Shown here: piece after piece, positions 1 to 64,000 of the stretch
How the letters are laid out: each line of letters starts with the position of its first letter
Numbering within the stretch: position 1 is the first letter of the stretch
Notes under the pieces: generated by a model
What the model was told of the DNA's origin: nothing
What the model saw: the letters and a program-made list of their open reading frames with translations, nothing else
Databases searched by the model: none
Position numbers and translations under genes: made by a program
Origin: Escherichia phage BYEP01
DNA: 64,000 nucleotides
Sequence record: OR757453.1
Reading direction: 5' to 3' (one strand)

Positions 1-136
1 CATAATCCAAAAATTCATTTTGACCATTAAGCCATTCAATGAGGTTTTGTTTTATTTCAGCAAATGTACCCCCGACGAATATCTCGGGAATAGCATTTGC
101 TGTTCTTGTTAATTGATAATTTACAGGAGTTGTCAT
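1..136 (-). CDS. 6: baseplate wedge subunit gp6, N-terminal fragment (runs off window)
   Basis: Reverse complement of 1-136 translates MTTPVNYQLTRTANAIPEIFVGGTFAEIKQNLIEWLNGQNEFLDY, matching remembered T4 gp6 N-terminus; ATG at 136-134 one nt after stop of upstream ORF. Confidence 0.75.
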   Translation of the reverse strand, partial: MTTPVNYQLTRTANAIPEIFVGGTFAEIKQNLIEWLNGQNEFLDY

Positions 137-137
137 T

Positions 138-2174
138 TTAATTCCTCATAGGAGTTTTTAAGCATGGAATGCATATTGATACTGTTGGAAATGTAATACT
201 TAATCCAAATATTCCAAGCATTTTATTAATCCATTGCACAACCTTACTCAAACATAAAGTCGAAATTTGATTGTATAATGATTTGCATAGATCTTTCATT
301 GACCGAGCGCCATCGGTGAATTCGTGATATAATGATTTTGCTTTAGTAACGCTATTTTCATATACTTTCATTATATCATCGATAGATGCTCCAGCTAAAG
401 ATAATAATGATTCCATTTGTGAAATTAATGGAATTTTTCGAAATTCAGTCAAAGCTAAATCTAATACATCAGACACAGAAATCTGTTTATTTTTTATCAA
501 GTCTTTAATACTGTTATATTTATCCTTTAAAACATTTAAAGCGGATTCAGCTTCTTGTAACGCTTTCTTTTTTGCTATAGTTATTTCATCTTCAACCTTT
601 TCAGCCATTCCTGATAAATATTGTTTAAATTCAATCGTTTGCTTTTTATATTCCTGTGTTTTTAGTTTAATTTCATTCCATACATCCAATGCTTGGGTTT
701 TTAATGATTCTATTTCAGTATAAACTTGTTTAATTTTTTCAGATACGATAGACATAACCATCTGATATACATCAGAAGCAGTAAATCCAGGAAAATTACC
801 TGACATAATCATATCTAATGGAGGAATTTGTTTCATCATTTCCTTCACTAAAGTGATAACAGACCACACTGGATTTGGAATAATTGGTGGCATGCTCCAG
901 ATTTGTGCTAAATCAACACATAATTTTGATAAAGCGACACCGGCCATCATTAATTTTGACCAGGCCCAATCATATAAATCTGTTATTGCATCAACTAAAT
1001 CCCGCGAATACATTTTAACGCGTTCTATAGAATAGTCATATGCAGAACCCATTGCAGAATAAATTGAACTAATAGTATCTTCCAGATTAAAATTTTCAAA
1101 GGTTTCCTTCAATTTTTGAACACCATCTGTTGATGTACATAAATCTTCAATATCAATAGATATGCCCATTATTGTTATTTTAGGTAAAAAACTTTTTAAT
1201 AAATCCCATCCGCCACCGACAATATTTAGAACTTGTGAAACAGAATTTTTAAAAACCATAAAGGCTTGTTGCTGAACATATTGACACATGGCAATTGCCG
1301 AATTTCCAAGCTCTTCCATTGCTACAGATAAATGTGTATATGCCGAATTAAAATATTTTTCAAAATCACTTCCGCTAATTGCCGGCATACCAGGCAACAT
1401 ATCCCAATATAGTTTAAATGAATCTCTTGAGGTGTTCCAAGCCTCAATAATTGCAGATGTTAAGCCATTGTATGGAAATTGGGCAGTAAAATTAACGCAT
1501 GAAATTGCATTAAGTGGAAGCTCTCCAATAATTGATGGAGGTGAATAAGGAATACCGGGAATTGATGTATCTATATTTAAATTTAGTGTTAAACCGACAT
1601 ATGTGCATGGTTTATCTTCATAATATTTTAAATATGCTCTTCGATAATCTCCTAAACCGTTAAAGTTAACATACATTGTATAGTCATTGTTAACACCGAT
1701 CATTGTCCTAGCATCTATTCTAGGACCCGTATGATGCCATGTACCTCCGCGATTTTCAATGCGATACATATCATATTCAATTTCAGTTTTAAAAAATTCA
1801 CGTTTCGATAAATCAGCACCATACCAAGTATTACCTGGAAGTAAAGTTGCACCAATTTGTTCAACGTAATCTTCTAACGCAGTTTGAGTTGGAAAATACA
1901 CGCCGATTTTATGACAAAAAACACCAGTTTGGGTTTCTCCATCAGATGATTCAGTAAATGTATCAGAAGAATGACCAAATGGATTTTCGGTGTAAAGATG
2001 GGTATCTAATTTAATAATTTCAGTGTCCCATTCAACCCCATTATCGGGTTGAATCATTTCTTTATTGGGATTGTATAATTCCCATTTAACTCGTCTATAA
2101 TAACCTTCGGGAATAATTGAACAAGCTGATTGTATGGTATCAACTAATTCATCAACAATTTCGTTATAATTCAT
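138..2174 (-). CDS. large hypothetical protein (678 aa) between gene 5 and gene 6; N-terminal globular part, C-terminal coiled-coil region and hydrophobic Cys-containing tail
   Basis: Uninterrupted 2 kb ORF in AT-rich DNA; ATG at 2174 one nt after gp5 stop (2176-2178); stop 138-140 one nt before gp6 ATG; no recognised motif. Confidence 0.7.
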   Translation of the reverse strand: MNYNEIVDELVDTIQSACSIIPEGYYRRVKWELYNPNKEMIQPDNGVEWDTEIIKLDTHLYTENPFGHSSDTFTESSDGETQTGVFCHKIGVYFPTQTALEDYVEQIGATLLPGNTWYGADLSKREFFKTEIEYDMYRIENRGGTWHHTGPRIDARTMIGVNNDYTMYVNFNGLGDYRRAYLKYYEDKPCTYVGLTLNLNIDTSIPGIPYSPPSIIGELPLNAISCVNFTAQFPYNGLTSAIIEAWNTSRDSFKLYWDMLPGMPAISGSDFEKYFNSAYTHLSVAMEELGNSAIAMCQYVQQQAFMVFKNSVSQVLNIVGGGWDLLKSFLPKITIMGISIDIEDLCTSTDGVQKLKETFENFNLEDTISSIYSAMGSAYDYSIERVKMYSRDLVDAITDLYDWAWSKLMMAGVALSKLCVDLAQIWSMPPIIPNPVWSVITLVKEMMKQIPPLDMIMSGNFPGFTASDVYQMVMSIVSEKIKQVYTEIESLKTQALDVWNEIKLKTQEYKKQTIEFKQYLSGMAEKVEDEITIAKKKALQEAESALNVLKDKYNSIKDLIKNKQISVSDVLDLALTEFRKIPLISQMESLLSLAGASIDDIMKVYENSVTKAKSLYHEFTDGARSMKDLCKSLYNQISTLCLSKVVQWINKMLGIFGLSITFPTVSICIPCLKTPMRN

Positions 2175-2175
2175 A

Positions 2176-3948
2176 TTAACCAACCTGTACGTTTCCACCT
2201 GATACTTTAGAAAGAACCCCGCCATCCATATGAACAGTATTAGATGCACTTAAATTAATATTTGTCGCTGAAAAATTTAAATCTTGCTCAACGTTGACAT
2301 CCATATTTTCAGCATTAACAGTTGCTTTATTTTTAACACTTATGTCTGCGTTTTGGTTAACATTAACAGTCGTGTCTTTTTCAACAGTTATGTATGCTTC
2401 CTGTTCAACAGTTATATCTGCTGTTCCTTGAATAACTACTTTAACATTACCTTTAACTAGGATAGTTCCATTACCTTCAACAGTTTTCGTTTCGTCGCCA
2501 CGCACAAATATTGTATTGCTTCCATCTATTTGGTGGAGACGATTATCCATGTTGTAATAAATTTCTGATCCACCGACGTTAGTCTTTTTATCACCGGCTA
2601 CCAAAAAATTACCATCAGCATTTGTTATATCATACAAATTATCAACAGTTTTTCTTGTTCTTCTTCCTGACGGTGATACTTCCTCATATGTTCCAGTCGG
2701 ATGAACTAATCTGTATCGTTCTTGTCCCGGGGTATCGTCAAATTCCTGAATATGACCGCTTTCAGTTTCCATTGTGTGAACATACGGATATTCACCTTTA
2801 TATGAAGAAACAGGTTCTTTGAATAAAATTCTCGAATCATTCGGAATAGGAGGGTCAGCTGGATCAGAAGACTTTGCTACAGCAGCAGCCATTGCTGACA
2901 AAGACCTAGCTGGTGTTTTAACTTCAATACCGTATGATTCCAAATTCCCTGTAAGAATAATCATGGTAACACGGGATGCACGGCCTTTTGTTTGTTGATA
3001 CCACAATGAATCACGACCAGCTTTATATGCTTTTTCCCAATCTCCGGCTAACATAGCAGTTAACATTGTGTTAAATTTAGCTACACCGCCAACGCCCATC
3101 TGAAATGCCATATTTTCTAATGCCATTTGACGAGAACGATTAACCGCTTGCCAAACTGGGCCAACTTTAGAATGTGATTTAATGTCGCGTTGCATATCAG
3201 CTAAATCACGTTCAAATAAAGTTACCGCTTCTTCCATTGTAATAGAACCTGGATTTCCGGTAATTTCACGACCAACTTGTTTTGATAAAACTTTATTAAT
3301 TTGGGTCATATCACGAACTGGCTGTTTCATGATAAGATGACCAATACCAATTGTCGGATATCCTTCGGTATCCCAATAAACTTTTAGTCTTAATCCTTCG
3401 TCACGGCGAAGCATTTCAGCCATTGACATATTTGGATTATCATCAGTTGGAATCTCTGATAGCGGTCTATCATCGGGATTTATCGCAGTGTCTAGATTAC
3501 TGTCTTGGATAATATTAGAAGACGAATCATATCCTACTTCTCCGCCTTGGTTTAATACGTTAGTATCATTTCCTAGACGTCTAGGATACTGACCAGTTGG
3601 GTCAGAAAATCCTTCAAGTCTATTAGGTTTTTCGCGAACTATTCCGCCATAAGTACCAAGGACAATTCCGTTAGTTTTCCATTTGTCTAAAAAATGACCA
3701 TAAACTCTAGTTCCTTCTACTGGTCCAGTAACGGAACCTCCAATTCCAGACATTGCTGCAGAAGTTATAGGTTGAATAACTGACATCCATGGTAATTTAT
3801 CGGTTGGAATACCCATTACGTCGCCTTGCGCTCTTTGAGGTGGATGCAGACCAACCACACGAACACGAACACGACCTAATTTTAATGGGTCCATTCTATC
3901 TTCAACAACACCAACAAACCAGTTGAGGTTATTACTTATCATTTCCAT
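2176..3948 (-). CDS. 5: baseplate hub subunit and tail lysozyme gp5 (590 aa)
   Basis: Lysozyme-like central domain (EMLRRDEGLRLKVYWDTEGYPTIGIGHL) and C-terminal V-x-G-rich beta-helix repeats; synteny with 53. Confidence 0.92.
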   Translation of the reverse strand: MEMISNNLNWFVGVVEDRMDPLKLGRVRVRVVGLHPPQRAQGDVMGIPTDKLPWMSVIQPITSAAMSGIGGSVTGPVEGTRVYGHFLDKWKTNGIVLGTYGGIVREKPNRLEGFSDPTGQYPRRLGNDTNVLNQGGEVGYDSSSNIIQDSNLDTAINPDDRPLSEIPTDDNPNMSMAEMLRRDEGLRLKVYWDTEGYPTIGIGHLIMKQPVRDMTQINKVLSKQVGREITGNPGSITMEEAVTLFERDLADMQRDIKSHSKVGPVWQAVNRSRQMALENMAFQMGVGGVAKFNTMLTAMLAGDWEKAYKAGRDSLWYQQTKGRASRVTMIILTGNLESYGIEVKTPARSLSAMAAAVAKSSDPADPPIPNDSRILFKEPVSSYKGEYPYVHTMETESGHIQEFDDTPGQERYRLVHPTGTYEEVSPSGRRTRKTVDNLYDITNADGNFLVAGDKKTNVGGSEIYYNMDNRLHQIDGSNTIFVRGDETKTVEGNGTILVKGNVKVVIQGTADITVEQEAYITVEKDTTVNVNQNADISVKNKATVNAENMDVNVEQDLNFSATNINLSASNTVHMDGGVLSKVSGGNVQVG

Positions 3949-4522
3949 AAGATTTCTCCATTATACGTATAAGGTCGTTCATAAATGAATTGATGTCTGA
4001 TTTTGCTATTATTTTTATTTGACGAAGTTTTTCATTTTCAAGAACAGCCGATTCATACGTATCGACCGCAGCAAGTGCTCCTTCATATTGAGGATATTTT
4101 CTAGCTTTATCGCCTTTGTCATACCAAACATATGGATTATCATCGTATGATATTAAATTATAAAATTTTTCACCGTTCTCATTCACATGATATACTATTT
4201 GGTCTCCACCTACGTTTTTGTATTTTTGTATAGATGCTTGATAAGCAGCTTCTTGCGAAGTAATCCATCCATAATACGGATCATAATTATCATTACACAT
4301 CAATAAAACCCAATACAACTGCGGATTTCCATATATAGCATTTGCTAATTCTTCCGGGCGTGGTGAACCTTTAATATAATAAGTACGTAATCGGTATCCC
4401 GCAAGAGCGCGTTTGAAATAGTCTTTATAGTTTCTAAAAATATCTGTCATAGGAATAGTCGGCGCGTTTTTATTCACCGTTTTGGCCGCATATTCAATCG
4501 GATCAAAAAATGTAAAGAGCAT
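3932..4522 (-). CDS. 53: baseplate wedge subunit gp53 (196 aa)
   Basis: Length and sequence match remembered T4 gp53; upstream of gene 5 on same strand. Confidence 0.85.
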   Translation of the reverse strand: MLFTFFDPIEYAAKTVNKNAPTIPMTDIFRNYKDYFKRALAGYRLRTYYIKGSPRPEELANAIYGNPQLYWVLLMCNDNYDPYYGWITSQEAAYQASIQKYKNVGGDQIVYHVNENGEKFYNLISYDDNPYVWYDKGDKARKYPQYEGALAAVDTYESAVLENEKLRQIKIIAKSDINSFMNDLIRIMEKSYGNDK

Positions 4523-4535
4523 GGGCCCTCCTGTT

Positions 4536-4543
4536 TATAAATA
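4536..4543 (+). promoter_or_regulatory. late promoter TATAAATA for gene 4
   Basis: Exact TATAAATA about 27 nt upstream of gene 4 ATG. Confidence 0.6.
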
Positions 4544-4550
4544 TATTATC

Positions 4551-4558
4551 TATTTATA
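4551..4558 (-). promoter_or_regulatory. late promoter TATAAATA (minus strand) for gene 53
   Basis: tatttata on plus strand = TATAAATA on minus, about 30 nt upstream of gene 53 ATG; divergent with gene 4 promoter. Confidence 0.6.
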
Positions 4559-4569
4559 AGGAGAATCCA

Positions 4570-5022
4570 ATGGCATATTCTGGAAAATGGGTTCCTAAAA
4601 ATATATCAAAGTATAGAGGTGACCCTAAAAAAATTACGTATAGATCAAATTGGGAAAAATTCTTTTTTGAATGGTTAGATAAAAATCCAGAAATTATTGC
4701 ATGGGGTAGTGAAACAGCAGTAATTCCTTATTTTTGTAATGCAGAAGGGAAAAAACGTAGATACTTCATGGATATTTGGATGAAAGATTCTTCTGGACAA
4801 GAATTTTTTATTGAAATAAAACCTAAAAAAGAAACACAACCACCAGTTAAACCAGCACATCTAACGACCGCAGCGAAGAAAAGATTTATGAATGAAATTT
4901 ATACATATTCTGTTAATACTGACAAATGGAAAGCAGCGCAATCTTTAGCTGAAAAGCGTGGAATAAAATTTAGAATTCTAACAGAAGATGGATTACGAGC
5001 TCTTGGCTTTAAGGGGGCATAA
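4570..5022 (+). CDS. 4: head completion protein gp4 (150 aa)
   Basis: 150 aa, SD AAGGAG upstream, synteny 53/4/2/3/1. Confidence 0.85.
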
Positions 5023-5846
5023 TGGCTATTTTTCAAATAATTAATGAAAGCACTCCCCAAGTTCCAAAGGTTAAGCAATCATTAAACGAAAAGAAATGGA
5101 TTCAGATAGGTCTTGAATACAAAAAAGCCAAAGCAAAAGGAATGACAGGAAAGCAATTTGCTGAAGAAAGAGGAATCAAATACTCTACGTTTACTTCAGC
5201 GATGTCAAAATATGCTTCAGGAATTAAAACGGCTGAAAAGATTCAAAAGCTTGAATCAAAACCAATGAATAAACTTAATAAGCAAGAAAGACAACTGCTT
5301 ATGATAAATTCATTCAGGCAAACGTTGCGTGATAAAATTCGTAATGAAGGTGCAGCAATTAATAATAAAACCAGAAAGTGGTTTGCTGAAACTATTAAGC
5401 AAGTAAAAGGACATAAAGTTGTTCGCCCGCAGCCGGGACGAATATATGCTTTTGCTTACGATGCTAAACACAAAGAAACTCTTCCTTACTGGGATAAATT
5501 TCCTTTGATAATTTACCTCGGTTTAGGTAAACATAATTTAATGTATGGATTGAACTTGCACTATATTCCACCTAAAGCTCGTCAACAGTTTCTAGAAGAG
5601 CTTTTAAAGCAATATGCAAATACACCTACTATTACTAATAAAACGAAATTAAAAATTGATTGGAGTCAAGTGAAAGGATTTAGGGGTGCAGACCAAATGA
5701 TTAAGGCATATATACCCGGTAATATCATGGGTAGCCTAGTTGAAATCGCCCCAAAAGACTGGGCGAACGTTGTGTTAATGCCACTTCAAAGCTTTTACTC
5801 CAAAGGAAAACGTTTCTCTGCAAACAAAGTCTGGTCAAATATCTAA
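5022..5846 (+). CDS. 2: DNA end protector protein gp2 (274 aa)
   Basis: 274 aa; TAATG stop/start overlap with gene 4; synteny. Confidence 0.85.
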
Positions 5847-5952
5847 TTCTATTATCTTCCATTCTTTTCTGTTGTTTGTTCTAATTGGAATTGAATGGAA
5901 GGGACTTAGACCCATTATACCACCAACATTTATAAAGCATTATGAGGAATAT

Positions 5953-6483
5953 ATGTCACAAGCTCTGCAACAAATTTTTAACCAAGCAAATACAACTAAC
6001 TTTGTAGTATCAATACCACATAGTAATACTACATCTGCTTTTACTTTAAATGCTCAGTCAGTTCCTATTCCGGGAATTAGGATACCTGTTACTGATACCG
6101 TGACTGGGCCGTTTGGACTGGGCCGAGCACAACGTCCAGGTGTTACATTTGAGTATGATCCACTCATTGTGAGATTTATAGTTGATGAAGAGCTTAAGTC
6201 GTGGATAGGAATGTATGAATGGATGCTAGGAACTAGTAACTATCTTACAGGCGAAAATACTGCCCAAAAAACAGGTCCTGAATACATTACGCTTTACATT
6301 TTAGATAATAGTAAAACTGAAATCGTGATGTCAATAAATTTTTATAAGCCTTGGGTTTCTGACTTGTCTGAAGTAGAATTTAGCTACACGGAAGATTCAG
6401 ACCCAGCTTTAGTATGTACAGCAACGATTCCTTACACCTATTTTCAAGTAGAAAAAGATGGAAAAATTATAGCAGAAGTTTAA
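5953..6483 (+). CDS. 3: tail completion and sheath stabilizer gp3 (176 aa)
   Basis: Start chosen at ATG 5953 (MSQALQQIFNQ, SD GAGGAA upstream), giving the T4 gp3 length; ORF track start 5872 likely too early. Confidence 0.8.
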   Translation: MSQALQQIFNQANTTNFVVSIPHSNTTSAFTLNAQSVPIPGIRIPVTDTVTGPFGLGRAQRPGVTFEYDPLIVRFIVDEELKSWIGMYEWMLGTSNYLTGENTAQKTGPEYITLYILDNSKTEIVMSINFYKPWVSDLSEVEFSYTEDSDPALVCTATIPYTYFQVEKDGKIIAEV

Positions 6484-6532
6484 TGCTTCAGTTTTGTGTG
6501 TTATAATCTTAACTAAATTTGAGGAGAAACAC

Positions 6533-7257
6533 ATGAAACTAATCTTTTTAAGCGGTGTAAAGCGTAGTGGAAAAGATACTACTGCTGATTTTATCATGAG
6601 CAATTATTCTGCAGTTAAATACCAACTTGCTGGTCCTATTAAGGATGCATTGTCTTATGCATGGGGCGTATTTGCAGAAAACACTGACTATCCTTGCTTA
6701 ACTCGTAAAGAGTTTGAAGGAATTGACTATGATCGTGAGACTAATTTAAATCTGACTAAATCAGAAGTAATCACGATTATGGAACAAGCATTTTGCTATC
6801 TTAATAGCAAAAGCCCAATTAAAGGCGTGTTTGTTTTTGAGGACGAAGGACAAGAATCAGTTGATTCCGTAGCATGTAACAAGATTATTGACGTTATAAA
6901 TAATATTGAAGATCAATGGTCAGTCCGTCGTCTGATGCAAGCCCTAGGTACGGATTTGATTGTTAATAACTTCGACCGCATGTATTGGGTAAAATTATTT
7001 GCTTTAGATTATCTTGATAAATTTAACTTAGGTTATGATTATTATATCGTTCCTGATACTCGTCAAGATCATGAAATGGATGCGGCTAGGGCGATGGGTG
7101 CTACAGTAATTCATGTAGTTCGTCCTGGTCAAAAATCCAATGATACTCATATTACAGAAGCTGGATTGCTAATTCGTGATGGCGATTTAGTAATTACAAA
7201 CGATGGTTCTCTTGAAGAACTTTTTTCTAAAATTAAAAATACACTAAAGGTACTATA

Positions 7258-7258
<1 letters not shown>
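6533..7258 (+). CDS. 1: deoxynucleoside monophosphate kinase gp1 (241 aa)
   Basis: P-loop GVKRSGKDT; start at MKLIFLSG with SD GAGGAG; 241 aa as in T4. Confidence 0.88.
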
Positions 7259-7955
<697 letters not shown>

Positions 7956-7967
7956 TTTCACAAAGTT

Positions 7968-7997
7968 GTTTACACGTTGATGAGGTAATGATACTAT
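7968..7997 (+). promoter_or_regulatory. early promoter (GTTTAC -35, TACTAT -10) overlapping a perfect 10-bp inverted repeat
   Basis: gtttac..N18..tactat; gatgaggtaa/ttacctcatc flank the -10. Confidence 0.5.
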
Positions 7998-8027
7998 TAC
8001 CTCATCAAAATTAATTAGGAAAATAAA

Positions 8028-8300
8028 ATGAAAACTTTCAAAGAATTTATCAATGAAGCTGCTTTTAACGAAAAAGTAAAAATTAGCAAAGCTGTCAAGA
8101 CTATGATTGATAACATCAATTACCTATATGGTATTGATTTAACTGACTATGTAACAGTTGGTAACAAACGTAACTATTTCGTGTTTGACATCTCTGAACT
8201 TGACCAGAATCAAATTAACAACATTGAGCGTTTTGCTAATGATAAGGGTCTTCGACACGAGCCTGGTGGCTATAAAAAATACGCAATTTATTTAAAATGA
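8028..8300 (+). CDS. ipI: internal head protein (IPI-like) with capsid targeting sequence
   Basis: N-terminus MKTFKEFINEA resembles T4 CTS MKTYQEFIAE; position after 57B. Confidence 0.7.
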   Translation: MKTFKEFINEAAFNEKVKISKAVKTMIDNINYLYGIDLTDYVTVGNKRNYFVFDISELDQNQINNIERFANDKGLRHEPGGYKKYAIYLK

Positions 8301-8330
8301 GTTTACTTTTAGATAGGGTAGTGATACTAT
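8301..8330 (+). promoter_or_regulatory. early promoter overlapping inverted repeat
   Basis: gtttac..tactat; gatagggta/taccctatc inverted repeat around the -10. Confidence 0.5.
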
Positions 8331-8358
8331 TACCCTATCAACTACTGAGGAGAATAAA

Positions 8359-8541
8359 ATGAAACGTTGTGAATTAATTCGAAATGTTGCTATTGCAATT
8401 TCTGCTTCTGCTTTTAGTTTTTCAATGTTTGTTGGATTTATATGTGGATTATTAACTACAGCAGAAAATGTGTTTTCACTTGTAGTAGCATTTTTAATTG
8501 GTTTAATCGCTATCGTTATGGATAAAATTTCTAAAGGTTAA
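8359..8541 (+). CDS. small hydrophobic membrane protein (60 aa)
   Basis: Strong SD GAGGAG; two predicted transmembrane stretches. Confidence 0.55.
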   Translation: MKRCELIRNVAIAISASAFSFSMFVGFICGLLTTAENVFSLVVAFLIGLIAIVMDKISKG

Positions 8542-8543
8542 TA

Positions 8544-8831
8544 ATGATTCTTTATGCGAAAGTATCGTCCGTTGAAAATGGATATAAATATGATCAAGAT
8601 GCGGCTAAAGCCTTGATTGATGATTATGGCATTTTAACATGTTTTGAAGTTGAAAAGGTTTACATTGACCGTTCATCTTCTCAAGTTAAATTAGTAAAGG
8701 AAGACCGTAAATTTAATACAGTAAATTTTGATTTCTTTATTGAAACAGAAAAAGGTCCTCTTGAATATGATATTTTCAAGAATCCTTTGGGTCTTGAATG
8801 CATCGTAAATATGTATTATCATAAATGGTAA
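8544..8831 (+). CDS. hypothetical protein (95 aa)
   Basis: ORF abutting previous gene. Confidence 0.5.
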   Translation: MILYAKVSSVENGYKYDQDAAKALIDDYGILTCFEVEKVYIDRSSSQVKLVKEDRKFNTVNFDFFIETEKGPLEYDIFKNPLGLECIVNMYYHKW

Positions 8832-8941
8832 ATATGCTTTAAGAATTATTTGTTATTATTAACTCATATCGCACTGATTAATACCCTCTATCATCAAGGG
8901 TTCTTGCTTGAGAGCCTTTGTTAATAATTGGGAATCATATT

Positions 8942-9550
8942 ATGGATACTAAATTAGCTGAAATTTTTGAAGGAAAACATCCAAATTTTAGTACAGGAAA
9001 GCTGAAAGATAAAATAATAAAAGAAAATATTTTTCCATATGAGTGTGCAATTTGTAAAATTTCAAAATGGCAAAATAAGCATATTGTTCTGCAATTAGAC
9101 CATATTGACGGAAATAACAAAAATCATCTTAAATCAAATTTAAGATTATTATGTCCAAATTGCCATTCGCAAACTGATACTTTTGCTGGTAAAAATATTA
9201 AAAATAATAAAAAGCGTTATAATGTTAGTGATGAAGAAATTTTAAACGCATTATTAAATTCTGCTACTATATCATCTGCAATTACTTCATTAGGTTTAAG
9301 TAAAGGCGGAAACTATAAAAGATTCATTAAAATTGCTAATGATAATAAATTATATCATTTACTGGTAAATATTAATGAAAACATTTTAACTGATGAAATT
9401 TACGAAGAATTAGTTAAAATTGATTATTCTAAATTTGGATGGGTTAGTAAAGCTGCTAAAATAATAGGTATAAGCCCACAAAAAGCTAGAAAATGGATAG
9501 AACGAAAGTGTCCAGAATTGATAGAACAATCTTTTTCACGTAATAAATAA
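8942..9550 (+). CDS. HNH homing endonuclease
   Basis: HNH motif LDHIDGNNKNH...LRLLCPNCH; sits immediately upstream of tRNA cluster. Confidence 0.8.
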   Translation: MDTKLAEIFEGKHPNFSTGKLKDKIIKENIFPYECAICKISKWQNKHIVLQLDHIDGNNKNHLKSNLRLLCPNCHSQTDTFAGKNIKNNKKRYNVSDEEILNALLNSATISSAITSLGLSKGGNYKRFIKIANDNKLYHLLVNINENILTDEIYEELVKIDYSKFGWVSKAAKIIGISPQKARKWIERKCPELIEQSFSRNK

Positions 9551-9556
9551 TATAGA

Positions 9557-9643
9557 GCGAGAATGGTCAAATTGGTAAAGGCACAGCACTTAAAATGCTG
9601 CGGAATGATTTCCTTGTGGGTTCGAGTCCCACTTCTCGTACCA
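9557..9643 (+). tRNA. tRNA-Leu (anticodon UAA), long variable arm, CCA encoded
   Basis: Manual cloverleaf: acceptor gcgagaa/ttctcgt, anticodon stem cagca/tgctg, loop cttaaaa. Confidence 0.8.
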
Positions 9644-9649
9644 AAGTTT

Positions 9650-9721
<72 letters not shown>

Positions 9722-9733
9722 AAATTTAATTTA

Positions 9734-9807
9734 CTCCGTGTAGCTCAGTTTGGTAGAGCGTCTGCTTTGGGAGCAGAATGTCGCAGGTTCAAATCCTGCC
9801 GCGGAGA
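9734..9807 (+). tRNA. tRNA-Pro (anticodon UGG)
   Basis: Acceptor ctccgtg/cgcggag; anticodon loop tttggga; T-loop ttcaaat. Confidence 0.8.
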
Positions 9808-9809
9808 CT

Positions 9810-9896
9810 GGAGGCGTGGCAGAGTGGTTTAATGCACCGGTCTTGAAAACCGGCAGTCGCTCCGGCGACTCATAGGTTCAAATCCTATCGCCTCCG
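9810..9896 (+). tRNA. tRNA-Ser (anticodon UGA), long variable arm
   Basis: Acceptor ggaggcg/cgcctcc; anticodon loop cttgaaa. Confidence 0.8.
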
Positions 9897-9903
9897 TAAT
9901 TTC

Positions 9904-9976
9904 GCTGATTTAGCTCAGTAGGTAGAGCACCTCACTTGTAATGAGGATGTCGGCGGTTCGATTCCGTCAATCAGCA
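9904..9976 (+). tRNA. tRNA-Thr (anticodon UGU)
   Basis: Acceptor gctgatt/aatcagc; anticodon loop cttgtaa. Confidence 0.8.
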
Positions 9977-9982
9977 TATCAA

Positions 9983-10054
9983 GGCCCTGTAGCTGGAAGG
10001 TTCAAGCAAGCGACTCATAATCGCCAGATGGTGGTTCAATTCCACCCAGGGCCA
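9983..10054 (+). tRNA. tRNA-Ile (anticodon CAU, presumably modified to read AUA)
   Basis: Acceptor ggccctg/cagggcc; anticodon loop ctcataa with 4-bp stem. Confidence 0.7.
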
Positions 10055-10095
10055 TATTTTGAGAACATAAATACTCTTAGAAATAGGAGATATTT

Positions 10096-10761
10096 ATGTT
10101 CCATTACATTTATAAAATAACAAATAAAATTAATAATAAAATCTATATAGGCGCTCATTCTACCGAAAATTTAGATGATGGATATATGGGTTCTGGTAAA
10201 TTATTAAAAAGAGCCCAAGATAAGTATGGTATAGAAAATTTTTCTAAAGAAATATTAGAGTTCTTTGACGATAAAACCTCTATGTTTGAGTCAGAAAAGA
10301 ATATTGTGACTGAAGAGTTTTTAAAACGCCCTGATGTTTATAATTTGAAATTAGGTGGTGAAGGTGGTTGGGACCATTTAAACACTAAAGAATATTTGGA
10401 TAAAAAGAAAGAAGCTTCCTTAAAAGGAGCTGCCGCTTTTAAAACCAGATTTGAGAACGACCCAGACCTTAAAGAAAAATATCGTAAAATGGGTTCAGAA
10501 AGGTTTAAACAGCTTTGGGATAATCCTAAGTATAGAGAGAAATTTTTAAATACTAAATCTTTCTTGGGTAAGACCCATACTCCTGAAACTATTAATAAAA
10601 TGAAAGAAATTCACGCTAAAAATAATCACCAGAAAGGAGAAAAGAATTCCCAATTTGGTATGATGTGGATTCATTCATTAGATGAAAAAGTTTCTAAACG
10701 TATTAAGAAAACTGACCCAATTCCAGAAGGATGGTTTAAAGGTCGAAAAATGAAATTTTAA
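10096..10761 (+). CDS. segB: GIY-YIG homing endonuclease SegB (221 aa) inside tRNA cluster
   Basis: GIY-YIG motif YIYKITNKINNKIYIGAHS; NUMOD-like repeats; between tRNA-Ile and tRNA-Arg as in T4. Confidence 0.85.
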   Translation: MFHYIYKITNKINNKIYIGAHSTENLDDGYMGSGKLLKRAQDKYGIENFSKEILEFFDDKTSMFESEKNIVTEEFLKRPDVYNLKLGGEGGWDHLNTKEYLDKKKEASLKGAAAFKTRFENDPDLKEKYRKMGSERFKQLWDNPKYREKFLNTKSFLGKTHTPETINKMKEIHAKNNHQKGEKNSQFGMMWIHSLDEKVSKRIKKTDPIPEGWFKGRKMKF

Positions 10762-10764
10762 TTA

Positions 10765-10841
10765 CGGGGCATAGCTCAATTGTATAGAGCAACGGATTTC
10801 TAATCCGTTGGTTGAAGGTTAGAATCCTTCTGCCTCGACCA
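10765..10841 (+). tRNA. tRNA-Arg (anticodon UCU), CCA encoded
   Basis: Anticodon stem acgga/tccgt, loop tttctaa; acceptor cggggca/tgcctcg. Confidence 0.75.
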
Positions 10842-10849
10842 AACAAGAA

Positions 10850-11112
10850 ACCGGGTCGCTACCGGTAAGTCGTCGGAATGATGTTCCCTGGAGTATAGTT
10901 TCTCCCACAGTTTTACTGTGTTCTGATTCTTTACTATCACAGCAGAAACGGCGCACCGAATTATCGATTCGAGGAAATATCTTTGCCGTAAGCCGAGTAG
11001 CGTTTTTGACGGAACGTTCGGATATGGTCGAGATATGGCCTTTTAAAAATATTGAGTAGCGTCAACTGCTTAATAACCGGGTTCGAATCCCGGCGTTTCG
11101 TACAAACACTTG
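10850..11112 (+). ncRNA. putative small stable RNAs (T4 species 1/2-like), tRNA-like 3-prime end
   Basis: No ORF; tRNA-like T-arm ggttcgaatcccgg near 11090; position after tRNA-Arg; boundaries approximate. Confidence 0.35.
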
Positions 11113-11150
11113 CCTTAGCAGGTGGAACCCCGACAAGGTTGCCGCAAGGC

Positions 11151-11183
11151 TTAGCCCCGACCGAAAGGTTGGGGCTTTTTGGT
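11151..11183 (+). terminator. intrinsic terminator hairpin + T run
   Basis: agcccc...ggggct stem followed by ttttt. Confidence 0.6.
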
Positions 11184-11312
11184 ATCTAGGCCTTTCTGGA
11201 CCTCTCTAGGCATCATTTAGTTTATACCCTTTATAATATATTATCCTATCCTTTAATTGCCCATCCCTGCCCTAGAATTCCCTAAAACTAACTACTGATA
11301 CAGAAAAACAAC

Positions 11313-11588
11313 TTGGAGAATGAAATGGATAATTACGGCGAACTGTTCAACTTCTTTATGAAATGCGTTTCAGAAGATTTCGGTCGTACAGTGAATGATA
11401 TTAAAGTTATCGGTCCTGACCATCCGATGTTTGAAACTTACGCAGTAATGGGTAATGAAGATGGTCAGTGGTATACTGTAAAGGTTGTGATTAACATGTT
11501 CACAGCAGAAGGTTATGTTAAACTGTCTTCTAAAGTTTACCATGATAACGACGAAATCGCAGAAGAATATTTCAATAATATGAAATAA
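11313..11588 (+). CDS. hypothetical protein (91 aa)
   Basis: ORF with SD GGAGAA. Confidence 0.55.
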   Translation: MENEMDNYGELFNFFMKCVSEDFGRTVNDIKVIGPDHPMFETYAVMGNEDGQWYTVKVVINMFTAEGYVKLSSKVYHDNDEIAEEYFNNMK

Positions 11589-11876
11589 ATGTGTACAAAC
11601 ACCAAGGATGGTGTTATTATAGACTTATCAAAACAAATACAGAAACGGAGAAATAAATGACTACTTTAATTATTTGGTTCGACGAGAATGAAGAAACATA
11701 CTGCGTGAATATTGGTGAAAGCCCAATGCCTGATTTTGAATCTTCAGATAAAAACTCGGTTGTATCTTGGGCTGAAGGCTATAAAGCAGCAAAAGGAGAT
11801 GTTAAAATAGTTTATAAACTCTTTGGAGTATAATACTCCCACGGATTTTAAATCTTAATCAACCTAAGGAAATACT

Positions 11877-12470
11877 ATGAACACACTGAAGAAAATTGTT
11901 GAGTTTATTCGCACTAAACTTGGTTCTGCTATGGCTAAAAATCTATCTGTTGAAGAACAGTATACTGCTGCAGCAGCAAAACTGCTTGATAAAATTAAAG
12001 ACCTAAAAACTGCTTCTGTTAAATCTATTAATGAAGAAAAACGTATTCGTGAACTTGTTATCGAAAAGAATCGACAAGCCGAATCAAAAGAGCGTGAAAT
12101 TCGCAAACTTCTTTCCGAAGGTCAAGATGTAACAATGCATGCTAAGCTCGGTTTACTATATCGTCGAACAGCTGAGCAGTTGACTACTAAAGCTGATGGT
12201 TATGCTGAAATGCGAATTGAAATCGCCAAGAAAGTAGTTGAGTTAGATGATGCTCGTCAAGAACTTGCAGTTAAATTGGAATATATCCGTGAAACTCGTG
12301 CGGCAAATGCCCTTGGAATTAGTACTGCTGATGATGTAGTTGAAATCGCAGCACTGACTAAGGTTGATATTGAAGATACTCTTGCTCGAGTTGAAACCTT
12401 TAACGGTAATATTTCCGGGGTTGAAACTACCTCTGCCGATGTTCAGGAATACATTAATTCTCTGAAATAA
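11877..12470 (+). CDS. hypothetical coiled-coil protein (197 aa)
   Basis: SD AAGGAA; long helical heptad-like sequence. Confidence 0.6.
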
Positions 12471-12474
12471 TGAT

Positions 12475-12492
12475 AAGGGGCTTCGGCCCCTT
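12475..12492 (+). terminator. UUCG-tetraloop hairpin
   Basis: ggggc-ttcg-gcccc. Confidence 0.6.
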
Positions 12493-12511
12493 ATACTTGG
12501 AGTAAATAGGA

Positions 12512-13126
12512 ATGAAAATGAAAATGCAAAGTGATTTCAATTCAATGTTTGAAGAGTTCCAAAGACAAGTTGATGTTCCAGACCAATTACTAAATGCTCT
12601 TAAACGTATGGCAGAAGGACGTAATTACTATTGGGGCTCTTCATATGAAACTGATGAAAGTCTTTCTGGAAGATTTTCTAGAGGTAAAAAGTCTTTAATA
12701 CGCCCTGGAATACTCATTAAAAGTATTGAATCAATTCATTCATTGACATGTGATTTTGATGTTGAATTTACTGATTTCATTTCTCCTGAATGGACAGTTT
12801 GTTATTTAAACGACGATTATGATTATCTTGGCGTTTATAGTTTAAGTGACGCATGGTTTAAGCGTAATTTACAAAAGTCAAATTTATTTTATATTGATAC
12901 TACGGTAAAATTTCAAGGCAAGAAATATTTCTTTACTCTTATAGTTGACTCTGAAACAAAATATGAAAATAAGCGTATTCTTAATAAAAGGAATATCTTG
13001 ACTATTATTGATGATCTTTTTGATAAATTCGTGAAAAATCCTAATTTTGAAAGCGATTTATTACTAGAAAAATTTGTTAAGGAATGTAGAGAATATGTCA
13101 AAGCCATCACTATACCTTCCAAGTAA
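12512..13126 (+). CDS. hypothetical protein (204 aa)
   Basis: ORF after terminator. Confidence 0.55.
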   Translation: MKMKMQSDFNSMFEEFQRQVDVPDQLLNALKRMAEGRNYYWGSSYETDESLSGRFSRGKKSLIRPGILIKSIESIHSLTCDFDVEFTDFISPEWTVCYLNDDYDYLGVYSLSDAWFKRNLQKSNLFYIDTTVKFQGKKYFFTLIVDSETKYENKRILNKRNILTIIDDLFDKFVKNPNFESDLLLEKFVKECREYVKAITIPSK

Positions 13127-13487
13127 ACCTTTGAAGTATGAATTAAAGCGCCAGCTAATTTCTACCGATGTATTAATAGGTCCTGTGACAGCTATATCAT
13201 TTGTAATTCTATTGATTATTGGAATGGTTATAGACGTTATGACTGATATTGAATCTGGTGTAATATTTCTGTCAGTATTAATTCTTCCATTAGTAGTTCC
13301 ATTTTTATTAGTACCTGTAAATTGGGTAGGATACTGGTATCAAGGAAGACATTATCGTAAACGTGTACGCGAATGGAAAGCTCAGTGTAAAAAGATTAAA
13401 AAGGAATATCAGCTTAAACTTGCTGCGTATGAATTTGATGAAATTATGAAATTTGTTAAGGAATCACGATGCAAAAGCCAAAACTAA
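13095..13487 (+). CDS. small membrane protein, paralog 1 of 3
   Basis: Start at MSKPSL (SD AGAGAA); 2 TM helices; C-terminal KESRCKSQN motif shared with next two genes. Confidence 0.55.
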   Translation: MSKPSLYLPSKPLKYELKRQLISTDVLIGPVTAISFVILLIIGMVIDVMTDIESGVIFLSVLILPLVVPFLLVPVNWVGYWYQGRHYRKRVREWKAQCKKIKKEYQLKLAAYEFDEIMKFVKESRCKSQN

Positions 13488-13831
13488 ATAAAGTCAAATA
13501 TTCGCTTCCTGAGTCATTTTTAATTTTTGCTGTGGCGTTGGCTGTAGCTCTTGCTGGTAGTCTTATTGGATTAATGATTGACTGTATTATTTTAAACATC
13601 GATGGCACAGTAATTATAACAGATGTTTGGAGTGAACTTCGTTTTACTATAGCGATTTCATTATTTTCATTCTTTGGTACCATGTTATATTTTCATTATG
13701 ATAATTTTAAAATAAATTGGCAAAGAAAAAAGGATTACAAAATACAATTAAAAGAATATAATAGCTACATGTCTTATATTGAAAATGAATCAATGAAAGA
13801 GTTTGTGAGTGATTGTAGGAAAATCAGATGA
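13469..13831 (+). CDS. small membrane protein, paralog 2 of 3
   Basis: 2 TM helices; C-terminal EFVSDCRKIR. Confidence 0.55.
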   Translation: MQKPKLNKVKYSLPESFLIFAVALAVALAGSLIGLMIDCIILNIDGTVIITDVWSELRFTIAISLFSFFGTMLYFHYDNFKINWQRKKDYKIQLKEYNSYMSYIENESMKEFVSDCRKIR

Positions 13832-14312
13832 TTTTAAAAACTCGCTGGTATGATTTAGATGATGGGGATGATGGCATTCCAGTTGATAGAGTTGACTGGA
13901 ATGGCTGTTCCGAAGATATGAAAAATTTGCTGATTAGGGAGTTTAGAATGGGATATCAACCAGTTAAGCCATCTACCGCAACAGATGATAAATTCGTGTG
14001 TATTCATAATGGTCGCGCTAAATTAACGAACGCTGATTGGTTCACAGATAAAATTATGATTTTGTGGTATATTATTAGTCTTCCTGTGACATCATTCGTA
14101 TTTTACTTTTTTATAAAAAATCCAATGGACAGAATAGGAGATTGGATTCTTTTAACCATACTTGTTAATATTTTTACAGCAGCAATATTATCTGGGATAT
14201 GGTACACGTTCATTGAAATGCCATGGCGGCTACGCAGACAACAAAAGATTTTTGATGAAAAGAAATATACTCAAAATTTAAATAACTTTATCACTGAATG
14301 CAGGAAATTAAA

Positions 14313-14316
<4 letters not shown>
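13828..14316 (+). CDS. membrane protein, paralog 3 of 3
   Basis: 2 TM helices; C-terminal FITECRKLK. Confidence 0.55.
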
Positions 14317-15285
<969 letters not shown>

Positions 15286-15289
15286 AGTT

Positions 15290-15319
15290 GTTTACTTTCT
15301 CTTAGAATTGTGATAGTAT
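15290..15319 (+). promoter_or_regulatory. early promoter of denV
   Basis: gtttac..N18..tagtat. Confidence 0.55.
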
Positions 15320-15344
15320 ATTCACAGTTACTTGGAGGGATAAA

Positions 15345-15761
15345 ATGACTCGTATTAATTTGACTTTAGTATCTGAACTTGCTGATCAACATTTAATCGC
15401 AGAATACCGCGAATTGCCACGCGTTTTTGGTATAGTTCGTAAACATGTGGCAAATGGTAAACGGGTTAAAGATTTTAAAATATCTTCCGAGTTTATTTTA
15501 GGTTCTGGTCATGTTACGTTCTTTTATGATAAGTTAGAATTTTTGCGAAAGCGTCAATCAGACATTATAACGGAATGCTTAAAACGTGGGTTTAGTATAA
15601 AAGATACTGAAGTTCCTGACATCAGCGATATTCCAGCAGAATGGAAAAATGATTATAATCCATGCAAATCAGCTATTAAATTGAGTCAACAACGACTCGA
15701 TGAAAAAATTTTAATGAAGCCACACTGGTATAAATACTACGGTAAAACTATTTACATTTAA
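15345..15761 (+). CDS. denV: endonuclease V, pyrimidine dimer DNA glycosylase (138 aa)
   Basis: [17 protein letters not shown]...WYKYYGK matches remembered T4 endo V; 138 aa. Confidence 0.92.
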
Positions 15762-15772
15762 AGGAAACAAAA

Positions 15773-16087
15773 ATGAAAACATATAAAGAATTTATTGCAG
15801 AATCCGCCAACCAACGCGTTGAAGGTGGTTATATTTGGATTGAACAAGTTGAGCCACCGAGCCGCACTTCTACAGGTAAATGGAAAATTACTGTTGATGG
15901 TCCTGGTGGTAAACGTAGGACTCTTAAAGAAATTAATGGGTACTATGAAGAAGCTCTTTCTGACGCGGGTACTTATATGATGCAAATCATGATTAAAAAC
16001 CCAGAAAATCGTTTTGCGGCTAGAGTTTTCCGCCGTATTGGAAATAAGCTTTATGATGCATATTCTAAAAACTTCCCTAAAGAATAA
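15773..16087 (+). CDS. internal head protein with capsid targeting sequence (IPII/IPIII-like)
   Basis: N-terminus MKTYKEFIAE. Confidence 0.7.
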   Translation: MKTYKEFIAESANQRVEGGYIWIEQVEPPSRTSTGKWKITVDGPGGKRRTLKEINGYYEEALSDAGTYMMQIMIKNPENRFAARVFRRIGNKLYDAYSKNFPKE

Positions 16088-16105
16088 AAATTAAAGGATA
16101 CACAC

Positions 16106-16408
16106 ATGAAAACATGTCAAGAATTTATTACTGAAGCGCGAGTGAGTGCAGGTAAATTAGAAGCCGCTATAAATAAAAAGGCCCATTCATTTCATGATTT
16201 GTCCGATAAAGACCGTAAGAAACTTGTAAGCCTTTATATTGACAAAGAGCGTATTCTCGCTCTTCCTGGTGCTAATGAAGGTAAACAGGCCAAGCCTTTG
16301 AATGCTGTCGAAAAGAAAATTGATAACTTTGCTTCTAAATTCGGTATGTCTATGGATGACCTTCAGCAAGCGGCTATCGAAGCAGCTAAAGTAATTAAAG
16401 GTAAATAA
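16106..16408 (+). CDS. internal head protein with capsid targeting sequence (IPII/IPIII-like)
   Basis: N-terminus MKTCQEFITEA. Confidence 0.7.
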   Translation: MKTCQEFITEARVSAGKLEAAINKKAHSFHDLSDKDRKKLVSLYIDKERILALPGANEGKQAKPLNAVEKKIDNFASKFGMSMDDLQQAAIEAAKVIKGK

Positions 16409-16410
16409 CA

Positions 16411-16440
16411 GTTTACTTTCTCCTAAAATTGTGATAGTAT
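16411..16440 (+). promoter_or_regulatory. early promoter, near-duplicate of denV promoter
   Basis: gtttactttctcctaaaattgtgatagtat vs 15290-15319. Confidence 0.5.
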
Positions 16441-16465
16441 ATTCATAATTACTTGGAGAGGTAAA

Positions 16466-16529
16466 ATGACTCGATGAAAAAATTTTAACGAAGCCACACT
16501 GGTATAAGTATTACGGCAAAAATATTTAC
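16466..16529 (+). pseudogene. denV remnant: start codon + 2 codons fused to last ~55 nt of a second denV copy
   Basis: atgactcg then atgaaaaaattttaacgaagccacactggtataag..., aligning to denV 15345-15352 and 15701-15760; deletion junction at repeat GACTCG; reads M-T-R-stop. Confidence 0.7.
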
Positions 16530-16680
16530 ATTCAAATAACATGGGAACAAGCTGGACCTCATGATTCTGTGAGGGATTCCCGCCAACCTGTAATAAGGTC
16601 GAGCCCAAGTGCGGTAATGGGTAAATACAGAAATGGACGATTCATGCGCCATGGAATGGCCCAAATTTAGAGAGAATAAA

Positions 16681-17220
16681 ATGAGAACATTTTTAACTGG
16701 TCCTTATCTATCCCTGATGAATGCTTTTACACACCATTCTGATGCTAGAGTAGAAGAAATTTGTAAAAACGATTATATCCCACCATTTGAAGACTTACTC
16801 AAACAGTATTGCACACTTCGACTAGATGGTGGACGTCAATCCGGTAAATCAACTGCTGCGACCAATTTTGCTGCTAATTGGTTGTATGACGGTGGAACAG
16901 TTATTGTTCTTTCTAATACTTCAGCTTACGCTAAAATTTCTGCAGGCCACATTAAAAAAGAATTTTCTCGTTATTCTAGCGATGATATTCGATTCCGTTT
17001 ATTTACTGATTCTGTCCGTAGTTTTGTTGGTAATAGAGGTAGCAAGTTCAGAGGTTTATCGCTTTCTCGAATTTTGTATATAATCGATGAGCCTGTTAAA
17101 TCTCCTGATATGGATAAAATTTACGATATTCATATTGAAACTGTGCAACACTGCTGCAATAGTAAATTCTGCATTGGTGGTATTACTCGTCCACAGTTTT
17201 TCATAATCGGAATGCAATGA
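16681..17220 (+). CDS. P-loop NTPase-like hypothetical protein
   Basis: Walker A GGRQSGKST, Walker B-like LYIIDEP; SD upstream of MRTF. Confidence 0.55.
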   Translation: MRTFLTGPYLSLMNAFTHHSDARVEEICKNDYIPPFEDLLKQYCTLRLDGGRQSGKSTAATNFAANWLYDGGTVIVLSNTSAYAKISAGHIKKEFSRYSSDDIRFRLFTDSVRSFVGNRGSKFRGLSLSRILYIIDEPVKSPDMDKIYDIHIETVQHCCNSKFCIGGITRPQFFIIGMQ

Positions 17221-17546
17221 TGACAGACACGCAACTTTTCGAATATCTTTATTTTTCGCCAAAAACTATTAAAAATAAATTGGTGAATCATTTTGAAATT
17301 TTGGCAAATAACAACGTCTTGAGCGAATTTTATCCTAAGCAATACAAATTACAAAAAGGCGTATTCAAAGGATGCAGAGTTTTGTGCACTGCTCCTAATG
17401 CACGGCTAATGAATAAAATTCCATATTTTACCATGGAATTTATTGATGGGCCTTTTAAAGGACTAATCACACAGAGTTTAATGGCATATGATTCTGAGCC
17501 ATTTTTAATTAAAGAACAATCTTGGATAAATTTATTTTCTAATTGA
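17217..17546 (+). CDS. hypothetical protein (109 aa)
   Basis: ATGA overlap with upstream gene. Confidence 0.5.
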
Positions 17547-17554
17547 GAGGTTAT

Positions 17555-17917
17555 ATGAAAGCATATCAAATTCTTGAAGGCACACATAAAGGTACTATTT
17601 ATTTTGAAGATGGTATTCAAGCACGAATTATTGTATCTAAAACCTTTAAAGAGGACTCTTTTGTAGACCCAGAAATTTTCTATGGTTTGCATGCCCGTGA
17701 AATTGAAATTGAGCAACAGCCTACAGTTAAAATTGAAGGTGGTCAACACCTGAACGTTAACGTTCTGCGTCGCGAAACTCTGGAAGATGCAGTTAAGCAT
17801 CCGGAAAAATATCCGCAGCTGACCATCCGTGTATCCGGTTATGCAGTTCGCTTTAACTCTCTGACTCCGGAACAGCAGCGCGACGTTATCGCTCGTACCT
17901 TTACCGAGAGTTTGTAA
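17555..17917 (+). CDS. autonomous glycyl radical cofactor (GrcA/YfiD-like)
   Basis: C-terminal ~60 aa identical to remembered E. coli GrcA including RVSGY glycyl radical motif; this half has host-like codon usage. Confidence 0.8.
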
Positions 17918-18138
17918 TGGCAAAGATAATTATTGAAGGTTCTGAAGATGTGCTAAATGCTTTCGCCGAATGGTTTAGTAATTCAGGCGAACAGCAATTT
18001 AATGAAGCGTGGAATATGGGCGATATTGATGGAATTTATCCCACGACAGAAATTTCTGTTCAGGGATATGGCATTCATGAACCTATTCGTTTAGTTGAAT
18101 ATGATTTATGTACTGGTGAGGAAGTCAAATATGATTGA
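17917..18138 (+). CDS. hypothetical protein (73 aa)
   Basis: ORF. Confidence 0.5.
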   Translation: MAKIIIEGSEDVLNAFAEWFSNSGEQQFNEAWNMGDIDGIYPTTEISVQGYGIHEPIRLVEYDLCTGEEVKYD

Positions 18139-18397
18139 AGATATTAAGGGTTATAAGCCGCACACTGAAGAGAAAATCGGTAAAGTGAATGCTATCAAAG
18201 ACGCTGAAGTTCGTTTAGGACTTATCTTTGATGCTTTATACGATGAATTTTGGGAAGCACTAGATAATTGTGAAGACTGTGAATTCGCGAAGAATTATGC
18301 TGAAAGCCTCGATCAGTTAACTATTGCTAAAACGAAACTCAAAGAAGCCAGTATGTGGGCTTGTCGTGCTGTGTTCCAACCAGAGGAAAAATATTAA
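18131..18397 (+). CDS. hypothetical protein (88 aa) in the vs.4-equivalent position
   Basis: Position only; in T4 vs.4 is the Acb2 cyclic-oligonucleotide sponge, not verifiable here. Confidence 0.45.
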
Positions 18398-18675
18398 TGG
18401 CTCAATTAAGCGCAGGGTTTGGTTATGAGTATTATACTGCCCCTCGTCGTGTATCTGTTGCTCCTAAGAAAATTCAAAGTCTTGATGACTTCCAGGAAGT
18501 AGTCCGTAAAGCTTTCCAGGACTATGCACGTTATCTTAAAGAAGATTCGCAGGACTGTCTCGAAGAAGATGAAATTGCTTACTATGAGCAGCGTCTTGAA
18601 CAGCTCAAAAACCTACATGAGGTTCGTGCAGAAGTTTCAAAGTCTATGAATAAATTGATTAGATTTAAAGAATAA
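18397..18675 (+). CDS. hypothetical protein (92 aa)
   Basis: TAATG overlap. Confidence 0.5.
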
Positions 18676-18678
18676 CTT

Positions 18679-18708
18679 GTTTACTTTTCCTCTTGACTGT
18701 GGTATAAT
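18679..18708 (+). promoter_or_regulatory. early promoter
   Basis: gtttac..tgtggtataat. Confidence 0.6.
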
Positions 18709-18735
18709 TTTTCTATCAGTTAAGAGGAGAATAAC

Positions 18736-19197
18736 ATGACTATCAATACAGAAGTTTTTATCCGTCGAAATAAGCTTCGTCGTCACTTTGAGTCGGAGTT
18801 TCGTCAAATTAACAATGAGATTCGTGAGGCATCAAAAGCAGCAGGGGTCTCATCGTTTCATCTAAAATATTCTCAACATCTTCTTGATCGTGCAATTCAA
18901 CGGGAGATTGATGAGACATATGTTTTTGAATTATTCCATAAAATAAAAGACCATGTTTTAGAAGTTAATGAATTCCTGAGTATGCCTCCGCGTCCTGACA
19001 TTGACGAGGATTTTATTGATGGGGTTGAATATCGTCCTGGGCGTTTAGAAATCACTGATGGAAATCTTTGGCTTGGATTTACAGTTTGTAAACCTAATGC
19101 GAAGTTCAAAGACCCGTCACTTCAGTGCAGGATGGCAATTATCAATAGTCGTCGTTTACCGGGAAAGGCTTCTAAAGCAGTAATTAAAACTCAATGA
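18736..19197 (+). CDS. regB: RegB site-specific endoribonuclease (153 aa)
   Basis: Matches remembered T4 RegB over full length. Confidence 0.9.
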   Translation: MTINTEVFIRRNKLRRHFESEFRQINNEIREASKAAGVSSFHLKYSQHLLDRAIQREIDETYVFELFHKIKDHVLEVNEFLSMPPRPDIDEDFIDGVEYRPGRLEITDGNLWLGFTVCKPNAKFKDPSLQCRMAIINSRRLPGKASKAVIKTQ

Positions 19198-19204
19198 GGT
19201 AAGC

Positions 19205-19750
19205 ATGAGAAAAGCACTACTCGCTGGTCTATTGGCCATTTCTATGATGGCACATAGCTCCGAGCATACTTTCAGTAATGTCCAACTCGATAACATGCGT
19301 TACGCGTATCAATTCGGGGAACAATTTTCTAAGGATGGAAAATATAAAACACATAAAAATATCCACAAAAGCGGATTAGGTCATATAATGGCTGCTATTT
19401 TATGGCAAGAAAGCTCTGCCGGAGTTAATTTAAAATCTAAACCAAAGCATCATGCCTATGGAATGTTCCAAAATTATTTGCCGACAATGCGAGCAAGAGT
19501 TAAGGAACTTGGTTATAATATGACCGATGCTGAAATAAAAAGAATGTTGAATAAACGATCCAATTCAGCTTCCTGGGCGTACATTGAACTTTCTTATTGG
19601 TTAAATATACATAAGGGCGATATAAAAAAGGCAATATCCTCTTATAATTCGGGATGGAATGTTAAAGCAGGTTCTAAATATGCTTCTGAAGTCCTAGAAA
19701 AGGCTAACTACCTTAAAAATAATAAACTTTTGGAAATAGTAAATGACTAA
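19205..19750 (+). CDS. secreted protein (Vs.1-like), signal peptide
   Basis: N-terminal signal sequence MRKALLAGLLAISMMAHS. Confidence 0.55.
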   Translation: MRKALLAGLLAISMMAHSSEHTFSNVQLDNMRYAYQFGEQFSKDGKYKTHKNIHKSGLGHIMAAILWQESSAGVNLKSKPKHHAYGMFQNYLPTMRARVKELGYNMTDAEIKRMLNKRSNSASWAYIELSYWLNIHKGDIKKAISSYNSGWNVKAGSKYASEVLEKANYLKNNKLLEIVND

Positions 19751-20090
19751 AATTTTGGTTTTATGTATAGGATTAATTTCATTTTCTGCTTCTGCGTCAG
19801 CAGATACATCATATACTGAAATTAGAGAATATGTAAATCGCACTGCGGCAGATTATTGTGGGAAAAATAAAGCATGCCAAGCTGAATTTGCGCAGAAATT
19901 AATATATGCATATAAAGACGGAGAAAGAGATAAATCAAGCAGATACAAAAACGATACATTATTAAAACGATATGCTAAAAAGTGGAATACTTTAGAATGT
20001 TCAGTTGCGGAGGAGAAAGATAAAGCCGCTTGTCATTCAATGGTTGACCGTTTGGTAGATTCTTATAATCGAGGATTGAGTACTAGATGA
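19743..20090 (+). CDS. vs: Vs, valyl-tRNA synthetase modifier-like (115 aa)
   Basis: 115 aa, position next to regB; N-terminal signal-like segment. Confidence 0.6.
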   Translation: MTKILVLCIGLISFSASASADTSYTEIREYVNRTAADYCGKNKACQAEFAQKLIYAYKDGERDKSSRYKNDTLLKRYAKKWNTLECSVAEEKDKAACHSMVDRLVDSYNRGLSTR

Positions 20091-20554
20091 TTGTAAAATA
20101 TATCAAGGGCGATATTGTCGCCCTTTTCGCTGAAGGTAAAAATATTGCGCATGGATGCAATTGTTTTCATACTATGGGTTCAGGAGTAGCGGGTCAATTA
20201 ACCAAAGCTTTCCCTAAAATTTTGGAAGCTGATAAATTACAGACTGAATGGGGTGATGTAACTAAACTCGGTTCTTACTCAGTCTATGAAAAATACTTTA
20301 GGACTCATAAAGCGTATTGCTTCAACCTTTATACTCAATTTCAACCAGGGCCAAATTTTGAGTATTCCGCTTTAATGAATTGTATGTTAGAATTAAATGA
20401 GTTTGGTGAAAATAAACTGATTAAACCTACAATCTATATGCCTAGGATTGGTGCAGGCATAGGTAAAGGGAACTGGGATATTATTGAGGGGATTTTAGAT
20501 ACATATTCCTCTAAATTAGAAATTGTGATTGTTGATTGGGAACCATTATTATGA
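20087..20554 (+). CDS. macro domain protein (putative ADP-ribose binding/hydrolysing)
   Basis: Motif GDIVALFAEGKNIAHGCNCFHTMGSGVAGQL typical of macro domains. Confidence 0.6.
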   Translation: MIVKYIKGDIVALFAEGKNIAHGCNCFHTMGSGVAGQLTKAFPKILEADKLQTEWGDVTKLGSYSVYEKYFRTHKAYCFNLYTQFQPGPNFEYSALMNCMLELNEFGENKLIKPTIYMPRIGAGIGKGNWDIIEGILDTYSSKLEIVIVDWEPLL

Positions 20555-20763
20555 ATATACATTATCCACATCCATATGACCCAAAGAATAAGGCAGTAAT
20601 TATTCGTCAATGGGAACGCATTTGCCGTACTAAATGCCCAATTAATAGTCCACATGACGTAGATAAAGACTACATTGGAACATTCGTTGAATATACCTTT
20701 ATTGATAAGAAAGGTCGTAAACAGCATGTAGAAGAATACTGCTTAAAGGTGACATGGTTATGA
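20551..20763 (+). CDS. hypothetical protein (70 aa)
   Basis: ATGA overlap. Confidence 0.45.
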   Translation: MNIHYPHPYDPKNKAVIIRQWERICRTKCPINSPHDVDKDYIGTFVEYTFIDKKGRKQHVEEYCLKVTWL

Positions 20764-20969
20764 GCCAAACTAGTATTCTTAAAAATGCCCACTGTGAAAA
20801 GTGTAAATGGCCGGTTGTTTTTGCTTTATGCAACGATGAAATGGCTTGTGATTTCGATTATTGGTGCTATTGTTCTAATAAAGGATGCATCAATCATAAA
20901 GGTGAAGGATTTTATTCGGGATTTTATCCTTATCCAGATTTCGTTAAGAAGGTAAACCGAAATGAATAG
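20754..20969 (+). CDS. cysteine-rich small protein (putative Zn-binding)
   Basis: CEKCKW...CNDEMACDFDYWCYCSNKGC. Confidence 0.5.
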   Translation: MVMSQTSILKNAHCEKCKWPVVFALCNDEMACDFDYWCYCSNKGCINHKGEGFYSGFYPYPDFVKKVNRNE

Positions 20970-21135
20970 TTCTGAGTTACAATATGAAGTGTTACGTGAA
21001 CTTGATAATTTAATTGAACTCGCTGTCAATAAAGGTTTTGCCATTGGAATCGGTCAAAAAGATACTGATCATTTAACTATGGAAATATTTAAGCAAAAGC
21101 GAATTATTTTAAAACTTCTGGAAATTAATATATGA
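20962..21135 (+). CDS. hypothetical small protein (57 aa), not in ORF track
   Basis: Read manually; ATGA overlaps on both ends. Confidence 0.4.
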   Translation: MNSSELQYEVLRELDNLIELAVNKGFAIGIGQKDTDHLTMEIFKQKRIILKLLEINI

Positions 21136-21317
21136 GCCTAAGCAAAGAACAAAAAGATAAATTGTTTGAGCTTATCCATGAACTTCTAGATGAGCATACA
21201 GAAGCAAACACCTTTTATGATGAATACGGCCCGCTATCTCCCGAACAGCAAGAAGAATTTGCTGATCGGTTTGATAAGAAAGAAAACGAATTAATAGCTT
21301 ATGTGAATATGCTTTAA
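21132..21317 (+). CDS. hypothetical protein (61 aa)
   Basis: ORF. Confidence 0.5.
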   Translation: MSLSKEQKDKLFELIHELLDEHTEANTFYDEYGPLSPEQQEEFADRFDKKENELIAYVNML

Positions 21318-21326
21318 GAAGGTGAT

Positions 21327-21908
21327 ATGGCGAGTTTAATTTTTACTTACGCAGCAATGAATGCTGGAAAATCTGCTTCTCTTTTGACTGCTGCGCATAA
21401 TTATAAAGAACGTGGAATGAGTGTATTAGTTCTTAAGCCTGCTATTGATACTCGCGATTCTGTCTGTGAAGTCGTTTCTCGCATTGGAATTAAGCAGGAA
21501 GCAAATATTATTACAGATGATATGGATATTTTCGAGTTCTATAAATGGGCTGAAGCACAAAAAGATATTCATTGCGTATTTGTAGATGAAGCCCAGTTTT
21601 TAAAAACTGAACAGGTGCATCAATTGAGCCGAATTGTTGATACATATAATGTTCCTGTTATGGCTTATGGATTAAGGACTGATTTCGCTGGAAAATTGTT
21701 TGAAGGTTCTAAAGAACTTTTGGCGATTGCAGATAAACTTATTGAACTAAAGGCAGTTTGTCATTGTGGTAAAAAAGCTATTATGACAGCTCGATTAATG
21801 GAAGATGGAACACCAGTTAAAGAAGGTAATCAAATCTGTATTGGTGATGAAATTTATGTTTCTTTGTGTAGAAAACATTGGAATGAATTAACTAAAAAGC
21901 TCGGTTAG
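21327..21908 (+). CDS. tk: thymidine kinase (193 aa)
   Basis: P-loop AMNAGKSASL; C-terminal Zn-binding CHCGKKA...C; 193 aa as in T4. Confidence 0.9.
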   Translation: MASLIFTYAAMNAGKSASLLTAAHNYKERGMSVLVLKPAIDTRDSVCEVVSRIGIKQEANIITDDMDIFEFYKWAEAQKDIHCVFVDEAQFLKTEQVHQLSRIVDTYNVPVMAYGLRTDFAGKLFEGSKELLAIADKLIELKAVCHCGKKAIMTARLMEDGTPVKEGNQICIGDEIYVSLCRKHWNELTKKLG

Positions 21909-21918
21909 TGCAAAAGTT

Positions 21919-21926
21919 ATAAATAG
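21919..21926 (+). promoter_or_regulatory. late promoter TATAAATA
   Basis: Exact TATAAATA upstream of rI region. Confidence 0.5.
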
Positions 21927-21950
21927 GTTTATCTAACTAAAGGGGTATAT

Positions 21951-22163
21951 ATGCTACAATTAACTGAAAAGCAACTTCGCAATCTTACTGTTCTTCAATT
22001 AGATGAAATTCGTAGGGAAGTTGGAAATATCATTTCAGCTTTGCGTCGAGAAGTATCACTCAACCAATCTCCGGCAGACTATACTAGATTGCGAAATTTT
22101 GAAAAATACCTTGATAAAGTTAAGGCCGTGCATCGGCATAAAGTAAATACAGGACAAAAATGA
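21951..22163 (+). CDS. hypothetical protein (70 aa), rI.-1 position
   Basis: ORF with SD. Confidence 0.5.
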
Positions 22164-22175
22164 TAGGAGGCCTTT

Positions 22176-22469
22176 ATGGCCTTAAAAGCAACGGCACTAT
22201 TTGCCATGCTAGGATTGTCATTTGTTTTATCTCCATCGATTGAAGCGAATGTCGATCCTCATTTTGATAAATTTATGGAATCTGGTATTAGGCACGTTTA
22301 TATGCTTTTTGAAAATAAAAGCGTAGAATCGTCTGAACAATTCTATAGTTTTATGAGAACGACCTATAAAAATGACCCGTGCTCTTCTGATTTTGAATGC
22401 ATAGAACGAGGCGCGGAGATGGCACAATCATACGCTAGAATTATGAACATTAAATTGGAGACTGAATGA
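22176..22469 (+). CDS. rI: lysis inhibition regulator RI (97 aa)
   Basis: MALKATALFAMLGLSFVLSPSIEA signal-anchor; 97 aa; matches remembered T4 RI. Confidence 0.85.
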   Translation: MALKATALFAMLGLSFVLSPSIEANVDPHFDKFMESGIRHVYMLFENKSVESSEQFYSFMRTTYKNDPCSSDFECIERGAEMAQSYARIMNIKLETE

Positions 22470-22852
22470 AATTCAGCGACTTTTCACAAAGTGGAAAACC
22501 TTCAAAGGCAGATGAATACTTAGGTTTATTAATGGCTGCACAAGCTTATTTTCATTCTGCACATTTTGAAACTAAAAATTATGCTAGACACAAAGCATAC
22601 GATTTTATTTTCTCCGAGTTGCCAGATTTGATTGATAAATTTGGTGAGCAATATTTGGGGTATTCTGGTAGAAAATACACACCTTCAATTCCAGATGCCA
22701 GTAAACTTCCTACCGACACAATTAAAATGATTGATCGCATACTAGACCAATCTAACAGCATTTATAAAGAAATGCCTCCAGCCATCCAAAGCACGATAGA
22801 TGATATTACTGGAATGTTTTACCAGAGTAAGTATCTTCTTTCCCTCGAATAA
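22466..22852 (+). CDS. hypothetical protein (128 aa)
   Basis: ATGA overlap with rI. Confidence 0.5.
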
Positions 22853-22855
22853 CAT

Positions 22856-22878
22856 TAGTCTCCTTCGGGAGACTTTTT
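22856..22878 (+). terminator. UUCG-loop terminator hairpin + T run
   Basis: agtctcc-ttcg-ggagact-ttttt. Confidence 0.65.
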
Positions 22879-22887
22879 CATTTTACC

Positions 22888-22917
22888 GGTTTACTTTCCG
22901 TTTGAACTGTGGTACTA
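22888..22917 (+). promoter_or_regulatory. early promoter
   Basis: gtttac..tgtggtactat. Confidence 0.55.
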
Positions 22918-22946
22918 TACAACCATCGGATAAAGAGGAGAACATC

Positions 22947-23135
22947 ATGAAAATTGAAGCACTTAATCAAGAAGGAAATATCTACGTCATCATTAATGGT
23001 GATTTTTTCGTCGACATGGATGAAGTTACTAGTGAAGAACTTGTAGAACTTCTTAAGAAACGTTATAATATGTGTGATGAAGTTGCAACTCACATGGCGT
23101 GTGCAATATTCTCTCTTTCATATGTGGTGGAATAA
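22947..23135 (+). CDS. hypothetical protein (62 aa)
   Basis: SD AGAGGAG. Confidence 0.5.
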
Positions 23136-23338
23136 TGATTAGCATTGAACAAGCAGATAAAATTAAAGAATTGGTAGCTTTAATTCGCAAAGCAGATGAG
23201 GAACTTAGTGACTTTGCTTGGTTTTCGGCAGGCATTGCAAATAAAGGCGCTGAAGAACTTGAAGCTAAAGTTGATAATGCTGTAGAAGCTTTAGATATGT
23301 TTCTTGATGAAATTATCGATCATAATACGAGAGTTTAA
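23135..23338 (+). CDS. hypothetical protein (67 aa)
   Basis: TAATG overlap. Confidence 0.45.
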   Translation: MISIEQADKIKELVALIRKADEELSDFAWFSAGIANKGAEELEAKVDNAVEALDMFLDEIIDHNTRV

Positions 23339-23340
23339 GT

Positions 23341-23535
23341 ATGCTGACATGCGAACAGTTTGAAAAAATCATTAAATTAGTACGTGATGTTGAAATAGAT
23401 TCATATCAATTAGCAATTGAGCATTGTGAAGGATATTCATACGAAGGTATAGCAGCAGCTAAAAGAGATTTGGATAAATCTAAAGCTAAGTTAGTTCAAT
23501 ATCTTGAAATGATTAGGTGGAATAATGAAAACTGA
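23341..23535 (+). CDS. hypothetical protein (64 aa)
   Basis: ORF. Confidence 0.45.
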   Translation: MLTCEQFEKIIKLVRDVEIDSYQLAIEHCEGYSYEGIAAAKRDLDKSKAKLVQYLEMIRWNNEN

Positions 23536-23698
23536 AAAGCAGATGTTTTTAATGAAGCTAATTGAAGAATATGCTAATGCAGTTTCTGACTATGAGTGTT
23601 CTTCTCGTGAAAGGGGTATAGCTTTCGCAAAAGAAGAAATGAAAATCATGGTTGATGCTCACACAAAGCTTCAGAATTTTATTGAAAACGTCATTTAA
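23525..23698 (+). CDS. hypothetical protein (57 aa), not in ORF track
   Basis: Read manually. Confidence 0.35.
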   Translation: MKTEKQMFLMKLIEEYANAVSDYECSSRERGIAFAKEEMKIMVDAHTKLQNFIENVI

Positions 23699-23701
23699 CG
23701 G

Positions 23702-23731
23702 TTTACAAGTTGGCAAGGTTATGGTATAGTA
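23702..23731 (+). promoter_or_regulatory. early promoter
   Basis: gtttac..tatggtatagt. Confidence 0.5.
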
Positions 23732-23865
23732 ATCTTGTCAACTGCTAAGGAGAAGAGAATGAAAATTTTGTTTGTTGTGTATGTGATGATTCAATATAAT
23801 TACCCAATGTTTACTTATAATCTGGTGAACAACATTATTGATATTATTCAAAGGAGTATGTAATT

Positions 23866-24423
23866 GTGAGTGAGTCGAAGAGAATCAATATGAAACGATT
23901 AGTATTAGAAGTTAGTTCACTTTTTGGTGAATTGGCTATAGAAAAAGTAAATAATATGTATCGTTTGACGCAAGAAGACGATATGCTATATTTTACGCCT
24001 AGTGAAATCATTCATTTAACCCAAATTGAAAATCCTTATACTGATAAAATTGTAAGCATTAATGATGAGCATAAAATTCATTTTTATTCTTCATGCCCAG
24101 GATTTAATATTGAAAGCGAGTCAATATGCTTATCAGTTATCCATTGGGATAGTTTTATAGATAAGATTAAATATTTTTATTATTCTAATGAAAGAAAACA
24201 TAGTTTAAAATGGCTCAAAAATTGCAATGCTATTATTACTAACGCTTGCAATCAGAATGATGAAACTGCTTTAAATGTATCAAAATGTTATGAAGAAGGA
24301 GATGTCTTAACTATTCGTCAAATTGACGATTTTCGATCACATATTGTCACATTTACCAAAGACGAAGCTATTGCGTTAAAGACTTATCTTGATTCTGTCA
24401 TTCCAACTATGACTTCAAAGTGA
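23866..24423 (+). CDS. hypothetical protein (185 aa), GTG start
   Basis: SD AAGGAG upstream. Confidence 0.5.
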   Translation: MSESKRINMKRLVLEVSSLFGELAIEKVNNMYRLTQEDDMLYFTPSEIIHLTQIENPYTDKIVSINDEHKIHFYSSCPGFNIESESICLSVIHWDSFIDKIKYFYYSNERKHSLKWLKNCNAIITNACNQNDETALNVSKCYEEGDVLTIRQIDDFRSHIVTFTKDEAIALKTYLDSVIPTMTSK

Positions 24424-24497
24424 GGAAATATGTTTATTTCAAGTGGAACAGACATGTGTTATAAATGCAAAGCAAAATTAAATGAGACGAAGAACCA

Positions 24498-25277
24498 ATG
24501 AATTATACTAAAGTATATAATAATTTAATTAAGAAAGGAAAACTCAGAAAATTAGATAAATCTAAATTAAATTTTTATACGGAAAAGCATCATATTATTC
24601 CATCTTGTATTGGTGGTAATGATGATTCTGATAATTTAGTTTTATTAACAGCTAGAGAGCATTTTATAGCCCATTGGCTTTTAGCTAAAATTCATTATAA
24701 TTCGCCTGGATTAATTTATGCATGGTGGTCATTTTATAATTTTGGAGAAGATTCTTTAGGAAGAAATCTCAAATTAACTTCAAGAGGATATCAGTTAGTT
24801 AGAGAAAAATTTTCAAAAATACATTCTAATACAATGAAAGAAATGTGGAAGTCTAATGAATACAGAGAAAAACGTTCGATAACATTAAGTCTTCCTGAAA
24901 TAAGGGCTAAAATTTCAGAATCCCAGTTAGAAGCACAAAACAAACCGGAAGTTAAAGAAAAAATATCTAAAGGGGTGAAAGCTGCTTTTAAACGACCGGG
25001 AGTTAAAGAAAAACACTCTGCTGCAGTCAAAAAATCTTTGAATAATTTTGAAACTAAAAAGAAACAATCAAATTCATCTAAAATTAGACAAAGAACTGGT
25101 AAACATTGGCAAGACTATGACTTACTTTATAAGTTATGGATTAAATTAAATAGACCTAAACGTGGGTCATTCGGAACTTATATAAGTAAATTAGGATATC
25201 CAAAATCTAATTATCATCGATTGATTGTACAATTTAATGAAGATTATGAAAGGTCTAATAATGAAAACTGTAGTTAA
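24498..25277 (+). CDS. HNH homing endonuclease (MobD-like) with NUMOD repeats
   Basis: EKHHIIPSCIGGNDDSDNLVLLTAREHFIAHW; repeated KPEVKEKISKG / RPGVKEKHSAA. Confidence 0.8.
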   Translation: MNYTKVYNNLIKKGKLRKLDKSKLNFYTEKHHIIPSCIGGNDDSDNLVLLTAREHFIAHWLLAKIHYNSPGLIYAWWSFYNFGEDSLGRNLKLTSRGYQLVREKFSKIHSNTMKEMWKSNEYREKRSITLSLPEIRAKISESQLEAQNKPEVKEKISKGVKAAFKRPGVKEKHSAAVKKSLNNFETKKKQSNSSKIRQRTGKHWQDYDLLYKLWIKLNRPKRGSFGTYISKLGYPKSNYHRLIVQFNEDYERSNNENCS

Positions 25278-26271
25278 GTCTTATTTTGGTAGTCATCTTT
25301 ATGGAACTTCTACTCCAGAATCTGATGTAGATTTTAAAGAAATCTTTGTTCCTCCTGCTCGTGATATTCTTATTGGAAATGTTAAAGAGCATATGAGCAA
25401 AAACACTAACAACACATCATCTAAAAACACTAAAGATGATATTGACCATGAACTATACAGTCTTAAGTATTTCTTTAAATTAGCAGCAGATGGTGAAACC
25501 GTAGCATTGGATATGCTCCACACTCCACCTGAACTAGTAGTTAAATCTGATTTGCCTGATGTATGGAAATTTATCCAAGACAATCGTTCACGGTTTTATA
25601 CAACTAGCATGAAAGCCTATTTAGGATATGTCCGCAAGCAAGCTTCTAAATACGGTGTCAAGGGTTCTCGTTTGGCCGCATTGCGTGATGTATTGAAAGT
25701 AGTTAATCAAATCCCTGAGCAATGGGTTGATTACCAAGAAGATGGTTCTATTAAGCAACGTCGCACTAAAGTTGAAGATATTAAGCATCGTCTTCCAGAG
25801 AACGAATTCTGCGAATGGGTATTCCATAATCATGAGAAAACAGGCCCGCAAACGTTTTACACTGTGTTGGGTCGTAAATATCAGACAACGCTTTCTCTTA
25901 TCGAGCTTAAGCAGTCACTGAACAAATTAGATGCTGAATACGGCGAACGCGCTCGTAAGGCTGAAGCGAATGAGGGCATTGACTGGAAAGCTTTGAGCCA
26001 TGCTTGCCGTGGTGGACTCCAACTATTGGAAATTTACAAAACTGGTGACTTAGTCTATCCACTTCAAGACGCTCCATTTATTCTCGACGTGAAGTTGGGT
26101 AAACATCCATTTAAAACTGTTCAAGAGTTTTTGGAAGATGTGGTCGATCAAGTAGAAGCAGCATCCATTGAAGCTTCTAAGAACGGTATGCAGCAAAAAG
26201 TAGACATGGGTTTCTGGGATGACTTCCTTGAGAGGGTTTATCTTGAAAACCACCGAAGTTATTATAAATGA
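25261..26271 (+). CDS. nucleotidyltransferase-fold protein (pol-beta superfamily NTase)
   Basis: N-terminal GSHLYGTSTPESDVDF (GS..x..[DE]x[DE]) NTase signature. Confidence 0.55.
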   Translation: MKTVVKSYFGSHLYGTSTPESDVDFKEIFVPPARDILIGNVKEHMSKNTNNTSSKNTKDDIDHELYSLKYFFKLAADGETVALDMLHTPPELVVKSDLPDVWKFIQDNRSRFYTTSMKAYLGYVRKQASKYGVKGSRLAALRDVLKVVNQIPEQWVDYQEDGSIKQRRTKVEDIKHRLPENEFCEWVFHNHEKTGPQTFYTVLGRKYQTTLSLIELKQSLNKLDAEYGERARKAEANEGIDWKALSHACRGGLQLLEIYKTGDLVYPLQDAPFILDVKLGKHPFKTVQEFLEDVVDQVEAASIEASKNGMQQKVDMGFWDDFLERVYLENHRSYYK

Positions 26272-26275
26272 TAGG

Positions 26276-26300
26276 GAGCCTTCGGGCTCCCTTTTTTATT
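26276..26300 (+). terminator. UUCG-loop terminator hairpin + T run
   Basis: gggagcc-ttcg-ggctccc-tttttt. Confidence 0.65.
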
Positions 26301-26333
26301 TCAAAATTTTTTCACAAAACTTTGGAGAATAAA

Positions 26334-27302
26334 ATGAAAACTGTAACTATCAATAAGGGTATCTACTTCGGTAAAGAAATATCTGGAACTTTTGAGCTCT
26401 TAGGCGAATGGTTCCCAGATAATGCTCCGGTAGATGCACAAGGAGATGGTAAAGTTTTTGTTGAAATTGACGGTAAACGTCGCGGTGTTTGGGTTTACAA
26501 ATCAGATATTTCATATGATGGTGTAAAAGTTGAAGAAGTTAAAGAATCATATGAAGATATGAAAACCCGCATTAATAAAAGATTTAATGTTATGGGAATG
26601 ATGACGAATGGTATTATTAATGGAAATATTCGTTCATTAATTATCTCTGGCGCAGCAGGTATTGGTAAAACGTATTCTTTAGATAAAGCTTTAAATAAAG
26701 CAAATGATAATGGATACATTGAATATAAAAGCATTAATGGTAAAATCTCTGGTATTGGTCTTTATGAACAGCTTTGGAATAATCGTGAAGAGAATTCTGT
26801 GCTTTTGATTGATGATGTGGATGTTTTCTCTGATATGGACATTCTTAATCTTCTGAAAGCTGCTCTGGACACTGGAGAGACCCGTAAAGTTTGCTGGAGC
26901 ACTGCATCTTCTTACTTAGAAGAAAAAGGCATTGACCGTGAGTTTGAATTTAAAGGAACGATTGTTTTTATCACAAACGTTGACATTGACCGCGAATTAG
27001 ACCGTGGTACTAAACTTGCTCCACATTTACAAGCATTAGTGTCCCGCTCAGTTTATTTGGATTTGGGTGTTCATACTAATGAAGAAATTATGGTCAGGGT
27101 TGAAGATGTTATTCTTTCAACTGACATGATGCAAAAGCGCGGTCTTTCTGATGAAGAAACTTATAAAGCATTATCATGGATGAAAGTCAATGTTAACCGT
27201 TTACGTAATGTTTCACTGCGTACTGCACTTTATCTTGCTGACTTTATTATGACCGACAAAAACGGTTGGCAAGAAATCGCTGAGGTTACTCTTCTGAAAT
27301 AA
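26334..27302 (+). CDS. AAA+ / P-loop ATPase (322 aa)
   Basis: Walker A GAAGIGKT, Walker B LLIDDVD; start at MKTV after terminator. Confidence 0.65.
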   Translation: MKTVTINKGIYFGKEISGTFELLGEWFPDNAPVDAQGDGKVFVEIDGKRRGVWVYKSDISYDGVKVEEVKESYEDMKTRINKRFNVMGMMTNGIINGNIRSLIISGAAGIGKTYSLDKALNKANDNGYIEYKSINGKISGIGLYEQLWNNREENSVLLIDDVDVFSDMDILNLLKAALDTGETRKVCWSTASSYLEEKGIDREFEFKGTIVFITNVDIDRELDRGTKLAPHLQALVSRSVYLDLGVHTNEEIMVRVEDVILSTDMMQKRGLSDEETYKALSWMKVNVNRLRNVSLRTALYLADFIMTDKNGWQEIAEVTLLK

Positions 27303-27405
27303 AATTCATAAGAGGCCTTCTAAGACAAAAAGGCAGTTCAGAAATAGATTATATGGACTGCCATTAAAAAGATGACTAGAATTAAACTGGTGAATGGAGG
27401 TAGTG

Positions 27406-27708
27406 ATGTTATACTCAAAGGCTCGTGAAATTTACGAAACTAAAATTAAAGAAGCAGTATTTCAGTTCGCAACGACAATGCGATGGACAAATGACTGGGA
27501 GTATTCAAAAAATCATAAGAAGCCCATGGTGACAAGAAAGGCTCATATGTTAGTGTTAATAGACCGTGAGCAGATTAAAGCCCGAGAAGCCCTCCAGAAT
27601 CATAAAAAGGCTGCCTTTGAATGGTTTATGGATAACACTGCTCCTGAGACTAAGAAAGCAGTGAGCGCATGGTTCAGTGGAAAAAATTGTGAAAGAAGTT
27701 TCTTTTAG
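27406..27708 (+). CDS. hypothetical protein (100 aa)
   Basis: SD GGAGG 5 nt upstream. Confidence 0.5.
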   Translation: MLYSKAREIYETKIKEAVFQFATTMRWTNDWEYSKNHKKPMVTRKAHMLVLIDREQIKAREALQNHKKAAFEWFMDNTAPETKKAVSAWFSGKNCERSFF

Positions 27709-27710
27709 TG

Positions 27711-27740
27711 GTTTACAAGACTGCTCCTCTGTGGTACTAT
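27711..27740 (+). promoter_or_regulatory. early promoter (near-identical copy at 54408)
   Basis: gtttacaagactgctcctctgtggtactat. Confidence 0.55.
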
Positions 27741-27768
27741 ACAACTATCAACTACGGAGGAACAGAAA

Positions 27769-28296
27769 ATGAACGCTAAAGATATTTTCAACTTGGTAAA
27801 TTACAACGATGGTAAATTTAAATCTGAAGCACAAAGCAAGTTCTTTAACGACATCTCAATCGGAGGTGAAATCACGGTTGATGGAGGACAAATTTACAAA
27901 TCCCGTTGGAATTGGATCGTTATTATCGATGAGATTGGTATTGTAGAAATTTACAAAAATACGAATAAAAATCGTACATTACACTGGTCTCGTGATACTA
28001 ACGAACAGTACAAAAAGGATAAAGCATCTAAATTATCTCGTGTAACTCAAGAAGATATTGAGTTCATCAAGAAAGATATTTTAATGTATGATAACTTAAT
28101 TGCTGAAGAGCAAGCTGTTATTGATAAATTTGACGAGATTAAAGCTTCTCGTGAAATTCCTGATTTTATGAAAGAATCAGTAAATGAACGATACACTCTC
28201 ATTTCAGAGCGTATTGAAACTTACAAAAAGCAAAGAGCTGAACGCCAAAATACTCTTCGGAAGTTTGAAGAACGGTTAAAGACGGTACTCGCATAA
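27769..28296 (+). CDS. hypothetical protein (175 aa)
   Basis: ORF after promoter with SD. Confidence 0.55.
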   Translation: MNAKDIFNLVNYNDGKFKSEAQSKFFNDISIGGEITVDGGQIYKSRWNWIVIIDEIGIVEIYKNTNKNRTLHWSRDTNEQYKKDKASKLSRVTQEDIEFIKKDILMYDNLIAEEQAVIDKFDEIKASREIPDFMKESVNERYTLISERIETYKKQRAERQNTLRKFEERLKTVLA

Positions 28297-28351
28297 CCGC
28301 TTTATACCAAGGATGGTATAATGGTTCTAAGCCCTTTTAATTGAGATTATT

Positions 28352-28759
28352 ATGAAACAGTTGATAATTAAAAGATTGAATTTATTGATATGTTGTTTAT
28401 GTATAGCAATTGCATACGGTTATTACGCAATTAATGATTATATGCATTATAAAGATTATGATGTTACTGTAGTTAATACCATTACAGGAACACAAGGAAA
28501 AGGGTCTAGTTTATCGTTTATTGCCGTATATGAACTCAAAGACGGTTATAGATTTAGTGAATATATTTCCCCAGAGATGTATTCTTCAATAGAAAAAGGT
28601 GATAATATTACTGTAAGTTTACGTCCTTTCGACGTAAAACAGACACTGTTTGATAATATTGTTTGGTTCTTTGGGATGGTATTAGTTCAATCCGTGTGTG
28701 GCGCTTATGTAGTCTGTTCAATCATATTCTGTGTATTTAGTAAAATTGAAAATGAGTGA
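28352..28759 (+). CDS. membrane protein (135 aa)
   Basis: N- and C-terminal hydrophobic helices. Confidence 0.5.
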   Translation: MKQLIIKRLNLLICCLCIAIAYGYYAINDYMHYKDYDVTVVNTITGTQGKGSSLSFIAVYELKDGYRFSEYISPEMYSSIEKGDNITVSLRPFDVKQTLFDNIVWFFGMVLVQSVCGAYVVCSIIFCVFSKIENE

Positions 28760-28766
28760 GGAAAAT

Positions 28767-29657
28767 ATGTCAGTAGTAATTAATAATGTCAATGCAGTAA
28801 TTAAATCATTAGTTAATAAAAAAATGATGAATGAATGGACTGTACTTCGTCGTGGAGAGCCAGATAAATTTTTTCATAGATTTAACCCAACTTTGGATTT
28901 GAATGTTATTGACAGAGATGTTCATGCCGAAATTTTAGATAAGTTTAAAGTTGATATTGGATTTGGATTAGAAAAACATTTACAGCGAACAAATGGGTCT
29001 GGAATGAGTTTATCTAATCGCATTATGAAAGCCCTTAATAAAATTGGAGCATTGTCTCGTATTAATGCGAGTGAAATCCTTCGTAATTACAATAAAGGAT
29101 ATGACCTTTATGGTCGACTAATGCCAAAATTATCATTCGACCAAATGATTGCAGATTTGTGGGAAAATCAACGACGATTATTAGCATTGGGCGCTCGATT
29201 AGCTAAAGGTCTAGATAAACAAATGATTTTTAAGACCAATAATACAGAAGACCTTAAATGCTTTAAATTCAGTATTCGCGGAGATGATTATTACATCAGA
29301 GCTCGCTCTACAGATTATGTTAATATGGGGCATCATCTCTGTTTAGCTTTTGAAGTTTTAAAAGAAGCTGGAACATTAGAATATTCATCTGGTGCAAAAT
29401 GCCCTATTGGTTCAAGCTGTATTTTAATTTATCGCCCGAATGAATCCAGTTCAACTACATTGCCTACAAAACCTGTACTAGTTCGTAGTAACGAAAAACA
29501 TTCTGAACAAATTGATTATTTTAATAAACAGATTGAAGAGCTGAATATTTCTATTCAACAATATGACGATGAAATTTTCAGACTATCTGGATTGAGTAGT
29601 AAAGCTAAATCTGAACGTGAAAAGTTAATTAAAATTGTTGATTTACTTAAATCTTAA
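28767..29657 (+). CDS. hypothetical protein, tandem paralog 1 of 4 (C-terminal coiled coil)
   Basis: SD GAGG; shares central helix pattern and C-terminal coiled coil with next three genes. Confidence 0.6.
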   Translation: MSVVINNVNAVIKSLVNKKMMNEWTVLRRGEPDKFFHRFNPTLDLNVIDRDVHAEILDKFKVDIGFGLEKHLQRTNGSGMSLSNRIMKALNKIGALSRINASEILRNYNKGYDLYGRLMPKLSFDQMIADLWENQRRLLALGARLAKGLDKQMIFKTNNTEDLKCFKFSIRGDDYYIRARSTDYVNMGHHLCLAFEVLKEAGTLEYSSGAKCPIGSSCILIYRPNESSSTTLPTKPVLVRSNEKHSEQIDYFNKQIEELNISIQQYDDEIFRLSGLSSKAKSEREKLIKIVDLLKS

Positions 29658-29665
29658 GGAACACC

Positions 29666-30679
29666 ATGAAAACTCGTTCTCAAATTGAAGATATGGTTCG
29701 TAATGCCAGTTATACTCGTGATGTTATGACATTTTTGTGCGAAAATAATTTAGACCCTGATAAAGTTAATCGTGATATTCACTTTAAATATATGAATAGC
29801 AGTGAATGGGTGCGTCATTTTAGTAAAGCGGGGTATATTACACAAATGACTGCTCGTGAGCAACTCACCGATTTCTGTAAAACTATTGATTATAAAAATC
29901 CTCTATTTGTTCAAGGCGTTGGTCAAAGTAAGGTCGATTTATCATCTGGATTTTTCAATCCAAATCATTATCGTATTGAATGGAGATTTATTGCTCTATT
30001 CCGTAAACAATTAAAGCAAATTTTGTCGACGGCTAGTCGATTAAAAGGTTCTGACATTAACTTAAAGAACCTGAAATTTGATGGTTATACTCTTCAGATG
30101 GAAGTAAGACCATTAAAAGAAAATAATAGAACTGCACGAATTAGCTTTAAACCTAATACAAAAAATTCTCTTTCAATTTGCGAATGCCTTAAATCGCAGT
30201 TGACAGAAGCATTTAAGTATATGGATGTTGTTGCCGCTGTTCAGTCTAAGATTTTACCTCGTTTATTAGACACAACAACATATGAACTTGATATGATCGT
30301 TTCATTTAAATACGATTTTTTGAGAAAGGATGAAGTCGCGCAAGAGAAAAAGCAAGAAGTGCAAGATAACTTAAATTTAAATTTATCCAATTACTCATCA
30401 AACGATCCTAAATTTTGGATGTATAGTTCAGGTAATAAGGATGCATGGAAATTCAATAAAGTGAATTTTCTTCCTGTTGAAAATCCGAGTCTTAAACCTG
30501 TTGAAAAATGGCATGCAGATGCGATTGAGAATTCTCTTAAAGCAGTAGATGATGAACTGGTTAAAGCAACTAATGAAGTGTTAGAAGTTGAAAAGATGCT
30601 AGAAAAAGCTCAAGAAAAAGTCAAAAATCTTACGAAGCAACGTTCTAAACTGAACAATGCACTAAATGCACTAAACTAG
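29666..30679 (+). CDS. hypothetical protein, tandem paralog 2 of 4
   Basis: 337 aa; C-terminal coiled coil. Confidence 0.6.
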   Translation: MKTRSQIEDMVRNASYTRDVMTFLCENNLDPDKVNRDIHFKYMNSSEWVRHFSKAGYITQMTAREQLTDFCKTIDYKNPLFVQGVGQSKVDLSSGFFNPNHYRIEWRFIALFRKQLKQILSTASRLKGSDINLKNLKFDGYTLQMEVRPLKENNRTARISFKPNTKNSLSICECLKSQLTEAFKYMDVVAAVQSKILPRLLDTTTYELDMIVSFKYDFLRKDEVAQEKKQEVQDNLNLNLSNYSSNDPKFWMYSSGNKDAWKFNKVNFLPVENPSLKPVEKWHADAIENSLKAVDDELVKATNEVLEVEKMLEKAQEKVKNLTKQRSKLNNALNALN

Positions 30680-30708
30680 TTTACTTTGCCACAAGGATGT
30701 GGTATAAT
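30679..30708 (+). promoter_or_regulatory. early promoter
   Basis: gtttac..tgtggtataat; spacer contains ccaca-agga-tgtgg palindrome. Confidence 0.55.
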
Positions 30709-30736
30709 GTTCTTACTTTCTACTGAGGAGATTAAT

Positions 30737-31738
30737 ATGACTCGTAACGAATATATCAAATCATTCAATAGTGTTATTGATGATAAAGTTAAACCTAAGT
30801 CTAGTCAGAATAGTGTTCTTTCCATTATCAATCAATGGCTCAATAATATTGATGTAAGCATTGTTTCTTCCGGCAAATTTATCCATGAAGTTCATAAAAT
30901 TTCTAGTCGCGAAGATAAAGATGATATTAAGGAAACCTTTAAAGGTTCTCGTCTTCTTTCATATTTAGTTAATCAGGATATTCTTGGTAAATTTGGGAAA
31001 GAAATTAAACGAACTAAAGATGTAGTAGGATATAATTGGTTCGGTGATGTTAATTCTTATCATCTTAACATTAAAGAAGACCCTGAGAATATTTTTACTC
31101 GTCGTTGGATTAGTAATTTCAGACTTTTCAAAAAGCAAATTCTAAAATCAGCTTCTAAATTATGCTATGGCGGTTATCGTCAAATTCATCCTTGGGCTTC
31201 TGATATGATTATCATAAAAGAATATGAACTTGATAAAAATAAAGCAGCTATTTTTGTGAATTATGGATTTTTTACACCAGAAGCTAATCAAAAGAACATT
31301 AATAAATTTTTCTCAATTGCTAGTGATATAACTTGGCAATTAGAGACTGCATTACTTTGTATGGAAACGGTAGAAAATATTCATACTTATCCTTTTAAAA
31401 ATACGTGCGGTTGGGAAGGATACAAAATTGTAGTTAGTCTTCGTGAAGTAAAATGCGCGTACTCACCGACTAATAAAGAAATTTATCAACAAAAATGTGA
31501 GGAAATTGTGAATACTCCTAAAGAAGAAACTACCCTTGAGGAACTAATGGATAATCTTGATGATTCACCTGAATCGGTAGAAATTCGTCCAGAAGTTATT
31601 GCACTAGAAAAAGCTTATAAAGAAGTTCTAGAAATTTCTAATAAAGCGCAGAAAGAATATGAGAAGGCTAAAAGGATTTGGGAAGAATCTGTTAATCGCC
31701 TTGATCGTTTGGAACAAGCTTTACAGTTAATTAAGTAA
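30737..31738 (+). CDS. hypothetical protein, tandem paralog 3 of 4
   Basis: Start at MTRNEY after promoter, SD GAGGAG. Confidence 0.6.
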   Translation: MTRNEYIKSFNSVIDDKVKPKSSQNSVLSIINQWLNNIDVSIVSSGKFIHEVHKISSREDKDDIKETFKGSRLLSYLVNQDILGKFGKEIKRTKDVVGYNWFGDVNSYHLNIKEDPENIFTRRWISNFRLFKKQILKSASKLCYGGYRQIHPWASDMIIIKEYELDKNKAAIFVNYGFFTPEANQKNINKFFSIASDITWQLETALLCMETVENIHTYPFKNTCGWEGYKIVVSLREVKCAYSPTNKEIYQQKCEEIVNTPKEETTLEELMDNLDDSPESVEIRPEVIALEKAYKEVLEISNKAQKEYEKAKRIWEESVNRLDRLEQALQLIK

Positions 31739-31790
31739 TTTAAAGCCAAGGATGGCTCGGAGTATAAATCATTAACAAAGTGAGAAGAAC

Positions 31791-32720
31791 ATGAAAACTC
31801 GTAAACATTATATTGATTATTTTGACAGTCTTATTACTAAACATCGTAATTATCAGATAGGACACAGGGCAGTAATCAATAATATTCTTCGTGATTTCCT
31901 TCAATATGTTGGCCAGGAAAATCATATCTGTAAAGATACTCAAAACGCTTATTCTCATTCGTTAGGCAATTTGCTTCAATGGTTTAAACGTTCTCGTCTG
32001 TTATCTTCTACTGTAGCTAGTGATAACATTAAAAACTTTATGAAGCCGAGCTTCATTAAATCTGAGACATCTATAACCGATTTGGTTGAATTTACTATTG
32101 TTAACGATGTTAAAAAGACCCATTTGGCTGATTGGTTATCTACCATTCCCGAAACTAAATTTGCTGATAAATTCGCTTGTCAATTCAATGACCAAGTGAA
32201 TATGCTTTTTAAGCATGCTCGTAAACTATTTACCGCGGGCGATGACCGTACAAATACAGTTCATGTTAAGGATTGGGTTATTGCTGATGAAGTAACACAC
32301 AAGCCAGGTGGTTCATCAGTATTAATTAATATCCAGGTTCCTTATTATTACTCACGTAATCTCGGCACCATGACAGCTAGAGAAATTAATAAGCACAACA
32401 AAATTATTCGTTCGTTGTCTTATAAACTCTGCACGATGGTGGAGATGATGGACGTAGTAGAAATGTATGACGAAACCGAAGATAATGGTTCAATGCTGTA
32501 CAGTTCACGCATTCTAATTAAACTGAAGAACCCTAATACATATAAGACAGTTGTAAAAGAGCCTAAAGTAGAAAAGATTGATAACTTGAGCGAAGAACGC
32601 GAATATCTCAATGCTCGTTTGATTGAAGTTGAAGCCCAAATTGCAGAACACACCAAATTGTTAAAAGCTCTTAATGCAAAAGCAAATGGTTTACGTAATG
32701 CTATTGAGGTATTGAAATGA
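31791..32720 (+). CDS. hypothetical protein, tandem paralog 4 of 4
   Basis: 309 aa; C-terminal coiled coil. Confidence 0.6.
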   Translation: MKTRKHYIDYFDSLITKHRNYQIGHRAVINNILRDFLQYVGQENHICKDTQNAYSHSLGNLLQWFKRSRLLSSTVASDNIKNFMKPSFIKSETSITDLVEFTIVNDVKKTHLADWLSTIPETKFADKFACQFNDQVNMLFKHARKLFTAGDDRTNTVHVKDWVIADEVTHKPGGSSVLINIQVPYYYSRNLGTMTAREINKHNKIIRSLSYKLCTMVEMMDVVEMYDETEDNGSMLYSSRILIKLKNPNTYKTVVKEPKVEKIDNLSEEREYLNARLIEVEAQIAEHTKLLKALNAKANGLRNAIEVLK

Positions 32721-33031
32721 AAAAGCGTCTATTAGAAGACATTGCAGCTTCAAGTAATTCCAGTTTAATTAAAATTATTATGGCCGGTGAAGAAGACGAT
32801 CTGGAAATGCGTGGAAAGATTCATGGTTGTGATGATTATAGCAGCCCTATTAATTGGGATTCTGTAATGGTCATGGTTAAACGTCGCGAACGTGCTTCTA
32901 AAAACGTTCCTAATTGCCCTGAATGTGGAACTGAACAGGTGCAATTGGTCCATTGGCAGACTAATAATCTTCGTTATAAATGTCGCCATTGTAAACACCG
33001 ATTTGACCGAGAAGAAAATGACCAAGCGTAA
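32717..33031 (+). CDS. zinc-ribbon protein (104 aa)
   Basis: CPECG...CRHC. Confidence 0.5.
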
Positions 33032-33260
33032 AGAATATATGGAGACTGCTGAAAAGGCAGTCCGTGAATTAGTAATAGCTTATTATAATGAACATGGTAA
33101 ATTTCCTGATAGATACAGCGTGCTTAAATCTGCTTTAACTCGTTCATATAAAAATATGCTATCAGAAGTAAGTGATATTATATACAAACATAAAGAACAA
33201 ACGGGCCAAAGTCTTGATTACGACGAGACTTTTAAACAAGTACTAGGAATTAAGGAATAA
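33018..33260 (+). CDS. hypothetical protein (80 aa)
   Basis: Internal ATG of ORF 32892; start uncertain. Confidence 0.4.
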
Positions 33261-33261
33261 T

Positions 33262-33525
33262 ATGTTTAAAGTATATGGTTATGATAGCAACATCCATAAA
33301 TGCGTGTATTGTGATAATGCAAAACGTCTTTTGACCGTGAAGAAACAGCCATTTGAATTTATCAACATTATGCCGGAAAAAGGTGTTTTTGATGATGAGA
33401 AAATTGCTGAGCTTCTGACTAAACTAGGTCGTGATACTCAAATCGGCTTGACAATGCCTCAGGTATTTGCTCCTGATGGAAGTCATATTGGCGGCTTTGA
33501 CCAATTGCGGGAATACTTTAAATGA
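33262..33525 (+). CDS. nrdC: glutaredoxin/thioredoxin NrdC (87 aa)
   Basis: Active site CVYC; matches remembered T4 NrdC. Confidence 0.88.
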   Translation: MFKVYGYDSNIHKCVYCDNAKRLLTVKKQPFEFINIMPEKGVFDDEKIAELLTKLGRDTQIGLTMPQVFAPDGSHIGGFDQLREYFK

Positions 33526-33737
33526 TGCTCGAAGGAACTGATTATATCCATGACTACCGCGGAAGCGCGGTATATGTAGGTGATGAAGTTGCAGTTTACT
33601 ATGGATATGGAACTTTGATGACAGCCAAAGTTATTCAAATTAAAAATAACCGTGCTAAACTTGAAGTTTATTATTCTAATGGCGAAAAGTCTATTTCTAA
33701 GTGGAAATACGGCGATTGTATGGTCAAACTGGGGTAA
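33522..33737 (+). CDS. hypothetical protein (71 aa)
   Basis: ATGA overlap. Confidence 0.45.
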   Translation: MMLEGTDYIHDYRGSAVYVGDEVAVYYGYGTLMTAKVIQIKNNRAKLEVYYSNGEKSISKWKYGDCMVKLG

Positions 33738-33739
33738 AT

Positions 33740-33910
33740 ATGATTTACGATATTAGTGTAGCAAGAACTCCATCAATGGTTACTATTCCAGCTGAAGAAT
33801 TAGATCGTCTTCATAAAATTGAAGAACTTCTTTGGGAAATTGAATCTGATTTGCCATCAGGACTAGAATCCTGGATTGATTATGAAGAACTTAATAAGCT
33901 TCGGGGTTAA
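33740..33910 (+). CDS. hypothetical protein (56 aa)
   Basis: Internal start of ORF 33701. Confidence 0.4.
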   Translation: MIYDISVARTPSMVTIPAEELDRLHKIEELLWEIESDLPSGLESWIDYEELNKLRG

Positions 33911-34032
33911 ATCCTGGTGGGCGGCTAGATGGGAAACAGTAGAGCCAGAGCCGGAAGAACCGGTTTACACTGATGAAGAAACAGTATATAATGAACCAAC
34001 GATAAATGACTTAATTGATATGGAGATGGGAC

Positions 34033-34479
34033 ATGATTACAGTAGATAAGTGGTTTAGAATTAATCGTGCTGATAAAGGGCTGTGTAATTACTGGCCGGA
34101 ACTTAGTGCAGGTACTGTCTTTAAAGTTCGTGAACTTGCAAAAGAATGCGAAGATGATATAGAACCTGATACTGGAATTATTGAAATTGAACTTTCTGAC
34201 GGAAAGGTTATTAACATCTATGATAAGCCAATTACGTATTGGTGCTTGTGGAATACTGAATCAGTAGAAAATGGCGAAATTGAAGAAGTTGTAGAACGAG
34301 CTGATCAAGCTCTTCATAAACCTAAAGCCGCTTTTCAAGGTGAACGCATTTCATACGCATTAGCTAAATTAGCTGCACAAGAAAATAACGATGGTTATGA
34401 AGGAAATTTGATGCAAGCTGCGGCAGAATATATTGAATGGCTTGAAACTCAAATTTCTTTTTCTGACCGAGCGTTTTAA
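34033..34479 (+). CDS. hypothetical protein (148 aa)
   Basis: ORF upstream of gene 49; start uncertain. Confidence 0.45.
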   Translation: MITVDKWFRINRADKGLCNYWPELSAGTVFKVRELAKECEDDIEPDTGIIEIELSDGKVINIYDKPITYWCLWNTESVENGEIEEVVERADQALHKPKAAFQGERISYALAKLAAQENNDGYEGNLMQAAAEYIEWLETQISFSDRAF

Positions 34480-34527
34480 TACTTGAAAATAATAAATACC
34501 CTTATCTATTTAAGGTAAGGGTTTATT

Positions 34528-35001
34528 ATGTTATTGACTGGCAAATTATATAAAGAAGAAAAACAGAAATTTTATGATGCACAAAATGGTAAATGCTTAA
34601 TTTGCCAACGAGAACTAAATCCTGATGTTCAAGCTAATCACCTTGACCATGACCATGAATTAAATGGACCAAAAGCAGGAAAGGTACGTGGATTGCTCTG
34701 TAATCTCTGTAATGCAGCAGAAGGTCAAATGAAGCATAAATTCAATCGTTCTGGCTTAAAGGGACAAGGTGTTGATTATCTTGAATGGTTAGAAAATTTA
34801 CTTACTTATTTAAAATCCGATTACACCCAAAATAATATTCACCCTAACTTTGTTGGAGATAAATCAAAGGAATTTTCTCGTTTAGGAAAAGAGGAAATGA
34901 TGGCTGAGATGCTTCAAAGAGGATTTGAATATAATGAATCTGACACTAAAACACAATTAATAGCTTCATTTAAGAAGCAGCTTAGAAAGAGTTTAAAATG
35001 A
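34528..35001 (+). CDS. 49: endonuclease VII, Holliday junction resolvase (157 aa)
   Basis: Zn-binding CLICQ...HLDHDH...CNLCN; 157 aa as in T4. Confidence 0.9.
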   Translation: MLLTGKLYKEEKQKFYDAQNGKCLICQRELNPDVQANHLDHDHELNGPKAGKVRGLLCNLCNAAEGQMKHKFNRSGLKGQGVDYLEWLENLLTYLKSDYTQNNIHPNFVGDKSKEFSRLGKEEMMAEMLQRGFEYNESDTKTQLIASFKKQLRKSLK

Positions 35002-35529
35002 CGATTGAAAAAGAAATTGAAGGATTAATTCATAAAACTAATAAAGACCTTTTAAACGAGAATGCTAATAAAGATTCTCGTGTTTTTCCAACTCAACGGG
35101 ACCTTATGGCTGGTATTGTGTCTAAACATATTGCCAAAAATATGGTCCCGTCTTTTATTATGAAAGCGCATGAAAGCGGAATTATTCACGTGCACGATAT
35201 TGATTATTCCCCTGCTCTTCCATTTACTAATTGCTGTTTAGTAGATTTAAAAGGAATGCTTGAGAATGGATTTAAGCTCGGTAATGCACAGATTGAAACT
35301 CCTAAATCAATCGGTGTTGCTACTGCAATTATGGCACAAATTACTGCGCAGGTTGCTTCTCATCAATATGGCGGAACGACTTTTGCGAATGTAGATAAAG
35401 TACTTTCTCCTTATGTTAAACGCACCTATGCAAAACATATTGAGGACGCAGAAAAATGGCAAATCGCTGACGCGTTGAATTATGCCCAATCTAAAACAGA
35501 AAAAGACGTATACGATGCATTCCAAGCTT
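34998..35529 (+). CDS. nrdD: anaerobic ribonucleotide reductase NrdD, exon 1 (3-prime junction approximate)
   Basis: N-terminal region of class III RNR; ORF ends at stop 35541-35543 inside intron-like sequence. Confidence 0.7.
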
Positions 35530-35868
35530 ATGAGTTAATTTAATTCAGGCTCATGTAAAACCGGTCTAAACGGGGAACCTCTCTAGTAGACAATCCCGTG
35601 CTAAATGTTCTTTTGAACTAAATGCCTAACGACTAACCGTGATGAATGTAGCGGTGTAGAATAGAAGCTAATGCTATTCGAAACGGCCGGCATCGAAAGA
35701 TGAAGATATAGTCTAATCTGCATGGCGACATGCAGCAGTCATCTTGTATAAATAAGATTATCTTATGAATACGAGGTGAAACAATGAAATGGATAAAAGA
35801 CGTTGCATATCTATGGACTATCCAAATTTTGTTGTTTCATATAAACGGGCATGAATTTGCGTCTCATG
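35530..35868 (+). mobile_element. group I intron in nrdD without endonuclease ORF (boundaries +/- 20 nt)
   Basis: Same-frame exons separated by stop-rich ~340 nt with group I S-element aagatatagtct, P9 hairpin ctgcatggcgacatgcag and internal TATAAATA. Confidence 0.6.
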
Positions 35869-37160
35869 CTGAATATAATGATGAAGTAAATACACTTTTC
35901 AGCTCTAATGGACAAACGCCTTTTGTAACAATTACGTTTGGTACGGGAACCGACTGGACTGAACGAATGATTCAGAAAGCAATTCTTAAAAACCGCATTA
36001 AAGGCCTTGGTCGTGATGGGATAACTCCTATTTTCCCTAAGCTTGTTATGTTCGTTGAAGAGGGTGTTAATCTTTATAAAGACGATCCGAACTATGATAT
36101 TAAGCAGCTTGCTTTAGAGTGCGCAAGCAAAAGGATGTATCCTGATATTATTTCAGCTAAGAACAATAAAGCTATCACGGGTTCATCTATTCCTGTTTCT
36201 CCAATGGGTTGTCGTAGTTTCTTGGGCGTATGGAAAGATTCCACTGGTAATGAAATTCTTGATGGACGTAATAATCTTGGCGTTGTAACACTGAATCTTC
36301 CTCGTATTGCGTTAGATTCTTATATTGGAACACAGTTCAATGAACAGAAATTTGCCGAATTGTTCAATGAACGAATGGATTTATGTTTTGAAGCTTTGAT
36401 GTGTAGAATTAGTTCCTTAAAAGGAGTTAAAGCGACTGTTGCTCCTATTCTTTATCAAGAAGGTGCATTCGGGGTTCGTCTTAAACCTGATGACGATATA
36501 ATTGAGTTATTTAAAAACGGTAGAAGTTCAGTGTCCCTAGGATACATTGGTATTCACGAATTGAATATTCTTGTCGGTCGTGATATTGGACAAGAAATTT
36601 TAACTAAAATGAATGCTCGTCTTAAGCAGTGGACTGAAAGAACCGGTTTTGCTTTTAGTTTGTATTCTACTCCTGCTGAAAACCTGTGCTATCGCTTCTG
36701 TAAACTTGATACCGAAAAATATGGAAGTGTAAAAGATGTTACCGATAAAGGCTGGTACACTAACAGTTTCCACGTTTCAGTAGAAGAAAATATTACTCCG
36801 TTTGAAAAGATTTCTCGCGAAGCCCCGTATCATTTCATTGCGACAGGTGGTCACATTTCTTATGTTGAACTTCCTGATATGAAAAATAACTTAAAAGGCC
36901 TTGAGGCCATATGGGATTATGCTGCACAACATTTAGATTATTTTGGTGTTAACATGCCGGTAGATAAATGTTTTACATGCGGAAGTACCCATGAAATGAC
37001 TCCTACTGAAAACGGATTTGTTTGTTCTATTTGTGGAGAAACTGATCCTAAAAAGATGAACACAATAAGAAGAACATGCGGATATCTTGGAACTCCTAGC
37101 GTTGTTCCATGGAATTTAGGTAAAATGAAAGAAATGGTAAAACGAGTAAAACATGCATAG
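35869..37160 (+). CDS. nrdD: anaerobic ribonucleotide reductase NrdD, exon 2 (5-prime junction approximate)
   Basis: NTLFSSNGQTPF aligns to remembered E. coli NrdD NSMHSRGGQVPF; C-terminal glycyl radical region and Zn site CFTCG...CSICG; exon1+exon2 about 600 aa. Confidence 0.7.
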
Positions 37161-37983
37161 GTATTATATAATTTATAAAATAACAAATATAATTAATTCA
37201 AAGGAATATATCGGTGCGCATAGCACCGATAACATAAATGACGGTTATATGGGGTCAGGAACATTGATTCGTGCCGCTTTATTAAAATATGGTAGAAAAA
37301 ATTTTAATAAAGAAATTTTACATGTTTTTGATAATGAAAAACAAATGTATGATAAAGAAGCTGAACTTGTAACCGAAGAGTATTGTCTAAAAGAAAATAC
37401 ATATAATATTAAACCTGGTGGAAAAGGTGGAACTGCCTATGAACAGACACTTGAACATCGCCGCAAAAATAGTTTAGCAAATAAAGGTAAAAAGAGAACA
37501 GAAGAAACTAAAATAGCTATTTCACGTGCTTTAAAGAAATATAAACGTACGCCAGCGCATCAAGCAAATTTAAATAAAGCCGTAAGCATAGCTATGAAGC
37601 GAAAAGATGTTAGAAGTAAATTAGCTGGAGAGCGGTCTGAGAAAGATAAATTATCTATATCAAACGGTGTTAAAAAATATTACAATTCTTTGAGTGAAGA
37701 AGAACGCGAACTTCATCGCAAGCGAATTATTGAAGGTAAAAAGAATTCTCCCATGTCATTGGAATCTAGACAAAAGCTTTCAAAAGCTTTAAAAGGACTT
37801 CAAGTTGGTTCAAAAAATCCAATGTATGGAAAAATTTCTCCAACTAGCAAAACCGTTTCAGTTGACGGTATTAAATATGATTCAATTAAAAAGTGCTCAA
37901 ATGCCATAAAAGTTTCTAGACATCTTATACTAAAACGCTGTAATTCTACTGATGAAGCTTGGAAAAATTGGATATTATTATGA
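37153..37983 (+). CDS. GIY-YIG homing endonuclease (Seg-like, 276 aa)
   Basis: YIIYKITNIINSKEYIGAHS; overlaps nrdD stop by 8 nt and nrdG start by ATGA. Confidence 0.8.
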   Translation: MHRYYIIYKITNIINSKEYIGAHSTDNINDGYMGSGTLIRAALLKYGRKNFNKEILHVFDNEKQMYDKEAELVTEEYCLKENTYNIKPGGKGGTAYEQTLEHRRKNSLANKGKKRTEETKIAISRALKKYKRTPAHQANLNKAVSIAMKRKDVRSKLAGERSEKDKLSISNGVKKYYNSLSEEERELHRKRIIEGKKNSPMSLESRQKLSKALKGLQVGSKNPMYGKISPTSKTVSVDGIKYDSIKKCSNAIKVSRHLILKRCNSTDEAWKNWILL

Positions 37984-38450
37984 ATTATGACAGAATATAC
38001 CCGTGCTGCTTTGTTAATGGTCCTGGATGCAGGACAGTTCTTTTCGTTACAGGTTGTTTGCATAAATGCGAAGGGTGTTATAATAAATCAACATGGAATG
38101 CTAGAAATGGCGTTCCATTTACTGGTGAAACACTAGAACAATTAATTGAATGTTTGAATAATGATTATATAGAAGGATTAACTATAACTGGAGGTGACCC
38201 TCTTTATCCTGATAACCGAGATGATGTTCATTGCATTGTTCAAACTGTAAAAAATCTTTATCCAAATAAAAGCATTTGGTTGTGGACAGGGTACAAGTTT
38301 GAAGATATTAAACAACTAGAAATGCTTAAATATGTTGATGTTATTATTGATGGGAAGTATGAGAAAAATCTTCCAACCAAAAAGCTGTGGCGAGGTTCAG
38401 ATAATCAGCGACTTTGGTCAAATACCGATGGGGTGTGGAAACATGATTAA
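37980..38450 (+). CDS. nrdG: anaerobic RNR activating enzyme NrdG (radical SAM, 156 aa)
   Basis: CLHKCEGCYN cysteine cluster. Confidence 0.85.
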   Translation: MNYDRIYPCCFVNGPGCRTVLFVTGCLHKCEGCYNKSTWNARNGVPFTGETLEQLIECLNNDYIEGLTITGGDPLYPDNRDDVHCIVQTVKNLYPNKSIWLWTGYKFEDIKQLEMLKYVDVIIDGKYEKNLPTKKLWRGSDNQRLWSNTDGVWKHD

Positions 38451-38564
38451 ACTGAATTATATTATTGATACTATAAATGATATGATTTTTCATTTTGGTC
38501 CAGAATTTTATTCGCAGTATAGTTTAGTACTTATCAATGCTTGGTTAATCAATTAAGGGTAAAT

Positions 38565-38780
38565 ATGTATAAATTTCGTAAAGGTTTAGCTGATTTTCTT
38601 ACAACTGTAACGTTCTTTTTGTTTATGGCAGTTGGTGCTATTTTTCTTATTCCTTTTATTGCTATATTTTTCGTAATTAGCTTAATTTCTCCAGAAAAAG
38701 GCTTATCTTCTAGCGAGTTCAATGAGCGTCTGGATAAAATTACTAACAAGCTTAATGCTGTTCTTGATAAAAAGGCTTAA
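38565..38780 (+). CDS. small membrane protein (71 aa)
   Basis: TM segment FFLFMAVGAIFLIPFIAIFFVISLI. Confidence 0.5.
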   Translation: MYKFRKGLADFLTTVTFFLFMAVGAIFLIPFIAIFFVISLISPEKGLSSSEFNERLDKITNKLNAVLDKKA

Positions 38781-38782
38781 TT

Positions 38783-39094
38783 ATGATTAGTTTTGAGCAG
38801 TATGTGGTAGAGAGTTGGAAGGGGTTTGATATGTTTGGTAATGACTATTATTTCTATGAATGTAGTCTAAATCCTAGTTTTTGGGCTGGACGTGAACGAG
38901 ATCTCGAAGAAATTAATGCTCGTGCTGAATTGTTAGGTGAACTGCCTACGGTTTATTTTACCTTTGATGCATCTGGATTTGTTATCCAGGTTTATTTTCC
39001 TGAAGAAAATTCTGGCGATGATTCTGTTAACCCGCCATACTGGGCTTATCAAGGAATTATTTCTCGTGGAACAAAACTCGAACTTAAAGAATAA
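38783..39094 (+). CDS. hypothetical protein (103 aa)
   Basis: ORF. Confidence 0.5.
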   Translation: MISFEQYVVESWKGFDMFGNDYYFYECSLNPSFWAGRERDLEEINARAELLGELPTVYFTFDASGFVIQVYFPEENSGDDSVNPPYWAYQGIISRGTKLELKE

Positions 39095-39389
39095 GATTGA
39101 AGTCTATGGAATTCCAGATGAAGTAGGTCGTTGTCCTGGATGTCAATCAGTTACAAAACTTCTAAAGGAGCTCAATGCTCCTTTTATTTTCTATAAAGTT
39201 CTTACAAATAATGGTAAGATTGAGTATGATCGTCCACTGATTGTATCTCTTGCTAAACGAGCTGGATTCACATCTCTTAACATTCGTTATCCAGTCATTT
39301 TCATTAATGATTCTAGACAAAAGAACATTAAACACTTCAAAGAAACTCTCATTTCGCTTGGATATGATAGAGATATCATAGAAGATTAA
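39066..39389 (+). CDS. nrdH: glutaredoxin-like NrdH (start uncertain, possibly GTG)
   Basis: CPGC active site; no in-frame ATG near conserved N-terminus. Confidence 0.6.
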   Translation: MEQNSNLKNKIEVYGIPDEVGRCPGCQSVTKLLKELNAPFIFYKVLTNNGKIEYDRPLIVSLAKRAGFTSLNIRYPVIFINDSRQKNIKHFKETLISLGYDRDIIED

Positions 39390-39392
39390 GAC

Positions 39393-39420
39393 GGGCCCTC
39401 TGGGCCTTTCTTTCTCACAT
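39393..39420 (+). terminator. terminator hairpin
   Basis: ggccc-tct-gggcc followed by T-rich run. Confidence 0.55.
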
Positions 39421-39487
39421 TCTGTATATTACCATTCTAAGCTATCGTTCCTTTCTTATCATTCCCTAAAATATTTTTCACAAAGTT

Positions 39488-39517
39488 GTTTACAACGAGC
39501 TCAAACTGTGGTATTAT
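39488..39517 (+). promoter_or_regulatory. early promoter
   Basis: gtttac..tgtggtattat. Confidence 0.55.
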
Positions 39518-39547
39518 TAACATATGAATTGCCTTTGAGGATTTGAT

Positions 39548-39730
39548 ATGGTTGTGGTTGATAAAGAAATTAAAAAGGGACAGTATTATTTTATTAATGG
39601 TAGTGTTGTTCGTGTTACTTATGTAAACGGTTTTGAAGTTTATTATCTTATACTCAAGTTACATAAACAGATGATTTGTGACCGTGCTGTATTTAGTTCA
39701 GTTGCTAAGGAAATTAAACTCCATGGGTAA
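39548..39730 (+). CDS. hypothetical protein (60 aa)
   Basis: ORF. Confidence 0.45.
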   Translation: MVVVDKEIKKGQYYFINGSVVRVTYVNGFEVYYLILKLHKQMICDRAVFSSVAKEIKLHG

Positions 39731-40016
39731 AACGTATCGTCGTAAAGACTTGAAAGTTCGTGATTATGACTATTTCGGAAAGCGTAAAGCTCCTGATGGT
39801 GTAAGTCATAAAGATATGGTTGAAAACATTTTTCGCTCTGATAAATGGCGTAGAATGAAAGGCATTGATTCAGAAGTTAAAGATGAGCTAAATCGTCAAT
39901 TACGTAGTGAAGTAAGAAAGTTGAAAAAATCAGTTTACATTGACGATGATTTTGATTATAATACTTCTCAACGAGTTGCTAAACGTAAATCAAACGAGTG
40001 TTATCGTTACAGCTGA
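39723..40016 (+). CDS. basic hypothetical protein (97 aa)
   Basis: Lys/Arg-rich. Confidence 0.45.
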   Translation: MGKTYRRKDLKVRDYDYFGKRKAPDGVSHKDMVENIFRSDKWRRMKGIDSEVKDELNRQLRSEVRKLKKSVYIDDDFDYNTSQRVAKRKSNECYRYS

Positions 40017-40023
40017 GGAAAAT

Positions 40024-40155
40024 ATGAATATCAAACGAATGCTTTTTAAACAAGGATTATACACTTTAAATGTTACTCCAAAAGGTGATACAACTAAGTG
40101 GTCAGTAAATGACTGGATTAAATTTATTGATGAAAACGGTAACTGGAAAATTTAA
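40024..40155 (+). CDS. hypothetical small protein (43 aa)
   Basis: SD GAGGAAAA. Confidence 0.4.
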   Translation: MNIKRMLFKQGLYTLNVTPKGDTTKWSVNDWIKFIDENGNWKI

Positions 40156-40356
40156 ATGAATCCTGAATCTAAATTATCACAACGAATTGCCGAAGCTCGT
40201 CGTCAGTTCTTTGAAAATATGATAGCCCAAGGTATTGATGATGAAGTTTTTCTAAACTGGTTTTGGAATCACAAATATTCAAGTTGCTCAGGAGCAATAT
40301 TAATATCAGCCGCAATGATGTACGAAGGCTGGAAGGGTGCCAAACGGTTTAGCTAA
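40156..40356 (+). CDS. hypothetical protein (66 aa)
   Basis: ORF ending at terminator. Confidence 0.5.
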   Translation: MNPESKLSQRIAEARRQFFENMIAQGIDDEVFLNWFWNHKYSSCSGAILISAAMMYEGWKGAKRFS

Positions 40357-40375
40357 GGGCTTCGGCCCTTTTTGG
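40356..40375 (+). terminator. UUCG-loop terminator hairpin
   Basis: agggc-ttcg-gccct-ttttt. Confidence 0.65.
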
Positions 40376-40408
40376 ATAATAAAATTTTAACGTAATTGAG
40401 GATAATGT

Positions 40409-40729
40409 ATGACTATTCAAATTAAAAACGTCATTAATTCTTACGCATATGATAAAGTAGTTTCTTTGCTAGAAAAAGGCGATATTGTAACTCCTCAAAT
40501 TTTGGATAAATGGGAAAAAGAGCTTCATCAAATGATGAAACAGAATGATCAGAAGATTGGACGCAATACTGTCCGTGAATTGTTGGTTCAATATATCTTG
40601 TCAGAATTTGATGTTAAAGCTTTTGGTGTAGAATCTAAAGCTTATCAAAAGCATGAAATTTCCGATAAAACTATTCGTCGCATGAAAAATCAACGCAAGA
40701 AAAAATTTGCAGACCTGAAAAATTGCTAA
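40409..40729 (+). CDS. hypothetical protein (106 aa)
   Basis: ORF. Confidence 0.5.
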   Translation: MTIQIKNVINSYAYDKVVSLLEKGDIVTPQILDKWEKELHQMMKQNDQKIGRNTVRELLVQYILSEFDVKAFGVESKAYQKHEISDKTIRRMKNQRKKKFADLKNC

Positions 40730-40732
40730 GGT

Positions 40733-40954
40733 ATGAATATGAACGAAGCTCTTATTAACGATTTGCGTCTTGCCGGATATGAAGTAAATACAAACGGCAT
40801 TGGTTTAACTCAAATTGAAGGAAATGGATTCATCCTTGAGTATGAATTTAGCCAATGGTGGTTATACGCTAATTACGGCGAATTGATTGAATACGTTGAC
40901 CAATTTGATTCACTAGATGCAGCTCTTGAAGCGGCTAAGTTGATGAATGCATGA
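40733..40954 (+). CDS. hypothetical protein (73 aa)
   Basis: ORF. Confidence 0.5.
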   Translation: MNMNEALINDLRLAGYEVNTNGIGLTQIEGNGFILEYEFSQWWLYANYGELIEYVDQFDSLDAALEAAKLMNA

Positions 40955-41220
40955 AATTTATTAATATTTCTATTACTATTGAAAATTATGGAATTTTCTA
41001 TGTTGACCAATATATGAAAATTTCATTTTTCCCAAATAAGACTGGTGTTGGATATTGGGAAAGCCATGTTTCTGAATTAAATGAAAGCGAATATGTTAGC
41101 ACACATGAAAAGTTTTTAGACTTTTTATATCATGCTGATTTAACTAGTCATTATATAGATATTCATGAATTTAAAAAGATGATGGAGAAAGTATTCCAAG
41201 CATACTGTTTACTTAGATAA
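40951..41220 (+). CDS. hypothetical protein (89 aa)
   Basis: ATGA overlap. Confidence 0.5.
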   Translation: MKFINISITIENYGIFYVDQYMKISFFPNKTGVGYWESHVSELNESEYVSTHEKFLDFLYHADLTSHYIDIHEFKKMMEKVFQAYCLLR

Positions 41221-41298
41221 CTGATATCCTCTATGCTTTAAGATAGATCTTCAAATATTATGATATAATAGATCTATGAATTGAGCTAAGAGGTGAAA

Positions 41299-41856
41299 AT
41301 GTCAGAAACTAAGCCTAAATATAATTACGTAAACAATAAAGAGCTTTTACAAGCTATTATTGATTGGAAAACAGAATTAGCAAATAATAAAGACCCAAAT
41401 AAAGTAGTTCGTCAGAATGATACTATCGGATTAGCCATTATGCTTATTGCAGAAGGCTTATCTAAACGTTTCAACTTTTCAGGATACACCCAGTCTTGGA
41501 AACAAGAAATGATTGCAGATGGTATAGAAGCTTCTATTAAGGGGCTTCATAATTTTGATGAAACGAAATATAAAAACCCACATGCATATATAACTCAAGC
41601 TTGTTTTAATGCATTCGTCCAACGTATTAAAAAAGAACGTAAGGAAGTTGCAAAGAAATATAGTTACTTCGTTCACAATGTCTATGACAGTCGTGACGAC
41701 GATATGGTTGCGTTAGTAGATGAAACTTTTATTCAAGACATCTACGATAAAATGACGCATTACGAAGAATCAACCTATAGAACACCAGGGGCTGAAAAGA
41801 AAAGTGTTGTAGACGATTCTCCTAGTTTGGATTTTTTATATGAGGCTAACGATTAA
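41299..41856 (+). CDS. 55: late sigma factor gp55 (185 aa)
   Basis: [35 protein letters not shown] matches remembered T4 gp55. Confidence 0.92.
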
Positions 41857-42058
41857 CCTCTCCGGATTCTTGGAAGAAATACCTGAAGTTGAAGCTATTC
41901 CCTATTTACTTAAAATGTATCTCAGGGAAGTTTTAGCTCTTGACATTGATATTGATCCAGAAAATCCGTATGATACCGCTTTTAAATCTAATGGTGTAGA
42001 ATTAAACTATCGGTATCATTTAACAGATGATGATTTTTATTTTATATTAGAGAAATAA
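41840..42058 (+). CDS. hypothetical protein (72 aa)
   Basis: ORF. Confidence 0.45.
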
Positions 42059-42059
42059 T

Positions 42060-42377
42060 ATGACTGATAAACCCGAAATTAATGATGAAGTGGAAAAGCT
42101 TATTTCTTCTATTGAAGAAAAGAAGCGTCTTGAAGCAGAAAGAAAAGCAAATAAGTTATTGTCTAAAAATAAACGCGAACTGAACCGTCTTTATAAACAC
42201 GCTCAGATTGCAGCTGAAAACAATAATTTTGCTCAATACGAATATGCTATCAAGAAAAGTCGGGATATTCTAAAACAGCCATATAATGATGAACTCATTA
42301 GTATTCTTTGGAAGACTACTAGATCGCAGATTGAGGATATGATTGATGCTTACACACGTAAAATTCAAGCGTCTTAA
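42060..42377 (+). CDS. hypothetical protein (105 aa)
   Basis: ORF. Confidence 0.5.
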   Translation: MTDKPEINDEVEKLISSIEEKKRLEAERKANKLLSKNKRELNRLYKHAQIAAENNNFAQYEYAIKKSRDILKQPYNDELISILWKTTRSQIEDMIDAYTRKIQAS

Positions 42378-42549
42378 AATTAATGCAGGATTTACTGAAT
42401 CTTTGAACGGTCATCTTTGTGTGAAAATTTCTGAAAAAGAATACCATGATAGTTCAATTAAAGAAGTTAATCCTCCTATTGTAAGAGCAGATCCTAATAT
42501 GAAAGTGTGGGTTGATTCTTATCAAGTCAAAAAATGGTGGCAACTGTGA
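42343..42549 (+). CDS. hypothetical protein (68 aa)
   Basis: ORF. Confidence 0.4.
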   Translation: MMLTHVKFKRLKINAGFTESLNGHLCVKISEKEYHDSSIKEVNPPIVRADPNMKVWVDSYQVKKWWQL

Positions 42550-42552
42550 AAG

Positions 42553-42723
42553 ATGAACACCCAGACTTCTGAAAATTTCGATAAAATCCGTAAAGGCAAA
42601 GCAGAAAGAATGAGACGTTTTAAAGAGTCTTATGATAAAGCTAAAGCCGAAGGAACTATTACGTACAAGCCCATTCGATTTAAAAGTTCAAATGAGCCTC
42701 TGTATGACGTATTATGTGGATAG
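42553..42723 (+). CDS. hypothetical small protein (56 aa), not in ORF track
   Basis: Read manually; ends at hairpin. Confidence 0.4.
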   Translation: MNTQTSENFDKIRKGKAERMRRFKESYDKAKAEGTITYKPIRFKSSNEPLYDVLCG

Positions 42724-42738
42724 GAGCTTCGGCTCCTA
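42721..42738 (+). terminator. UUCG-loop hairpin
   Basis: taggagc-ttcg-gctccta. Confidence 0.55.
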
Positions 42739-42789
42739 TATTGCTTTATAAATTTTTGGTAAAATAAACCAAAACAATGAGGACATTAA

Positions 42790-43992
42790 ATGAAAGTATG
42801 TATTTTTATGGCTCGAGGTCTTGAAGGTTGCGGTGTAACTAAATTTTCTCTTGAGCAACGTGATTGGTTTATTAAAAATGGTCATGAAGTAACTTTGGTT
42901 TATGCTAAAGATAAATCATTTACTCGTAATTGCGCGCATGATTATAAATCATTTTCAATTCCGGTTTTATTGGCAAAAGAATACGATAAAACACTTAAGC
43001 TGGTAAATGATTGTGATATTCTAATTATCAATTCAGTTCCTGCTACTTCAGTAGAAGAAGACACAATTAATAACTATAAAAAAATTATTGATAATATTAA
43101 ACCTTCGGTTCGTGTTGTAGTTTATCAGCATGACCATTCTTCTCTTTCTTTACGCCGAAATTTGGGATTAGAAGAAACTGTTCGTCGAGCTGATGTTATT
43201 TTTAGTCATTCTGATAATGGCGATTTTAATAAAGTTTTAATGAAAGAATGGTATCCAGAAACAGTTTCTCTGTTTGATGATATTGAAGAAGCACCGACCG
43301 TATATAACTTTCAGCCTCCTATGGATATTGCGAAGGTTCGATCAACCTACTGGAAAGATGTTTCTGAAATTAACATGAATATCAACCGTTGGATTGGTCG
43401 TACTACTACATGGAAAGGCTTTTATCAGATGTTTGATTTTCACGAAAAACATCTTAAACCTGCAGGACTAAGTACTATTATGGAAGGTCTGGAACGTTCT
43501 CCAGCGTTCATTCCTATTAAAGAAAAAGGAATTCCATACGAGTATTATCGTCTTCACCAAGTAGACCAAATTAAAATTGCTCCTAATTTGCCGACGCAAA
43601 TTCTCGACCGTTATGTAAATAGCGAAATGCTTGAACGCATGAGTAAATCCGGATTTGGTTATCAGCTGAGTAAGTTGGACAAAAAATATCTACAACGTTC
43701 TTTAGAATATACTCATCTCGAGCTTGGTGCATGTGGAACAATTCCGGTATTTTGGAAATCTACTGGCGAAAATTTAAAATTCCGTGTTGATAATACTCCA
43801 TTAATTTCACACGATAGCGGTATCGTTTGGTTTGATGAAAATGACATGGAATCAACATTTGAACGTATTAAAGAACTGTCATCTGACCGAGCTCTTTATG
43901 ACCGTGAACGTGAAAAAGCTTATGAATTTTTGTATCAGCATCAAGATTCAAGCTTCTGCTTTAAAGAACAGTTTGACATTATTACAAAATAA
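42790..43992 (+). CDS. a-gt: DNA alpha-glucosyltransferase (400 aa)
   Basis: 400 aa; MKVCIFMARGLEGCGVTKFSLEQRDWFIKNGHEV matches remembered T4 alpha-gt. Confidence 0.88.
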   Translation: MKVCIFMARGLEGCGVTKFSLEQRDWFIKNGHEVTLVYAKDKSFTRNCAHDYKSFSIPVLLAKEYDKTLKLVNDCDILIINSVPATSVEEDTINNYKKIIDNIKPSVRVVVYQHDHSSLSLRRNLGLEETVRRADVIFSHSDNGDFNKVLMKEWYPETVSLFDDIEEAPTVYNFQPPMDIAKVRSTYWKDVSEINMNINRWIGRTTTWKGFYQMFDFHEKHLKPAGLSTIMEGLERSPAFIPIKEKGIPYEYYRLHQVDQIKIAPNLPTQILDRYVNSEMLERMSKSGFGYQLSKLDKKYLQRSLEYTHLELGACGTIPVFWKSTGENLKFRVDNTPLISHDSGIVWFDENDMESTFERIKELSSDRALYDREREKAYEFLYQHQDSSFCFKEQFDIITK

Positions 43993-44012
43993 AGGGCTTC
44001 GGCCCTTTAGCT
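43992..44012 (+). terminator. UUCG-loop hairpin
   Basis: agggc-ttcg-gccct. Confidence 0.55.
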
Positions 44013-44031
44013 TTATACGGAGTTTGATATA

Positions 44032-44172
44032 ATGATATTTCTTGGATATGTGATACTTTTTCTTGCATTTTATCTATTCACTAGAGCATGTTGGATTGGG
44101 TTCTTTAGCACTCCAGATGGATTTATTTCAATAATTTTATTTTGCATTTCAATGACGGTTCTTGATATATGA
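44032..44172 (+). CDS. small membrane peptide (46 aa), not in ORF track
   Basis: Hydrophobic; ATGA overlap with gene 47 start. Confidence 0.4.
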   Translation: MIFLGYVILFLAFYLFTRACWIGFFSTPDGFISIILFCISMTVLDI

Positions 44173-45188
44173 AAATTTTAAATTTAGGTGATTGGCATTT
44201 AGGCGTTAAAGCTGATGATGAGTGGATTCGCGGTATTCAAATTGATGGAATTAAGCAAGCGATAGAATATTCTAAGAAAAACGGAATTACTGTATGGATT
44301 CAATATGGTGATATTTTTGATGTGCGAAAAGCGATCACGCATAAAACTATGGAGTTTGCTCGCGAAATAGTTCAAATGCTTGATGACGTTGGAATCACAT
44401 TACATACTATTGTAGGAAATCACGATCTCCACTATAAAAATGTAATGCATCCAAATGCCTCTACTGAGCTTTTGGCTAAATATCCTAATGTTAAAGTATA
44501 TGATAAGCCTACTACAGTAGATTTTGACGGATGTTTGATTGATTTAATTCCTTGGATGTGCGAAGAAAATACTGGTGAAATTCTTGAACACATCAAAACT
44601 TCATCTGCTTCTTTTTGTGTTGGTCACTGGGAGTTGAATGGATTTTATTTTTATAAAGGAATGAAATCTCACGGTCTTGAACCTGATTTCCTTAAGACTT
44701 ATAAAGAGGTGTGGTCTGGTCACTTCCATACTATCTCTGAGGCTGCTAACGTCAGATATATTGGGACACCATGGACACTAACTGCAGGTGACGAGAATGA
44801 CCCTCGCGGGTTCTGGATGTTTGATACAGAAACAGAACGAATGGAATTTATTCCAAACAACACTACCTGGCATCGTCGAATTCAGTATCCATTTAAGGGA
44901 AAAATTGACTATAAAGATTTTACAAATCTATCAGTGCGTGTTATAGTAACTGAGGTAGACAAAAATCTAACGAAGTTCGAATCTGAACTAGAAAAAGTTG
45001 TGCATTCATTACGAGTTGTGTCAAAGATTGATAACTCTGTCGAGTCAGATGATAGCGAAGAAGTTGAAGTTCAATCTCTTCAGACGTTGATGGAAGAATA
45101 CATTAATGCAATTCCAGACATCACTGATTCTGATCGCGAAGCACTTATTCAATATGCAAATCAGTTATATGTAGAGGCAACACAATGA
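44169..45188 (+). CDS. 47: recombination endonuclease subunit gp47 (Mre11-like, 339 aa)
   Basis: Phosphoesterase motifs DWHLG, GDIFD, GNHD; 339 aa. Confidence 0.9.
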   Translation: MKILNLGDWHLGVKADDEWIRGIQIDGIKQAIEYSKKNGITVWIQYGDIFDVRKAITHKTMEFAREIVQMLDDVGITLHTIVGNHDLHYKNVMHPNASTELLAKYPNVKVYDKPTTVDFDGCLIDLIPWMCEENTGEILEHIKTSSASFCVGHWELNGFYFYKGMKSHGLEPDFLKTYKEVWSGHFHTISEAANVRYIGTPWTLTAGDENDPRGFWMFDTETERMEFIPNNTTWHRRIQYPFKGKIDYKDFTNLSVRVIVTEVDKNLTKFESELEKVVHSLRVVSKIDNSVESDDSEEVEVQSLQTLMEEYINAIPDITDSDREALIQYANQLYVEATQ

Positions 45189-45448
45189 CTTTTGATGAAT
45201 TTAAAAATGTTATGATGAGTCAGCATTTTGAATGTGAAGTAAAAGATGATATTGGGCATAAAGAAATTATTGAATATTGGTTTGAACCGTTAGAGGTTGA
45301 AGATAATTGTATTAAAAAGGTCACGGTCTGCACTGACTGGGCTGTATCTTTTAACTTCAACATTTTAGATAATGACACACCTAAATCATTACAAGATATG
45401 GCTGTATCTTGTATTAAGGATGCATACTGTGAAGTTTTCGACATTTGA
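45185..45448 (+). CDS. hypothetical protein (87 aa)
   Basis: ATGA overlap with 47. Confidence 0.5.
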   Translation: MTFDEFKNVMMSQHFECEVKDDIGHKEIIEYWFEPLEVEDNCIKKVTVCTDWAVSFNFNILDNDTPKSLQDMAVSCIKDAYCEVFDI

Positions 45449-45635
45449 CATTAACGATGAATTCATAGCAAATATTGATTACACCGAAGAAGATTCTAGA
45501 TATGTTGGAATAATTTATATCACATCAAAAGCAGCACAAGGTGTTGTTTGCATGGCTGAATTTGATGAATACTTTTTAGATTATGATGATATGATAGAAT
45601 GGTCTAAAAGATACATTAAAAGGAATCTTTTGTGA
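45419..45635 (+). CDS. hypothetical protein (start uncertain)
   Basis: ORF; contains FDINDEF segment repeated at N-terminus of downstream HNH gene. Confidence 0.4.
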
Positions 45636-46486
45636 AGAATTTTAAACTTGATATTAATGATGAATTTTTAATAAAGGAATTAGTTGAAAAATTAGTGTTG
45701 AGCGAAGAAGACGCCAAGTCTTACATTAATTTTATTTCTATGAATTCAACTGTTAAAACTCCAGGTAAAACGGAAGCACATCACGTGCTTCCTAAATCAA
45801 TATTTCCTGAATATTTAAAATCTACATGGAATTTAGTTAATTTAAGTCATTTCAATCATTTCAAAGCACATTTCTTATTAGCAAAAGGTAAAAATGGAAA
45901 AATGCTAAATGCTTTAAATAGAATGATGTCAGGAAAAACATATAAAAATTTATCTTTAGCCGAAGTTGATTTAATAGCTGCTGAATATAGTTTTATAAAA
46001 CAAGATGTAAGTGACACAATATCAAAAAGGCTTCAACAGTATTATTCAAATCCGCAAAATAGAAATGCTGCTAGAGAAAGGGCATTAAAATATTTTTCAG
46101 TAGCAAAAAATAGAAAAGATAACAAAGAAAGATTAAATAATTTTAAAACAAAACAAAAAATTTCAATGGCTTCAAGGGAATGGTTTAATAACGAAGAAAA
46201 TAAAATTAAACACCAAAGGGCTGTTCGCGCTGCTTTATCAAAACCTGAATATAAAATAGCTATATCAAATTCAGTAGCTGCTAGTTGGAAAAATCCGGAG
46301 ATTAGAAAAGCTCATATAGCATCTCGACGAAAAGGCTATCATTGGGATAATAAAGATAAATTGTATGAATTGTGGATATCATATAATCGTCCTAAACATG
46401 TGATGTTTAGGAAAATGTTAGTTAAGAATGGATATCCAATAGAGGCTTCATTACAGGCTTTAGTTAAAGAATTTTCTTCATTGTGA
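45632..46486 (+). CDS. HNH homing endonuclease (Mob-like), GTG start
   Basis: EAHHVLPKS...NLVNLSHFNHFKAHF; NUMOD-like repeats. Confidence 0.8.
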   Translation: MKNFKLDINDEFLIKELVEKLVLSEEDAKSYINFISMNSTVKTPGKTEAHHVLPKSIFPEYLKSTWNLVNLSHFNHFKAHFLLAKGKNGKMLNALNRMMSGKTYKNLSLAEVDLIAAEYSFIKQDVSDTISKRLQQYYSNPQNRNAARERALKYFSVAKNRKDNKERLNNFKTKQKISMASREWFNNEENKIKHQRAVRAALSKPEYKIAISNSVAASWKNPEIRKAHIASRRKGYHWDNKDKLYELWISYNRPKHVMFRKMLVKNGYPIEASLQALVKEFSSL

Positions 46487-46501
46487 ACAATTGGATACAA
46501 A

Positions 46502-48184
46502 ATGAAATCATTTAAACTTAATAGAGTAAAATATAAAAATATAATGTCAGTTGGTCAAAATGGAGTTGACATTCAATTAGATAAGGTTCAAAAAACTCTT
46601 ATTACTGGACGAAATGGCGGTGGTAAGTCTACTATGTTAGAAGCCATCACATTTGGGCTTTTTGGCAAGCCATTCCGTGATGTAAAGAAAGGTCAATTAA
46701 TAAACAGCACAAATAAGAAAGAACTTTTAGTTGAACTGTGGATGGAATATGATGAGAAAAAGTACTATATCAAAAGAGGACAAAAACCAAACGTTTTCGA
46801 AATCACCGTTAACGGTACACGTCTTAATGAATCTGCCAGCAGTAAAGATTTCCAAGCAGAATTTGAACAGCTTATCGGAATGTCATATGCCAGTTTCAAG
46901 CAGATTGTTGTCCTTGGTACAGCAGGGTATACCCCTTTCATGGGTTTGTCGACCCCTGCGCGAAGAAAGCTTGTGGAAGACCTGCTTGAGGTAGGAACAT
47001 TAGCTGAAATGGATAAGCTTAATAAAGCACTAATACGTGAATTAAATTCACAAAACCAAGTGCTTGATGTTAAAAAAGATAGTATTATCCAACAAATTAA
47101 AATATATAATGATAACGTTGAACGCCAGAAAAAATTAACTGGTGATAACCTTACTCGTCTGCAGAATATGTATGATGATTTGGCAAAAGAAGCTAGAACG
47201 CTAAAATCGGAAATAGAAGAAGCTAATGAAAGATTAGTTAATATTGTTTTGGATGAAGACCCGACTGATGCATTTAATAAAATCGGTCAAGAAGCATTTT
47301 TAATTAAATCAAAAATTGACTCGTATAATAAAGTCATTAATATGTATCACGAAGGTGGATTATGTCCAACCTGTTTGTCACAATTAAGTTCCGGTGATAA
47401 AGTTGTTTCTAAAATTAAAGATAAAGTTTCTGAATGCACGCATTCATTTGAACAGCTTTCAACACATCGTGATAATTTAAAAGTTCTTGTTGATGAATAC
47501 CGAGATAATATTAAAACCCAACAGTCGTTGGCAAATGATATTCGCAATAAAAAGCAATCTCTGATCGCAGCAGTAGATAAAGCTAAAAAGGTTAAAGCGG
47601 CTATAGAAAAAGCATCTTCTGAGTTTATTGACCATGCTGATGAAATAGCACTGCTTCAAGAAGAACTTGATAAAATTGTTAAGACAAAAACTAATTTAGT
47701 AATGGAAAAATACCACCGAGGAATTTTGACTGATATGCTCAAAGATTCTGGTATTAAAGGTGCTATTATTAAAAAGTACATTCCATTATTTAATAAGCAG
47801 ATTAACCATTATCTTAAAATAATGGAAGCGGATTATGTGTTTACATTAGATGAAGAATTTAATGAGACAATTAAATCCCGTGGTCGTGAAGATTTTAGTT
47901 ATGCTTCATTTAGTGAAGGTGAAAAAGCACGAATTGATATTGCTCTTTTATTTACTTGGCGTGATATTGCTTCTATTGTATCTGGTGTTAGTATTAGTAC
48001 ATTAATTCTTGATGAAGTGTTTGATGGGTCATTTGATGCCGAAGGTATTAAAGGTGTAGCTAATATTATAAATTCAATGAAAAATACTAATGTTTTTATA
48101 ATTTCGCATAAAGACCATGACCCGCAAGAATATGGTCAGCATCTTCAAATGAAGAAAGTTGGTCGATTTACTGTAATGGTTTAA
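46502..48184 (+). CDS. 46: recombination endonuclease subunit gp46 (Rad50/SbcC-like, 560 aa)
   Basis: Walker A GRNGGGKST, central coiled coil with CPTC zinc hook, C-terminal signature; 560 aa. Confidence 0.9.
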   Translation: MKSFKLNRVKYKNIMSVGQNGVDIQLDKVQKTLITGRNGGGKSTMLEAITFGLFGKPFRDVKKGQLINSTNKKELLVELWMEYDEKKYYIKRGQKPNVFEITVNGTRLNESASSKDFQAEFEQLIGMSYASFKQIVVLGTAGYTPFMGLSTPARRKLVEDLLEVGTLAEMDKLNKALIRELNSQNQVLDVKKDSIIQQIKIYNDNVERQKKLTGDNLTRLQNMYDDLAKEARTLKSEIEEANERLVNIVLDEDPTDAFNKIGQEAFLIKSKIDSYNKVINMYHEGGLCPTCLSQLSSGDKVVSKIKDKVSECTHSFEQLSTHRDNLKVLVDEYRDNIKTQQSLANDIRNKKQSLIAAVDKAKKVKAAIEKASSEFIDHADEIALLQEELDKIVKTKTNLVMEKYHRGILTDMLKDSGIKGAIIKKYIPLFNKQINHYLKIMEADYVFTLDEEFNETIKSRGREDFSYASFSEGEKARIDIALLFTWRDIASIVSGVSISTLILDEVFDGSFDAEGIKGVANIINSMKNTNVFIISHKDHDPQEYGQHLQMKKVGRFTVMV

Positions 48185-48239
48185 TTTATAAGAGATTATG
48201 CTTTAATTTATTAGAGTATAATCTCTATGGAGGAAAAAC

Positions 48240-48428
48240 ATGGAATATTCAACTGGACAGCATCTATTAACTATTCCTGAAATAAAACGATATATTCTGA
48301 GAAATAATTTTTCTAATGAAGAGCATATAGTTACTGAATCTATGCTTAAGAATGCATTTAAATCAGAATATACGAAAATAATGTCCAACAGAAATGAAGC
48401 TTGGACTGTTACTGATTATTATGACTAA
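48240..48428 (+). CDS. hypothetical protein (62 aa)
   Basis: SD GGAGGAAAA. Confidence 0.5.
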   Translation: MEYSTGQHLLTIPEIKRYILRNNFSNEEHIVTESMLKNAFKSEYTKIMSNRNEAWTVTDYYD

Positions 48429-48437
48429 AGGTGTATT

Positions 48438-48827
48438 ATGACTAAAATTACTGTGAATTATACTGTTGATGTAAAAGATATTCAGCCAAAACACGTGCGT
48501 TCTGATTCAAATCCACAAAACCAAAATAAAATTCGTCGAGCATGGGTTTTGTCTCTTTCTGATAACGCAATGGAAGTTATTCAGAACAAAATTAAATCTG
48601 CACCTGCTCGTCATGCGTATTATGAAGCTATCGATCGTGAAGTAAGTAATAAATGGATTGAACTAATGCGCAAACATACTACAGAATCCCTAAACGCCGG
48701 TGCTAAATTTATTATGACTTCATGTGGTGAACGCCTTGAAGATGAATATTGCGGTAATGCAGATGAACGTCTAATTGTTGCTGCTCAACTTGTTGCGGAA
48801 ACAATTGCGGCTGATTTTAATCGTTAA
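48438..48827 (+). CDS. rpbA: RNA polymerase binding protein RpbA-like (129 aa)
   Basis: Position between 46 and 45; 129 aa. Confidence 0.6.
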
Positions 48828-48882
48828 TTGCTTTATTAAATTAGTTATAAAATTAAATCTCATTTGAATTGAAGGAAATTAC

Positions 48883-49569
48883 ATGAAACTGTCTAAAGAT
48901 ACACTGAATATTTTGAAAAATTTCGCTACTATTAACTCCGGTATTATGCTTAAATCCGGTCAATTTATTATGACTCGCGCGGTTAATGGTACCACTTATG
49001 CGGAAGCAAATATTTCTGACGTTATTGATTTTGATGTAGCGATTTACGATTTGAACGGTTTTCTCGGTATTCTGTCTCTAGTTAATGATGATGCAGAAAT
49101 TTCCCAGTCAGAAGATGGTAATATTAAAATTGCTGATGCTCGCTCAACAATTTTTTGGCCAGCAGCCGATCCGAGTACAGTAGTTGCTCCTAATAAACCA
49201 ATTCCATTCCCGGTAGCATCTGTTGTTACTGAAATTAAAGCTGAAGACCTTCAACAACTGTTGCGTGTATCTCGTGGTCTGCAAATTGATACAATTGCTA
49301 TCACGGTAAAAGAAGGTAAAATCGTAATTAACGGTTTTAATAAAGTAGAAGATTCTGCTTTGACCCGTGTTAAATATTCTTTGACTCTTGGTGATTATGA
49401 TGGTGAAAATACATTTAATTTCATTATCAATATGGCAAATATGAAAATGCAACCAGGAAATTATAAACTTCTGCTCTGGGCAAAAGGTAAACAAGGTGCT
49501 GCTAAATTTGAAGGTGAACACGCGAATTATGTGGTAGCTCTTGAAGCTGATTCTACCCACGATTTTTAA
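48883..49569 (+). CDS. 45: sliding clamp gp45 (228 aa)
   Basis: Full-length match to remembered T4 gp45. Confidence 0.93.
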   Translation: MKLSKDTLNILKNFATINSGIMLKSGQFIMTRAVNGTTYAEANISDVIDFDVAIYDLNGFLGILSLVNDDAEISQSEDGNIKIADARSTIFWPAADPSTVVAPNKPIPFPVASVVTEIKAEDLQQLLRVSRGLQIDTIAITVKEGKIVINGFNKVEDSALTRVKYSLTLGDYDGENTFNFIINMANMKMQPGNYKLLLWAKGKQGAAKFEGEHANYVVALEADSTHDF

Positions 49570-49586
49570 TAGAGGGCTTCGGCCCT
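49566..49586 (+). terminator. UUCG-loop hairpin
   Basis: gagggc-ttcg-gccctt. Confidence 0.6.
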
Positions 49587-49620
49587 TTATAATTTACACT
49601 AAAACTTGAATGAGGAAATT

Positions 49621-50580
49621 ATGATTACCGTAAATGAAAAAGAACACATTCTTGAACAGAAATATCGTCCATCTACTATCGATGAATGTATTCTTCCCGC
49701 CTTTGATAAAGAAACCTTTAAATCTATTACAAGTAAAGGTAAGATTCCACATATTATTCTTCATTCTCCTTCTCCAGGAACAGGTAAAACAACTGTAGCA
49801 AAAGCATTGTGTCATGATGTAAATGCTGATATGATGTTTGTGAATGGATCAGATTGTAAAATTGATTTCGTTCGTGGTCCTTTGACTAATTTTGCCAGCG
49901 CCGCTTCATTTGATGGTCGTCAAAAAGTAATCGTTATTGATGAATTTGACCGTTCAGGGTTAGCAGAGTCTCAGCGACATCTTCGTTCCTTTATGGAAGC
50001 TTATAGTTCAAACTGTAGTATTATTATTACTGCTAACAATATTGATGGTATTATTAAACCACTTCAGTCACGCTGTCGAGTTATTACGTTCGGTCAACCG
50101 ACCGATGAAGATAAAATTGAAATGATGAAGCAGATGATTCGTCGATTGACTGAAATCTGTAAGCATGAAGGAATTGCTATAGCTGATATGAAAGTTGTAG
50201 CAGCTTTGGTTAAAAAGAATTTTCCTGATTTTCGTAAAACTATTGGTGAGCTCGATAGTTATTCATCTAAAGGTGTTTTGGATGCTGGTATTTTATCACT
50301 GGTTACTAACGATCGTGGTGCTATTGATGATGTTCTTGAGTCTCTCAAAAATAAAGATGTTAAACAACTCAGAGCTTTAGCACCAAAATATGCGGCTGAT
50401 TATTCGTGGTTCGTAGGTAAACTTGCCGAAGAAATCTATACACGCGTAACTCCGCAAAGTATTATTCGTATGTATGAAATTGTTGGTGAAAATAACCAGT
50501 ATCATGGAATTGCGGCTAATACTGAATTACATTTAGCATATCTTTTCATTCAATTGGCATGTGAAATGCAGTGGAAGTGA
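49621..50580 (+). CDS. 44: clamp loader large subunit gp44 (319 aa)
   Basis: Walker [11 protein letters not shown]; start MITVNEKEH. Confidence 0.92.
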
Positions 50581-50581
50581 T

Positions 50582-51145
50582 ATGAGCTTATTTGAAGATG
50601 ATATTCAATTAAACGAGCATCAAGTTGCTTGGTATTCTAAAGATTGGACAGCTGTCCAATCCGCTGCTGATTCTTTTAAAGAAAAAGCTGAAAATGAGTT
50701 TTTTGAAATAATTGGAGCTATTAATAATAAAACTAAATGCTCTATTGCTCAAAAAGATTATTCAAAATACATGGTTGAGAATGCATTATCACAATTTCCA
50801 GAGTGCATGCCAGCTGTATATGCTATGAATTTAATTGGATCAGGTTTAAGTGATGAAGCTCATTTTAATTATCTGATGGCTGCTGTTCCTCGGGGTAAAA
50901 GATATGGTAAATGGGCAAAACTGGTTGAAGATTCCACCGAAGTATTGATTATTAAGTTACTTGCTAAACGGTATCAAGTTAATACAAATGATGCAATTAA
51001 CTATAAATCAATTCTTACTAAAAACGGAAAACTACCTTTAGTATTAAAAGAACTAAAAGGATTAGTCACGGATGATTTTTTGAAAGAAGTGACTAAGAAC
51101 GTAAAAGAACAGAAACAACTCAAAAAACTAGCATTGGAATGGTAA
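50582..51145 (+). CDS. 62: clamp loader small subunit gp62 (187 aa)
   Basis: Start [18 protein letters not shown]; 187 aa. Confidence 0.9.
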
Positions 51146-51146
51146 A

Positions 51147-51515
51147 ATGATTGAAATTACTCTTAAAAAACCTGAAGATTTTCTGAAAGTAAAAGAAACT
51201 TTGACTCGTATGGGAATTGCTAATAATAAAGATAAAGTTCTGTATCAATCCTGTCATATTCTTCAGAAAAAAGGACTATACTATATCGTTCATTTTAAAG
51301 AAATGCTTCGTATGGATGGTCGCCAGGTTGAAATGACAGAAGAAGATGAAGTTCGTCGTGATTCAATCGCATGGCTATTAGAAGATTGGGGACTAATTGA
51401 AATCGTTCCTGGTCAAAGAACTTTTATGAAAGATTTAACTAATAACTTCCGAGTTATTTCTTTTAAACAAAAACATGAATGGAAACTCGTTCCTAAATAT
51501 ACGATTGGTAATTAA
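51147..51515 (+). CDS. regA: translational repressor RegA (122 aa)
   Basis: Full-length match to remembered T4 RegA. Confidence 0.92.
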   Translation: MIEITLKKPEDFLKVKETLTRMGIANNKDKVLYQSCHILQKKGLYYIVHFKEMLRMDGRQVEMTEEDEVRRDSIAWLLEDWGLIEIVPGQRTFMKDLTNNFRVISFKQKHEWKLVPKYTIGN

Positions 51516-51518
51516 GCA

Positions 51519-51538
51519 AGGGGCTTCGGCCCCTTAAT
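51519..51538 (+). terminator. UUCG-loop hairpin
   Basis: aggggc-ttcg-gcccct. Confidence 0.6.
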
Positions 51539-51593
51539 TGGAGTATAATATATCAAGAGCCTAATAACTCGGGCTATAAACTAAGGAATATCT

Positions 51594-54290
51594 ATGAAAG
51601 AATTTTATATCTCTATTGAAACAGTCGGAAATAACATTGTTGAACGTTATATTGATGAAAACGGAAAGGAACGTACTCGTGAAGTAGAATATCTTCCGAC
51701 TATGTTTAGGCATTGTAAGGAAGAGTCAAAGTACAAAGACATTTACGGTAAAAACTGTGCTCCTCAAAAATTTCCATCAATGAAAGATGCACGAGATTGG
51801 ATGAAACGAATGGAAGACATCGGTCTCGAAGCTCTCGGTATGAACGATTTTAAACTCGCTTATATCAGTGATACATATGGTTCAGAAATTGTTTATGACC
51901 GAAAATTTGTTCGTGTAGCTAACTGCGACATTGAGGTTACTGGTGATAAATTTCCTGACCCAATGAAAGCAGAATATGAAATTGATGCTATCACTCATTA
52001 TGATTCAATTGACGACCGTTTTTACGTCTTTGATTTGTTGAATTCAATGTACGGTTCAGTATCAAAATGGGATGCAAAGTTAGCTGCTAAGCTTGACTGT
52101 GAAGGTGGTGATGAAGTTCCTCAAGAAATTCTTGACCGAGTAATTTATATGCCATTTGATAATGAGCGTGATATGCTCATGGAATATATTAATCTCTGGG
52201 AACAGAAACGACCTGCTATTTTTACCGGTTGGAATATTGAGGGATTTGACGTTCCGTATATCATGAATCGTGTTAAAATGGTTCTCGGTGAACGTAGTAT
52301 GAAACGCTTCTCTCCAATCGGTCGAGTAAAATCTAAACTAATTCAAAATATGTACGGTAGCAAAGAAATTTATTCTATTGATGGCGTATCTATTCTTGAT
52401 TATTTAGATTTGTACAAAAAATTCGCATTTACTAATTTGCCATCATTCTCTTTGGAATCAGTTGCTCAACACGAAACCAAAAAAGGTAAATTGCCGTACG
52501 ATGGTCCTATTAATAAACTTCGTGAGACTAATCATCAACGATACATTAGTTATAACATCATTGACGTAGAATCAGTTCAAGCAATTGATAAAATTCGTGG
52601 GTTTATCGATCTAGTTTTAAGTATGTCTTATTACGCTAAAATGCCTTTTTCTGGCGTAATGAGTCCTATTAAAACTTGGGACGCTATTATTTTTAACTCA
52701 CTGAAAGGTGAACATAAAGTTATTCCTCAACAAGGTTCGCACGTTAAACAGAGTTTTCCAGGTGCATTTGTATTTGAACCTAAACCGATTGCTCGTCGAT
52801 ACATTATGAGTTTTGACTTGACATCTCTGTATCCTAGCATTATTCGTCAGGTTAACATTAGTCCTGAGACTATTCGTGGACAATTTAAAGTTCATCCAAT
52901 TCATGAATATATCGCAGGAACAGCTCCTAAGCCAAGTGATGAATATTCTTGCTCTCCGAATGGATGGATGTATGATAAGCACCAAGAAGGTATCATTCCA
53001 AAGGAAATCGCTAAAGTATTTTTCCAGCGTAAAGACTGGAAAAAGAAAATGTTCGCTGAAGAAATGAATGCCGAAGCTATTAAAAAGATTATTATGAAAG
53101 GTGCAGGGTCTTGTTCAACTAAACCAGAAGTTGAACGATATGTTAAGTTCAATGATGATTTCTTAAACGAATTATCGAATTACACTGAATCTGTTCTTAA
53201 TAGTCTGATCGAAGAATGTGAAAAAGCAGCTACACTTGCTAACACAAATCAGCTGAACCGTAAAATTCTTATCAACAGTCTTTATGGTGCTCTTGGTAAT
53301 ATTCATTTCCGTTACTATGATTTGCGAAATGCTACTGCTATCACAATTTTCGGTCAAGTCGGTATTCAGTGGATTGCTCGCAAAATTAATGAATATCTGA
53401 ATAAAGTATGTGGAACTAATGGTGAAGATTTCATCGCCGCGGGTGATACTGATTCGGTATATGTTTGTGTAGATAAAGTAATTGAAAAAGTAGGTCTTGA
53501 CCGCTTTAAAGAACAAAATGATTTAGTTGAATTCATGAATCAGTTCGGTAAGAAAAAGATGGAACCTATGATTGATGTTGCATATCGTGAGTTATGTGAT
53601 TATATGAATAACCGCGAGCATCTGATGCATATGGACCGTGAAGCTATTTCTTGCCCTCCACTTGGTTCAAAGGGTGTTGGTGGATTTTGGAAAGCGAAAA
53701 AGCGTTATGCTCTGAACGTTTATGATATGGAAGATAAGCGATTTGCTGAACCACATCTAAAAATCATGGGTATGGAAACTCAGCAGAGTTCAACACCAAA
53801 AGCAGTACAAGAAGCTCTCGAAGAAAGTATTCGTCGTATTCTTCAGGAAGGCGAAGAGTCTGTCCAAGAATACTATAAGAACTTTGAGAAAGAATATCGT
53901 CAACTTGATTATAAAGTTATTGCTGAAGTAAAAACTGCGAACGATATAGCGAAATATGATGATAAAGGTTGGCCAGGATTTAAATGCCCATTCCACATTC
54001 GTGGGGTGCTAACTTATCGTCGAGCTGTTAGTGGTCTAGGTGTAGCTCCAATTTTGGATGGAAATAAGGTAATGGTTCTTCCATTACGTGAAGGAAATCC
54101 ATTTGGTGACAAGTGCATTGCTTGGCCGTCGGGTACAGAACTTCCAAAAGAAATTCGTTCTGATGTACTATCTTGGATTGACCACTCAACTTTGTTCCAA
54201 AAATCGTTTGTTAAACCGCTTGCGGGTATGTGTGAATCGGCTGGCATGGATTATGAGGAAAAAGCTTCGTTAGACTTCCTGTTTGGCTGA
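51594..54290 (+). CDS. 43: DNA polymerase gp43 (family B, 898 aa)
   Basis: 898 aa; exonuclease and polymerase motifs (DxE, YGDTDS); MKEFYISIETVGNNI. Confidence 0.95.
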   Translation: MKEFYISIETVGNNIVERYIDENGKERTREVEYLPTMFRHCKEESKYKDIYGKNCAPQKFPSMKDARDWMKRMEDIGLEALGMNDFKLAYISDTYGSEIVYDRKFVRVANCDIEVTGDKFPDPMKAEYEIDAITHYDSIDDRFYVFDLLNSMYGSVSKWDAKLAAKLDCEGGDEVPQEILDRVIYMPFDNERDMLMEYINLWEQKRPAIFTGWNIEGFDVPYIMNRVKMVLGERSMKRFSPIGRVKSKLIQNMYGSKEIYSIDGVSILDYLDLYKKFAFTNLPSFSLESVAQHETKKGKLPYDGPINKLRETNHQRYISYNIIDVESVQAIDKIRGFIDLVLSMSYYAKMPFSGVMSPIKTWDAIIFNSLKGEHKVIPQQGSHVKQSFPGAFVFEPKPIARRYIMSFDLTSLYPSIIRQVNISPETIRGQFKVHPIHEYIAGTAPKPSDEYSCSPNGWMYDKHQEGIIPKEIAKVFFQRKDWKKKMFAEEMNAEAIKKIIMKGAGSCSTKPEVERYVKFNDDFLNELSNYTESVLNSLIEECEKAATLANTNQLNRKILINSLYGALGNIHFRYYDLRNATAITIFGQVGIQWIARKINEYLNKVCGTNGEDFIAAGDTDSVYVCVDKVIEKVGLDRFKEQNDLVEFMNQFGKKKMEPMIDVAYRELCDYMNNREHLMHMDREAISCPPLGSKGVGGFWKAKKRYALNVYDMEDKRFAEPHLKIMGMETQQSSTPKAVQEALEESIRRILQEGEESVQEYYKNFEKEYRQLDYKVIAEVKTANDIAKYDDKGWPGFKCPFHIRGVLTYRRAVSGLGVAPILDGNKVMVLPLREGNPFGDKCIAWPSGTELPKEIRSDVLSWIDHSTLFQKSFVKPLAGMCESAGMDYEEKASLDFLFG

Positions 54291-54303
54291 TAGAATAAAT
54301 CTA

Positions 54304-54326
54304 GGGACCTCCGGGTCCCTTTTTCA
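54304..54326 (+). terminator. terminator hairpin + T run
   Basis: gggacc-tccg-ggtccc-ttttt. Confidence 0.65.
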
Positions 54327-54407
54327 TACAAGTAATATAAATCTATACTTAGGAAAAATAGATGATTCTAGGACCTTTGAATTCATTAAAAAATTTTTCA
54401 CAAAGCT

Positions 54408-54437
54408 GTTTACAAGACTGTTCCTCTGTGGTACTAT
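54408..54437 (+). promoter_or_regulatory. early promoter (near-identical to 27711)
   Basis: gtttacaagactgttcctctgtggtactat. Confidence 0.55.
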
Positions 54438-54471
54438 ACAACTATCAACCAATACAAATTTGGAGAATGAA

Positions 54472-54852
54472 ATGAAAATCGCTATTTTGGTTATTGCATT
54501 GGGTCTTACTGGTTGTGTAGCTCAAGGACCAGTAGTAAATCAGTCTGATGCAGGAAAAATTGTAAACTGTTCAAGCAAATTTTATAATCCTAATGTCAAG
54601 TGTTATAAAGAAGCTCCAAAACAGACAGTAGAACAAATGCAGGCGAATTTTGACGAAGCTATTCGTCCAGATGAATCTGCTCAAGCATATCGTAATTCGG
54701 ATGTAATTACACGCGAAGAAAAAATTGAAAACTACTGTGCAGAACTTTGGGCAAATTGGGCTAATAATTACCAGTGGCGTACTGGTAAAAATGCTCCGAT
54801 GGAGTATGTAGTAAATTCTTATAATTCATGTGTAAAAAATTTGACTAAGTGA
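54472..54852 (+). CDS. putative lipoprotein (127 aa)
   Basis: Lipobox LTGC after signal peptide MKIAILVIALG; start chosen after promoter/SD. Confidence 0.55.
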   Translation: MKIAILVIALGLTGCVAQGPVVNQSDAGKIVNCSSKFYNPNVKCYKEAPKQTVEQMQANFDEAIRPDESAQAYRNSDVITREEKIENYCAELWANWANNYQWRTGKNAPMEYVVNSYNSCVKNLTK

Positions 54853-54859
54853 GGAAAAC

Positions 54860-55111
54860 ATGGAAACTTTAGTAGCAGGTTCAATTTTTATGGTTTTAGT
54901 TTCAGGCGTGTTGGCTATTATTATATACATGCTTCCTTGGTTCATCGCCTTGATGCGCGGGTCAAAATCGACAGTAGGAATCTTTTTCACATCTTTACTG
55001 TTTAACTGGTCAATTATTGGTTGGTTTATTACATTTATTTGGTCAATTGCGGGTGAAACTAAAAAATCTGTACAGCAAAATCAAGTAATTATCATCAGAG
55101 AGAAGGAATGA
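54860..55111 (+). CDS. imm: superinfection immunity protein Imm (83 aa, membrane)
   Basis: 83 aa, two TM helices, position between 43 and 42. Confidence 0.7.
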   Translation: METLVAGSIFMVLVSGVLAIIIYMLPWFIALMRGSKSTVGIFFTSLLFNWSIIGWFITFIWSIAGETKKSVQQNQVIIIREKE

Positions 55112-55257
55112 AAAGCAAAATTTTAGCAGTATTGCTTTTAATCTTGATGATTATAATAAGTATATACTATAGCGTAACGGTTCCTTGCATGATTCCGACA
55201 CTTATTATAGGTTGGGGTTTATTACTGTTACAAGTTAAATATGAATGTATCAATTGA
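55108..55257 (+). CDS. small membrane protein (49 aa), not in ORF track
   Basis: Hydrophobic; ATGA overlap with imm. Confidence 0.4.
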   Translation: MKSKILAVLLLILMIIISIYYSVTVPCMIPTLIIGWGLLLLQVKYECIN

Positions 55258-55264
55258 GGTTTAA

Positions 55265-56005
55265 ATGATTAATGACTCTATGACAGTTGAAGAAATCCGT
55301 CTTCATTTGGGAATTGCATTAAAGGAAAAAGATTTCGTAGTTGATAAAACTGGTGTTAAAACTATTGAAATTATTGGCGCATCATTTGTAGCAGATGAAC
55401 CGTTTATTTTTGGCGCTCTTAATGATGAATACATTCAGCGTGAACTTGAATGGTATAAATCTAAAAGCTTGTTTGTTAAAGATATTCCAGGTGAAACACC
55501 GAAGATTTGGCAACAAGTAGCATCTTCTAAAGGCGAAATTAACTCGAATTATGGTTGGGCTATCTGGTCAGAAGATAACTATGCCCAGTATGATATGTGT
55601 TTAGCTGAACTTGGTCAAAATCCTGATTCTCGACGTGGTATCATGATTTATACTCGTCCATCCATGCAGTTTGACTACAATAAAGATGGTATGTCAGATT
55701 TCATGTGTACGAATACAGTACAGTACCTGATTCGTGATAAGAAAGTCAATGCAGTTGTTAATATGAGAAGCAATGACTGCTGGGCAGGCTATCGTAATGA
55801 TTATGCATGGCAAAAATACGTACTAGATAAATTAGTATCTGATTTGAATGCAGGCGACCCATCGCGGCAATATAAAGCAGGTTCTATTATATGGAACGTT
55901 GGAAGTCTCCATGTGTACGAAAATCAGTTTTATTTAGTTGACCATTGGTGGAAAACTGGCGAAACTCATATTGCGAAAAAAGATTATAATGGTGAGTGGA
56001 AATGA
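55265..56005 (+). CDS. 42: dCMP hydroxymethylase gp42 (246 aa)
   Basis: Thymidylate-synthase-like; full-length similarity to remembered T4 gp42. Confidence 0.9.
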   Translation: MINDSMTVEEIRLHLGIALKEKDFVVDKTGVKTIEIIGASFVADEPFIFGALNDEYIQRELEWYKSKSLFVKDIPGETPKIWQQVASSKGEINSNYGWAIWSEDNYAQYDMCLAELGQNPDSRRGIMIYTRPSMQFDYNKDGMSDFMCTNTVQYLIRDKKVNAVVNMRSNDCWAGYRNDYAWQKYVLDKLVSDLNAGDPSRQYKAGSIIWNVGSLHVYENQFYLVDHWWKTGETHIAKKDYNGEWK

Positions 56006-56844
56006 TTCAATTCGTAATTCCAAGCTATCAACGCGTAGGGGCAGTTTCTGCCCTTGATATGTTTCCATCTGATTATGAACCTCATATTGTAGTACGTAAA
56101 CACGAAGAAAAAGCTTATTATGACGCTTATGGGTCTAGAGCTAAAATTATAACTATTCCTGATGATGTCAATGGAATTGCTGGTACTCGTAAAGCAATTA
56201 CTGATATGTATGCAGGTCAACGAATCTGGATGATTGATGATGATACTACTATTCGTATGAGTTCAATGCGAAAGAAAGATGATCGTCGCTGCGTAGATAA
56301 AATTAATCAATTAACCCGTGAACAGTTCTATGAATTGATTCAATACGTTGAAGATGCCATGGATTGCGGGTATTATCATGGTCATGCTCGTCTACCTATT
56401 TTTAAAATTACTTCATCTTGGGGTAATTATCGTGAAAATTCATATGGATTCACAAATACATGGTATGACCTTGGAAAACTTACAACAGAACAAATTGGGT
56501 ATGGAAAAATTGATTTATGCGAAGATATGTATGCATTTCTCAATTTAATTAATCAAGGTTATCCGCATTTGGCCTTGTTCAAATATCTGGTTGTATCCGG
56601 AAAAGCACAAGCTCCTGGCGGATGTAGTTCAATTCGTAGTAATTCAAAACATAATAGAGCGCTCGAGCAAATCAATAGAGAGTTTCCAGAGCAAGCTCGT
56701 TGGAAAACTTCTAATATTGAAAAGAGAAAATCATTGGGTGAAGAAGACGAGCCATTAAAGGTTCTTCGCATGTGTGTTTCACGTAAAGAAAAATCAGAAG
56801 CGTTTCATAAGTTTAATGCTATTCATCCAATAGCAGTTGATTAA
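56002..56844 (+). CDS. putative glycosyltransferase in the beta-gt position (T2/T6-type beta-alpha-gt?)
   Basis: Not T4 beta-gt; DxD-like IWMIDDDT; location between 42 and uvsX. Confidence 0.45.
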   Translation: MIQFVIPSYQRVGAVSALDMFPSDYEPHIVVRKHEEKAYYDAYGSRAKIITIPDDVNGIAGTRKAITDMYAGQRIWMIDDDTTIRMSSMRKKDDRRCVDKINQLTREQFYELIQYVEDAMDCGYYHGHARLPIFKITSSWGNYRENSYGFTNTWYDLGKLTTEQIGYGKIDLCEDMYAFLNLINQGYPHLALFKYLVVSGKAQAPGGCSSIRSNSKHNRALEQINREFPEQARWKTSNIEKRKSLGEEDEPLKVLRMCVSRKEKSEAFHKFNAIHPIAVD

Positions 56845-56921
56845 TGCCTAAATTTATTGTGTTATAATTACCCTATCTTTAACCAGTGAGGAAAATATAA
56901 TGATGCCTATGGAAAAAATGA

Positions 56922-57851
56922 ATGTCTATTGCAGATTTAAAATCCCGTTTGATTAAAGCTTCCACTTCTAAAATGACTGCTGAACTGACTACATCTAAAT
57001 TCTTTAATGAAAAGGATGTAATTCGTACAAAAATCCCAATGCTTAATATCGCTATTTCTGGCGCGATTGATGGTGGTATGCAGTCTGGTTTAACCATTTT
57101 TGCAGGTCCTTCTAAACACTTTAAATCAAATATGTCTTTGACTATGGTTGCGGCGTATTTGAACAAATATCCTGACGCGGTTTGTCTATTTTATGATAGC
57201 GAATTTGGTATTACTCCAGCTTATTTGCGGTCCATGGGAGTTGACCCTGAACGAGTAATTCATACGCCAATTCAGTCAGTTGAACAACTGAAAATTGATA
57301 TGGTGAATCAGCTTGAAGCTATTGAGCGTGGTGAAAAAGTTATTGTATTCATCGACTCAATCGGTAATATGGCTTCTAAGAAAGAAACGGAAGATGCCTT
57401 GAATGAAAAATCTGTGGCAGATATGACTCGTGCTAAATCACTGAAGTCATTATTCCGTATTGTTACTCCTTATTTTAGCATTAAAAATATTCCATGTGTT
57501 GCGGTTAACCATACAATTGAAACAATTGAAATGTTTAGTAAAACCGTGATGACAGGTGGTTGTGTTATTGCTGGTACTAAAATCCAGATGTCCGATGGTT
57601 CTACTAAAGCAGTTGAAGATATTCGTCCAGGTGAGCGTGTTAAAACCATGGTCGGTGATAATGAAGTAACTTATGTTTGGGACCCCGAAACTCTGGCTGA
57701 AGGTACTCCTGAATGTTTCGAAATTGAATTCGAAGACGGTTATAAAGTAACTACTTCAGATACTCACAAGTTCCTGGTAATGGTTAAAGACATTCCAACT
57801 TGGGTTGAAGCTAAAGATTTAGTAGCTGGAATGGATTGTGTTGTAAGGTAA
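56922..57851 (+). CDS. uvsX: UvsX recombinase N-terminal extein (213 aa) fused to N-terminal split-intein half (96 aa)
   Basis: RecA-like sequence to MFSKTVMTGG, then Cys-initiated Hint block (CVIAGTKIQMSDGS...TTSDTHKFLV) ending in stop. Confidence 0.85.
   Translation: MSIADLKSRLIKASTSKMTAELTTSKFFNEKDVIRTKIPMLNIAISGAIDGGMQSGLTIFAGPSKHFKSNMSLTMVAAYLNKYPDAVCLFYDSEFGITPAYLRSMGVDPERVIHTPIQSVEQLKIDMVNQLEAIERGEKVIVFIDSIGNMASKKETEDALNEKSVADMTRAKSLKSLFRIVTPYFSIKNIPCVAVNHTIETIEMFSKTVMTGGCVIAGTKIQMSDGSTKAVEDIRPGERVKTMVGDNEVTYVWDPETLAEGTPECFEIEFEDGYKVTTSDTHKFLVMVKDIPTWVEAKDLVAGMDCVVR
57561..57848 (+). mobile_element. split intein, N-terminal half (IntN)
   Basis: Starts with Cys at extein junction; Hint blocks A/B. 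Confidence 0.7.
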
Positions 57852-57855
57852 TAAA

Positions 57856-57896
57856 TATGGGTACCGGACTAATGTATATTTTTGAGGTACCCATAT
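57856..57896 (+). promoter_or_regulatory. 11-bp perfect inverted repeat sequestering SD and start codon of endonuclease gene
   Basis: atatgggtacc ... ggtacccatat; ATG 57895 begins inside 3-prime arm; near-consensus late promoter AATAAATA just upstream. Confidence 0.5.
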
Positions 57897-58617
57897 GAAT
57901 TTTGTCTATAAAATTGTGTTCAACGATAGAATTAAAAACGGCACTCCGCCATATTACTACATAGGGAGCAAGACAAATGCTTCTTATGTAGATGGTAAGA
58001 TTATTGACGCCCACGGTCGTGAGTACTATGGCTCATCGAGATATCCCGGATATCATGATTTTATCAATAATGTTACTGTTGAAATATTGGAGCAATATGA
58101 TGATATTAAACACACTAAACTGCTAGAGCGCGAAAATTTCTATCAGAAACAAGTAAATGTTAAAACAAATCCAGATTATTTTAATTTAGATTATGCTTGT
58201 GGGCATAATTCATATGCTAATGCTGATTTTGCATCATACAAGCATTATATAACAGGTAAATGTATTCGTCTTGAAAGAAACCATCCGCTTGTTAAATCTG
58301 GTGTGTATGTTGGCGTCACAAAAGGCGTGAAATCTTCTGATGAACACCGTAAGCACATATCAGAAGGTATTACCGGAGAAAACAATGGGTTCTATGGTAA
58401 GAAACACACTAAAGAAACAATTAATAAAATATCAGAAAAAGCAAAGAAAAGATTAAAGCATTCCCATCCTAGACAAAAAGGTGTTATCATAAACGGTATT
58501 GAATACCGGGGCGTCAGACCTGCTGCAAGAGCGTTGGGAATTAATCCTAACACAATTATCAACAAAATTAAAGCTAATATAAAAGGATGGGCTTATGCAG
58601 TAGATGCACGCGGTTAA
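57895..58617 (+). CDS. free-standing GIY-YIG-like homing endonuclease between the two uvsX halves
   Basis: FVYKIVFNDRIKNGTPPYYYIGSK motif; NUMOD-like NNGFYGKKHTKETINKISE; C-terminal HTH-like. Confidence 0.75.
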   Translation: MNFVYKIVFNDRIKNGTPPYYYIGSKTNASYVDGKIIDAHGREYYGSSRYPGYHDFINNVTVEILEQYDDIKHTKLLERENFYQKQVNVKTNPDYFNLDYACGHNSYANADFASYKHYITGKCIRLERNHPLVKSGVYVGVTKGVKSSDEHRKHISEGITGENNGFYGKKHTKETINKISEKAKKRLKHSHPRQKGVIINGIEYRGVRPAARALGINPNTIINKIKANIKGWAYAVDARG

Positions 58618-58725
58618 GGCATTCGAAGATATGGTAAAAGAATTTGGAATGAACATGACAATCAAGATTATGCTTTCATGAAATATGTATATTGAAACTA
58701 GCTACTACGAAACACAAGGTAAAGT

Positions 58726-59373
58726 ATGAAAATTAAATCTGTTAAATCTGTTGGTAAAAAAGAAGTCTATGATTTGTCTGTTGCTGACGTCGAGCATTAT
58801 GTTTTAGAAAATGGTATCGTTACACACAACACAGGCGTAATGTATTCGGCTGATACTGTATTCATTATCGGTAAACGTCAGATTAAAGATGGTTCTGATC
58901 TTCAGGGGTATCAATTTGTTCTAAATGTAGAAAAATCTCGTACCGTTAAAGAAAAAAGTAAATTCTTTATTGATGTTAAATTTGACGGTGGTATCGATCC
59001 TTATTCTGGATTATTAGATATGGCTCTTGAATTAGGATTTGTGGTAAAACCTAAAAATGGCTGGTATGCTCGTGAATTTCTTGACGAAGAAACCGGCGAG
59101 ATGATTCGCGAAGAAAAATCTTGGCGTGCAAAAGATACCAATTGCACTACATTCTGGGGTCCTTTATTTAAGCATCAACCATTCCGAGATGCTATTAAAC
59201 GCGCTTATCAGTTAGGTGCTATTGATAGTAATGAAATTGTTGAAGCTGAAGTTGATGAATTAATTAACTCAAAGGTTGAAAAATTTAAATCTCCAGAAAG
59301 TAAAAGTAAATCAGCAGCTGATTTAGAAACTGACCTAGATCAGTTAAGTGATATGGAAGAATTTAATGAATAA
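58726..59373 (+). CDS. uvsX: C-terminal split-intein half (35 aa) fused to UvsX C-terminal extein (180 aa)
   Basis: MKIKSVKSVGKKEVYDLSVADVEHYVLENGIVTHN then TGVMYSADTVFIIGKRQ... matching UvsX C-terminus. Confidence 0.85.
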   Translation: MKIKSVKSVGKKEVYDLSVADVEHYVLENGIVTHNTGVMYSADTVFIIGKRQIKDGSDLQGYQFVLNVEKSRTVKEKSKFFIDVKFDGGIDPYSGLLDMALELGFVVKPKNGWYAREFLDEETGEMIREEKSWRAKDTNCTTFWGPLFKHQPFRDAIKRAYQLGAIDSNEIVEAEVDELINSKVEKFKSPESKSKSAADLETDLDQLSDMEEFNE

Positions 59374-59710
59374 AAATGATTTAGATTTAGATTTAGAAAT
59401 TATCGACGAATCCCCCTCTTCGGAGGGGGAAGAAGAAAGAAAAGAACGTCTTTTTAATGAATCTCTTAAGATAATTAAATCTGCCATGGAAAATGTTATC
59501 CAGGAGATTGTCATTAAACTAGAAGACGGTTCTACACACATTGTGTATGTGACAAAATTAGATTGGGTTGATGGAAAAGTCGTAATGGACTTTGCTGTTC
59601 TTGACCAAGAAAGAAAAGCTGAGTTAGCTCCTCATGTAGAAAAATGTATTACAATGCAACTACAAGATGCATTTAATAAAAGGTCAAAGAAAAAATTTAA
59701 ATTCTTTTAA
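59366..59710 (+). CDS. 40: gp40-like protein (114 aa)
   Basis: Position between uvsX and 41. Confidence 0.55.
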   Translation: MNKNDLDLDLEIIDESPSSEGEEERKERLFNESLKIIKSAMENVIQEIVIKLEDGSTHIVYVTKLDWVDGKVVMDFAVLDQERKAELAPHVEKCITMQLQDAFNKRSKKKFKFF

Positions 59711-59719
59711 GGAGTAAGT

Positions 59720-61147
59720 GTGGTAGAAATTATTCTTTCTCATCTCATATTTGATCAAGCTTATTTTTCAAAAGTTTGGCCATATATGGATTCAGAATAT
59801 TTTGAAAGTGGTCCAGCTAAAAATACATTCAAATTAATTAAATCTCATGTTAATGAGTACCATAGCGTTCCATCCATTAATGCGTTAAATGTTGCATTAG
59901 AAAATAGTTCATTTACTGAAACAGAATATTCTGGTGTAAAAACACTTATTTCAAAACTAACCGATTCTCCGGAAGACCACAGCTGGTTAGTAAAAGAAAC
60001 AGAAAAATATGTTCAGCAAAGGGCGATGTTTAATGCTACGTCTAAAATAATTGAAATTCAAACTAATGCTGAGCTTCCTCCGGAAAAACGAAATAAGAAA
60101 ATGCCAGATGTAGGTGCTATTCCTGACATCATGCGCCAAGCATTATCAATTTCATTTGATAGCTACGTTGGTCATGATTGGATGGATGACTACGAAGCAC
60201 GTTGGCTATCTTATATGAATAAAGCTCGTAAGGTTCCATTTAAACTCAAAATTCTAAATAAAATTACTAAAGGCGGAGCTGAAACTGGAACACTGAACGT
60301 TTTAATGGCTGGTGTTAACGTTGGTAAGTCATTAGGTCTGTGTTCATTGGCAGCAGATTATTTACAGCTCGGTCATAATGTTCTTTACATTTCAATGGAA
60401 ATGGCAGAAGAAGTCTGTGCTAAGCGTATTGACGCTAATATGCTTGATGTTTCTCTTGATGACATTGATGATGGGCATATTTCTTACGCTGAGTATAAAG
60501 GAAAAATGGAAAAATGGCGTGAGAAATCTACTCTCGGCCGTTTAATCGTTAAACAGTATCCTACTGGTGGAGCAGACGCTAATACATTTCGGTCGCTTTT
60601 AAATGAATTAAAGCTCAAGAAGAATTTTGTTCCAACAATCATTATTGTTGACTATCTGGGTATTTGTAAATCTTGCCGCATCAGAGTTTATTCAGAAAAT
60701 AGTTACACAACTGTTAAAGCTATCGCAGAGGAATTGCGTGCTCTGGCTGTTGAAACCGAAACTGTTCTTTGGACTGCAGCACAGGTTGGTAAACAAGCTT
60801 GGGACTCTTCCGATGTTAACATGAGCGATATTGCAGAATCTGCTGGTCTTCCAGCGACAGCTGATTTTATGCTTGCGGTCATTGAAACCGAGGAGCTAGC
60901 AGCTGCTGAACAGCAACTCATTAAGCAAATCAAATCACGATACGGTGATAAGAATAAATGGAATAAGTTTTTGATGGGTGTTCAAAAAGGAAATCAGAAA
61001 TGGGTAGAAATTGAACAAGATTCTACTCCAACTGAAGTGAGTGAAGTAGCAGGTTCACAGCAGATTCAGGCTGAGCAGAATCGCTATCAAAGAAACGAAT
61101 CGACTCGAGCTCAGTTAGATGCTTTGGCGAATGAATTAAAATTTTAG
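59720..61147 (+). CDS. 41: replicative DNA helicase gp41 (475 aa), GTG start
   Basis: DnaB-like Walker A GVNVGKS; full-length match to remembered T4 gp41. Confidence 0.93.
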   Translation: MVEIILSHLIFDQAYFSKVWPYMDSEYFESGPAKNTFKLIKSHVNEYHSVPSINALNVALENSSFTETEYSGVKTLISKLTDSPEDHSWLVKETEKYVQQRAMFNATSKIIEIQTNAELPPEKRNKKMPDVGAIPDIMRQALSISFDSYVGHDWMDDYEARWLSYMNKARKVPFKLKILNKITKGGAETGTLNVLMAGVNVGKSLGLCSLAADYLQLGHNVLYISMEMAEEVCAKRIDANMLDVSLDDIDDGHISYAEYKGKMEKWREKSTLGRLIVKQYPTGGADANTFRSLLNELKLKKNFVPTIIIVDYLGICKSCRIRVYSENSYTTVKAIAEELRALAVETETVLWTAAQVGKQAWDSSDVNMSDIAESAGLPATADFMLAVIETEELAAAEQQLIKQIKSRYGDKNKWNKFLMGVQKGNQKWVEIEQDSTPTEVSEVAGSQQIQAEQNRYQRNESTRAQLDALANELKF

Positions 61148-61176
61148 TTTACAAGCTGACAAGACTATGGTATAGT
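61147..61176 (+). promoter_or_regulatory. early promoter
   Basis: gtttac..tatggtatagt. Confidence 0.55.
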
Positions 61177-61205
61177 AGTCTTGTTGGTTAAATGAGGAGA
61201 TTGTT

Positions 61206-61388
61206 ATGGAATTGGTAAAGGTAGTTTTTATGGGGTGGTTTAAGAATGAAAGCATGTTTACTAAAGAAATCACAATGATGAAAGATGACGTTCAATGGGC
61301 TACTACTCAATATGCTGAAGTTAATAAAGCACTAGTTAAAGCTTTCATTGATGACAAGAAAGTATGCGAAGTGGATTGCCGAGGATAA
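61206..61388 (+). CDS. dmd: Dmd-like antitoxin (60 aa; inhibitor of RnlA/LsoA in T4)
   Basis: 60 aa, position immediately after 41; sequence consistent with remembered T4 Dmd. Confidence 0.65.
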   Translation: MELVKVVFMGWFKNESMFTKEITMMKDDVQWATTQYAEVNKALVKAFIDDKKVCEVDCRG

Positions 61389-61389
61389 T

Positions 61390-61647
61390 ATGCACATTGT
61401 TTTATTTAAACCTACTCCGTATAATGTCAGGAAAAATACTCAATTCAAAGCACTTGTTGCAGATACGTGGGAATTGGTGTTAGATATTCCAGCAGAAGAA
61501 AGTCCTCCATTTGGTCGAGTGGAATTTATTAAATTTGCTGTGCGCCCTACGAAGCGACAGATTCGTCAATGCAAAAGATACTTTCGTAAAATCGTCAAGT
61601 TAGAGAAACAGTTTGTAACATGTGATTATGCAGAAGTTTTAAAATAA
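61390..61647 (+). CDS. hypothetical protein (85 aa)
   Basis: Start after dmd stop. Confidence 0.45.
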   Translation: MHIVLFKPTPYNVRKNTQFKALVADTWELVLDIPAEESPPFGRVEFIKFAVRPTKRQIRQCKRYFRKIVKLEKQFVTCDYAEVLK

Positions 61648-61649
61648 GT

Positions 61650-61679
61650 GTTTACTTTTGTTGAAAATTGAGATACTAT
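61650..61679 (+). promoter_or_regulatory. early promoter
   Basis: gtttac..gagatactat. Confidence 0.5.
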
Positions 61680-61705
61680 AAACATAAACTACTGAGGAGA
61701 TTATC

Positions 61706-61999
61706 ATGAAAAAATTTGTTTTTGCTGCAATTTTTGCTTTGGCTTCTTGTGCTGCTCAGCCTGCTATGGCAGGTTATGATAAAGATTTGTGTGAATGGTC
61801 TATGACCGCAGATCAGACTGAGGTTGAAACTCAAATTGAAGCGGATATTATGAATATCGTTGAGCGTGATCGTCCTGAAATGAAAGCTGAAGTACAAAAA
61901 CAACTTAAGTCTGGTGGTGTAATGCAGTATAATTATGTTCTGTATTGCGATAAAAACTTTAATAATAAAAATATCATCGCTGAAGTGGTAGGTGAGTAA
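61706..61999 (+). CDS. sp: Spackle-like periplasmic protein (97 aa)
   Basis: Signal peptide MKKFVFAAIFALASCAAQPAMA; 97 aa; position between dmd and 61. Confidence 0.65.
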   Translation: MKKFVFAAIFALASCAAQPAMAGYDKDLCEWSMTADQTEVETQIEADIMNIVERDRPEMKAEVQKQLKSGGVMQYNYVLYCDKNFNNKNIIAEVVGE

Positions 62000-62011
62000 T
62001 TAGAGGCTAAT

Positions 62012-62176
62012 ATGAAAACATATAAAGAATTTATCAAAGAAGATATGGTCGCTGGAGATTCAGGTGGTAATCCTGAAAATATCTCTACTGGAACAACGTC
62101 AGGTGCTGTAGTAAATAAAGGTCCTGAACAGATTCCTAAAAAGAAAAAAGAGGAATCTAAAGAAAAAGAAGAGTAA
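62012..62176 (+). CDS. small protein (54 aa) with capsid-targeting-like N-terminus, not in ORF track
   Basis: MKTYKEFIKE then low-complexity charged tail; SD GAGG. Confidence 0.45.
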   Translation: MKTYKEFIKEDMVAGDSGGNPENISTGTTSGAVVNKGPEQIPKKKKEESKEKEE

Positions 62177-62178
62177 AA

Positions 62179-63207
62179 ATGTCATCAATACCTTGGATTG
62201 ATAATGAGTTTGCATACCGTGCATTAGCTCATTTACCTAAATTCACACAAGTAAATAATAGTTCAACTTTTAAATTACGGTTTAGATGCCCTGTTTGTGG
62301 AGATTCAAAAACCGACCAAAATAAAGCCCGTGGATGGTATTATGGCGATAATAATGAAGGAAATATTCATTGTTATAACTGCAACTATCATGCACCAATC
62401 GGAATATATTTAAAGGAGTTTGAACCTGATTTATATCGTGAGTATATCTTTGAAATAAGAAAAGAAAAAGGTAAAAGTCGTCCAGTAGAAAAACCTAAAG
62501 AACTTCCTAAACAACCTGAGAAGAAAATAATTAAATCTCTTCCGTCATGCATTAGATTAGATAAACTGGCGGAAGACCATCCAATTATAAAATACGTAAA
62601 AGCTCGCTGTATTCCAAAGGATAAATGGAAATATCTTTGGTTTACAACCGAATGGCCTAAATTAGTTAATAGCATAGCACCAGGAACATACAAAAAGGAA
62701 ATACCTGAGCCTCGTCTTGTTATTCCAATTTATAATGCTAATGGAAAAGCTGAGTCTTTTCAAGGACGTGCATTAAAGAAAGATGCTCCTCAAAAATATA
62801 TCACCATCAAAGCTTATCCTGAGGCAACAAAAATCTATGGAGTCGAACGAGTCAAAGATGGTGATGTATATGTTCTAGAAGGACCTATAGATTCACTTTT
62901 TATTGAAAATGGTATAGCTATTACAGGTGGTCAATTAGACCTAGAAATTGTTCCATTTAAAGATAGACGTGTATGGGTTTTAGATAATGAACCTCGTCAC
63001 CCTGATACTATTAAACGAATGACTAAATTAGTTGATGCAGGAGAAAGGGTTATGTTTTGGGACAAATCTCCCTGGAAATCAAAAGATGTTAATGATATGA
63101 TTAGAAAGGAAGGTGCAACCCCTGAACAAATTATGGAATATATGAAAAATAATATTGCGCAGGGGTTAATGGCTAAAATGCGGCTATCTAAATATGCTAA
63201 GATTTAA
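62179..63207 (+). CDS. 61: DNA primase gp61 (342 aa)
   Basis: Zn-binding CPVCGDS...C..C; TOPRIM region; 342 aa. Confidence 0.92.
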   Translation: MSSIPWIDNEFAYRALAHLPKFTQVNNSSTFKLRFRCPVCGDSKTDQNKARGWYYGDNNEGNIHCYNCNYHAPIGIYLKEFEPDLYREYIFEIRKEKGKSRPVEKPKELPKQPEKKIIKSLPSCIRLDKLAEDHPIIKYVKARCIPKDKWKYLWFTTEWPKLVNSIAPGTYKKEIPEPRLVIPIYNANGKAESFQGRALKKDAPQKYITIKAYPEATKIYGVERVKDGDVYVLEGPIDSLFIENGIAITGGQLDLEIVPFKDRRVWVLDNEPRHPDTIKRMTKLVDAGERVMFWDKSPWKSKDVNDMIRKEGATPEQIMEYMKNNIAQGLMAKMRLSKYAKI

Positions 63208-63404
63208 ATTAACCCAACTAAAGCAAATGCTAAATCTACGAATGTATCAAGAGTAACTACTGGAATACTAACGCCATGAGCAATAGCAACTGGCGATAAA
63301 ACAAAATTCCAAAGTAAAATTCCTACCATAGCAGAAATAGTAAAAGCTATACGTTTTTTATTACCTTTTATGGCATTAACAAGTGCCATTAATTTTTGTA
63401 CCAT
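63204..63404 (-). CDS. small membrane protein (66 aa) on late strand, convergent with gene 61
   Basis: Strong SD AAGGAGG; hydrophobic throughout; near-consensus late promoter GATAAATA upstream on minus strand. Confidence 0.5.
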   Translation of the reverse strand: MVQKLMALVNAIKGNKKRIAFTISAMVGILLWNFVLSPVAIAHGVSIPVVTLDTFVDLAFALVGLI

Positions 63405-63452
63405 GTGTCGTCCTCCTTTAAATTAATATTTATCGCAAATTTTACAAAATTT

Positions 63453-63482
63453 GTTTACTTTCTCAGCTTGTTATGGTATTAT
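63453..63482 (+). promoter_or_regulatory. early promoter
   Basis: gtttac..ttatggtattat. Confidence 0.5.
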
Positions 63483-63507
63483 AAAATAAACTGCTGAGGA
63501 TAATATA

Positions 63508-64000
63508 ATGATTAATAAAATTGTGCATGAAATGGCTTTAAACGGAGATTCATATAAAATATCTGCCGTAGTTGAGAATTTCATACTTAATAAAGTAAAA
63601 GAATATTTCACTGATTGTTCAGTTAGTTATCAAGAAAAAATGGTTTTAACTGACGATACTGAAAAATCAAATAATTTGTTTTGTTCGAATTTTACAACTA
63701 AGAAGCGTACTAGAAGATTTGATATTGTTATTTCTCGCAACGGTAAAAAGCATATAATTGAAATCAAACATCAAGTTGGTGGAGGTACAGCTATTGATTC
63801 TGTTGGAATATATTTAGAAGATAAAGATAAATTAAAAGAATACACAAAAACTGAAAATCCTGTGTCATTGATGATATTAGATTTTTTGCCATGTGGTTAT
63901 TATCCACGCAATAAATGGACAAAAAGAGAATCATTTACTGATAATCCAACCATCCAAGCAAGGTTTAATGAATATGCTAAATCACAAAACGTGTTAGTAT
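63508..64000 (+). CDS. hypothetical protein, partial (runs off window); possible PD-(D/E)xK nuclease fold
   Basis: Open frame from ATG 63508 to window end; D...E-I-K motif (RFDIVISRNGKKHIIEIKHQ). Confidence 0.4.
   Translation, partial: MINKIVHEMALNGDSYKISAVVENFILNKVKEYFTDCSVSYQEKMVLTDDTEKSNNLFCSNFTTKKRTRRFDIVISRNGKKHIIEIKHQVGGGTAIDSVGIYLEDKDKLKEYTKTENPVSLMILDFLPCGYYPRNKWTKRESFTDNPTIQARFNEYAKSQNVLV

Follow-up and report, generated by a model that had tools for sequence, protein, structure and literature searches.

The slot between genes 5 and 6 of T4-type phages encodes the tip of the tail spike. In phage ime09 it is about 0.83 kb long and contains gene 5.1 (178 aa) and gene 5.4 (97 aa), the latter encoding a PAAR protein, and it was only recently, on hosts with deep-rough LPS, that the importance of gp5.4 was shown for T4. 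In Escherichia phage BYEP01, the same slot is filled by a single open reading frame (ORF) for a 678-aa protein, located at 138..2174 on the minus strand of the window, by which we mean the whole 64,000-nucleotide stretch of sequence record OR757453.1 that was analysed. This arrangement raises the question of what the ORF encodes, how it came to stand downstream of a T4-type spike gene, and whether its product takes the place of the PAAR tip.

A conserved gene between genes 5 and 6

The ORF starts with an ATG at 2174..2172 and ends with a TAA at 140..138, giving a product of 678 aa and ~76.9 kDa. The open-reading-frame listing gives 703 aa, counted from an upstream GTG within the gp5 gene; the ATG (MNY...) is the start that is kept among homologs. 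The ORF is preceded by gene 5 (2176..3948, minus strand; gp5 of 590 aa) and followed by the baseplate wedge gene 6, the start of which lies at 1..136 on the minus strand, with its ATG at 136, and which continues beyond the window. An earlier note on this DNA had named these two neighbours and had placed one nucleotide between each of them and the ORF. Both statements were borne out. The gp5 sequence matched the Pfam domains Gp5_OB, Phage_lysozyme and Gp5_C, and gp6, together with gp53, is annotated as a baseplate wedge subunit in the 99.1%-identical phage PD112. On the minus strand, the gp5/ORF junction reads ...GGNVQVG TAA T ATG AAT... and the ORF/gp6 junction ...TPMRN TAA A ATG ACA..., with a spacer of 1 nt in each case, and the Shine-Dalgarno sequence of gp6 (GAGGAA) is embedded within the final codons of the ORF. 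The first gene of the operon is the baseplate wedge gene 53 (3932..4522, minus strand). Upstream of it, at 4551..4558 on the minus strand, the T4 late-promoter consensus TATAAATA (PMC1524935) was found, and this site is likely the promoter for 53-5-ORF-6. Since this late promoter precedes gene 53 and no further consensus was found between the 4551..4558 site and the ORF, the ORF is most simply regarded, from what is known of T4 promoters, as part of a late 53-5-ORF-6 transcript.

The earlier note had described the ORF as unrecognised, a description that did not survive database searches. The ORF matched phrog_5296, a family to which no function is assigned in the catalogue, from end to end (E = 0, profile positions 1-684 of 685), and it aligned to RB43ORF205w (AAX78727.1), which also lies between gp5 and gp6, with 41.9% identity over residues 1-673 (99% coverage, E 1e-157 by tblastn). 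Homologs at this position were present in 215 phage records (tblastn), and at least 80% of the length was covered in 213 of them. The hosts named in these records were Klebsiella (113), Escherichia (26), Enterobacter (20) and Cronobacter (18), and also Citrobacter, Proteus and others. In a collection of 5.8 billion proteins, the family had 65 cluster representatives that measured 664-764 aa, and a further two that were shorter. The gp5 stop codon was found 0-9 nt ahead of the orf205w homolog in every locus read. The closest relatives of the ORF were those of the Gaprivervirus phages SP18, WG01 and LHE83 (72%), not that of RB43; the SP18 locus has the same gene layout, its homolog is 72% identical to the ORF, and its annotation already cites the similarity to RB43ORF205w. 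The same gp5-homolog-gp6 layout was seen in KP15. GenBank labels on the homologs range from 'hypothetical' to 'tape measure' or 'tail length tape measure' and 'baseplate hub'. The near-full-length matches, the 65 cluster representatives and the single coherent predicted fold described below mean that the ORF is clearly a real gene. A fusion artefact of several small genes, which the earlier note had listed among the findings that would count against it, is excluded by the length conservation and the single-fold model.

By its sequence, then, the ORF is a member of the RB43 orf205w family, a kind of protein known from a 2025 preprint. According to its authors, RB43, RB16 and Lw1 are devoid of gene 5.4, and orf205w occupies the 5.1-5.4 locus (Mattenberger et al. 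2025 preprint, PMC12407873). The RB43 protein is about 690 residues long; its residues 1-220 form an α/β region, the remainder is helical, and the final 60 residues of gp5 are only 15% identical between RB43 and T4 (PMC12407873). In cryo-EM of the RB43 baseplate, at 17.7 Å with C6 symmetry imposed, a larger object on the tip of the spike was seen as additional density. An AlphaFold model of orf205w, itself of low confidence, could be fitted into it, and the tip was described as 'possibly encoded by' orf205w, while co-expression of orf205w with a gp5 β-helix fragment failed (PMC12407873). Clear homologs at this position therefore exist, which goes part of the way towards what the earlier note had named as a refutation of its view, but their function is proposed rather than demonstrated. 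Our literature search for virion proteomics over KP15/KP27, vB_EcRAM-01, RB43, Slopekvirus and Pseudotevenvirus returned nothing usable on the orf205w family. The sole good virion MS set was that of the ValerieMcCarty phages, in which a pair of small genes separates gp5 from gp6, apparently as in the T4 type.

Exchange of the gp5 end together with the downstream gene

The Tequatrovirus Escherichia phage vB_vPM_PD112 was 99.1% identical to the window over positions 1-4000. Only 9 of the 528 phage records matching this region carried the whole stretch, and these represented six distinct phages (PD112, sutha, JEP6, SG1, F26 and G8); among the matches listed, all other records covered 43% of it and had the T4 arrangement with gene 5.1 and gene 5.4 (PAAR). 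In the comparison with ime09, blastn aligned only positions 1-146 and 2442-4200 of the window, with 97.6% DNA identity over 2442..4200. Because the T4-type DNA homology is limited to these two parts, the replaced segment was placed at ~147..2441. The protein comparison led to the same boundary. Residues 1-502 of gp5 (2442..3948, minus strand), comprising the OB domain, the lysozyme and the proximal β-helix, are T4-type by ime09 identity and Pfam, and up to ~residue 502 the identity to ime09 gp5 was 100% per 30-residue window (96% in one). Past this point, it fell to 10-50% relative to T4-type gp5. The exchanged β-helix end, residues 503-590 (2176..2441, minus strand; ...SKVSGGNVQVG), was instead ~90% identical over these last ~88 residues to the gp5 tip of Gaprivervirus SP18, whose N-terminal 500 gp5 residues are only 50-90% identical to those of the window. 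The cassette, made up of the gp5 β-helix tip and the putative tip-protein gene, spans from codon 503 of gene 5 through the ORF stop codon (~2.3 kb) and, as judged from these alignments, replaces the T4-type gp5 tip along with genes 5.1 and 5.4. Its nearest relatives were only about 73% identical in DNA, so the donor was judged to be absent from the databases searched. The nine Tequatrovirus copies of the ORF shared at least 99% mutual protein identity, which suggests one acquisition.

A second exchange, independent of this one, was found in Gaprivervirus. The gp5 of SP18 (orf205w) and that of Escherichia phage vB_EcoM_VR20, a Gaprivervirus like SP18 that carries a PAAR gene, were ~100% identical to ~residue 500 and 6-36% identical thereafter. 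Both junctions lie just past the conserved β-helix repeat TVEGNGT(I/L)(L/R)VKGNV (VEGNGTxxVKGNV). As SP18/VR20 and window/T4-type switch at the same point, the two genera are polymorphic for the same two-part module, and the alignments show that, in Tequatrovirus and Gaprivervirus at least, the final ~88 gp5 residues have been exchanged as one cassette with the gene downstream.

The association between the two parts was examined in 12 orf205w-type and 38 gp5.4-type IMG/VR loci, plus RB43, SP18, KP15 and the window, some of these added loci being duplicates of IMG/VR entries. In all orf205w-type loci (16/16) gp5 ended in ...K[IV][TS]G[GA]xVQVG, and in all gp5.4 (PAAR)-type loci (38/38) it ended in ...GQYT[IV]DGSR[IV]D[IVL]G, with three of the 38 differing ahead of DGSR and three having one extra residue. 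The type of gp5 end tracked the downstream gene in 54/54 loci, which are not phylogenetically independent; about two or three independent exchange events probably lie behind this number, and the within-genus chimeras are the informative ones. Both locus classes included gp5 proteins 98-99% identical to that of the window over the first 500 residues. The gp5 ends of RB43 (...TKITGGTVQVG) and of the window (...SKVSGGNVQVG) belong to the same platform type. A metagenomic homolog that is ~30% identical (P0065) starts 6 nt past a β-helix gene ending in ...FTGGTVSVG and is followed downstream by gp25-like, gp6-like and gp7-like genes.

The earlier note had advised checking whether a PAAR-like tip gene exists elsewhere in the genome. 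None was found in the window (64 kb) or in PD112, a 99%-identical phage whose complete genome was searched: homologs of gp5.4 and gp5.1 were absent from both (best tblastn E 0.92), and phmmer searches with gp5.4 and gp5.1 against all six-frame ORFs of the window and the PD112 genome gave E values of at least 2.5. The ORF itself matched no PAAR model in Pfam to E 1 or in NCBIfam to E 0.1; T4-type gp5.4 matched the PAAR model NF033420 (NCBIfam) at 1.8e-11. Sequence comparison thus shows that the ORF is a conserved gene of the late operon, that it stands in place of the PAAR gene and that one type of gp5 β-helix end always accompanies it.

Predicted structure and candidate role at the spike tip

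The ORF protein was modelled by AlphaFold2 from a 59-sequence alignment, and a single coherent fold was obtained with a mean pLDDT of 87.2 and a pTM of 0.79. The small conical β-structure of PAAR tips is not found in this model. The candidate spike-binding module is an α/β domain at the N-terminus that extends to about residue 200 (1575..2174, minus strand). Invariant residues of the family cluster in it (WYGADLSK, ENxGG, Cys18 and Cys190), and modelled alone it reached a pLDDT of 96-98. An exhaustive phmmer search with this domain against 1.84 billion representatives matched 10 proteins, and since all of them fall within the orf205w family, no other architecture has taken up the domain; its predicted fold is without a known relative. 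The β/linker segment, residues 201-284 (1323..1574, minus strand), was well ordered only in the full-length model; when the C-terminal part was left out, its pLDDT fell to 52-75 and strand 224-232 was lost. The predicted helical domain, residues 285-655 (210..1322, minus strand), contains helices at 389-426, 466-520, 529-566 and 622-655. Its long antiparallel hairpin at 466-566 (55 + 38 residues) is the least conserved region, and conservation is highest in helix 622-655 and in region 285-465. Helix 408-426 is moderately hydrophobic, with the second hydropathy peak (1.41), and is followed by a conserved Pro-rich loop, SMPPxxPNP. The hydrophobic C-terminal tail, residues 656-678 (141..209, minus strand; FGLSITFPTVSICIPCL...), is modelled with a β-strand at 664-673 and contains the cysteines C668 and C671 of the C-terminal hydrophobic region; the hydropathy peak of the whole protein covers residues 651-673 (KD19 1.76, family mean 1.77). 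Self-comparison of the ORF sequence detected no pseudo-threefold repeat. The anatomy proposed in the earlier note thus stood as regards the globular N-terminus, the long helical region and the hydrophobic Cys-containing C-terminus, but the coiled-coil segment is modelled as a helical hairpin and is not a demonstrated coiled coil.

Searches for structural relatives gave generic matches. A PDB sequence search recovered no solved structure with a homolog of the ORF. Pfam, NCBIfam and PDB were queried with the ORF, four homologs, RB43 orf205w and the family profile, and the matches to CCDC22, TRIM_CC, Baculo_PEP_C, apolipoprotein, ZorA, Hbl-B and haemagglutinin HA2 were rejected as compositional coiled-coil noise. 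Fold matches included long-helical-hairpin proteins that are membrane-active or span the periplasm, namely the T3SS translocators IpaB/SipB, the α-pore-forming toxins YaxB, AhlC and Hbl-B, and HlyD-type adaptors, all with high rmsd and ranking among prefoldin and designed bundles; what these proteins share with the ORF protein is antiparallel helices, a generic resemblance without sign of common ancestry or pore formation.

Homology and synteny, the cassette exchange, the gp5-end association, the absence of PAAR, the operon position, the confident fold and the RB43 density together argue that the ORF product probably caps the gp5 β-helix end as a non-PAAR spike tip, as proposed for RB43. The suggestion of the earlier note that the ORF is a replacement for the spike-tip module is accordingly the best-supported one, with genes 5.1 and 5.4 replaced, no PAAR gene found and the gp5 end co-exchanged. 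From homology and the shared slot, we annotate the ORF as a putative non-PAAR spike-tip protein of the RB43 orf205w family (phrog_5296).

Co-inheritance with the gp5 tip would be equally expected of a tip-specific assembly factor, that is, of a non-virion chaperone made late for the folding or trimerising of the variant gp5 β-helix end or for hub loading. The empty outcome of the proteomics search and the fact that the preprint authors obtained no complex with the gp5 β fragment (PMC12407873) would also fit such a factor; their co-expression used a T4 gp5β graft, however, which the present data predict to be a non-cognate partner. A chaperone would leave the extra tip density of RB43 to be accounted for, with no other candidate gene filling the 5.4 slot, and a strongly conserved two-domain fold of 77 kDa would be unusual for chaperoning an 88-residue β-helix segment. 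Moreover, gp5β of T4 was expressed by itself (PMC12407873), so that its β-helix needs no such factor to fold. We consider a chaperone role improbable.

We give still less credence, and hold it very unlikely, that the ORF encodes a tape-measure-like or ejection protein that resides inside the tail tube or hub and is released into the envelope. The long helices and hydrophobic C-terminus would suit such a protein, some GenBank homologs are labelled 'tail length tape measure', and four PHROGs of tape measures were weakly matched by residues 245-657 (E 1e-5 to 1e-4); yet such matches are at noise level for helical proteins, Pfam gives coiled-coil noise only, and a gp29 is already there. Nor would such a protein account for the linkage to the end of gp5 that faces outward. 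Neither significant profile similarity nor the position of sole length-determining tail protein, which together define a tape measure, was found for the ORF. That same linkage, strict as it is to the gp5 tip type, is also unexplained if the ORF encodes a late tail-anchored host-membrane protein, for example in exclusion or lysis timing, that is merely carried in the structural operon. The hydrophobic segment at the C-terminus, which is conserved and comes close to the threshold for a transmembrane segment (KD19 1.76), and the lack of an N-terminal signal peptide point in this direction, but the segment is modelled as a β-strand packed in the fold and not as a free helix, and the position and translational coupling within 53-5-6 match those of a structural gene, which leaves this explanation hardly any probability.

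For the spike-tip protein, a course of events can be proposed. The ORF protein would most likely cap the blunt end of the gp5 trimer through its N-terminal α/β domain, which is the likely docking module because it is family-specific and highly conserved; the C-terminal strand may also contribute to docking, and gp5 residues 503-590 would provide the platform on which it docks. A helical domain of ~8 nm would project from the spike, and upon sheath contraction the ORF protein would be driven into the outer membrane ahead of the rest of the virion. It would then accompany the spike into the periplasm, which is what was shown for phage P2, where spike and tip are fused (PMC12407873). The helical domain may serve as a spacer or sharpening element, although this is speculative. 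More speculatively, the helical domain and the hydrophobic C-terminal strand could act on or in the membrane or on a periplasmic partner, and such action would help the tube and the tape-measure protein to reach the inner membrane. A stronger form of this idea, which we regard as doubtful, is that the 77-kDa tip is a membrane-active ejection module whose helical domain inserts in the inner membrane or engages a periplasmic or inner-membrane partner. The elements involved would be residues 408-447 with their hydrophobic helix-Pro-loop-helix, the hairpin of ~8 nm and the hydrophobic strand at the C-terminus, and the helical domain would rearrange after the spike has crossed the outer membrane, nucleating a DNA conduit. 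The membrane-active step is the more speculative part, as it is drawn from the generic helical-hairpin similarity and the modest hydropathy of the model. If it were true, the ORF protein would correspond, in a phage, to those T6SS effectors that ride on the spike and contain transmembrane helices, and the PAAR/orf205w exchange would amount to a switch of envelope-penetration strategy affecting host range.

Relation to known spike tips

The ORF resembles RB43 orf205w in its slot, in its α/β-then-helical layout, in the gp5 end ...GGxVQVG and in the lack of gene 5.4. Unlike RB43 orf205w, it is found in a Tequatrovirus in which the remaining listed genes are of the T4 type, and the cassette that brought it in included no more of gp5 than the last ~88 residues. 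The PAAR tips of T4 (gp5.4) and of the T6SS (PDB 4KU0; NF033420) are, like the ORF, encoded downstream of the spike gene, and like the ORF protein they are expected to cap the C-terminal platform of gp5 or VgrG in a manner matched to the β-helix end; PAAR tip and ORF are mutually exclusive. Whereas the T4-type tip is a 97-residue PAAR cone, the tip candidate described here has 678 residues and is mostly helical.

[quoted passage not shown] In contrast to these VgrG/PAAR-effector systems, no PAAR, toxin domain, adaptor or chaperone gene was detected for the ORF, and unlike secreted T6SS effectors its product is a putative phage virion protein.

Newly shown here are a recurrent and precisely bounded exchange of spike end and tip gene within two T-even genera and a perfect association between gp5 end and tip type, to which is added a confident model with an N-terminal fold that lacks known relatives. 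Near-isogenic T4-like phages differ by a ~2.3-kb cassette, with a PAAR tip in one form and a putative large helical tip in the other. The cassette exchange provides genetic evidence for a physical pairing of the ORF protein with the gp5 tip and marks the last ~88 residues of gp5 as a defined specificity determinant. PD112, G8 and SG1 with their T4-type relatives, and SP18 with VR20, constitute a ready experimental system in which the role of the large tip in envelope penetration and host range can be addressed. The orf205w family is, moreover, common among the Klebsiella, Enterobacter and Cronobacter phages that are under development for therapy.

Tip exchange in gp5 and mosaicism of the window

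Both types of spike tip were found within the single genus Gaprivervirus, in which phage SP18 (locus L004) carried the orf205w-type tip and vB_EcoM_VR20 (locus L029) the PAAR-type tip. The two gp5 proteins, which differ in type over codons ~500-595, shared ~100% identity as far as the β-helix repeat at which the chimeric gp5 of the window switches type. This repeat, 'VEGNGTxxVKGNV', may be a recombination hotspot. The window and its Tequatrovirus relative PD112 were collinear, and identity was 92.9-98.2% within the aligned blocks. Stretches between these blocks found no megablast-level counterpart (window 8048-8534, 11185-11825, 15332-16531, 23864-26322, 30756-31797, 34480-37869 and 56846-58840), indicating more mosaic replacements or indels elsewhere in the window.

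Late-promoter consensus sites upstream of gene 53

The interval between gene 4 and gene 53 contained two divergent matches to the T4 late-promoter consensus TATAAATA within window 4536-4558, one on the plus strand (4536-4543) and one on the minus strand (4551-4558). Since the motif was not enriched across the window (10 sites against a chance mean of 10.8), the meaning of these two sites rests on their position only.

Variation among tip-protein homologs

Homologs of the tip protein were labelled differently in GenBank (for example, PQ657829, PQ657830, PP889503, MZ612130 and PP337149): the name 'tail length tape measure protein' was in use alongside 'baseplate hub structural protein'. Both labels are probably incorrect and seem to have originated in weak profile matches and spread from there. 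The homolog in the Slopekvirus Escherichia phage phT4A (locus L060, 2847-4473; NC_055712, a record marked 'partial genome') comprised only 485 aa, which aligned with residues 190-673 of the tip-protein ORF. In phT4A the ORF stop lay ~1.63 kb beyond the gp5 stop, versus ~2.07 kb in relatives, and thus ~440 nt coding for the N-terminal domain were absent. This loss is either an error of assembly or a deletion of the domain that left the phage viable. The N-terminal half alone was covered by a 340-aa entry in BFVD. In a distant metagenomic relative (locus L061, contig ERZ23488527 scaffold_330, 237-4970), the homolog was 764 aa long with ~30% identity, and a gp25-like gene was located between it and gp6, indicating that the order of genes surrounding the module is variable outside the Enterobacteriaceae phages.

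Follow-up and report, generated by a model that had tools for sequence, protein, structure and literature searches.

Stem-loops embedded in promoters are an established feature of T4-like phages, where they form part of the PeSL/PmSL cassettes (Arbiol et al. 2010, PMC2839356; Comeau et al. 2014, PMC4122927). [quoted passage not shown] Such stem-loops of T4 promoter cassettes have so far been seen mainly as attenuators or recombination sites. RNA structures specific to read-through transcripts are known in T4 at e, soc, 49 and I-TevI (PMC3014915). GGA is also the core of the CsrA recognition site: the consensus reads CANGGANG, its GGA lying in the loop of a hairpin (PMC4347634, PMC6849547), and SELEX yielded RUACARGGAUGU (PMC4347634). 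That promoter-embedded hairpins of the T4 type are a previously described class, the PeSLs, is absent from a sequence-only reading made earlier of the DNA considered here.

The window, by which we mean the whole stretch analysed, comprises 64,000 nt of Escherichia phage BYEP01 (OR757453.1), a T4-like (Tequatrovirus) genome, and its + strand is the early-transcribed strand. The sequence-only reading had singled out four inverted repeats around AAGGA(T). All four are present in the window, and the positions given for sites 1, 2 and 4 are correct; that of site 3 (30693-30706) was shifted by 4, the repeat ccaca-AGGA-tgtgg lying at 30689-30702. Its description of the repeats as being near promoters captured the association but understated it, as all four are intergenic, on the + strand and inside a promoter spacer. 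The hairpins and the promoters that hold them are as follows.

11592-11620, + strand: early-type promoter holding site 1, with TGTACA/GTGTAC as -35, a 17 nt spacer and TG-n-TATTAT (promoter scan)
11598-11615, + strand: site 1 hairpin AACACC-AAGGAT-GGTGTT, 6 bp stem and hexaloop
28299-28322, + strand: MotA-dependent middle promoter PnrdC.7 (site 2), identical in sequence to T4
28303-28320, + strand: site 2 hairpin TATACC-AAGGAT-GGTATA, 6-7 bp, its 3' arm overlapping the -10 box
30679-30708, + strand: canonical T4 early promoter GTTTAC-N18-TGG-TATAAT upstream of nrdC.4 (site 3, class B cassette)
30687-30704, + strand: site 3 hairpin (TG)CCAC-AAGGAT-GTGG(TA), perfect core 30689-30702; the full extent counts a G.U pair
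31739-31768, + strand: degenerate class A early-type promoter upstream of nrdC.3 (site 4), with TTTAAA, hairpin, CGGAG and TATAAA
31744-31757, + strand: site 4 hairpin AGCC-AAGGAT-GGCT, 4 bp

The four sites are a GGA-loop subfamily of the known promoter-embedded stem-loops. T4 early promoters in general are enriched in inverted repeats, 16/23 of them holding one against 3.7 expected. Each promoter, either of sigma-70 type or composed of a Mot box and a -10 box, lies between a stop codon and a Shine-Dalgarno/ATG, site 4 being a degenerate match only; the hairpin occupies the spacer and at site 2 overlaps the -10 box; and the element recurs, with four copies in T4, further copies at junctions of other genera, and site 1 bordering a module swap. 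Sites 1 and 3 fall in early promoters of the GTTTAC type, and the GTTTAC-N18-TATAAT arrangement around site 3 bears out its earlier placement within an early-promoter spacer. The site 1 promoter is the positional counterpart of the T4 early promoter after e.8, where T4 has GTTTAC...TATTAT with a different inverted repeat. It also forms the left edge of the gene-module swap: homology to T4 stops at ~11620 and returns at ~11859, with a 58-aa ORF in place of T4 e.7. PnrdC.7 has the features of a MotA middle promoter ((a/t)(a/t)TGCTTtA, 12 +/- 1 bp to a good -10 box, a mapped start), reading cGCTTTA-12 bp-TATAAT, with the MotA box GCTTTA at 28299-28304 and TATAAT at 28317-28322. The predicted start is at ~28329; that of T4 PnrdC.7 has been mapped at 53325, 7 nt past the -10 box (PMC2988021, Table 1), and a promoter is annotated at this position in phage Lutter. 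Site 4 is a weak early-type promoter, a degenerate match only, assigned by aligning it by eye to GTTTA-CAACC-AAGGAT-GGTTG-GAG-TATAAT of other genera; the promoter scan gave no match there, and phage Lutter has no annotation. Every copy of the hairpin precedes the point where its own promoter starts transcription, a position that the sequence-only reading missed and that the mapped start of PnrdC.7 illustrates; the RNA form therefore exists on read-through transcripts only.

Is the hairpin itself conserved? It is retained with compensatory stem changes in seven genera of T4-like phages, Mosig-, Dhaka-, Gapriver-, Jiaoda-, Winkler- and Karamvirus among them. When five stem pairs were scored in 24 distinct family members, 93.3% of cells were paired versus 59.7% in shuffles, with a covariation score of 0.81 versus 0.19 (0/500 shuffles reach the observed pairing; slid-register controls, 0.04-0.19), figures inflated by the phylogenetic relatedness of the members and by the choice of some distant ones in the knowledge that stems were present. 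The covariation that the sequence-only reading had proposed to look for is thus there, and its idea of a structured element, drawn from stems that differ while staying complementary, survives as a hairpin. Its alternative of a dimeric protein site is not supported: the arms, which would be the half-sites, hold no conserved sequence, and the conserved centre is asymmetric. Stem pair 3 is UA in 9 members, AU in 8, CG in 4 and GC in 3, and is never unpaired. The closing C:G pair is invariant among the 24, C-AAGGA is unchanged in all of them, and CAAGGAYG occurs in 23. Two members found later, Aeromonas phage PS49 with ACGGAT and a second Karamvirus promoter with ATGGAA, differ only at the N positions of the loop and keep C..GGA..G. 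Over these 26 members, loop position 2 is A in 24, and the base after GGA is U in 20, C in 5, A in 1 and G in none.

Individual sites follow the same pattern. Site 2 is identical in T4, Dhakavirus and Gaprivervirus, and has compensated variants in Mosigvirus (ACCC-AAGGAC-GGGT) and in L115 (TTGTATC-AAGGAT-GATATAA), the double changes being from ACC/GGT to CCC/GGG and to ATC/GAT, respectively. Class A relatives of site 4 carry CAACC/GGTTG, CATCC/GGATG or CTTCC/GGAGG, and class A as a whole has the arms AACC, ATCC, TTCC and AGCC; in one natural variant, Tequatrovirus contig L006, the closing pair at site 4 is broken. The products of nrdC.3 and nrdC.4 share only 25% amino-acid identity, yet the loops upstream of the two genes are identical. 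The site 3 cassette has a near-duplicate upstream of T4 rIIA.1, and this 60|rIIA.1 copy is one of the four in T4; there are only ~4 copies per genome. Class B cassettes occur in 707 phage records, at ~2 places per genome, extend to Jiaoda-, Winkler- and Karamvirus, and lie at five different junctions across genera; cassette positions in other genera include the cef, sp and gene-43 junctions. The constant loop and covarying stems show that selection maintains the hairpin, and its locations show that it moves with its promoter cassette to non-orthologous gene junctions. The decisive support for the hairpin is this comparative evidence, read from alignments, and not the statistics of the window.

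Thermodynamically, the hairpins are weak. Intergenic folds range from -8 to -14 kcal/mol, with z-scores of -0.4 to -1.6, none individually significant; the site 1 hairpin is seen in the predicted lowest-energy fold of its intergenic RNA. A search with Rfam covariance models at or above gathering score returned only tRNAs and a group I intron in the window, with no match at the four sites. The form of a rho-independent terminator, a GC-rich stem followed directly by a U-tract, was not found: the stems are 4-7 bp and of mixed composition, and the hairpins have no consistent U-tract on their 3' side, the tails past the stems of sites 1, 2 and 4 reading AUUAUAG, AUGGUUC and CGGAGUA. Site 3 alone was flagged as terminator-like, in a lenient scan.

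Could four short palindromes have come to share a loop by chance, helped by promoter bases (TGG before TATAAT) in their 3' arms? The promoter consensus does make up part of the 3' arms at sites 2 and 3. In the window, a stem of at least 4 bp flanks 4/30 AAGGAT on the + strand and 0/16 on the - strand (binomial p = 4.4e-5), and at least three such hairpins arose in 0/200 dinucleotide shuffles. After a look-elsewhere correction over all possible 6-mer loops, 6/150 shuffles equal the window (~4%), so that significance from the window alone is only marginal. The earlier verdict of "rather than chance" has only marginal backing from window frequency; conservation across related phages upholds it. 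Stem lengths at CANGGANG 8-mers are also bimodal, either 1-2 bp or, solely at these sites, 4-7 bp. In T4, 4/40 CANGGANG sites are such hairpins, all on the early strand and in promoter spacers, with no intermediate stem lengths. In T4-like contigs, the stem reaches 4 bp or more at 9/20 distinct CCAAGGAYGG...TATAAT sites, where 1.3-1.8 would be expected. With compensatory changes across genera added, chance is scarcely credible. A more serious contender is a purely structural or evolutionary PeSL, an attenuator of upstream transcription and/or a recombination hotspot whose loop reflects descent and copying and has no reader in trans. Stem-loops of this class are reported to attenuate transcription and to act as crossover points, one such event having been mapped inside a loop (PMC2839356; PMC4122927), and the exact coincidence of site 1 with the swap edge, the class B cassette at its several junctions and the terminator-like score of site 3 all fit. 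Descent or gene conversion should, however, homogenise or randomise stems and loop alike, whereas here the stems have fully diverged and the loop and closing pair are invariant, even upstream of the distant paralogs nrdC.3 and nrdC.4. U-tracts are missing at sites 1, 2 and 4 and in class A copies, the stems are too weak for intrinsic termination, and the common loop of 8-10 bp is too short for homologous recombination alone. We consider this account rather unlikely.

If the loop has a reader, must it be CsrA? The endoribonuclease RegB, which the sequence-only reading had reasonably offered as a lead, cuts GGAG/U in early-gene intergenic regions and might cleave the loop at GG^AU, or GGAG after class A hairpins, inactivating or uncoupling read-through early transcripts. 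RegB alone cleaves small RNAs with an unpaired GGA and a constrained fourth nucleotide (PMC3014915); the predicted fold pairs the U after GGA with the first A of the loop, class A copies have GGAG-UAUAAU immediately after the stem, and the ORF at 18736-19197 is syntenic with T4 regB, an identity assigned by synteny. RegB is nevertheless improbable, and we do not favour it: GGAG, which the enzyme prefers, never occurs in the loop, and neither GGAC nor GGAA is known as a RegB site. Strong sites follow GGAGRAYARAA, unpaired and rich in A, unlike the paired 3' arm of the hairpin, and secondary structure generally shields RNA from RegB; as sites of RegB and S1 (single-stranded GGAG, rarely GGAU, with A-rich sequence), the class A GGAG-UAUAAU stretches match only partially. 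That every copy is confined to a promoter spacer could also point to a function at the DNA level, with RNA polymerase, or some factor of phage or host (e.g. one tied to Alt/ModA-dependent modulation), contacting CAAGGAYG as duplex DNA and so tuning promoter strength or timing, and T4 early promoters do hold conserved information beyond the -35, TGn and -10 elements (PMC2988021). A duplex reader needs no complementary flanks, yet the flanks covary; and loop and -10 box are anywhere between 2 and 9 bp apart, while sigma-70 early promoters as well as MotA middle ones carry the element, so that there is no fixed register to polymerase contacts. This makes a DNA-level element quite improbable. A Shine-Dalgarno mimic or mini-ORF, in which AAGGA recruits 30S as a standby site or translation starts at the ATG of AAGGATG/TATAATG, is very improbable. 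AAGGA is a good Shine-Dalgarno core, site 3 has an in-frame ATG at 30707, 9 nt after AAGGA, that would lengthen NrdC.4 by 10 residues, and site 2 has an ATG 7 nt after AAGGA that opens a 7-codon ORF. These ATGs are not conserved, however, being missing in AAGGAC variants and in the TATAATC of Dhakavirus; the loops ACGGAU and AUGGAA are poorer Shine-Dalgarno sequences, and the stronger AAGGAG never occurs.

On balance, we lean towards a selected GGA-loop hairpin of the PeSL/PmSL type that acts as RNA on read-through transcripts and is recognised by a GGA-loop reader, for which CsrA is the best fit. A hairpin of 4-7 bp, closed by C:G and bearing the hexaloop A-N-G-G-A-N (here AAGGAU), lies between the -35 or MotA box and the -10 box. 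It would act as RNA solely on transcripts reading through from upstream promoters, those of the embedded promoter starting downstream and thus without it. The exposed loop may then be read by a GGA-loop-specific factor, with host CsrA as the best candidate. Site 3, with ACAAGGAUGU, agrees with the CsrA SELEX consensus at 10/12 positions. GGA lies in the hairpin loop within CANGGANG, the two extra members reading CACGGATG and CATGGAAG. By our reading, ~15/17 leaders also have GGA in the downstream Shine-Dalgarno, 25-40 nt away, GGA being common in such sequences of T4; a CsrA dimer could bridge the two, so that on read-through RNA alone the downstream gene would be translated less or its message be less stable. 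At sites 2 and 4 the downstream Shine-Dalgarno is without GGA, and such a two-site clamp therefore cannot hold for all copies. Loop position 2 also appears more conserved than CsrA alone would require, and the literature searched held no link between CsrA and T4 mRNAs. More tentatively, and with a good deal of doubt, high-affinity CsrA-type hairpins (C-ANGGAN-G) in promoter spacers might let host CsrA, or an unknown phage factor specific for GGA loops, sort read-through from promoter-proximal transcripts and adjust translation or decay of the downstream gene to match.

An invariant loop on covarying stems points to a specific reader, and the match to the CsrA consensus makes for a simple, testable hypothesis. 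If true, it would explain why some promoters have a hairpin in the sole free stretch of a very compact intergenic region. One DNA stretch would serve as promoter and as a regulatory RNA element on one of two transcript classes. It would add a previously unrecognised post-transcriptional layer in T4 and, for the first time, tie the Csr system directly to T4 gene expression. Should no reader exist, the family would still be a clean marker for the movement of promoter cassettes between T4-like genomes.

How, then, does the GGA-loop family compare with known systems? Like PeSL/PmSL cassettes, its members follow the order stop codon, promoter with stem-loop, Shine-Dalgarno and ATG, repeat within a genome, occupy non-orthologous junctions and are associated with gene-module swaps. 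Described PeSLs are defined by their stems (G-rich/C-rich tracts; AGNA-loop-TCNT in PST/T4) and their loop is not conserved; in the GGA-loop family, by contrast, loop and closing pair (C-ANGGAN-G) are invariant and the stems variable. These stems are also shorter and weaker than the terminator-like stem-loop tested in RB49. With RegB/S1 sites (GG*AGRAYARAA) the family shares a GGA motif in early-gene intergenic regions, GGAU being an accepted variant, but GGAG never appears in the loop, the 3' side is paired instead of A-rich, and GGAC and GGAA variants exist. As at e, soc, 49 and I-TevI, the structure contains a promoter, so that transcripts from upstream promoters can form it and proximal ones escape (PMC3014915). 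Those helices sequester the Shine-Dalgarno or AUG directly and involve late promoters, whereas the GGA-loop hairpin has no pairing with the ribosome-binding site and belongs to early and middle promoters. The resemblance of these putative sites to high-affinity CsrA/RsmA hairpins (CsrB/RsmZ repeats; the hcnA leader; structural consensus A/U-CANGGANG-U/A) lies in GGA within a penta- or hexaloop closed by C:G, in CAAGGAYG fitting CANGGANG in every copy, with site 3 exactly ACARGGAUGU, and in a possible second site, the GGA that usually stands in the downstream Shine-Dalgarno at 25-40 nt. Unlike known CsrA/RsmA sites, these hairpins sit in the promoter spacer of a lytic phage and would be present in read-through RNA only; the copies in each genome are also too few to act as a sponge.

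The window was placed in Tequatrovirus, with 90-96% identity to many T4-like coliphages in BLAST. Mapping to T4 (NC_000866) identifies its + strand as the early-gene strand, which spans gene 5, the tRNA cluster and e.8 and extends to the nrdC.11-nrdC region. Eight tRNA genes (9557-10838) and a group I intron (35500-35735, presumably that of nrdD), both detected with Rfam, are ordinary T4 features. All four inverted repeats around AAGGA(T) that the sequence-only reading had proposed are present; its coordinates hold for sites 1, 2 and 4, whereas site 3 lies at 30689-30702 and not at 30693-30706. Every hairpin is housed in a promoter spacer, at junctions assigned by mapping to T4:

11598-11615, + strand: site 1, perfect stem of 6 bp, downstream of e.8; promoter TGTACA-17-TG-n-TATTAT, the positional counterpart of the T4 early promoter after e.8
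28303-28320, + strand: site 2, 7 bp, nrdC.8/nrdC.7 junction; MotA box cGCTTTA, 12 bp, TATAAT, identical in sequence to T4
30689-30702, + strand: site 3, 4 bp, nrdC.5/nrdC.4 junction; GTTTAC-N18-TGG-TATAAT, the textbook T4 early type
31744-31757, + strand: site 4, 4 bp, nrdC.4/nrdC.3 junction; TTTAAA...TATAAA, a degenerate early type

The T4 counterpart of the site 1 promoter carries a different inverted repeat. That of site 2 is the middle promoter PnrdC.7, with a mapped start at 53325, 7 nt past the -10 box (PMC2988021, Table 1), and sites 2 and 3 both carry promoter annotations in the GenBank entry for phage Lutter. At all four sites the promoter's own start lies downstream of the hairpin.

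Could the recurrence of this loop be a matter of chance? AAGGAT is flanked by arms that pair over 4 bp or more at 4 of its 30 occurrences on the + strand and at 0 of 16 on the - strand of the window, and none of 200 dinucleotide shuffles contained three or more such hairpins. The choice of loop was post hoc, however: with the top loop, whatever its sequence, taken from each shuffle, 6 of 150 equalled the binomial p of 4.4e-5 for AAGGAT hairpins, so the window alone is only marginal evidence. At the CANGGANG 8-mers of the window, and likewise of the complete T4 genome, stems fall into two length groups, one of 1-2 bp and one of 4-7 bp, the latter at the hairpin sites only. Single-sequence folds of the sites are not significant (thermodynamic z -0.4 to -1.6), an Rfam search of the window matched no family at any of the four, and other ANGGAN-loop hairpins in T4 are scattered coding-region matches that lack C:G closure. 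Another hairpin, ATTTTCT-AAGGAT-GGAAAAT at 19324-19343, carries this loop on a 7-bp stem with a U.G closing pair; it lies within the vs.1 coding region, is kept in T4 (62145), and may be either a coincidence or a fifth copy of atypical form. The most recurrent and most over-represented loop of the window is C(UUCG)G, with 9-10 hairpins, stems of 4-9 bp and a binomial p of ~1e-16 (loop starts, + strand: 437, 12481, 22863, 26280, 40360, 42727, 43997, 49577, 51524 and 59418). These are presumably the classic stable T4 UUCG hairpins of gene ends.

Within Tequatrovirus (five IMG/VR loci and T4) the intergenic regions are invariant and thus carry no covariation information. The exception is a contig (L006, ~5003-5040) in which site 4 reads AAGGATAGCT with a broken closing pair, and the -10 box is also mutated, TACAAA for TATAAA; this suggests that site 4, the weakest copy, is eroding in certain lineages. 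Beyond the genus, the site 2 ortholog TATACC-AAGGAT-GGTATA is the same in T4, Dhakavirus and Gaprivervirus, and its variants in Mosigvirus (ACCC-AAGGAC-GGGT) and on contig L115 (TTGTATC-AAGGAT-GATATAA) are both double and compensated. Two further classes can be followed, promoter hairpins of the nrdC.3-.6 paralogs (class A, which includes site 4) and the site 3 cassette (class B):

Class A, Mosigvirus: GTTTA-CAACC-AAGGAT-GGTTG-GAG-TATAAT, upstream of nrdC.3-.6 paralogs
Class A, Dhakavirus: arms CATCC/GGATG, loop AAGGAC or AAGGAT
Class A, Gaprivervirus: arms CTTCC/GGAGG
Class A, T4 (site 4): arms AGCC/GGCT
Class B, other junctions: motB/cef in Klebsiella Jiaodavirus; 41/sp in Erwinia Winklervirus; after gene 43 in Karamvirus

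A near-identical copy of the class B cassette lies upstream of T4 rIIA.1, and 707 phage records contain the cassette, typically twice in a genome. Across 24 distinct sequences (related to each other, some distant members chosen with their stems already known, and the IMG/VR search patterns demanding a nearby TATAAT), the 5-bp helix is paired in 93.3% of cells, against 59.7% in shuffles, with a covariation score of 0.81 (shuffles, 0.19); 0 of 500 shuffles reach either value, and slid-register controls score 0.04-0.19. Pair 3 of the stem is UA in 9, AU in 8, CG in 4 and GC in 3, and is never unpaired. In the same set C-A-A-G-G-A is invariant, followed by U or C at position 6 of the loop. Aeromonas phage PS49 has the loop ACGGAT in an otherwise identical cassette, and a second early promoter of Karamvirus holds ACGCAC-ATGGAA-GTGTGT within its spacer, so that the conserved core becomes C-A-N-G-G-A-N-G. 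The hairpin interpretation of the sequence-only reading is thereby supported, and the conservation in related phages that it called for is found as compensated stems across T4-like genera.

NrdC.3 and NrdC.4 (29666-32720) are distant paralogs (25% identical across 226 residues, E = 1e-6). Identical upstream loops at this divergence leave only selection as an explanation if genes and promoters were duplicated together. The nrdC.3-.5 products of this interval all have coiled-coil-like C-termini, and the arrangement suggests a tandem array of some age in which each copy kept its own promoter cassette. The sole Pfam match among the downstream genes, NrdC.5 to DUF7235, is uninformative. The same hairpin, with stems of 6-7 bp, also occurs on uncultured phage contigs without T4 homologs (L041 8299, - strand; L088 1138; L015 9620 / L090 3728), in apparent TTGACA-N17-TATAAT promoters such as TTGACAAATCGCCAAGGATGGCGATATAAT. 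Four such cases with at least 6 bp compare with 0.3-0.7 expected. L041 and L088 have no relatives in the phage collection and were left out of the comparison.

What, then, is selected? Stems that covary, with arms devoid of conserved sequence, point to a folded single strand and not to the duplex site of a dimeric protein, the alternative once offered, which is also at odds with the asymmetric core. A loop that stays constant while the stems drift is presumably read by something. Since the hairpin precedes its own promoter's start, its RNA form exists on read-through transcripts only, as is established for structures of T4 e, soc, 49 and I-TevI (PMC3014915). Transcription from an upstream promoter would read through and form the hairpin in RNA; host CsrA, or another GGA-loop reader, would bind it there and modulate the downstream cistron. 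The strict association with promoters could instead reflect a promoter function at the DNA level. The distance from loop to -10 box varies from 2 to 9 bp, however, and the hairpin is found in both sigma-70 and MotA promoters, which leaves no fixed register with RNA polymerase and argues against such a role. An intrinsic terminator was rejected for lack of U-tracts. On balance we lean, by a small margin of belief, towards a selected RNA-level element read via its loop.

As to the reader, SELEX gave CsrA the consensus RUACARGGAUGU, its GGA placed in a hairpin loop (PMC4347634), the structural consensus of CsrA/RsmA is A/U-CANGGANG-U/A (PMC6849547), and the core found here, a C-ANGGAN-G hexaloop, matches the consensus of their high-affinity sites; site 3 reads ACAAGGAUGU. 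Only the two N positions of the loop vary, and none of the loops has G at position 6. CsrA therefore fits better than RegB, which prefers GGAG, or than a Shine-Dalgarno mimic, which would gain strength from AAGGAG, a loop that is never seen. GGA is absent from the Shine-Dalgarno sequences downstream of sites 2 and 4 and there are only ~4 copies per genome, both weaknesses of the model. CsrA specifically is the best-fitting candidate, though a tentative one and less likely than not. In the literature searched, nothing relevant came up on CsrA and T4 or on global maps of RegB or start sites over the hairpin junctions; the reader hypothesis is specific, testable and so far unreported.

Pairing that involves the spacer is widespread: an inverted repeat of 6 bp or more begins in the spacer of 16 of 23 strong T4 early promoters (3.7 expected; maximum 9 in 200 shuffles), its 5' arm within the spacer and its 3' arm directly after the -10 box. 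Examples lie at 18679-18730, 23702-23745, 61148-61190 and 63454-63500 of the window and at T4 65799, 57990, 133331, 129918 and 7215. In some early promoters the spacer is complementary to the Shine-Dalgarno that follows (TCCTCTT...AAGAGGA, window ~18689/18723; at T4 136336, AAGTCCTC with GAGGACTT), a pairing that would hide the ribosome-binding site on read-through RNA only. TATAATG of site 3 supplies an ATG in frame with nrdC.4, 9 nt past AAGGA (30707-30736), and a 10-residue N-terminal extension of NrdC.4 on read-through RNA is possible; the equivalent ATG of site 2 opens a 7-codon ORF (28323-28346) ending 5 nt ahead of the nrdC.7 start. A mini-ORF reading was rejected because these ATGs are not kept in other genera.

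[quoted passage not shown] 2010, PMC2839356); Comeau et al. 2014 (PMC4122927) extended them to the PST/T4 pair and named the Mot-box versions PmSLs. In structure the four sites are PeSL/PmSL cassettes, and PeSL-type attenuation and recombination roles may operate, possibly alongside a loop reader. Site 1 lies at the edge of a module swap, a PeSL hallmark: homology to T4 stops at ~11620 and resumes at ~11859, and T4 e.7 with its downstream promoter is replaced by a 58-aa ORF (11657-11833; no Pfam match). The swap has the site 1 promoter as its left border and a point ~10 nt ahead of the e.6 Shine-Dalgarno as its right one. The stop codon of this ORF sits inside a 6-bp inverted repeat, GGAGTA-TAA-TACTCC (11825-11839), which contains GGAGTATAAT, the string that follows class A hairpins of other genera. 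Unlike the PeSLs of Arbiol 2010 and Comeau 2014, where this subfamily is absent, it is defined by an invariant loop and not by its stems. The element is thus a new, loop-conserved variant within the known PeSL/PmSL class of promoter-embedded stem-loops.

Follow-up and report, generated by a model that had tools for sequence, protein, structure and literature searches.

Why does the DNA between the lysozyme gene e and vs.8 of Escherichia phage BYEP01 contain, besides an intact denV gene, a second stretch that starts like denV and ends like denV? The window analysed here, 64,000 nucleotides of sequence record OR757453.1, comes from a T4-like phage (Tevenvirinae) whose best 24-kb match is with the RB3 group, at 96%, and among megablast matches the full local gene order was found only in Shigella phage SH-2, at 97.6%. 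The features of the locus are collected in Table 1. For the vs.8 homologue at its right end the start is ambiguous, as the longest open reading frame begins at 16633 and the ATG at 16681 (MRTFLTG) is the start annotated in most relatives; the record of phage RB18 annotates its homologue as Vs.8. Besides having the Walker A motif, the product weakly resembles the terminase large-subunit ATPase (PHROG 2, E=7e-6).

Table 1. Features of the e-vs.8 locus of phage BYEP01 (positions in the 64,000-nt window).
Feature	Position	Strand	Basis and remarks
nudE	14298-14753	+	ORF
e, lysozyme, 164 aa	14791-15285	+	ORF; 96-98% identical to e of T4, SH-2, UGKSEcP2 and slur04; left anchor of the variable locus
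Promoter-like leader, copy 1	15290-15344	+	Repeat D2; GTTTAC ... TGnTAGTAT, then GGAGGG ribosome-binding site; upstream of intact denV
Intact denV, endonuclease V (pyrimidine-dimer DNA glycosylase), 138 aa	15345-15761	+	PF03013, PHROG 1183
GACTCG, 5' microhomology copy in intact denV	15347-15352	+	Sequence
GACTCG, 3' microhomology copy, intact denV codons 117-119	15694-15699	+	347 bp from 5' copy
ipX, internal-protein-like, 104 aa	15773-16087	+	ORF; PHROG 3966 (unknown function)
ipII, internal protein II, 100 aa	16106-16408	+	PHROG 7857 internal virion protein, E=1.5e-53
Conserved 5' sequence of internal-protein genes	16106-16137	+	Encodes capsid-targeting peptide; putative crossover zone between slur04-like left arm and ipII-remnant module
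Promoter-like leader, copy 2, part of denV remnant	16411-16465	+	Repeat D2
Remnant mini-ORF ATG ACT CGA TGA (M-T-R-stop)	16466-16477	+	Deletion junction GACTCG at 16468-16473
3' tail of deleted denV copy	16474-16537	+	Repeat D1; out of frame with remnant ATG; former stop codon is CAA
Conserved 143-nt intergenic region upstream of vs.8	16538-16680	+	Holds unannotated non-coding element, core about 16545-16660
vs.8 homologue, 179 aa, Walker A motif GRQSGKST	16681-17220	+	PHROG 1488, E=9e-78; right anchor of the locus

The copy next to e has the properties of a functional endonuclease V gene. Its product belongs to the PF03013 family (Pfam; E=2e-13, 51 bits against a cutoff of 23), with the match covering the catalytic N-terminal region, and is matched over its full length by PHROG 1183 (E=2e-62, positions 1-138 of 139). 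Thr2, Arg3, Arg22, Glu23, Arg26 and the C-terminal WYKYY are present in the translation; these are the residues that we take to be important in T4 endonuclease V, with Thr2 as the nucleophile after removal of Met, together with Glu23, Arg3/22/26 and the aromatic C-terminus WYKYY. At the DNA level the gene is 95-97% identical to denV of slur04 and UGKSEcP2. As judged from its sequence, the e-proximal copy at 15345-15761 is the working UV-repair gene, and since the phage retains one intact denV, no UV-repair defect is predicted for it.

The two denV-like regions were compared by local alignment and with a repeat finder, which were used instead of a global MAFFT alignment that had mis-placed the leader. 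Repeat D2 pairs 15290-15352 with 16411-16473 (63 nt, 90%) and comprises the leader, the ribosome-binding site and ATGACTCG of denV, and repeat D1 pairs 15691-15762 with 16465-16536 (72 nt, 90%) and comprises the denV 3' end. The two copies of D2 are spaced by 1121 nt and those of D1 by 774, and the difference of 347 equals both the missing segment and the distance between the two GACTCG sites of intact denV (15694 minus 15347); in the remnant a single GACTCG is found, at 16468. A 35-nt stretch of the leader has just two sites within the 64 kb, with 0 expected from shuffles. The initial annotation had described 16411-16529 as the denV promoter and the first 8 nt of the gene followed by the last ~55 nt of denV; the two repeats bear out this arrangement, except that the tail comes to ~64-70 nt, and the identity of about 85% that had been given for the two copies has to be raised to a measured value of about 90%. 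The junction lies where it had been placed, at the GACTCG that occurs at codons 2-3 and again near codon 117 of the intact gene (15693 is the first base of codon 117, CGA), and the reading of the remnant as M-T-R-stop is correct. The similarity goes beyond the promoter and extends to the 72-nt denV tail.

No open reading frame for the catalytic domain is present in the remnant at 16466-16537: translation would end after three codons, codons 3-118 are missing and the tail lies in another frame. The stretch 16411-16537 thus appears to be a pseudogene, the dead remnant of a second denV copy that is predicted to encode nothing useful. A lone GACTCG at the junction and a missing length equal to the repeat spacing are what a deletion between short repeats leaves behind. 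As 34-38 pairs of repeated 6-mers are present by chance in a gene of 417 nt, the hexamer would mark where the break was resolved, not the enzyme involved, and need not be a special site.

The closest undeleted relative of this copy is found in phage UGKSEcP2, whose denV occupies the T4 slot between ipII and vs.8 (L002:2637-3188) and carries GACTCG at L002:2639 and 2986, again 347 bp apart. In-silico removal of the 347-bp interval from this gene yields a sequence identical to the remnant at 124 of 132 positions (8 differences), in agreement with the earlier proposal that a second copy had been deleted through a 6-bp repeat. The tail of the remnant is 95% identical to the tail of the 183-aa UGKSEcP2 denV, with CAA common to both, and the remnant leader is 91.5% identical to the leader of intact UGKSEcP2 denV and 100% identical to those of RPN187 and SH-2. 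As the remnant too has CAA instead of the stop, it evidently derives from this 'long' denV allele type. In the 'long-form' denV of UGKSEcP2 the TAA stop is replaced by CAA and the frame continues for 45 codons through the conserved intergenic element, giving 183 aa. The replacement of the denV stop by CAA is common to UGKSEcP2, the remnant (compare 16474-16670 of the window) and phage TB004.

Database matches that span the junction in a single piece (E=1e-63) were obtained in 16 listed rows, which represent at least 15 distinct phages, HX01 being present under two accessions. The carriers are RPN187, AV112 and AV113 (100% identical), then PHB12, NHEP29, SH-2, SP1, W143 and N2, and further AV117, HX01, SF, ZQ3, ECCR664 and TH58; two genera, Tequatrovirus and Mosigvirus, are represented among them. 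The nine carriers that were aligned have the same junction, with 0-4 differences from the window per 132 nt, and in phage SF the CGA codon of the remnant is replaced by CAA. In several carriers the former frame of the tail is now interrupted by a TAA in place of a Tyr codon, indicating decay. The remnant of the Mosigvirus RPN187 is 100% identical to that of the window. Identity to the window in HX01 and RPN187, both Mosigvirus, is 97-100% for ipII and the remnant, whereas the flanking genes show only 76% (e) and 86-87% (vs.8); the near-identity of the module between divergent flanks argues for lateral movement of ipII, remnant and intergenic region together.

All nine inspected carriers have an intact denV beside e. 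Alleles were compared in seven of them: in SH-2 and N2 it is of the allele type of the window, and in HX01, RPN187, W143, PHB12 and SP1 it is a divergent allele of ~69% DNA identity, with a 93-aa ORF before the gene. For NHEP29 and SF, the intact gene beside e is known from annotation. A search with the internal 331 nt of denV gave 707 places, distributed over 702 records; at most 5 records can thus hold two such matches, which makes a genome with two full denV copies rare at best, and no genome with two intact denV genes, the presumed intermediate, was identified among the phage records searched. From its distribution, the 347-bp deletion is apparently old, would not have occurred in this genome and would have arrived on the shared module of ipII, remnant and intergenic region. 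Small 'hypothetical proteins' are annotated on the reverse strand over the remnant and the intergenic element in HX01 (gp066 and gp067, L006:3081-3241) and NHEP29 (L014:3519-3638). Such small reverse-strand ORFs over the remnant are probably annotation artefacts.

The left and the right part of the locus have different relatives. With slur02, slur04 and about 20 similar phages, megablast gave a continuous match through nudE, e, denV and ipX that breaks off at 16137 (query position 1438), after the first 32 nt of ipII, where the conserved stretch encoding the capsid-targeting peptide comes to its end. The ipII module of other phages matches the window at 99% from 16106 on. The ipX gene is 93-97% identical to genes in slur04, SH-2 and W143, and ipII is 95% identical to ipII of T4 and 99% identical to the copies in HX01, RPN187, W143 and N2. 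Both products begin with a sequence of the capsid-targeting type, which comprises about 10 residues ending in Glu (MKTYKEFIAE in ipX, MKTCQEFITE in ipII). Repeat D3, which pairs 15758-15802 with 16091-16135 (45 nt, 84%), covers the ribosome-binding site and the capsid-targeting-peptide codons of both internal-protein genes and is a likely substrate for cassette exchange. By its matches, the window appears as a mosaic of a slur04-like left part (e-denV-ipX) and a right part (ipII-remnant-intergenic region-vs.8) that seems to be a module circulating between phages.

The anatomy of the repeats, a parental allele with both hexamers, a junction common to the carriers and the boundaries of the mosaic are direct observations, and from them we infer, with a probability of about 85%, that the locus contains a denV pseudogene formed by the 347-bp GACTCG deletion, which spread on a lateral module and was joined here to a slur04-like arm. 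A second denV copy would have stood between ipII and vs.8, the position of denV in T4, and a single deletion between two GACTCG would have removed codons 3-118 of a UGKSEcP2-like 183-aa allele. The event may have been slippage or illegitimate recombination at a short direct repeat, as far as a mechanism can be read from the junction only, and would have left behind the promoter-like leader, the ribosome-binding site, ATGACTCG and the out-of-frame tail. The old remnant would then have spread, nearly unchanged, across Tequatrovirus and Mosigvirus within its module. The simplest history of the window would require one homologous crossover in the ~32-nt conserved 5' end of the internal-protein genes, by which a slur04-like e-denV-ipX arm would have been joined to a genome already containing ipII, remnant and vs.8, direction and order of events being presumed.

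The presence of the same leader and tail twice, 1.1 kb apart, could also suggest a recent tandem or dispersed duplication of denV within this genome and subsequent deletion of one copy. However, the two copies differ at about 10% of positions and yet each is 96-100% identical to relatives in other phages, and the identical junction exists in HX01, RPN187, W143, PHB12 and SP1, whose intact denV is the ~69%-identical allele, which makes such a duplication very improbable. The initial annotation had likewise preferred a junction between phage lineages to a recent duplication, and this is upheld by copies that are 90% alike, a remnant 100% identical to that of RPN187 and an intact copy 95-97% identical to those of slur04 and UGKSEcP2. 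That the remnant might be a sequencing or assembly artefact (a collapsed repeat), or a chance similarity limited to a generic promoter, has nothing specific in its favour and can practically be discarded, given that at least 15 independently sequenced phages from several countries have the same junction, that the similarity takes in 72 nt of coding tail, and that the 35-nt leader occurs just twice in 64 kb.

Other phages have lost denV sequences at this locus independently, by deletion at short repeats or altogether. In G2133-type phages (L003:2580-2700) the leader passes through GGTAAA directly into nt 82 of the intergenic region, in TB004 (L010:3062-3291) denV has a 187-bp internal deletion at AATGG and several amino-acid changes, and in G8 (L011:3001-3111) the e-proximal denV has lost the stretch between the ATG and about codon 103 by a deletion through AATTATG. 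Only broken denV copies are seen in the regions fetched from G8 and TB004, and in the locus region fetched from RB18 (L012) denV is missing. Since the deleted denV is the only copy in the region fetched from TB004, redundancy would not be required for denV loss. The cassette that follows e varies as well, being denV in the window, ipIII in T4, ipII in UGKSEcP2 and a 157-aa internal protein in RB18.

The leader deserves separate consideration. The first 49 nt of copy 1 are 94% identical to the T4 e-ipIII intergenic region, and across phages the leader that follows e and the one that follows ipII are 85-94% alike. Visible elements are GTTTAC, a spacer of 18 nt, and TAGTAT with an upstream TG; a simple sigma-70 consensus scan scores the leader below threshold. 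A terminator scan gave no terminator-like site or stem-loop near 15286-15344 or 16409-16465. In the record of Yersinia phage fPS-65, the homologous site carries a 'promoter' annotation. In part, the label promoter-like is owed to what we assume to be the T4 early-promoter consensus. In the history proposed above, the remnant leader may still act as an early promoter towards vs.8.

The remnant could have been retained as a regulatory cassette, in which an early promoter, a strong ribosome-binding site and the 3-codon mini-ORF supply transcription, and perhaps coupled translation, to the intergenic element and the vs.8-regB cluster, a proposal that we regard as rather unlikely. Equally doubtful is its corollary that the coding part of denV was lost and the control part is under selection. 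Consistent with this proposal, three independent deletion alleles (the one described here, the G2133 type and G8) spare the leader and have their breakpoints no more than about 10 nt from the start codon, carriers show 97-100% conservation of the remnant, and the fPS-65 record places its 'promoter' at the homologous site. However, the alleles were found by queries containing the leader and are subject to ascertainment bias, slur04 and RB18 have neither leader nor remnant before the same intergenic region, which indicates that these are not required, and the tail is no less conserved than the leader, a pattern that points to recent common descent more than to selection. A statistical argument for non-random retention of the leader was dropped, since the queries required the leader. 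The further idea that the leader has been spared repeatedly because it drives early transcription into the ~110-nt element and vs.8-regB, with the element being an undescribed structured RNA (a leader, processing or antitermination signal), is speculative and less likely still.

The intergenic element just mentioned lies outside the deletion, yet belongs to the shared module. Across many genera of the Tevenvirinae its core, ACCTGTAATAAGGTCGAGCCCAAGTGCGGTAA, hardly varies, and in Vequintavirus, where it is unannotated, it is 95% identical; the reading frames through the element are not conserved. With a covariance model, a single copy was detected in the window (16525-16650, 116 bits) and 54 copies in other fetched loci. 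Compensatory changes occur in two proposed helices (e.g. CCUGG/UCAGG, CUCGA/UCGAG and GCCGA/UCGGU), and the covariation score is 0.16-0.21, as compared to 0.06 in shuffles (0 of 500) and 0.07-0.10 with the pairing partner slid by one column. Single-sequence folding of the element was no better than that of shuffles, so that thermodynamic stability is not claimed. In Vequintavirus and in unclassified 46-kb IMG/VR contigs, the element is followed on the same strand by tRNA gene clusters at a distance of 175-550 nt. ARAGORN detected no tRNA-like gene at 16300-16800, a scan against Rfam 15 at E<=1 did not return the element and gave two sub-threshold chance matches in 15200-16800, and the sequence of the element was not found in the searchable literature. 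A search for copies in bacterial genomes with an 18-mer of the core gave two matches lacking flanking similarity, which were rejected as chance. The 25-kDa vs.8 of T4 that is cited in the W143 record would need a start inside the element, and the T4 ATG there reads in frame into vs.8. On present sequence evidence we would describe it as an unexplained conserved element of ~110 nt, for which the evidence of RNA structure is suggestive and incomplete.

Phage SF has two copies of the element, one of T4 type and one of JD18 type (L016:3621-3745 and L016:4102-4246), on either side of an additional ORF of 393 nt that is inserted between the remnant and vs.8. The arrangement of these copies suggests that the element marks cassette boundaries.

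What is seen here is a known process in a known variable region, the new part being an unannotated, laterally shared denV pseudogene; the remnant leaves knowledge of denV or of phage evolution unchanged. Its value is that exact breakpoints can be documented for a rearrangement at the T4-like locus of anti-restriction internal proteins. Ip2 and Ip3 inhibit GmrSD-type enzymes (PMC12373910), and polymorphism of internal-protein genes has long been known, according to the citation of Repoila et al. (1994) in PMC12373910. The locus would illustrate how T4-like phages swap entire cassettes where short sequences are conserved and afterwards shed genes that are redundant or dispensable by deletion at short repeats. 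For annotation, it is of use that the remnant is unannotated or lies under spurious reverse-strand ORFs and could pass for a second denV start, and the shared junction is a handy marker for lateral exchange between Tequatrovirus and Mosigvirus. In the literature, nothing specific was found on denV together with internal proteins or vs.8. The GGAG of the T4 denV ribosome-binding site is a poor RegB site (PMC1702504), which has no bearing on the remnant.

In the hyperplastic regions of T4-type genomes, accessory genes are shuffled modularly through repeated promoter cassettes, the PeSLs, each consisting of an early promoter plus a stem-loop (Arbiol et al., 2010, PMC2839356; Comeau et al., 2014, PMC4122927). 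The present locus resembles these in that non-essential genes each have a similar leader, the order of cassettes varies among phages and breakpoints lie in short conserved sequences. It differs in that the join would fall within codons for the capsid-targeting peptide instead of a promoter, and in that the leaders have no adjacent stem-loop or terminator; because the adjacent stem-loop is missing, they were not classed as PeSLs. A close comparison is the T4 locus itself, whose order e, ipIII, ipII, denV was confirmed as given in the initial annotation. Both loci are flanked by e and vs.8 and share ipII (95% DNA identity) and the conserved intergenic region, and the remnant fills the exact slot of denV in T4. 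In contrast, T4 has one denV, on the vs.8 side and of another allele (77% over the first 290 nt), whereas in BYEP01 the working denV adjoins e, in a non-T4 position, ipX replaces ipIII and the copy on the vs.8 side is gutted.

Spontaneous T4 deletions between short direct repeats were described in the classical rII deletion studies. As in those, a short repeat is present at both ends in the parent, one copy is kept and the length of the deletion equals the spacing of the repeats, but here the deletion is a natural, fixed and laterally spread allele, not a laboratory mutant. Natural differences in UV repair among T-even phages, of which T2 is reported to lack the v-gene function of T4, are a further parallel, denV being dispensable and variably present (none in RB18, broken in G8 and TB004, in the regions fetched), with the difference that the phage of the window keeps one intact denV.

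Follow-up and report, generated by a model that had tools for sequence, protein, structure and literature searches.

DarTG systems stop phages through ADP-ribosylated DNA, and T-even phages devote adfA, adfN and adfM to undoing or blocking this modification. T4 without adfA and adfN was still resistant to DarTG2 in the AdfN study of the LeRoux laboratory (PMC11257639); because the double loss left resistance, its authors reasoned that T-even phages must carry another anti-DarTG2 factor. When a T4 transposon library was analyzed by HIDEN-SEQ on a DarTG2 host, tk.4 was the single significant hit (bioRxiv 10.1101/2025.11.20.689424, November 2025). The same preprint describes a clean tk.4 knockout that sensitized T4 to DarTG2 and gives the gene its new name, adfM ('anti-DarT factor Macrodomain'). 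On plain K-12 cells T4 did not need tk.4, which was a hit in the DarTG2 condition only; that T4 Tk.4 takes ADP-ribose off DNA 'seems likely' to the authors. These genetics come from a preprint and concern one DarTG2 system, and in the literature, including the text of the HIDEN-SEQ preprint, we found neither an activity assay of T4 Tk.4 nor a catalytic mutant nor a test of its sufficiency. The counter-defense role of adfM/tk.4 is already known and is not a new finding of this study.

Several related macrodomains have been characterized biochemically. In DarG, the K80A mutation is inactivating and N22A is the second most damaging mutation (PMC5179494). Human TARG1/OARD1 (PDB 4J5S) cleaves thymidine-ADP-ribose on DNA, as described in PMC9411070 and PMC8501950. 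SCO6735 cleaves dT-ADPr on DNA efficiently, protects cells from DarT and requires Gln85, with all activity lost in Q85A and Q85E; in its proposed mechanism, a water molecule is held by the backbone of Val25 while Gln85 positions the distal ribose (PMC9411070). An extended mobile loop that follows the Gln and contains Lys89 and Lys94, together with Lys34 of loop 1, was described as the hallmark of this Gln-type subclass and was connected with DNA processivity (PMC9411070). PhiKZ gp104, which was independently named AdfM, strips the ADP-ribose placed by DarT2 from the second T of TNTC in vitro (PMC13309987, Cell Rep 2026). It also rescues DarT2 toxicity, and its N23A mutation impairs activity (PMC13309987).

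The window studied here is a stretch of 64,000 nucleotides from Escherichia phage BYEP01 (OR757453.1), and the gene at 20087-20554 in it is the tk.4 (adfM) ortholog of a T4-like Tequatrovirus. We put the probability at roughly 0.75 that its product is a macrodomain counter-defense protein against host DarTG2, which likely acts by de-ADP-ribosylation of DNA in the manner of an orphan DarG and with Gln-type chemistry. The point added here is that, judged by its sequence, Tk.4 falls outside the DarG type, since an invariant Gln, Q84, stands in place of the catalytic Lys. The identification of adfM would also place the phage of the window among the DarTG2-resistant Tevenvirinae.

Identity and neighborhood of the gene

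The ORF, taken from the open reading frame list and the sequence, starts with ATG and ends with TGA, and its 155-residue protein showed 100% amino acid identity to phage T4 Tk.4 over the full length. T4 Tk.4 is ORF 60.5 of X04567 and was also found in the T4 record OZ209057. The initial annotation had predicted a macro-domain protein here and had quoted the peptide GDIVALFAEGKNIAHGCNCFHTMGSGVAGQL; its coordinates were accurate to the base, and the peptide corresponds to residues 8-38 of the ORF. Compared with T4 Tk.4/AdfM of the HIDEN-SEQ study (bioRxiv 10.1101/2025.11.20.689424), the protein is identical and occupies the same slot between vs and tk.3; DNA is the only level at which the two differ, and the coding sequence carries 6 synonymous substitutions. 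The window is distinct from T4: its DNA is about 96-97% identical to that of T4, with values of 96.7% and 95.1% for the flanks, and one segment did not align. A rearranged tk.3-tk.1 segment without alignment to T4 lies downstream of tk.4, between tk.3 and tk. The 3.3 kb surrounding the ORF showed 95-99% identity to hundreds of Tequatrovirus genomes.

The gene order was regB, vs.1, vs, tk.4, tk.3, several small ORFs and tk, and the T4 context matched in regB/vs.1/vs/tk.4/tk.3, overlapping stop and start codons included. Because the gaps between the genes from regB to tk measure only -10 to +9 nt, these genes are probably co-transcribed. The site upstream of regB (Table 1) was the sole good promoter-like match able to feed the string. 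Its assignment is tentative and weak because the number of sigma-70-like sites in this AT-rich region equaled the shuffled expectation (18 against 18.0), indicating no excess. Neither a strict nor a relaxed pattern search returned a MotA-box middle promoter upstream of tk.4. Early expression of tk.4 from the regB-tk gene string is what we infer from this arrangement.

The overlap of the vs stop codon with the tk.4 start codon suggests that translation of the two genes may be coupled. A ribosome_binding_site feature is annotated in X04567 under the Shine-Dalgarno match of tk.4. A perfect hairpin is present in the 5' coding region of tk.4 (20105-20125); we rejected it as a regulatory element, since its folding energy was ordinary (z = -1.36; 21 of 200 shuffles folded equally well).

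Table 1. Coordinates of tk.4 and of the features discussed in the text (numbering of the window)
Feature	Position	Strand	Description or basis
Tentative sigma-70-type (early) promoter upstream of regB	18680..18708	+	TTTACT-17-TATAAT, extended TG, 10/12 consensus match
Shine-Dalgarno GAGGA	20071..20075	+	11 nt upstream of tk.4 ATG, within vs 3' end; read from sequence
tk.4 / adfM coding sequence, stand-alone macrodomain	20087..20554	+	155 aa plus TGA
ATGA, tk.4 start codon overlapping vs stop codon	20087..20090	+	Sequence
Residues 22-35, ADP-ribose-binding loop 1, HGCNCFHTMGSGVA	20150..20191	+	H22, N25, G31-x-G33 phosphate-binding motif; conservation and alignment
Codons Y82-T83-Q84	20330..20338	+	Q84 at catalytic Lys position (TARG1 K84, DarG K80) and at essential Gln85 of SCO6735
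Residues 119-130, diphosphate-binding loop 2, PRIGAGIGKGNW	20441..20476	+	Conservation and alignment
ATGA, tk.4 stop codon overlapping tk.3 ATG	20551..20554	+	Sequence; identical overlap in T4 annotation

Macrodomain fold and class

The Pfam Macro profile PF01661 matched Tk.4 with 27.7 bits (E=2.9e-6; gathering cutoff, 22 bits) over profile positions 2-113 of 118, and PHROG 335 matched with E=1.3e-65. When PDB sequences were searched by phmmer with Tk.4 as the query, BT1257 (1.3e-9), Poa1p (2.8e-6) and SCO6735 were matched, and DarG and TARG1 followed at about 5e-4. With a profile of the Tk.4 family built from 67 homologs, the matches strengthened to between 5e-18 and 5e-12, including BT1257 (5e-18), TARG1 (1.5e-15), Mtb DarG (1.4e-14), SCO6735 (5.8e-14) and Poa1p (1.4e-13). 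The AlphaFold2 model of Tk.4, built on the same alignment, reached a pLDDT of 95.8 and a pTM of 0.91 and contained the three-layer alpha/beta/alpha macro fold. Foldseek placed TARG1, BT1257, Poa1p and DarG at the top ranks (E between 5e-10 and 8e-8), the first match being TARG1 (PDB 4J5S, E=4.7e-10). BT1257 was the best match of Tk.4 in sequence and structure comparison. In addition, Tk.4 has the GxG phosphate-binding loop after strand 2 (G31-S-G33) and the Gly-rich loop 2 (P119-R-I-G-A-G124).

The nearest neighbors of Tk.4 in sequence and structure belong to the ALC1-like class and not to the MacroD, PARG or macroH2A types. From the profile, the model and the Foldseek neighbors, we therefore placed it in this class: Tk.4 is a single-domain macrodomain of the ALC1-like class, together with TARG1, DarG, SCO6735, BT1257 and Poa1p. 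The macro call rests on several independent results and is not a chance motif. The initial annotation, which had made this call from the N-terminal signature, was confirmed by PF01661 and by structure comparison, and the check that it had proposed, profile and structure comparison against macro proteins, found the macro fold. As a separate observation, it had recognized neither the identity with T4 tk.4 nor the departure of the active site from DarG and TARG1.

The initial annotation had also considered the degradation of ADP-ribose-derived signals; in this reading, Tk.4 would act on immune messengers, for example gcADPR of Thoeris or His-ADPR. We regard this as barely credible: every nearest neighbor in structure and sequence is an ALC1-like enzyme that removes ADP-ribose from DNA or protein, and we found no genetic evidence for such a role.

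Conservation of the active site

We retrieved 119 Tk.4 homologs with 35% to 98% identity as the conservation set. In loop 1, N25 was present in 118/119 homologs, G33 and A35 in 119/119 and H22 in 114/119; N25 aligns to DarG N22 and PhiKZ gp104 N23. Y82 and Q84 were each found in 119/119. In the HMMER and MAFFT alignments, Q84 falls on TARG1 K84, DarG K80, the Lys of gp104, SCO6735 Q85 and the Gln of BT1257. In loop 2, P119, I121, G122 and G124 were each present in all 119 homologs; the aligned segment is PRIGCGLAGGxW in SCO6735 and BT1257 and PPLGxGNGGLxW in DarG, and Tk.4 G126 falls on TARG1 D125. Asp49 was conserved in 118/119 Tk.4 homologs, and a Tyr occupies its position in SCO6735, BT1257, DarG and gp104. 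Because Q84 replaces K80, whose K80A mutation inactivates DarG, Tk.4 is unable to use the lysine chemistry of DarG, although the Asn is kept.

A Gln at the position of Q84 is shared with Streptomyces SCO6735 (PDB 5E3B) and Bacteroides BT1257 (PDB 2FG1, 2AFC). Tk.4 (H22-G23-C24-N25) and SCO6735 also have the H-x-C-N strand in common, with G23 at the position of Val25. Two differences from SCO6735 concern the positioning of DNA: its mobile loop is about 5-6 residues longer (QHGMKTGSKGAPVRY) than that of Tk.4 (QFQPGPNFEY), and Tk.4 lacks the lysines that position DNA, with S32 at the Lys34 position and no Lys at the Lys89 position. Moreover, SCO6735 and BT1257 are cell-encoded and have a pI of 8.7-9.7, whereas the phage-encoded Tk.4 is mildly acidic, with a predicted pI of 5.9. 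Acidity alone is no argument against a DNA hydrolase, because the active gp104 is even more acidic (pI 5.05 compared with 5.9).

The presence of Gln alone is no proof of catalysis, because ALC1, a non-catalytic reader of ADP-ribose, has Gln at the same position. Tk.4 could thus neutralize DarTG2 mainly by other means, either through inhibitory binding of DarT2 or by shielding ADP-ribosylated DNA sites. Consistent with this, SCO6735, the closest Gln-type enzyme that has been characterized, retains its inhibition of DarT in vitro when Q85A has abolished catalysis (PMC9411070). However, the isolated DarG macrodomain carrying K80A did not inhibit DarT, and inhibitory binding required the C-terminal domain (PMC5179494), which is absent in Tk.4. 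The pocket residues Q84, G33, G122 and G124 (119/119) and N25 (118/119) form a pattern that is more enzyme-like than expected of a partner-specific binder, and PhiKZ gp104 is catalytic. A mainly non-catalytic mode of action is therefore quite improbable.

Relation to DarG, TARG1 and PhiKZ gp104

DarG (PDB 5M31, 5M3E, 5M3I, 7OMU) showed about 19-23% identity to Tk.4, and its catalytic K80 (FPTKKHW in Taq and Mtb) corresponds to Gln in Tk.4. DarG is a protein of about 330-340 aa with a macro domain and a C-terminal DarT-binding domain, whereas Tk.4 has 155 aa and no C-terminal domain. The DarG models were the only NCBIfam and PADLOC matches of Tk.4, and they matched over the macro half of the profile alone. 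On the DarG equivalog NF048014, which has a cutoff of 250 bits, Tk.4 scored 30.3 bits, over profile positions 2-146 of 338 only, and the PADLOC DarG model gave 36 bits compared with 132.9 for PhiKZ gp104. No darT was found beside tk.4, the neighbors being vs and tk.3. We rejected membership of Tk.4 in DarG on the cutoff, the two-domain architecture, the catalytic Lys and the lack of a darT neighbor. The TARG1 type was likewise rejected, as Tk.4 has Q84 and G126 where TARG1 has its catalytic dyad K84/D125.

PhiKZ gp104 resembles Tk.4 in being a stand-alone acidic phage macrodomain directed against DarTG2 with an Asn in loop 1. It is a close relative of DarG, with E=9e-25 to Mtb DarG and an FPTK motif in which the catalytic Lys is kept. 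Between Tk.4 and gp104, BLASTP returned E=4.2, and profile comparison (hhalign) gave a probability of 96% at 19% identity. Equivalence of Tk.4 and PhiKZ AdfM was rejected, since the BLASTP match was not significant and the catalytic residue is Gln in one and Lys in the other. On sequence grounds, gp104 is a separate Lys-type, DarG-like lineage.

Public records label tk.4 'macro domain protein', 'phosphatase', 'Poa1p-like' or 'ADP-ribose binding module'. The A1pp/macro assignment of tk.4 orthologs was published in 2006 (PMC1524935), and the 'phosphatase' label descends from the A1pp domain name of that year and not from an assay. Yeast Poa1p (PDB 6LFQ-6LFU) is an ADP-ribose-1''-phosphate phosphatase. 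Of the Poa1p residues probed in structures (H23, S30 and F152), H23 aligns with Tk.4 H22, and S30 aligns with T29, which is variable (Thr in 74/119 homologs). A Poa1p-like role of Tk.4, primarily as an ADP-ribose-1''-phosphate phosphatase or another small-molecule ADP-ribose enzyme that clears by-products of RNA repair, with the DarTG2 phenotype secondary, is very unlikely in our view. Poa1p differs in having Ser at the Q84 position and an insertion of 20-25 residues before loop 2, and T4 lacks tRNA splicing, the setting in which the substrate of Poa1p arises. Repair by T4 PNKP and Rnl1 produces ordinary 3'-5' junctions without a 2'-phosphate; because of this, no Appr>p or Appr-1''-p would arise in T4. 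We also saw no KptA/Tpt1 gene near the tk.4 locus, and the phenotype of the tk.4 knockout is direct and specific to DarTG2.

Proposed mechanism

We propose the following sequence of events. During infection, DarT2 places ADP-ribose on the thymidine of TNTC motifs in single-stranded DNA, so that phage replication is blocked. The macro pocket of Tk.4 would then bind the ADP-ribose and, most likely, hydrolyze the bond between thymine N3 and the ribose, which would restore the DNA. Tk.4 would work as an orphan DarG macrodomain, minus the C-terminal DarT-binding domain of DarG. The chemistry is probably of the water-mediated Gln type proposed for SCO6735 rather than the lysine-nucleophile type of DarG and TARG1: the distal ribose may be oriented by Q84, and the water may be held by a backbone carbonyl of the strand H22-G23-C24-N25. 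We favor Gln-type, water-mediated hydrolysis because Tk.4 shares the H-x-C-N strand and the Gln with SCO6735 and because BT1257 is its best match. We infer that Tk.4 is probably a hydrolase acting on DNA with this type of mechanism.

The initial annotation had suggested a candidate counter-defense enzyme, and this suggestion holds: the protein shares its entire sequence with T4 Tk.4, whose knockout sensitizes T4 to DarTG2 (bioRxiv 10.1101/2025.11.20.689424). Likewise, the knockout and plating on an ADP-ribosylation defense that it had recommended has already been published for T4 tk.4 (bioRxiv 10.1101/2025.11.20.689424). Its second suggestion was that the protein modulates the phage's own ADP-ribosyltransferases (Alt/ModA/ModB), for which we found no supporting evidence. 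In such a role, Tk.4 would erase or tune the marks that these three enzymes place on proteins or RNAylated targets. Alt, ModA and ModB modify arginine, and we know of no cleavage of the arginine-ADP-ribose linkage by macrodomains of the ALC1-like class. Furthermore, tk.4 is not adjacent to alt or modA/modB, and its dispensability on plain K-12, with a score in the DarTG2 condition only, also argues against this role. T4-like phages do have three ADP-ribosyltransferases (PMC9503650), and SCO6735 and TARG1 act on protein substrates too (PMC9411070); even so, we consider a role in tuning these marks extremely unlikely.

Alternatively, the Tk.4 family could represent a large, third, phage-restricted type of ALC1-like active site, which would have been recruited independently of PhiKZ AdfM and might be a broad eraser of ADP-ribose. 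The features of this putative third type would be Gln84, the family-specific Asp49, the short loop and the lack of DNA-clamping lysines. Besides DarT2-modified thymidine, a broad eraser could act on protein- or RNA-linked ADP-ribose from other host defenses or from phage Alt/ModA/ModB, and it would then not be specialized on DarTG2. We regard this proposal as unlikely and prefer DNA de-ADP-ribosylation with Gln-type chemistry. If the latter were shown, cleavage of the thymine-ribose bond on glucosyl-hmC DNA by a Gln-type, acidic, short-loop enzyme would extend the water-mediated mechanism of SCO6735.

Distribution and nomenclature

Using tblastn, we found Tk.4 homologs in 2,750 of 50,697 phage records, and their hosts included Escherichia, Klebsiella, Salmonella, Pseudomonas, Vibrio, Acinetobacter, Aeromonas and others. 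Genes of the gp104 type were present in 276 phage records, indicating that the Tk.4 type is about ten times commoner. What this study leaves of value is the mechanism of an abundant family (2,750 compared with 276 records) that lacks the catalytic lysine of DarG and TARG1.

In a small sample of three homolog contexts, all of them phage contigs, darT was absent next to the Tk.4 homologs in 3/3. An origin of Tk.4 as an orphan antitoxin found no support, as no darT was present in these three contexts. Two homologs labeled as bacterial MAG proteins sit on T4-like phage contigs, with Rnl1, PNKP, dCMP deaminase and the T4 spanin. Finally, the name AdfM now covers two proteins, T4 Tk.4 and PhiKZ gp104, which belong to different lineages and are linked by profile comparison only.

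Asp49 and the two phage macrodomains named AdfM

Asp49 of Tk.4 was kept in 118 of the 119 family members in the alignment. In the same column, SCO6735, BT1257, both DarGs and PhiKZ gp104 carry Tyr and TARG1 carries Leu, whereas Tk.4 carries Asp; by alignment, Asp49 is a conserved acidic residue specific to the Tk.4 family.

The name AdfM has been given independently to two evolutionarily distinct phage macrodomains, T4 Tk.4 and PhiKZ gp104. T4 Tk.4 is of the Gln type and the evidence for it is genetic only, whereas PhiKZ gp104 is of the Lys type, DarG-like, and its evidence was obtained in vitro. Transfer of annotation between the two would mislead.

Neighbouring genes in the window

The upstream neighbour vs was the T4 gene with the strongest depletion in minimal medium (HIDEN-SEQ preprint, bioRxiv 10.1101/2025.11.20.689424); therefore, conditional phenotypes are now available for two adjoining genes of the cluster. 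Downstream, nucleotides 20764-21327, between tk.3 and tk, did not align to T4 (OZ209057), and the tk.3-tk stretch contained four small overlapping ORFs in the window versus three in T4 (tk.3, tk.2 and tk.1), a difference that looks like typical T-even mosaicism. The second ORF has the Cys pattern CEKC...CNDEMAC...CYCSNKGC, and this Cys richness is suggestive of a small zinc-binding protein.

Features in and around tk.4
Feature	Position	Description
vs	19743-20090	valyl-tRNA synthetase modifier; directly upstream of and overlapping tk.4
Asp49 codon	20231-20233	in tk.4
Small ORF 1	20551-20763	tk.3-tk stretch
Small ORF 2	20754-20969	tk.3-tk stretch; 71 aa, Cys-rich
Small ORF 3	20962-21135	tk.3-tk stretch
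Small ORF 4	21132-21317	tk.3-tk stretch

Homologues in bacterial and metagenomic assemblies

Two homologues, at 1927-2397 of contig L003 and 5001-5480 of contig L004, were assigned to bacterial MAGs (Bacilli bacterium GCA_051648945.1 and Culicoidibacterales GCA_051660865.1). Both contigs are 40-44 kb long and rich in T4-like genes (Rnl1, PNKP, dCMP deaminase, T4 spanin and Phage_Y01A); both probably come from phages and were placed in MAGs by a binning error. On L003, Rnl1 is found two genes upstream of the macro gene, and a Dda/PIF1-like helicase gene follows the macro gene directly. Another homologue, P0087 (246 aa; 5001-5741 of L005-L007), has an additional extension of approximately 90 residues. 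The unannotated genes around it, among them a 1274-aa ORF and one for a cREC_REC domain protein, are conserved between the several metagenomic contigs that carry it.

A hairpin within tk.4

Codons 7-13 of tk.4 (20105-20125) form a perfect, GC-rich hairpin of 8-9 bp, AAGGGCGA-TATTG-TCGCCCTT, which the scanner reported as a minus-strand terminator-like site. Because the surrounding 81 nt showed an ordinary folding energy (z = -1.36), the conserved coding sequence for KGDIVAL probably gives rise to the hairpin incidentally.
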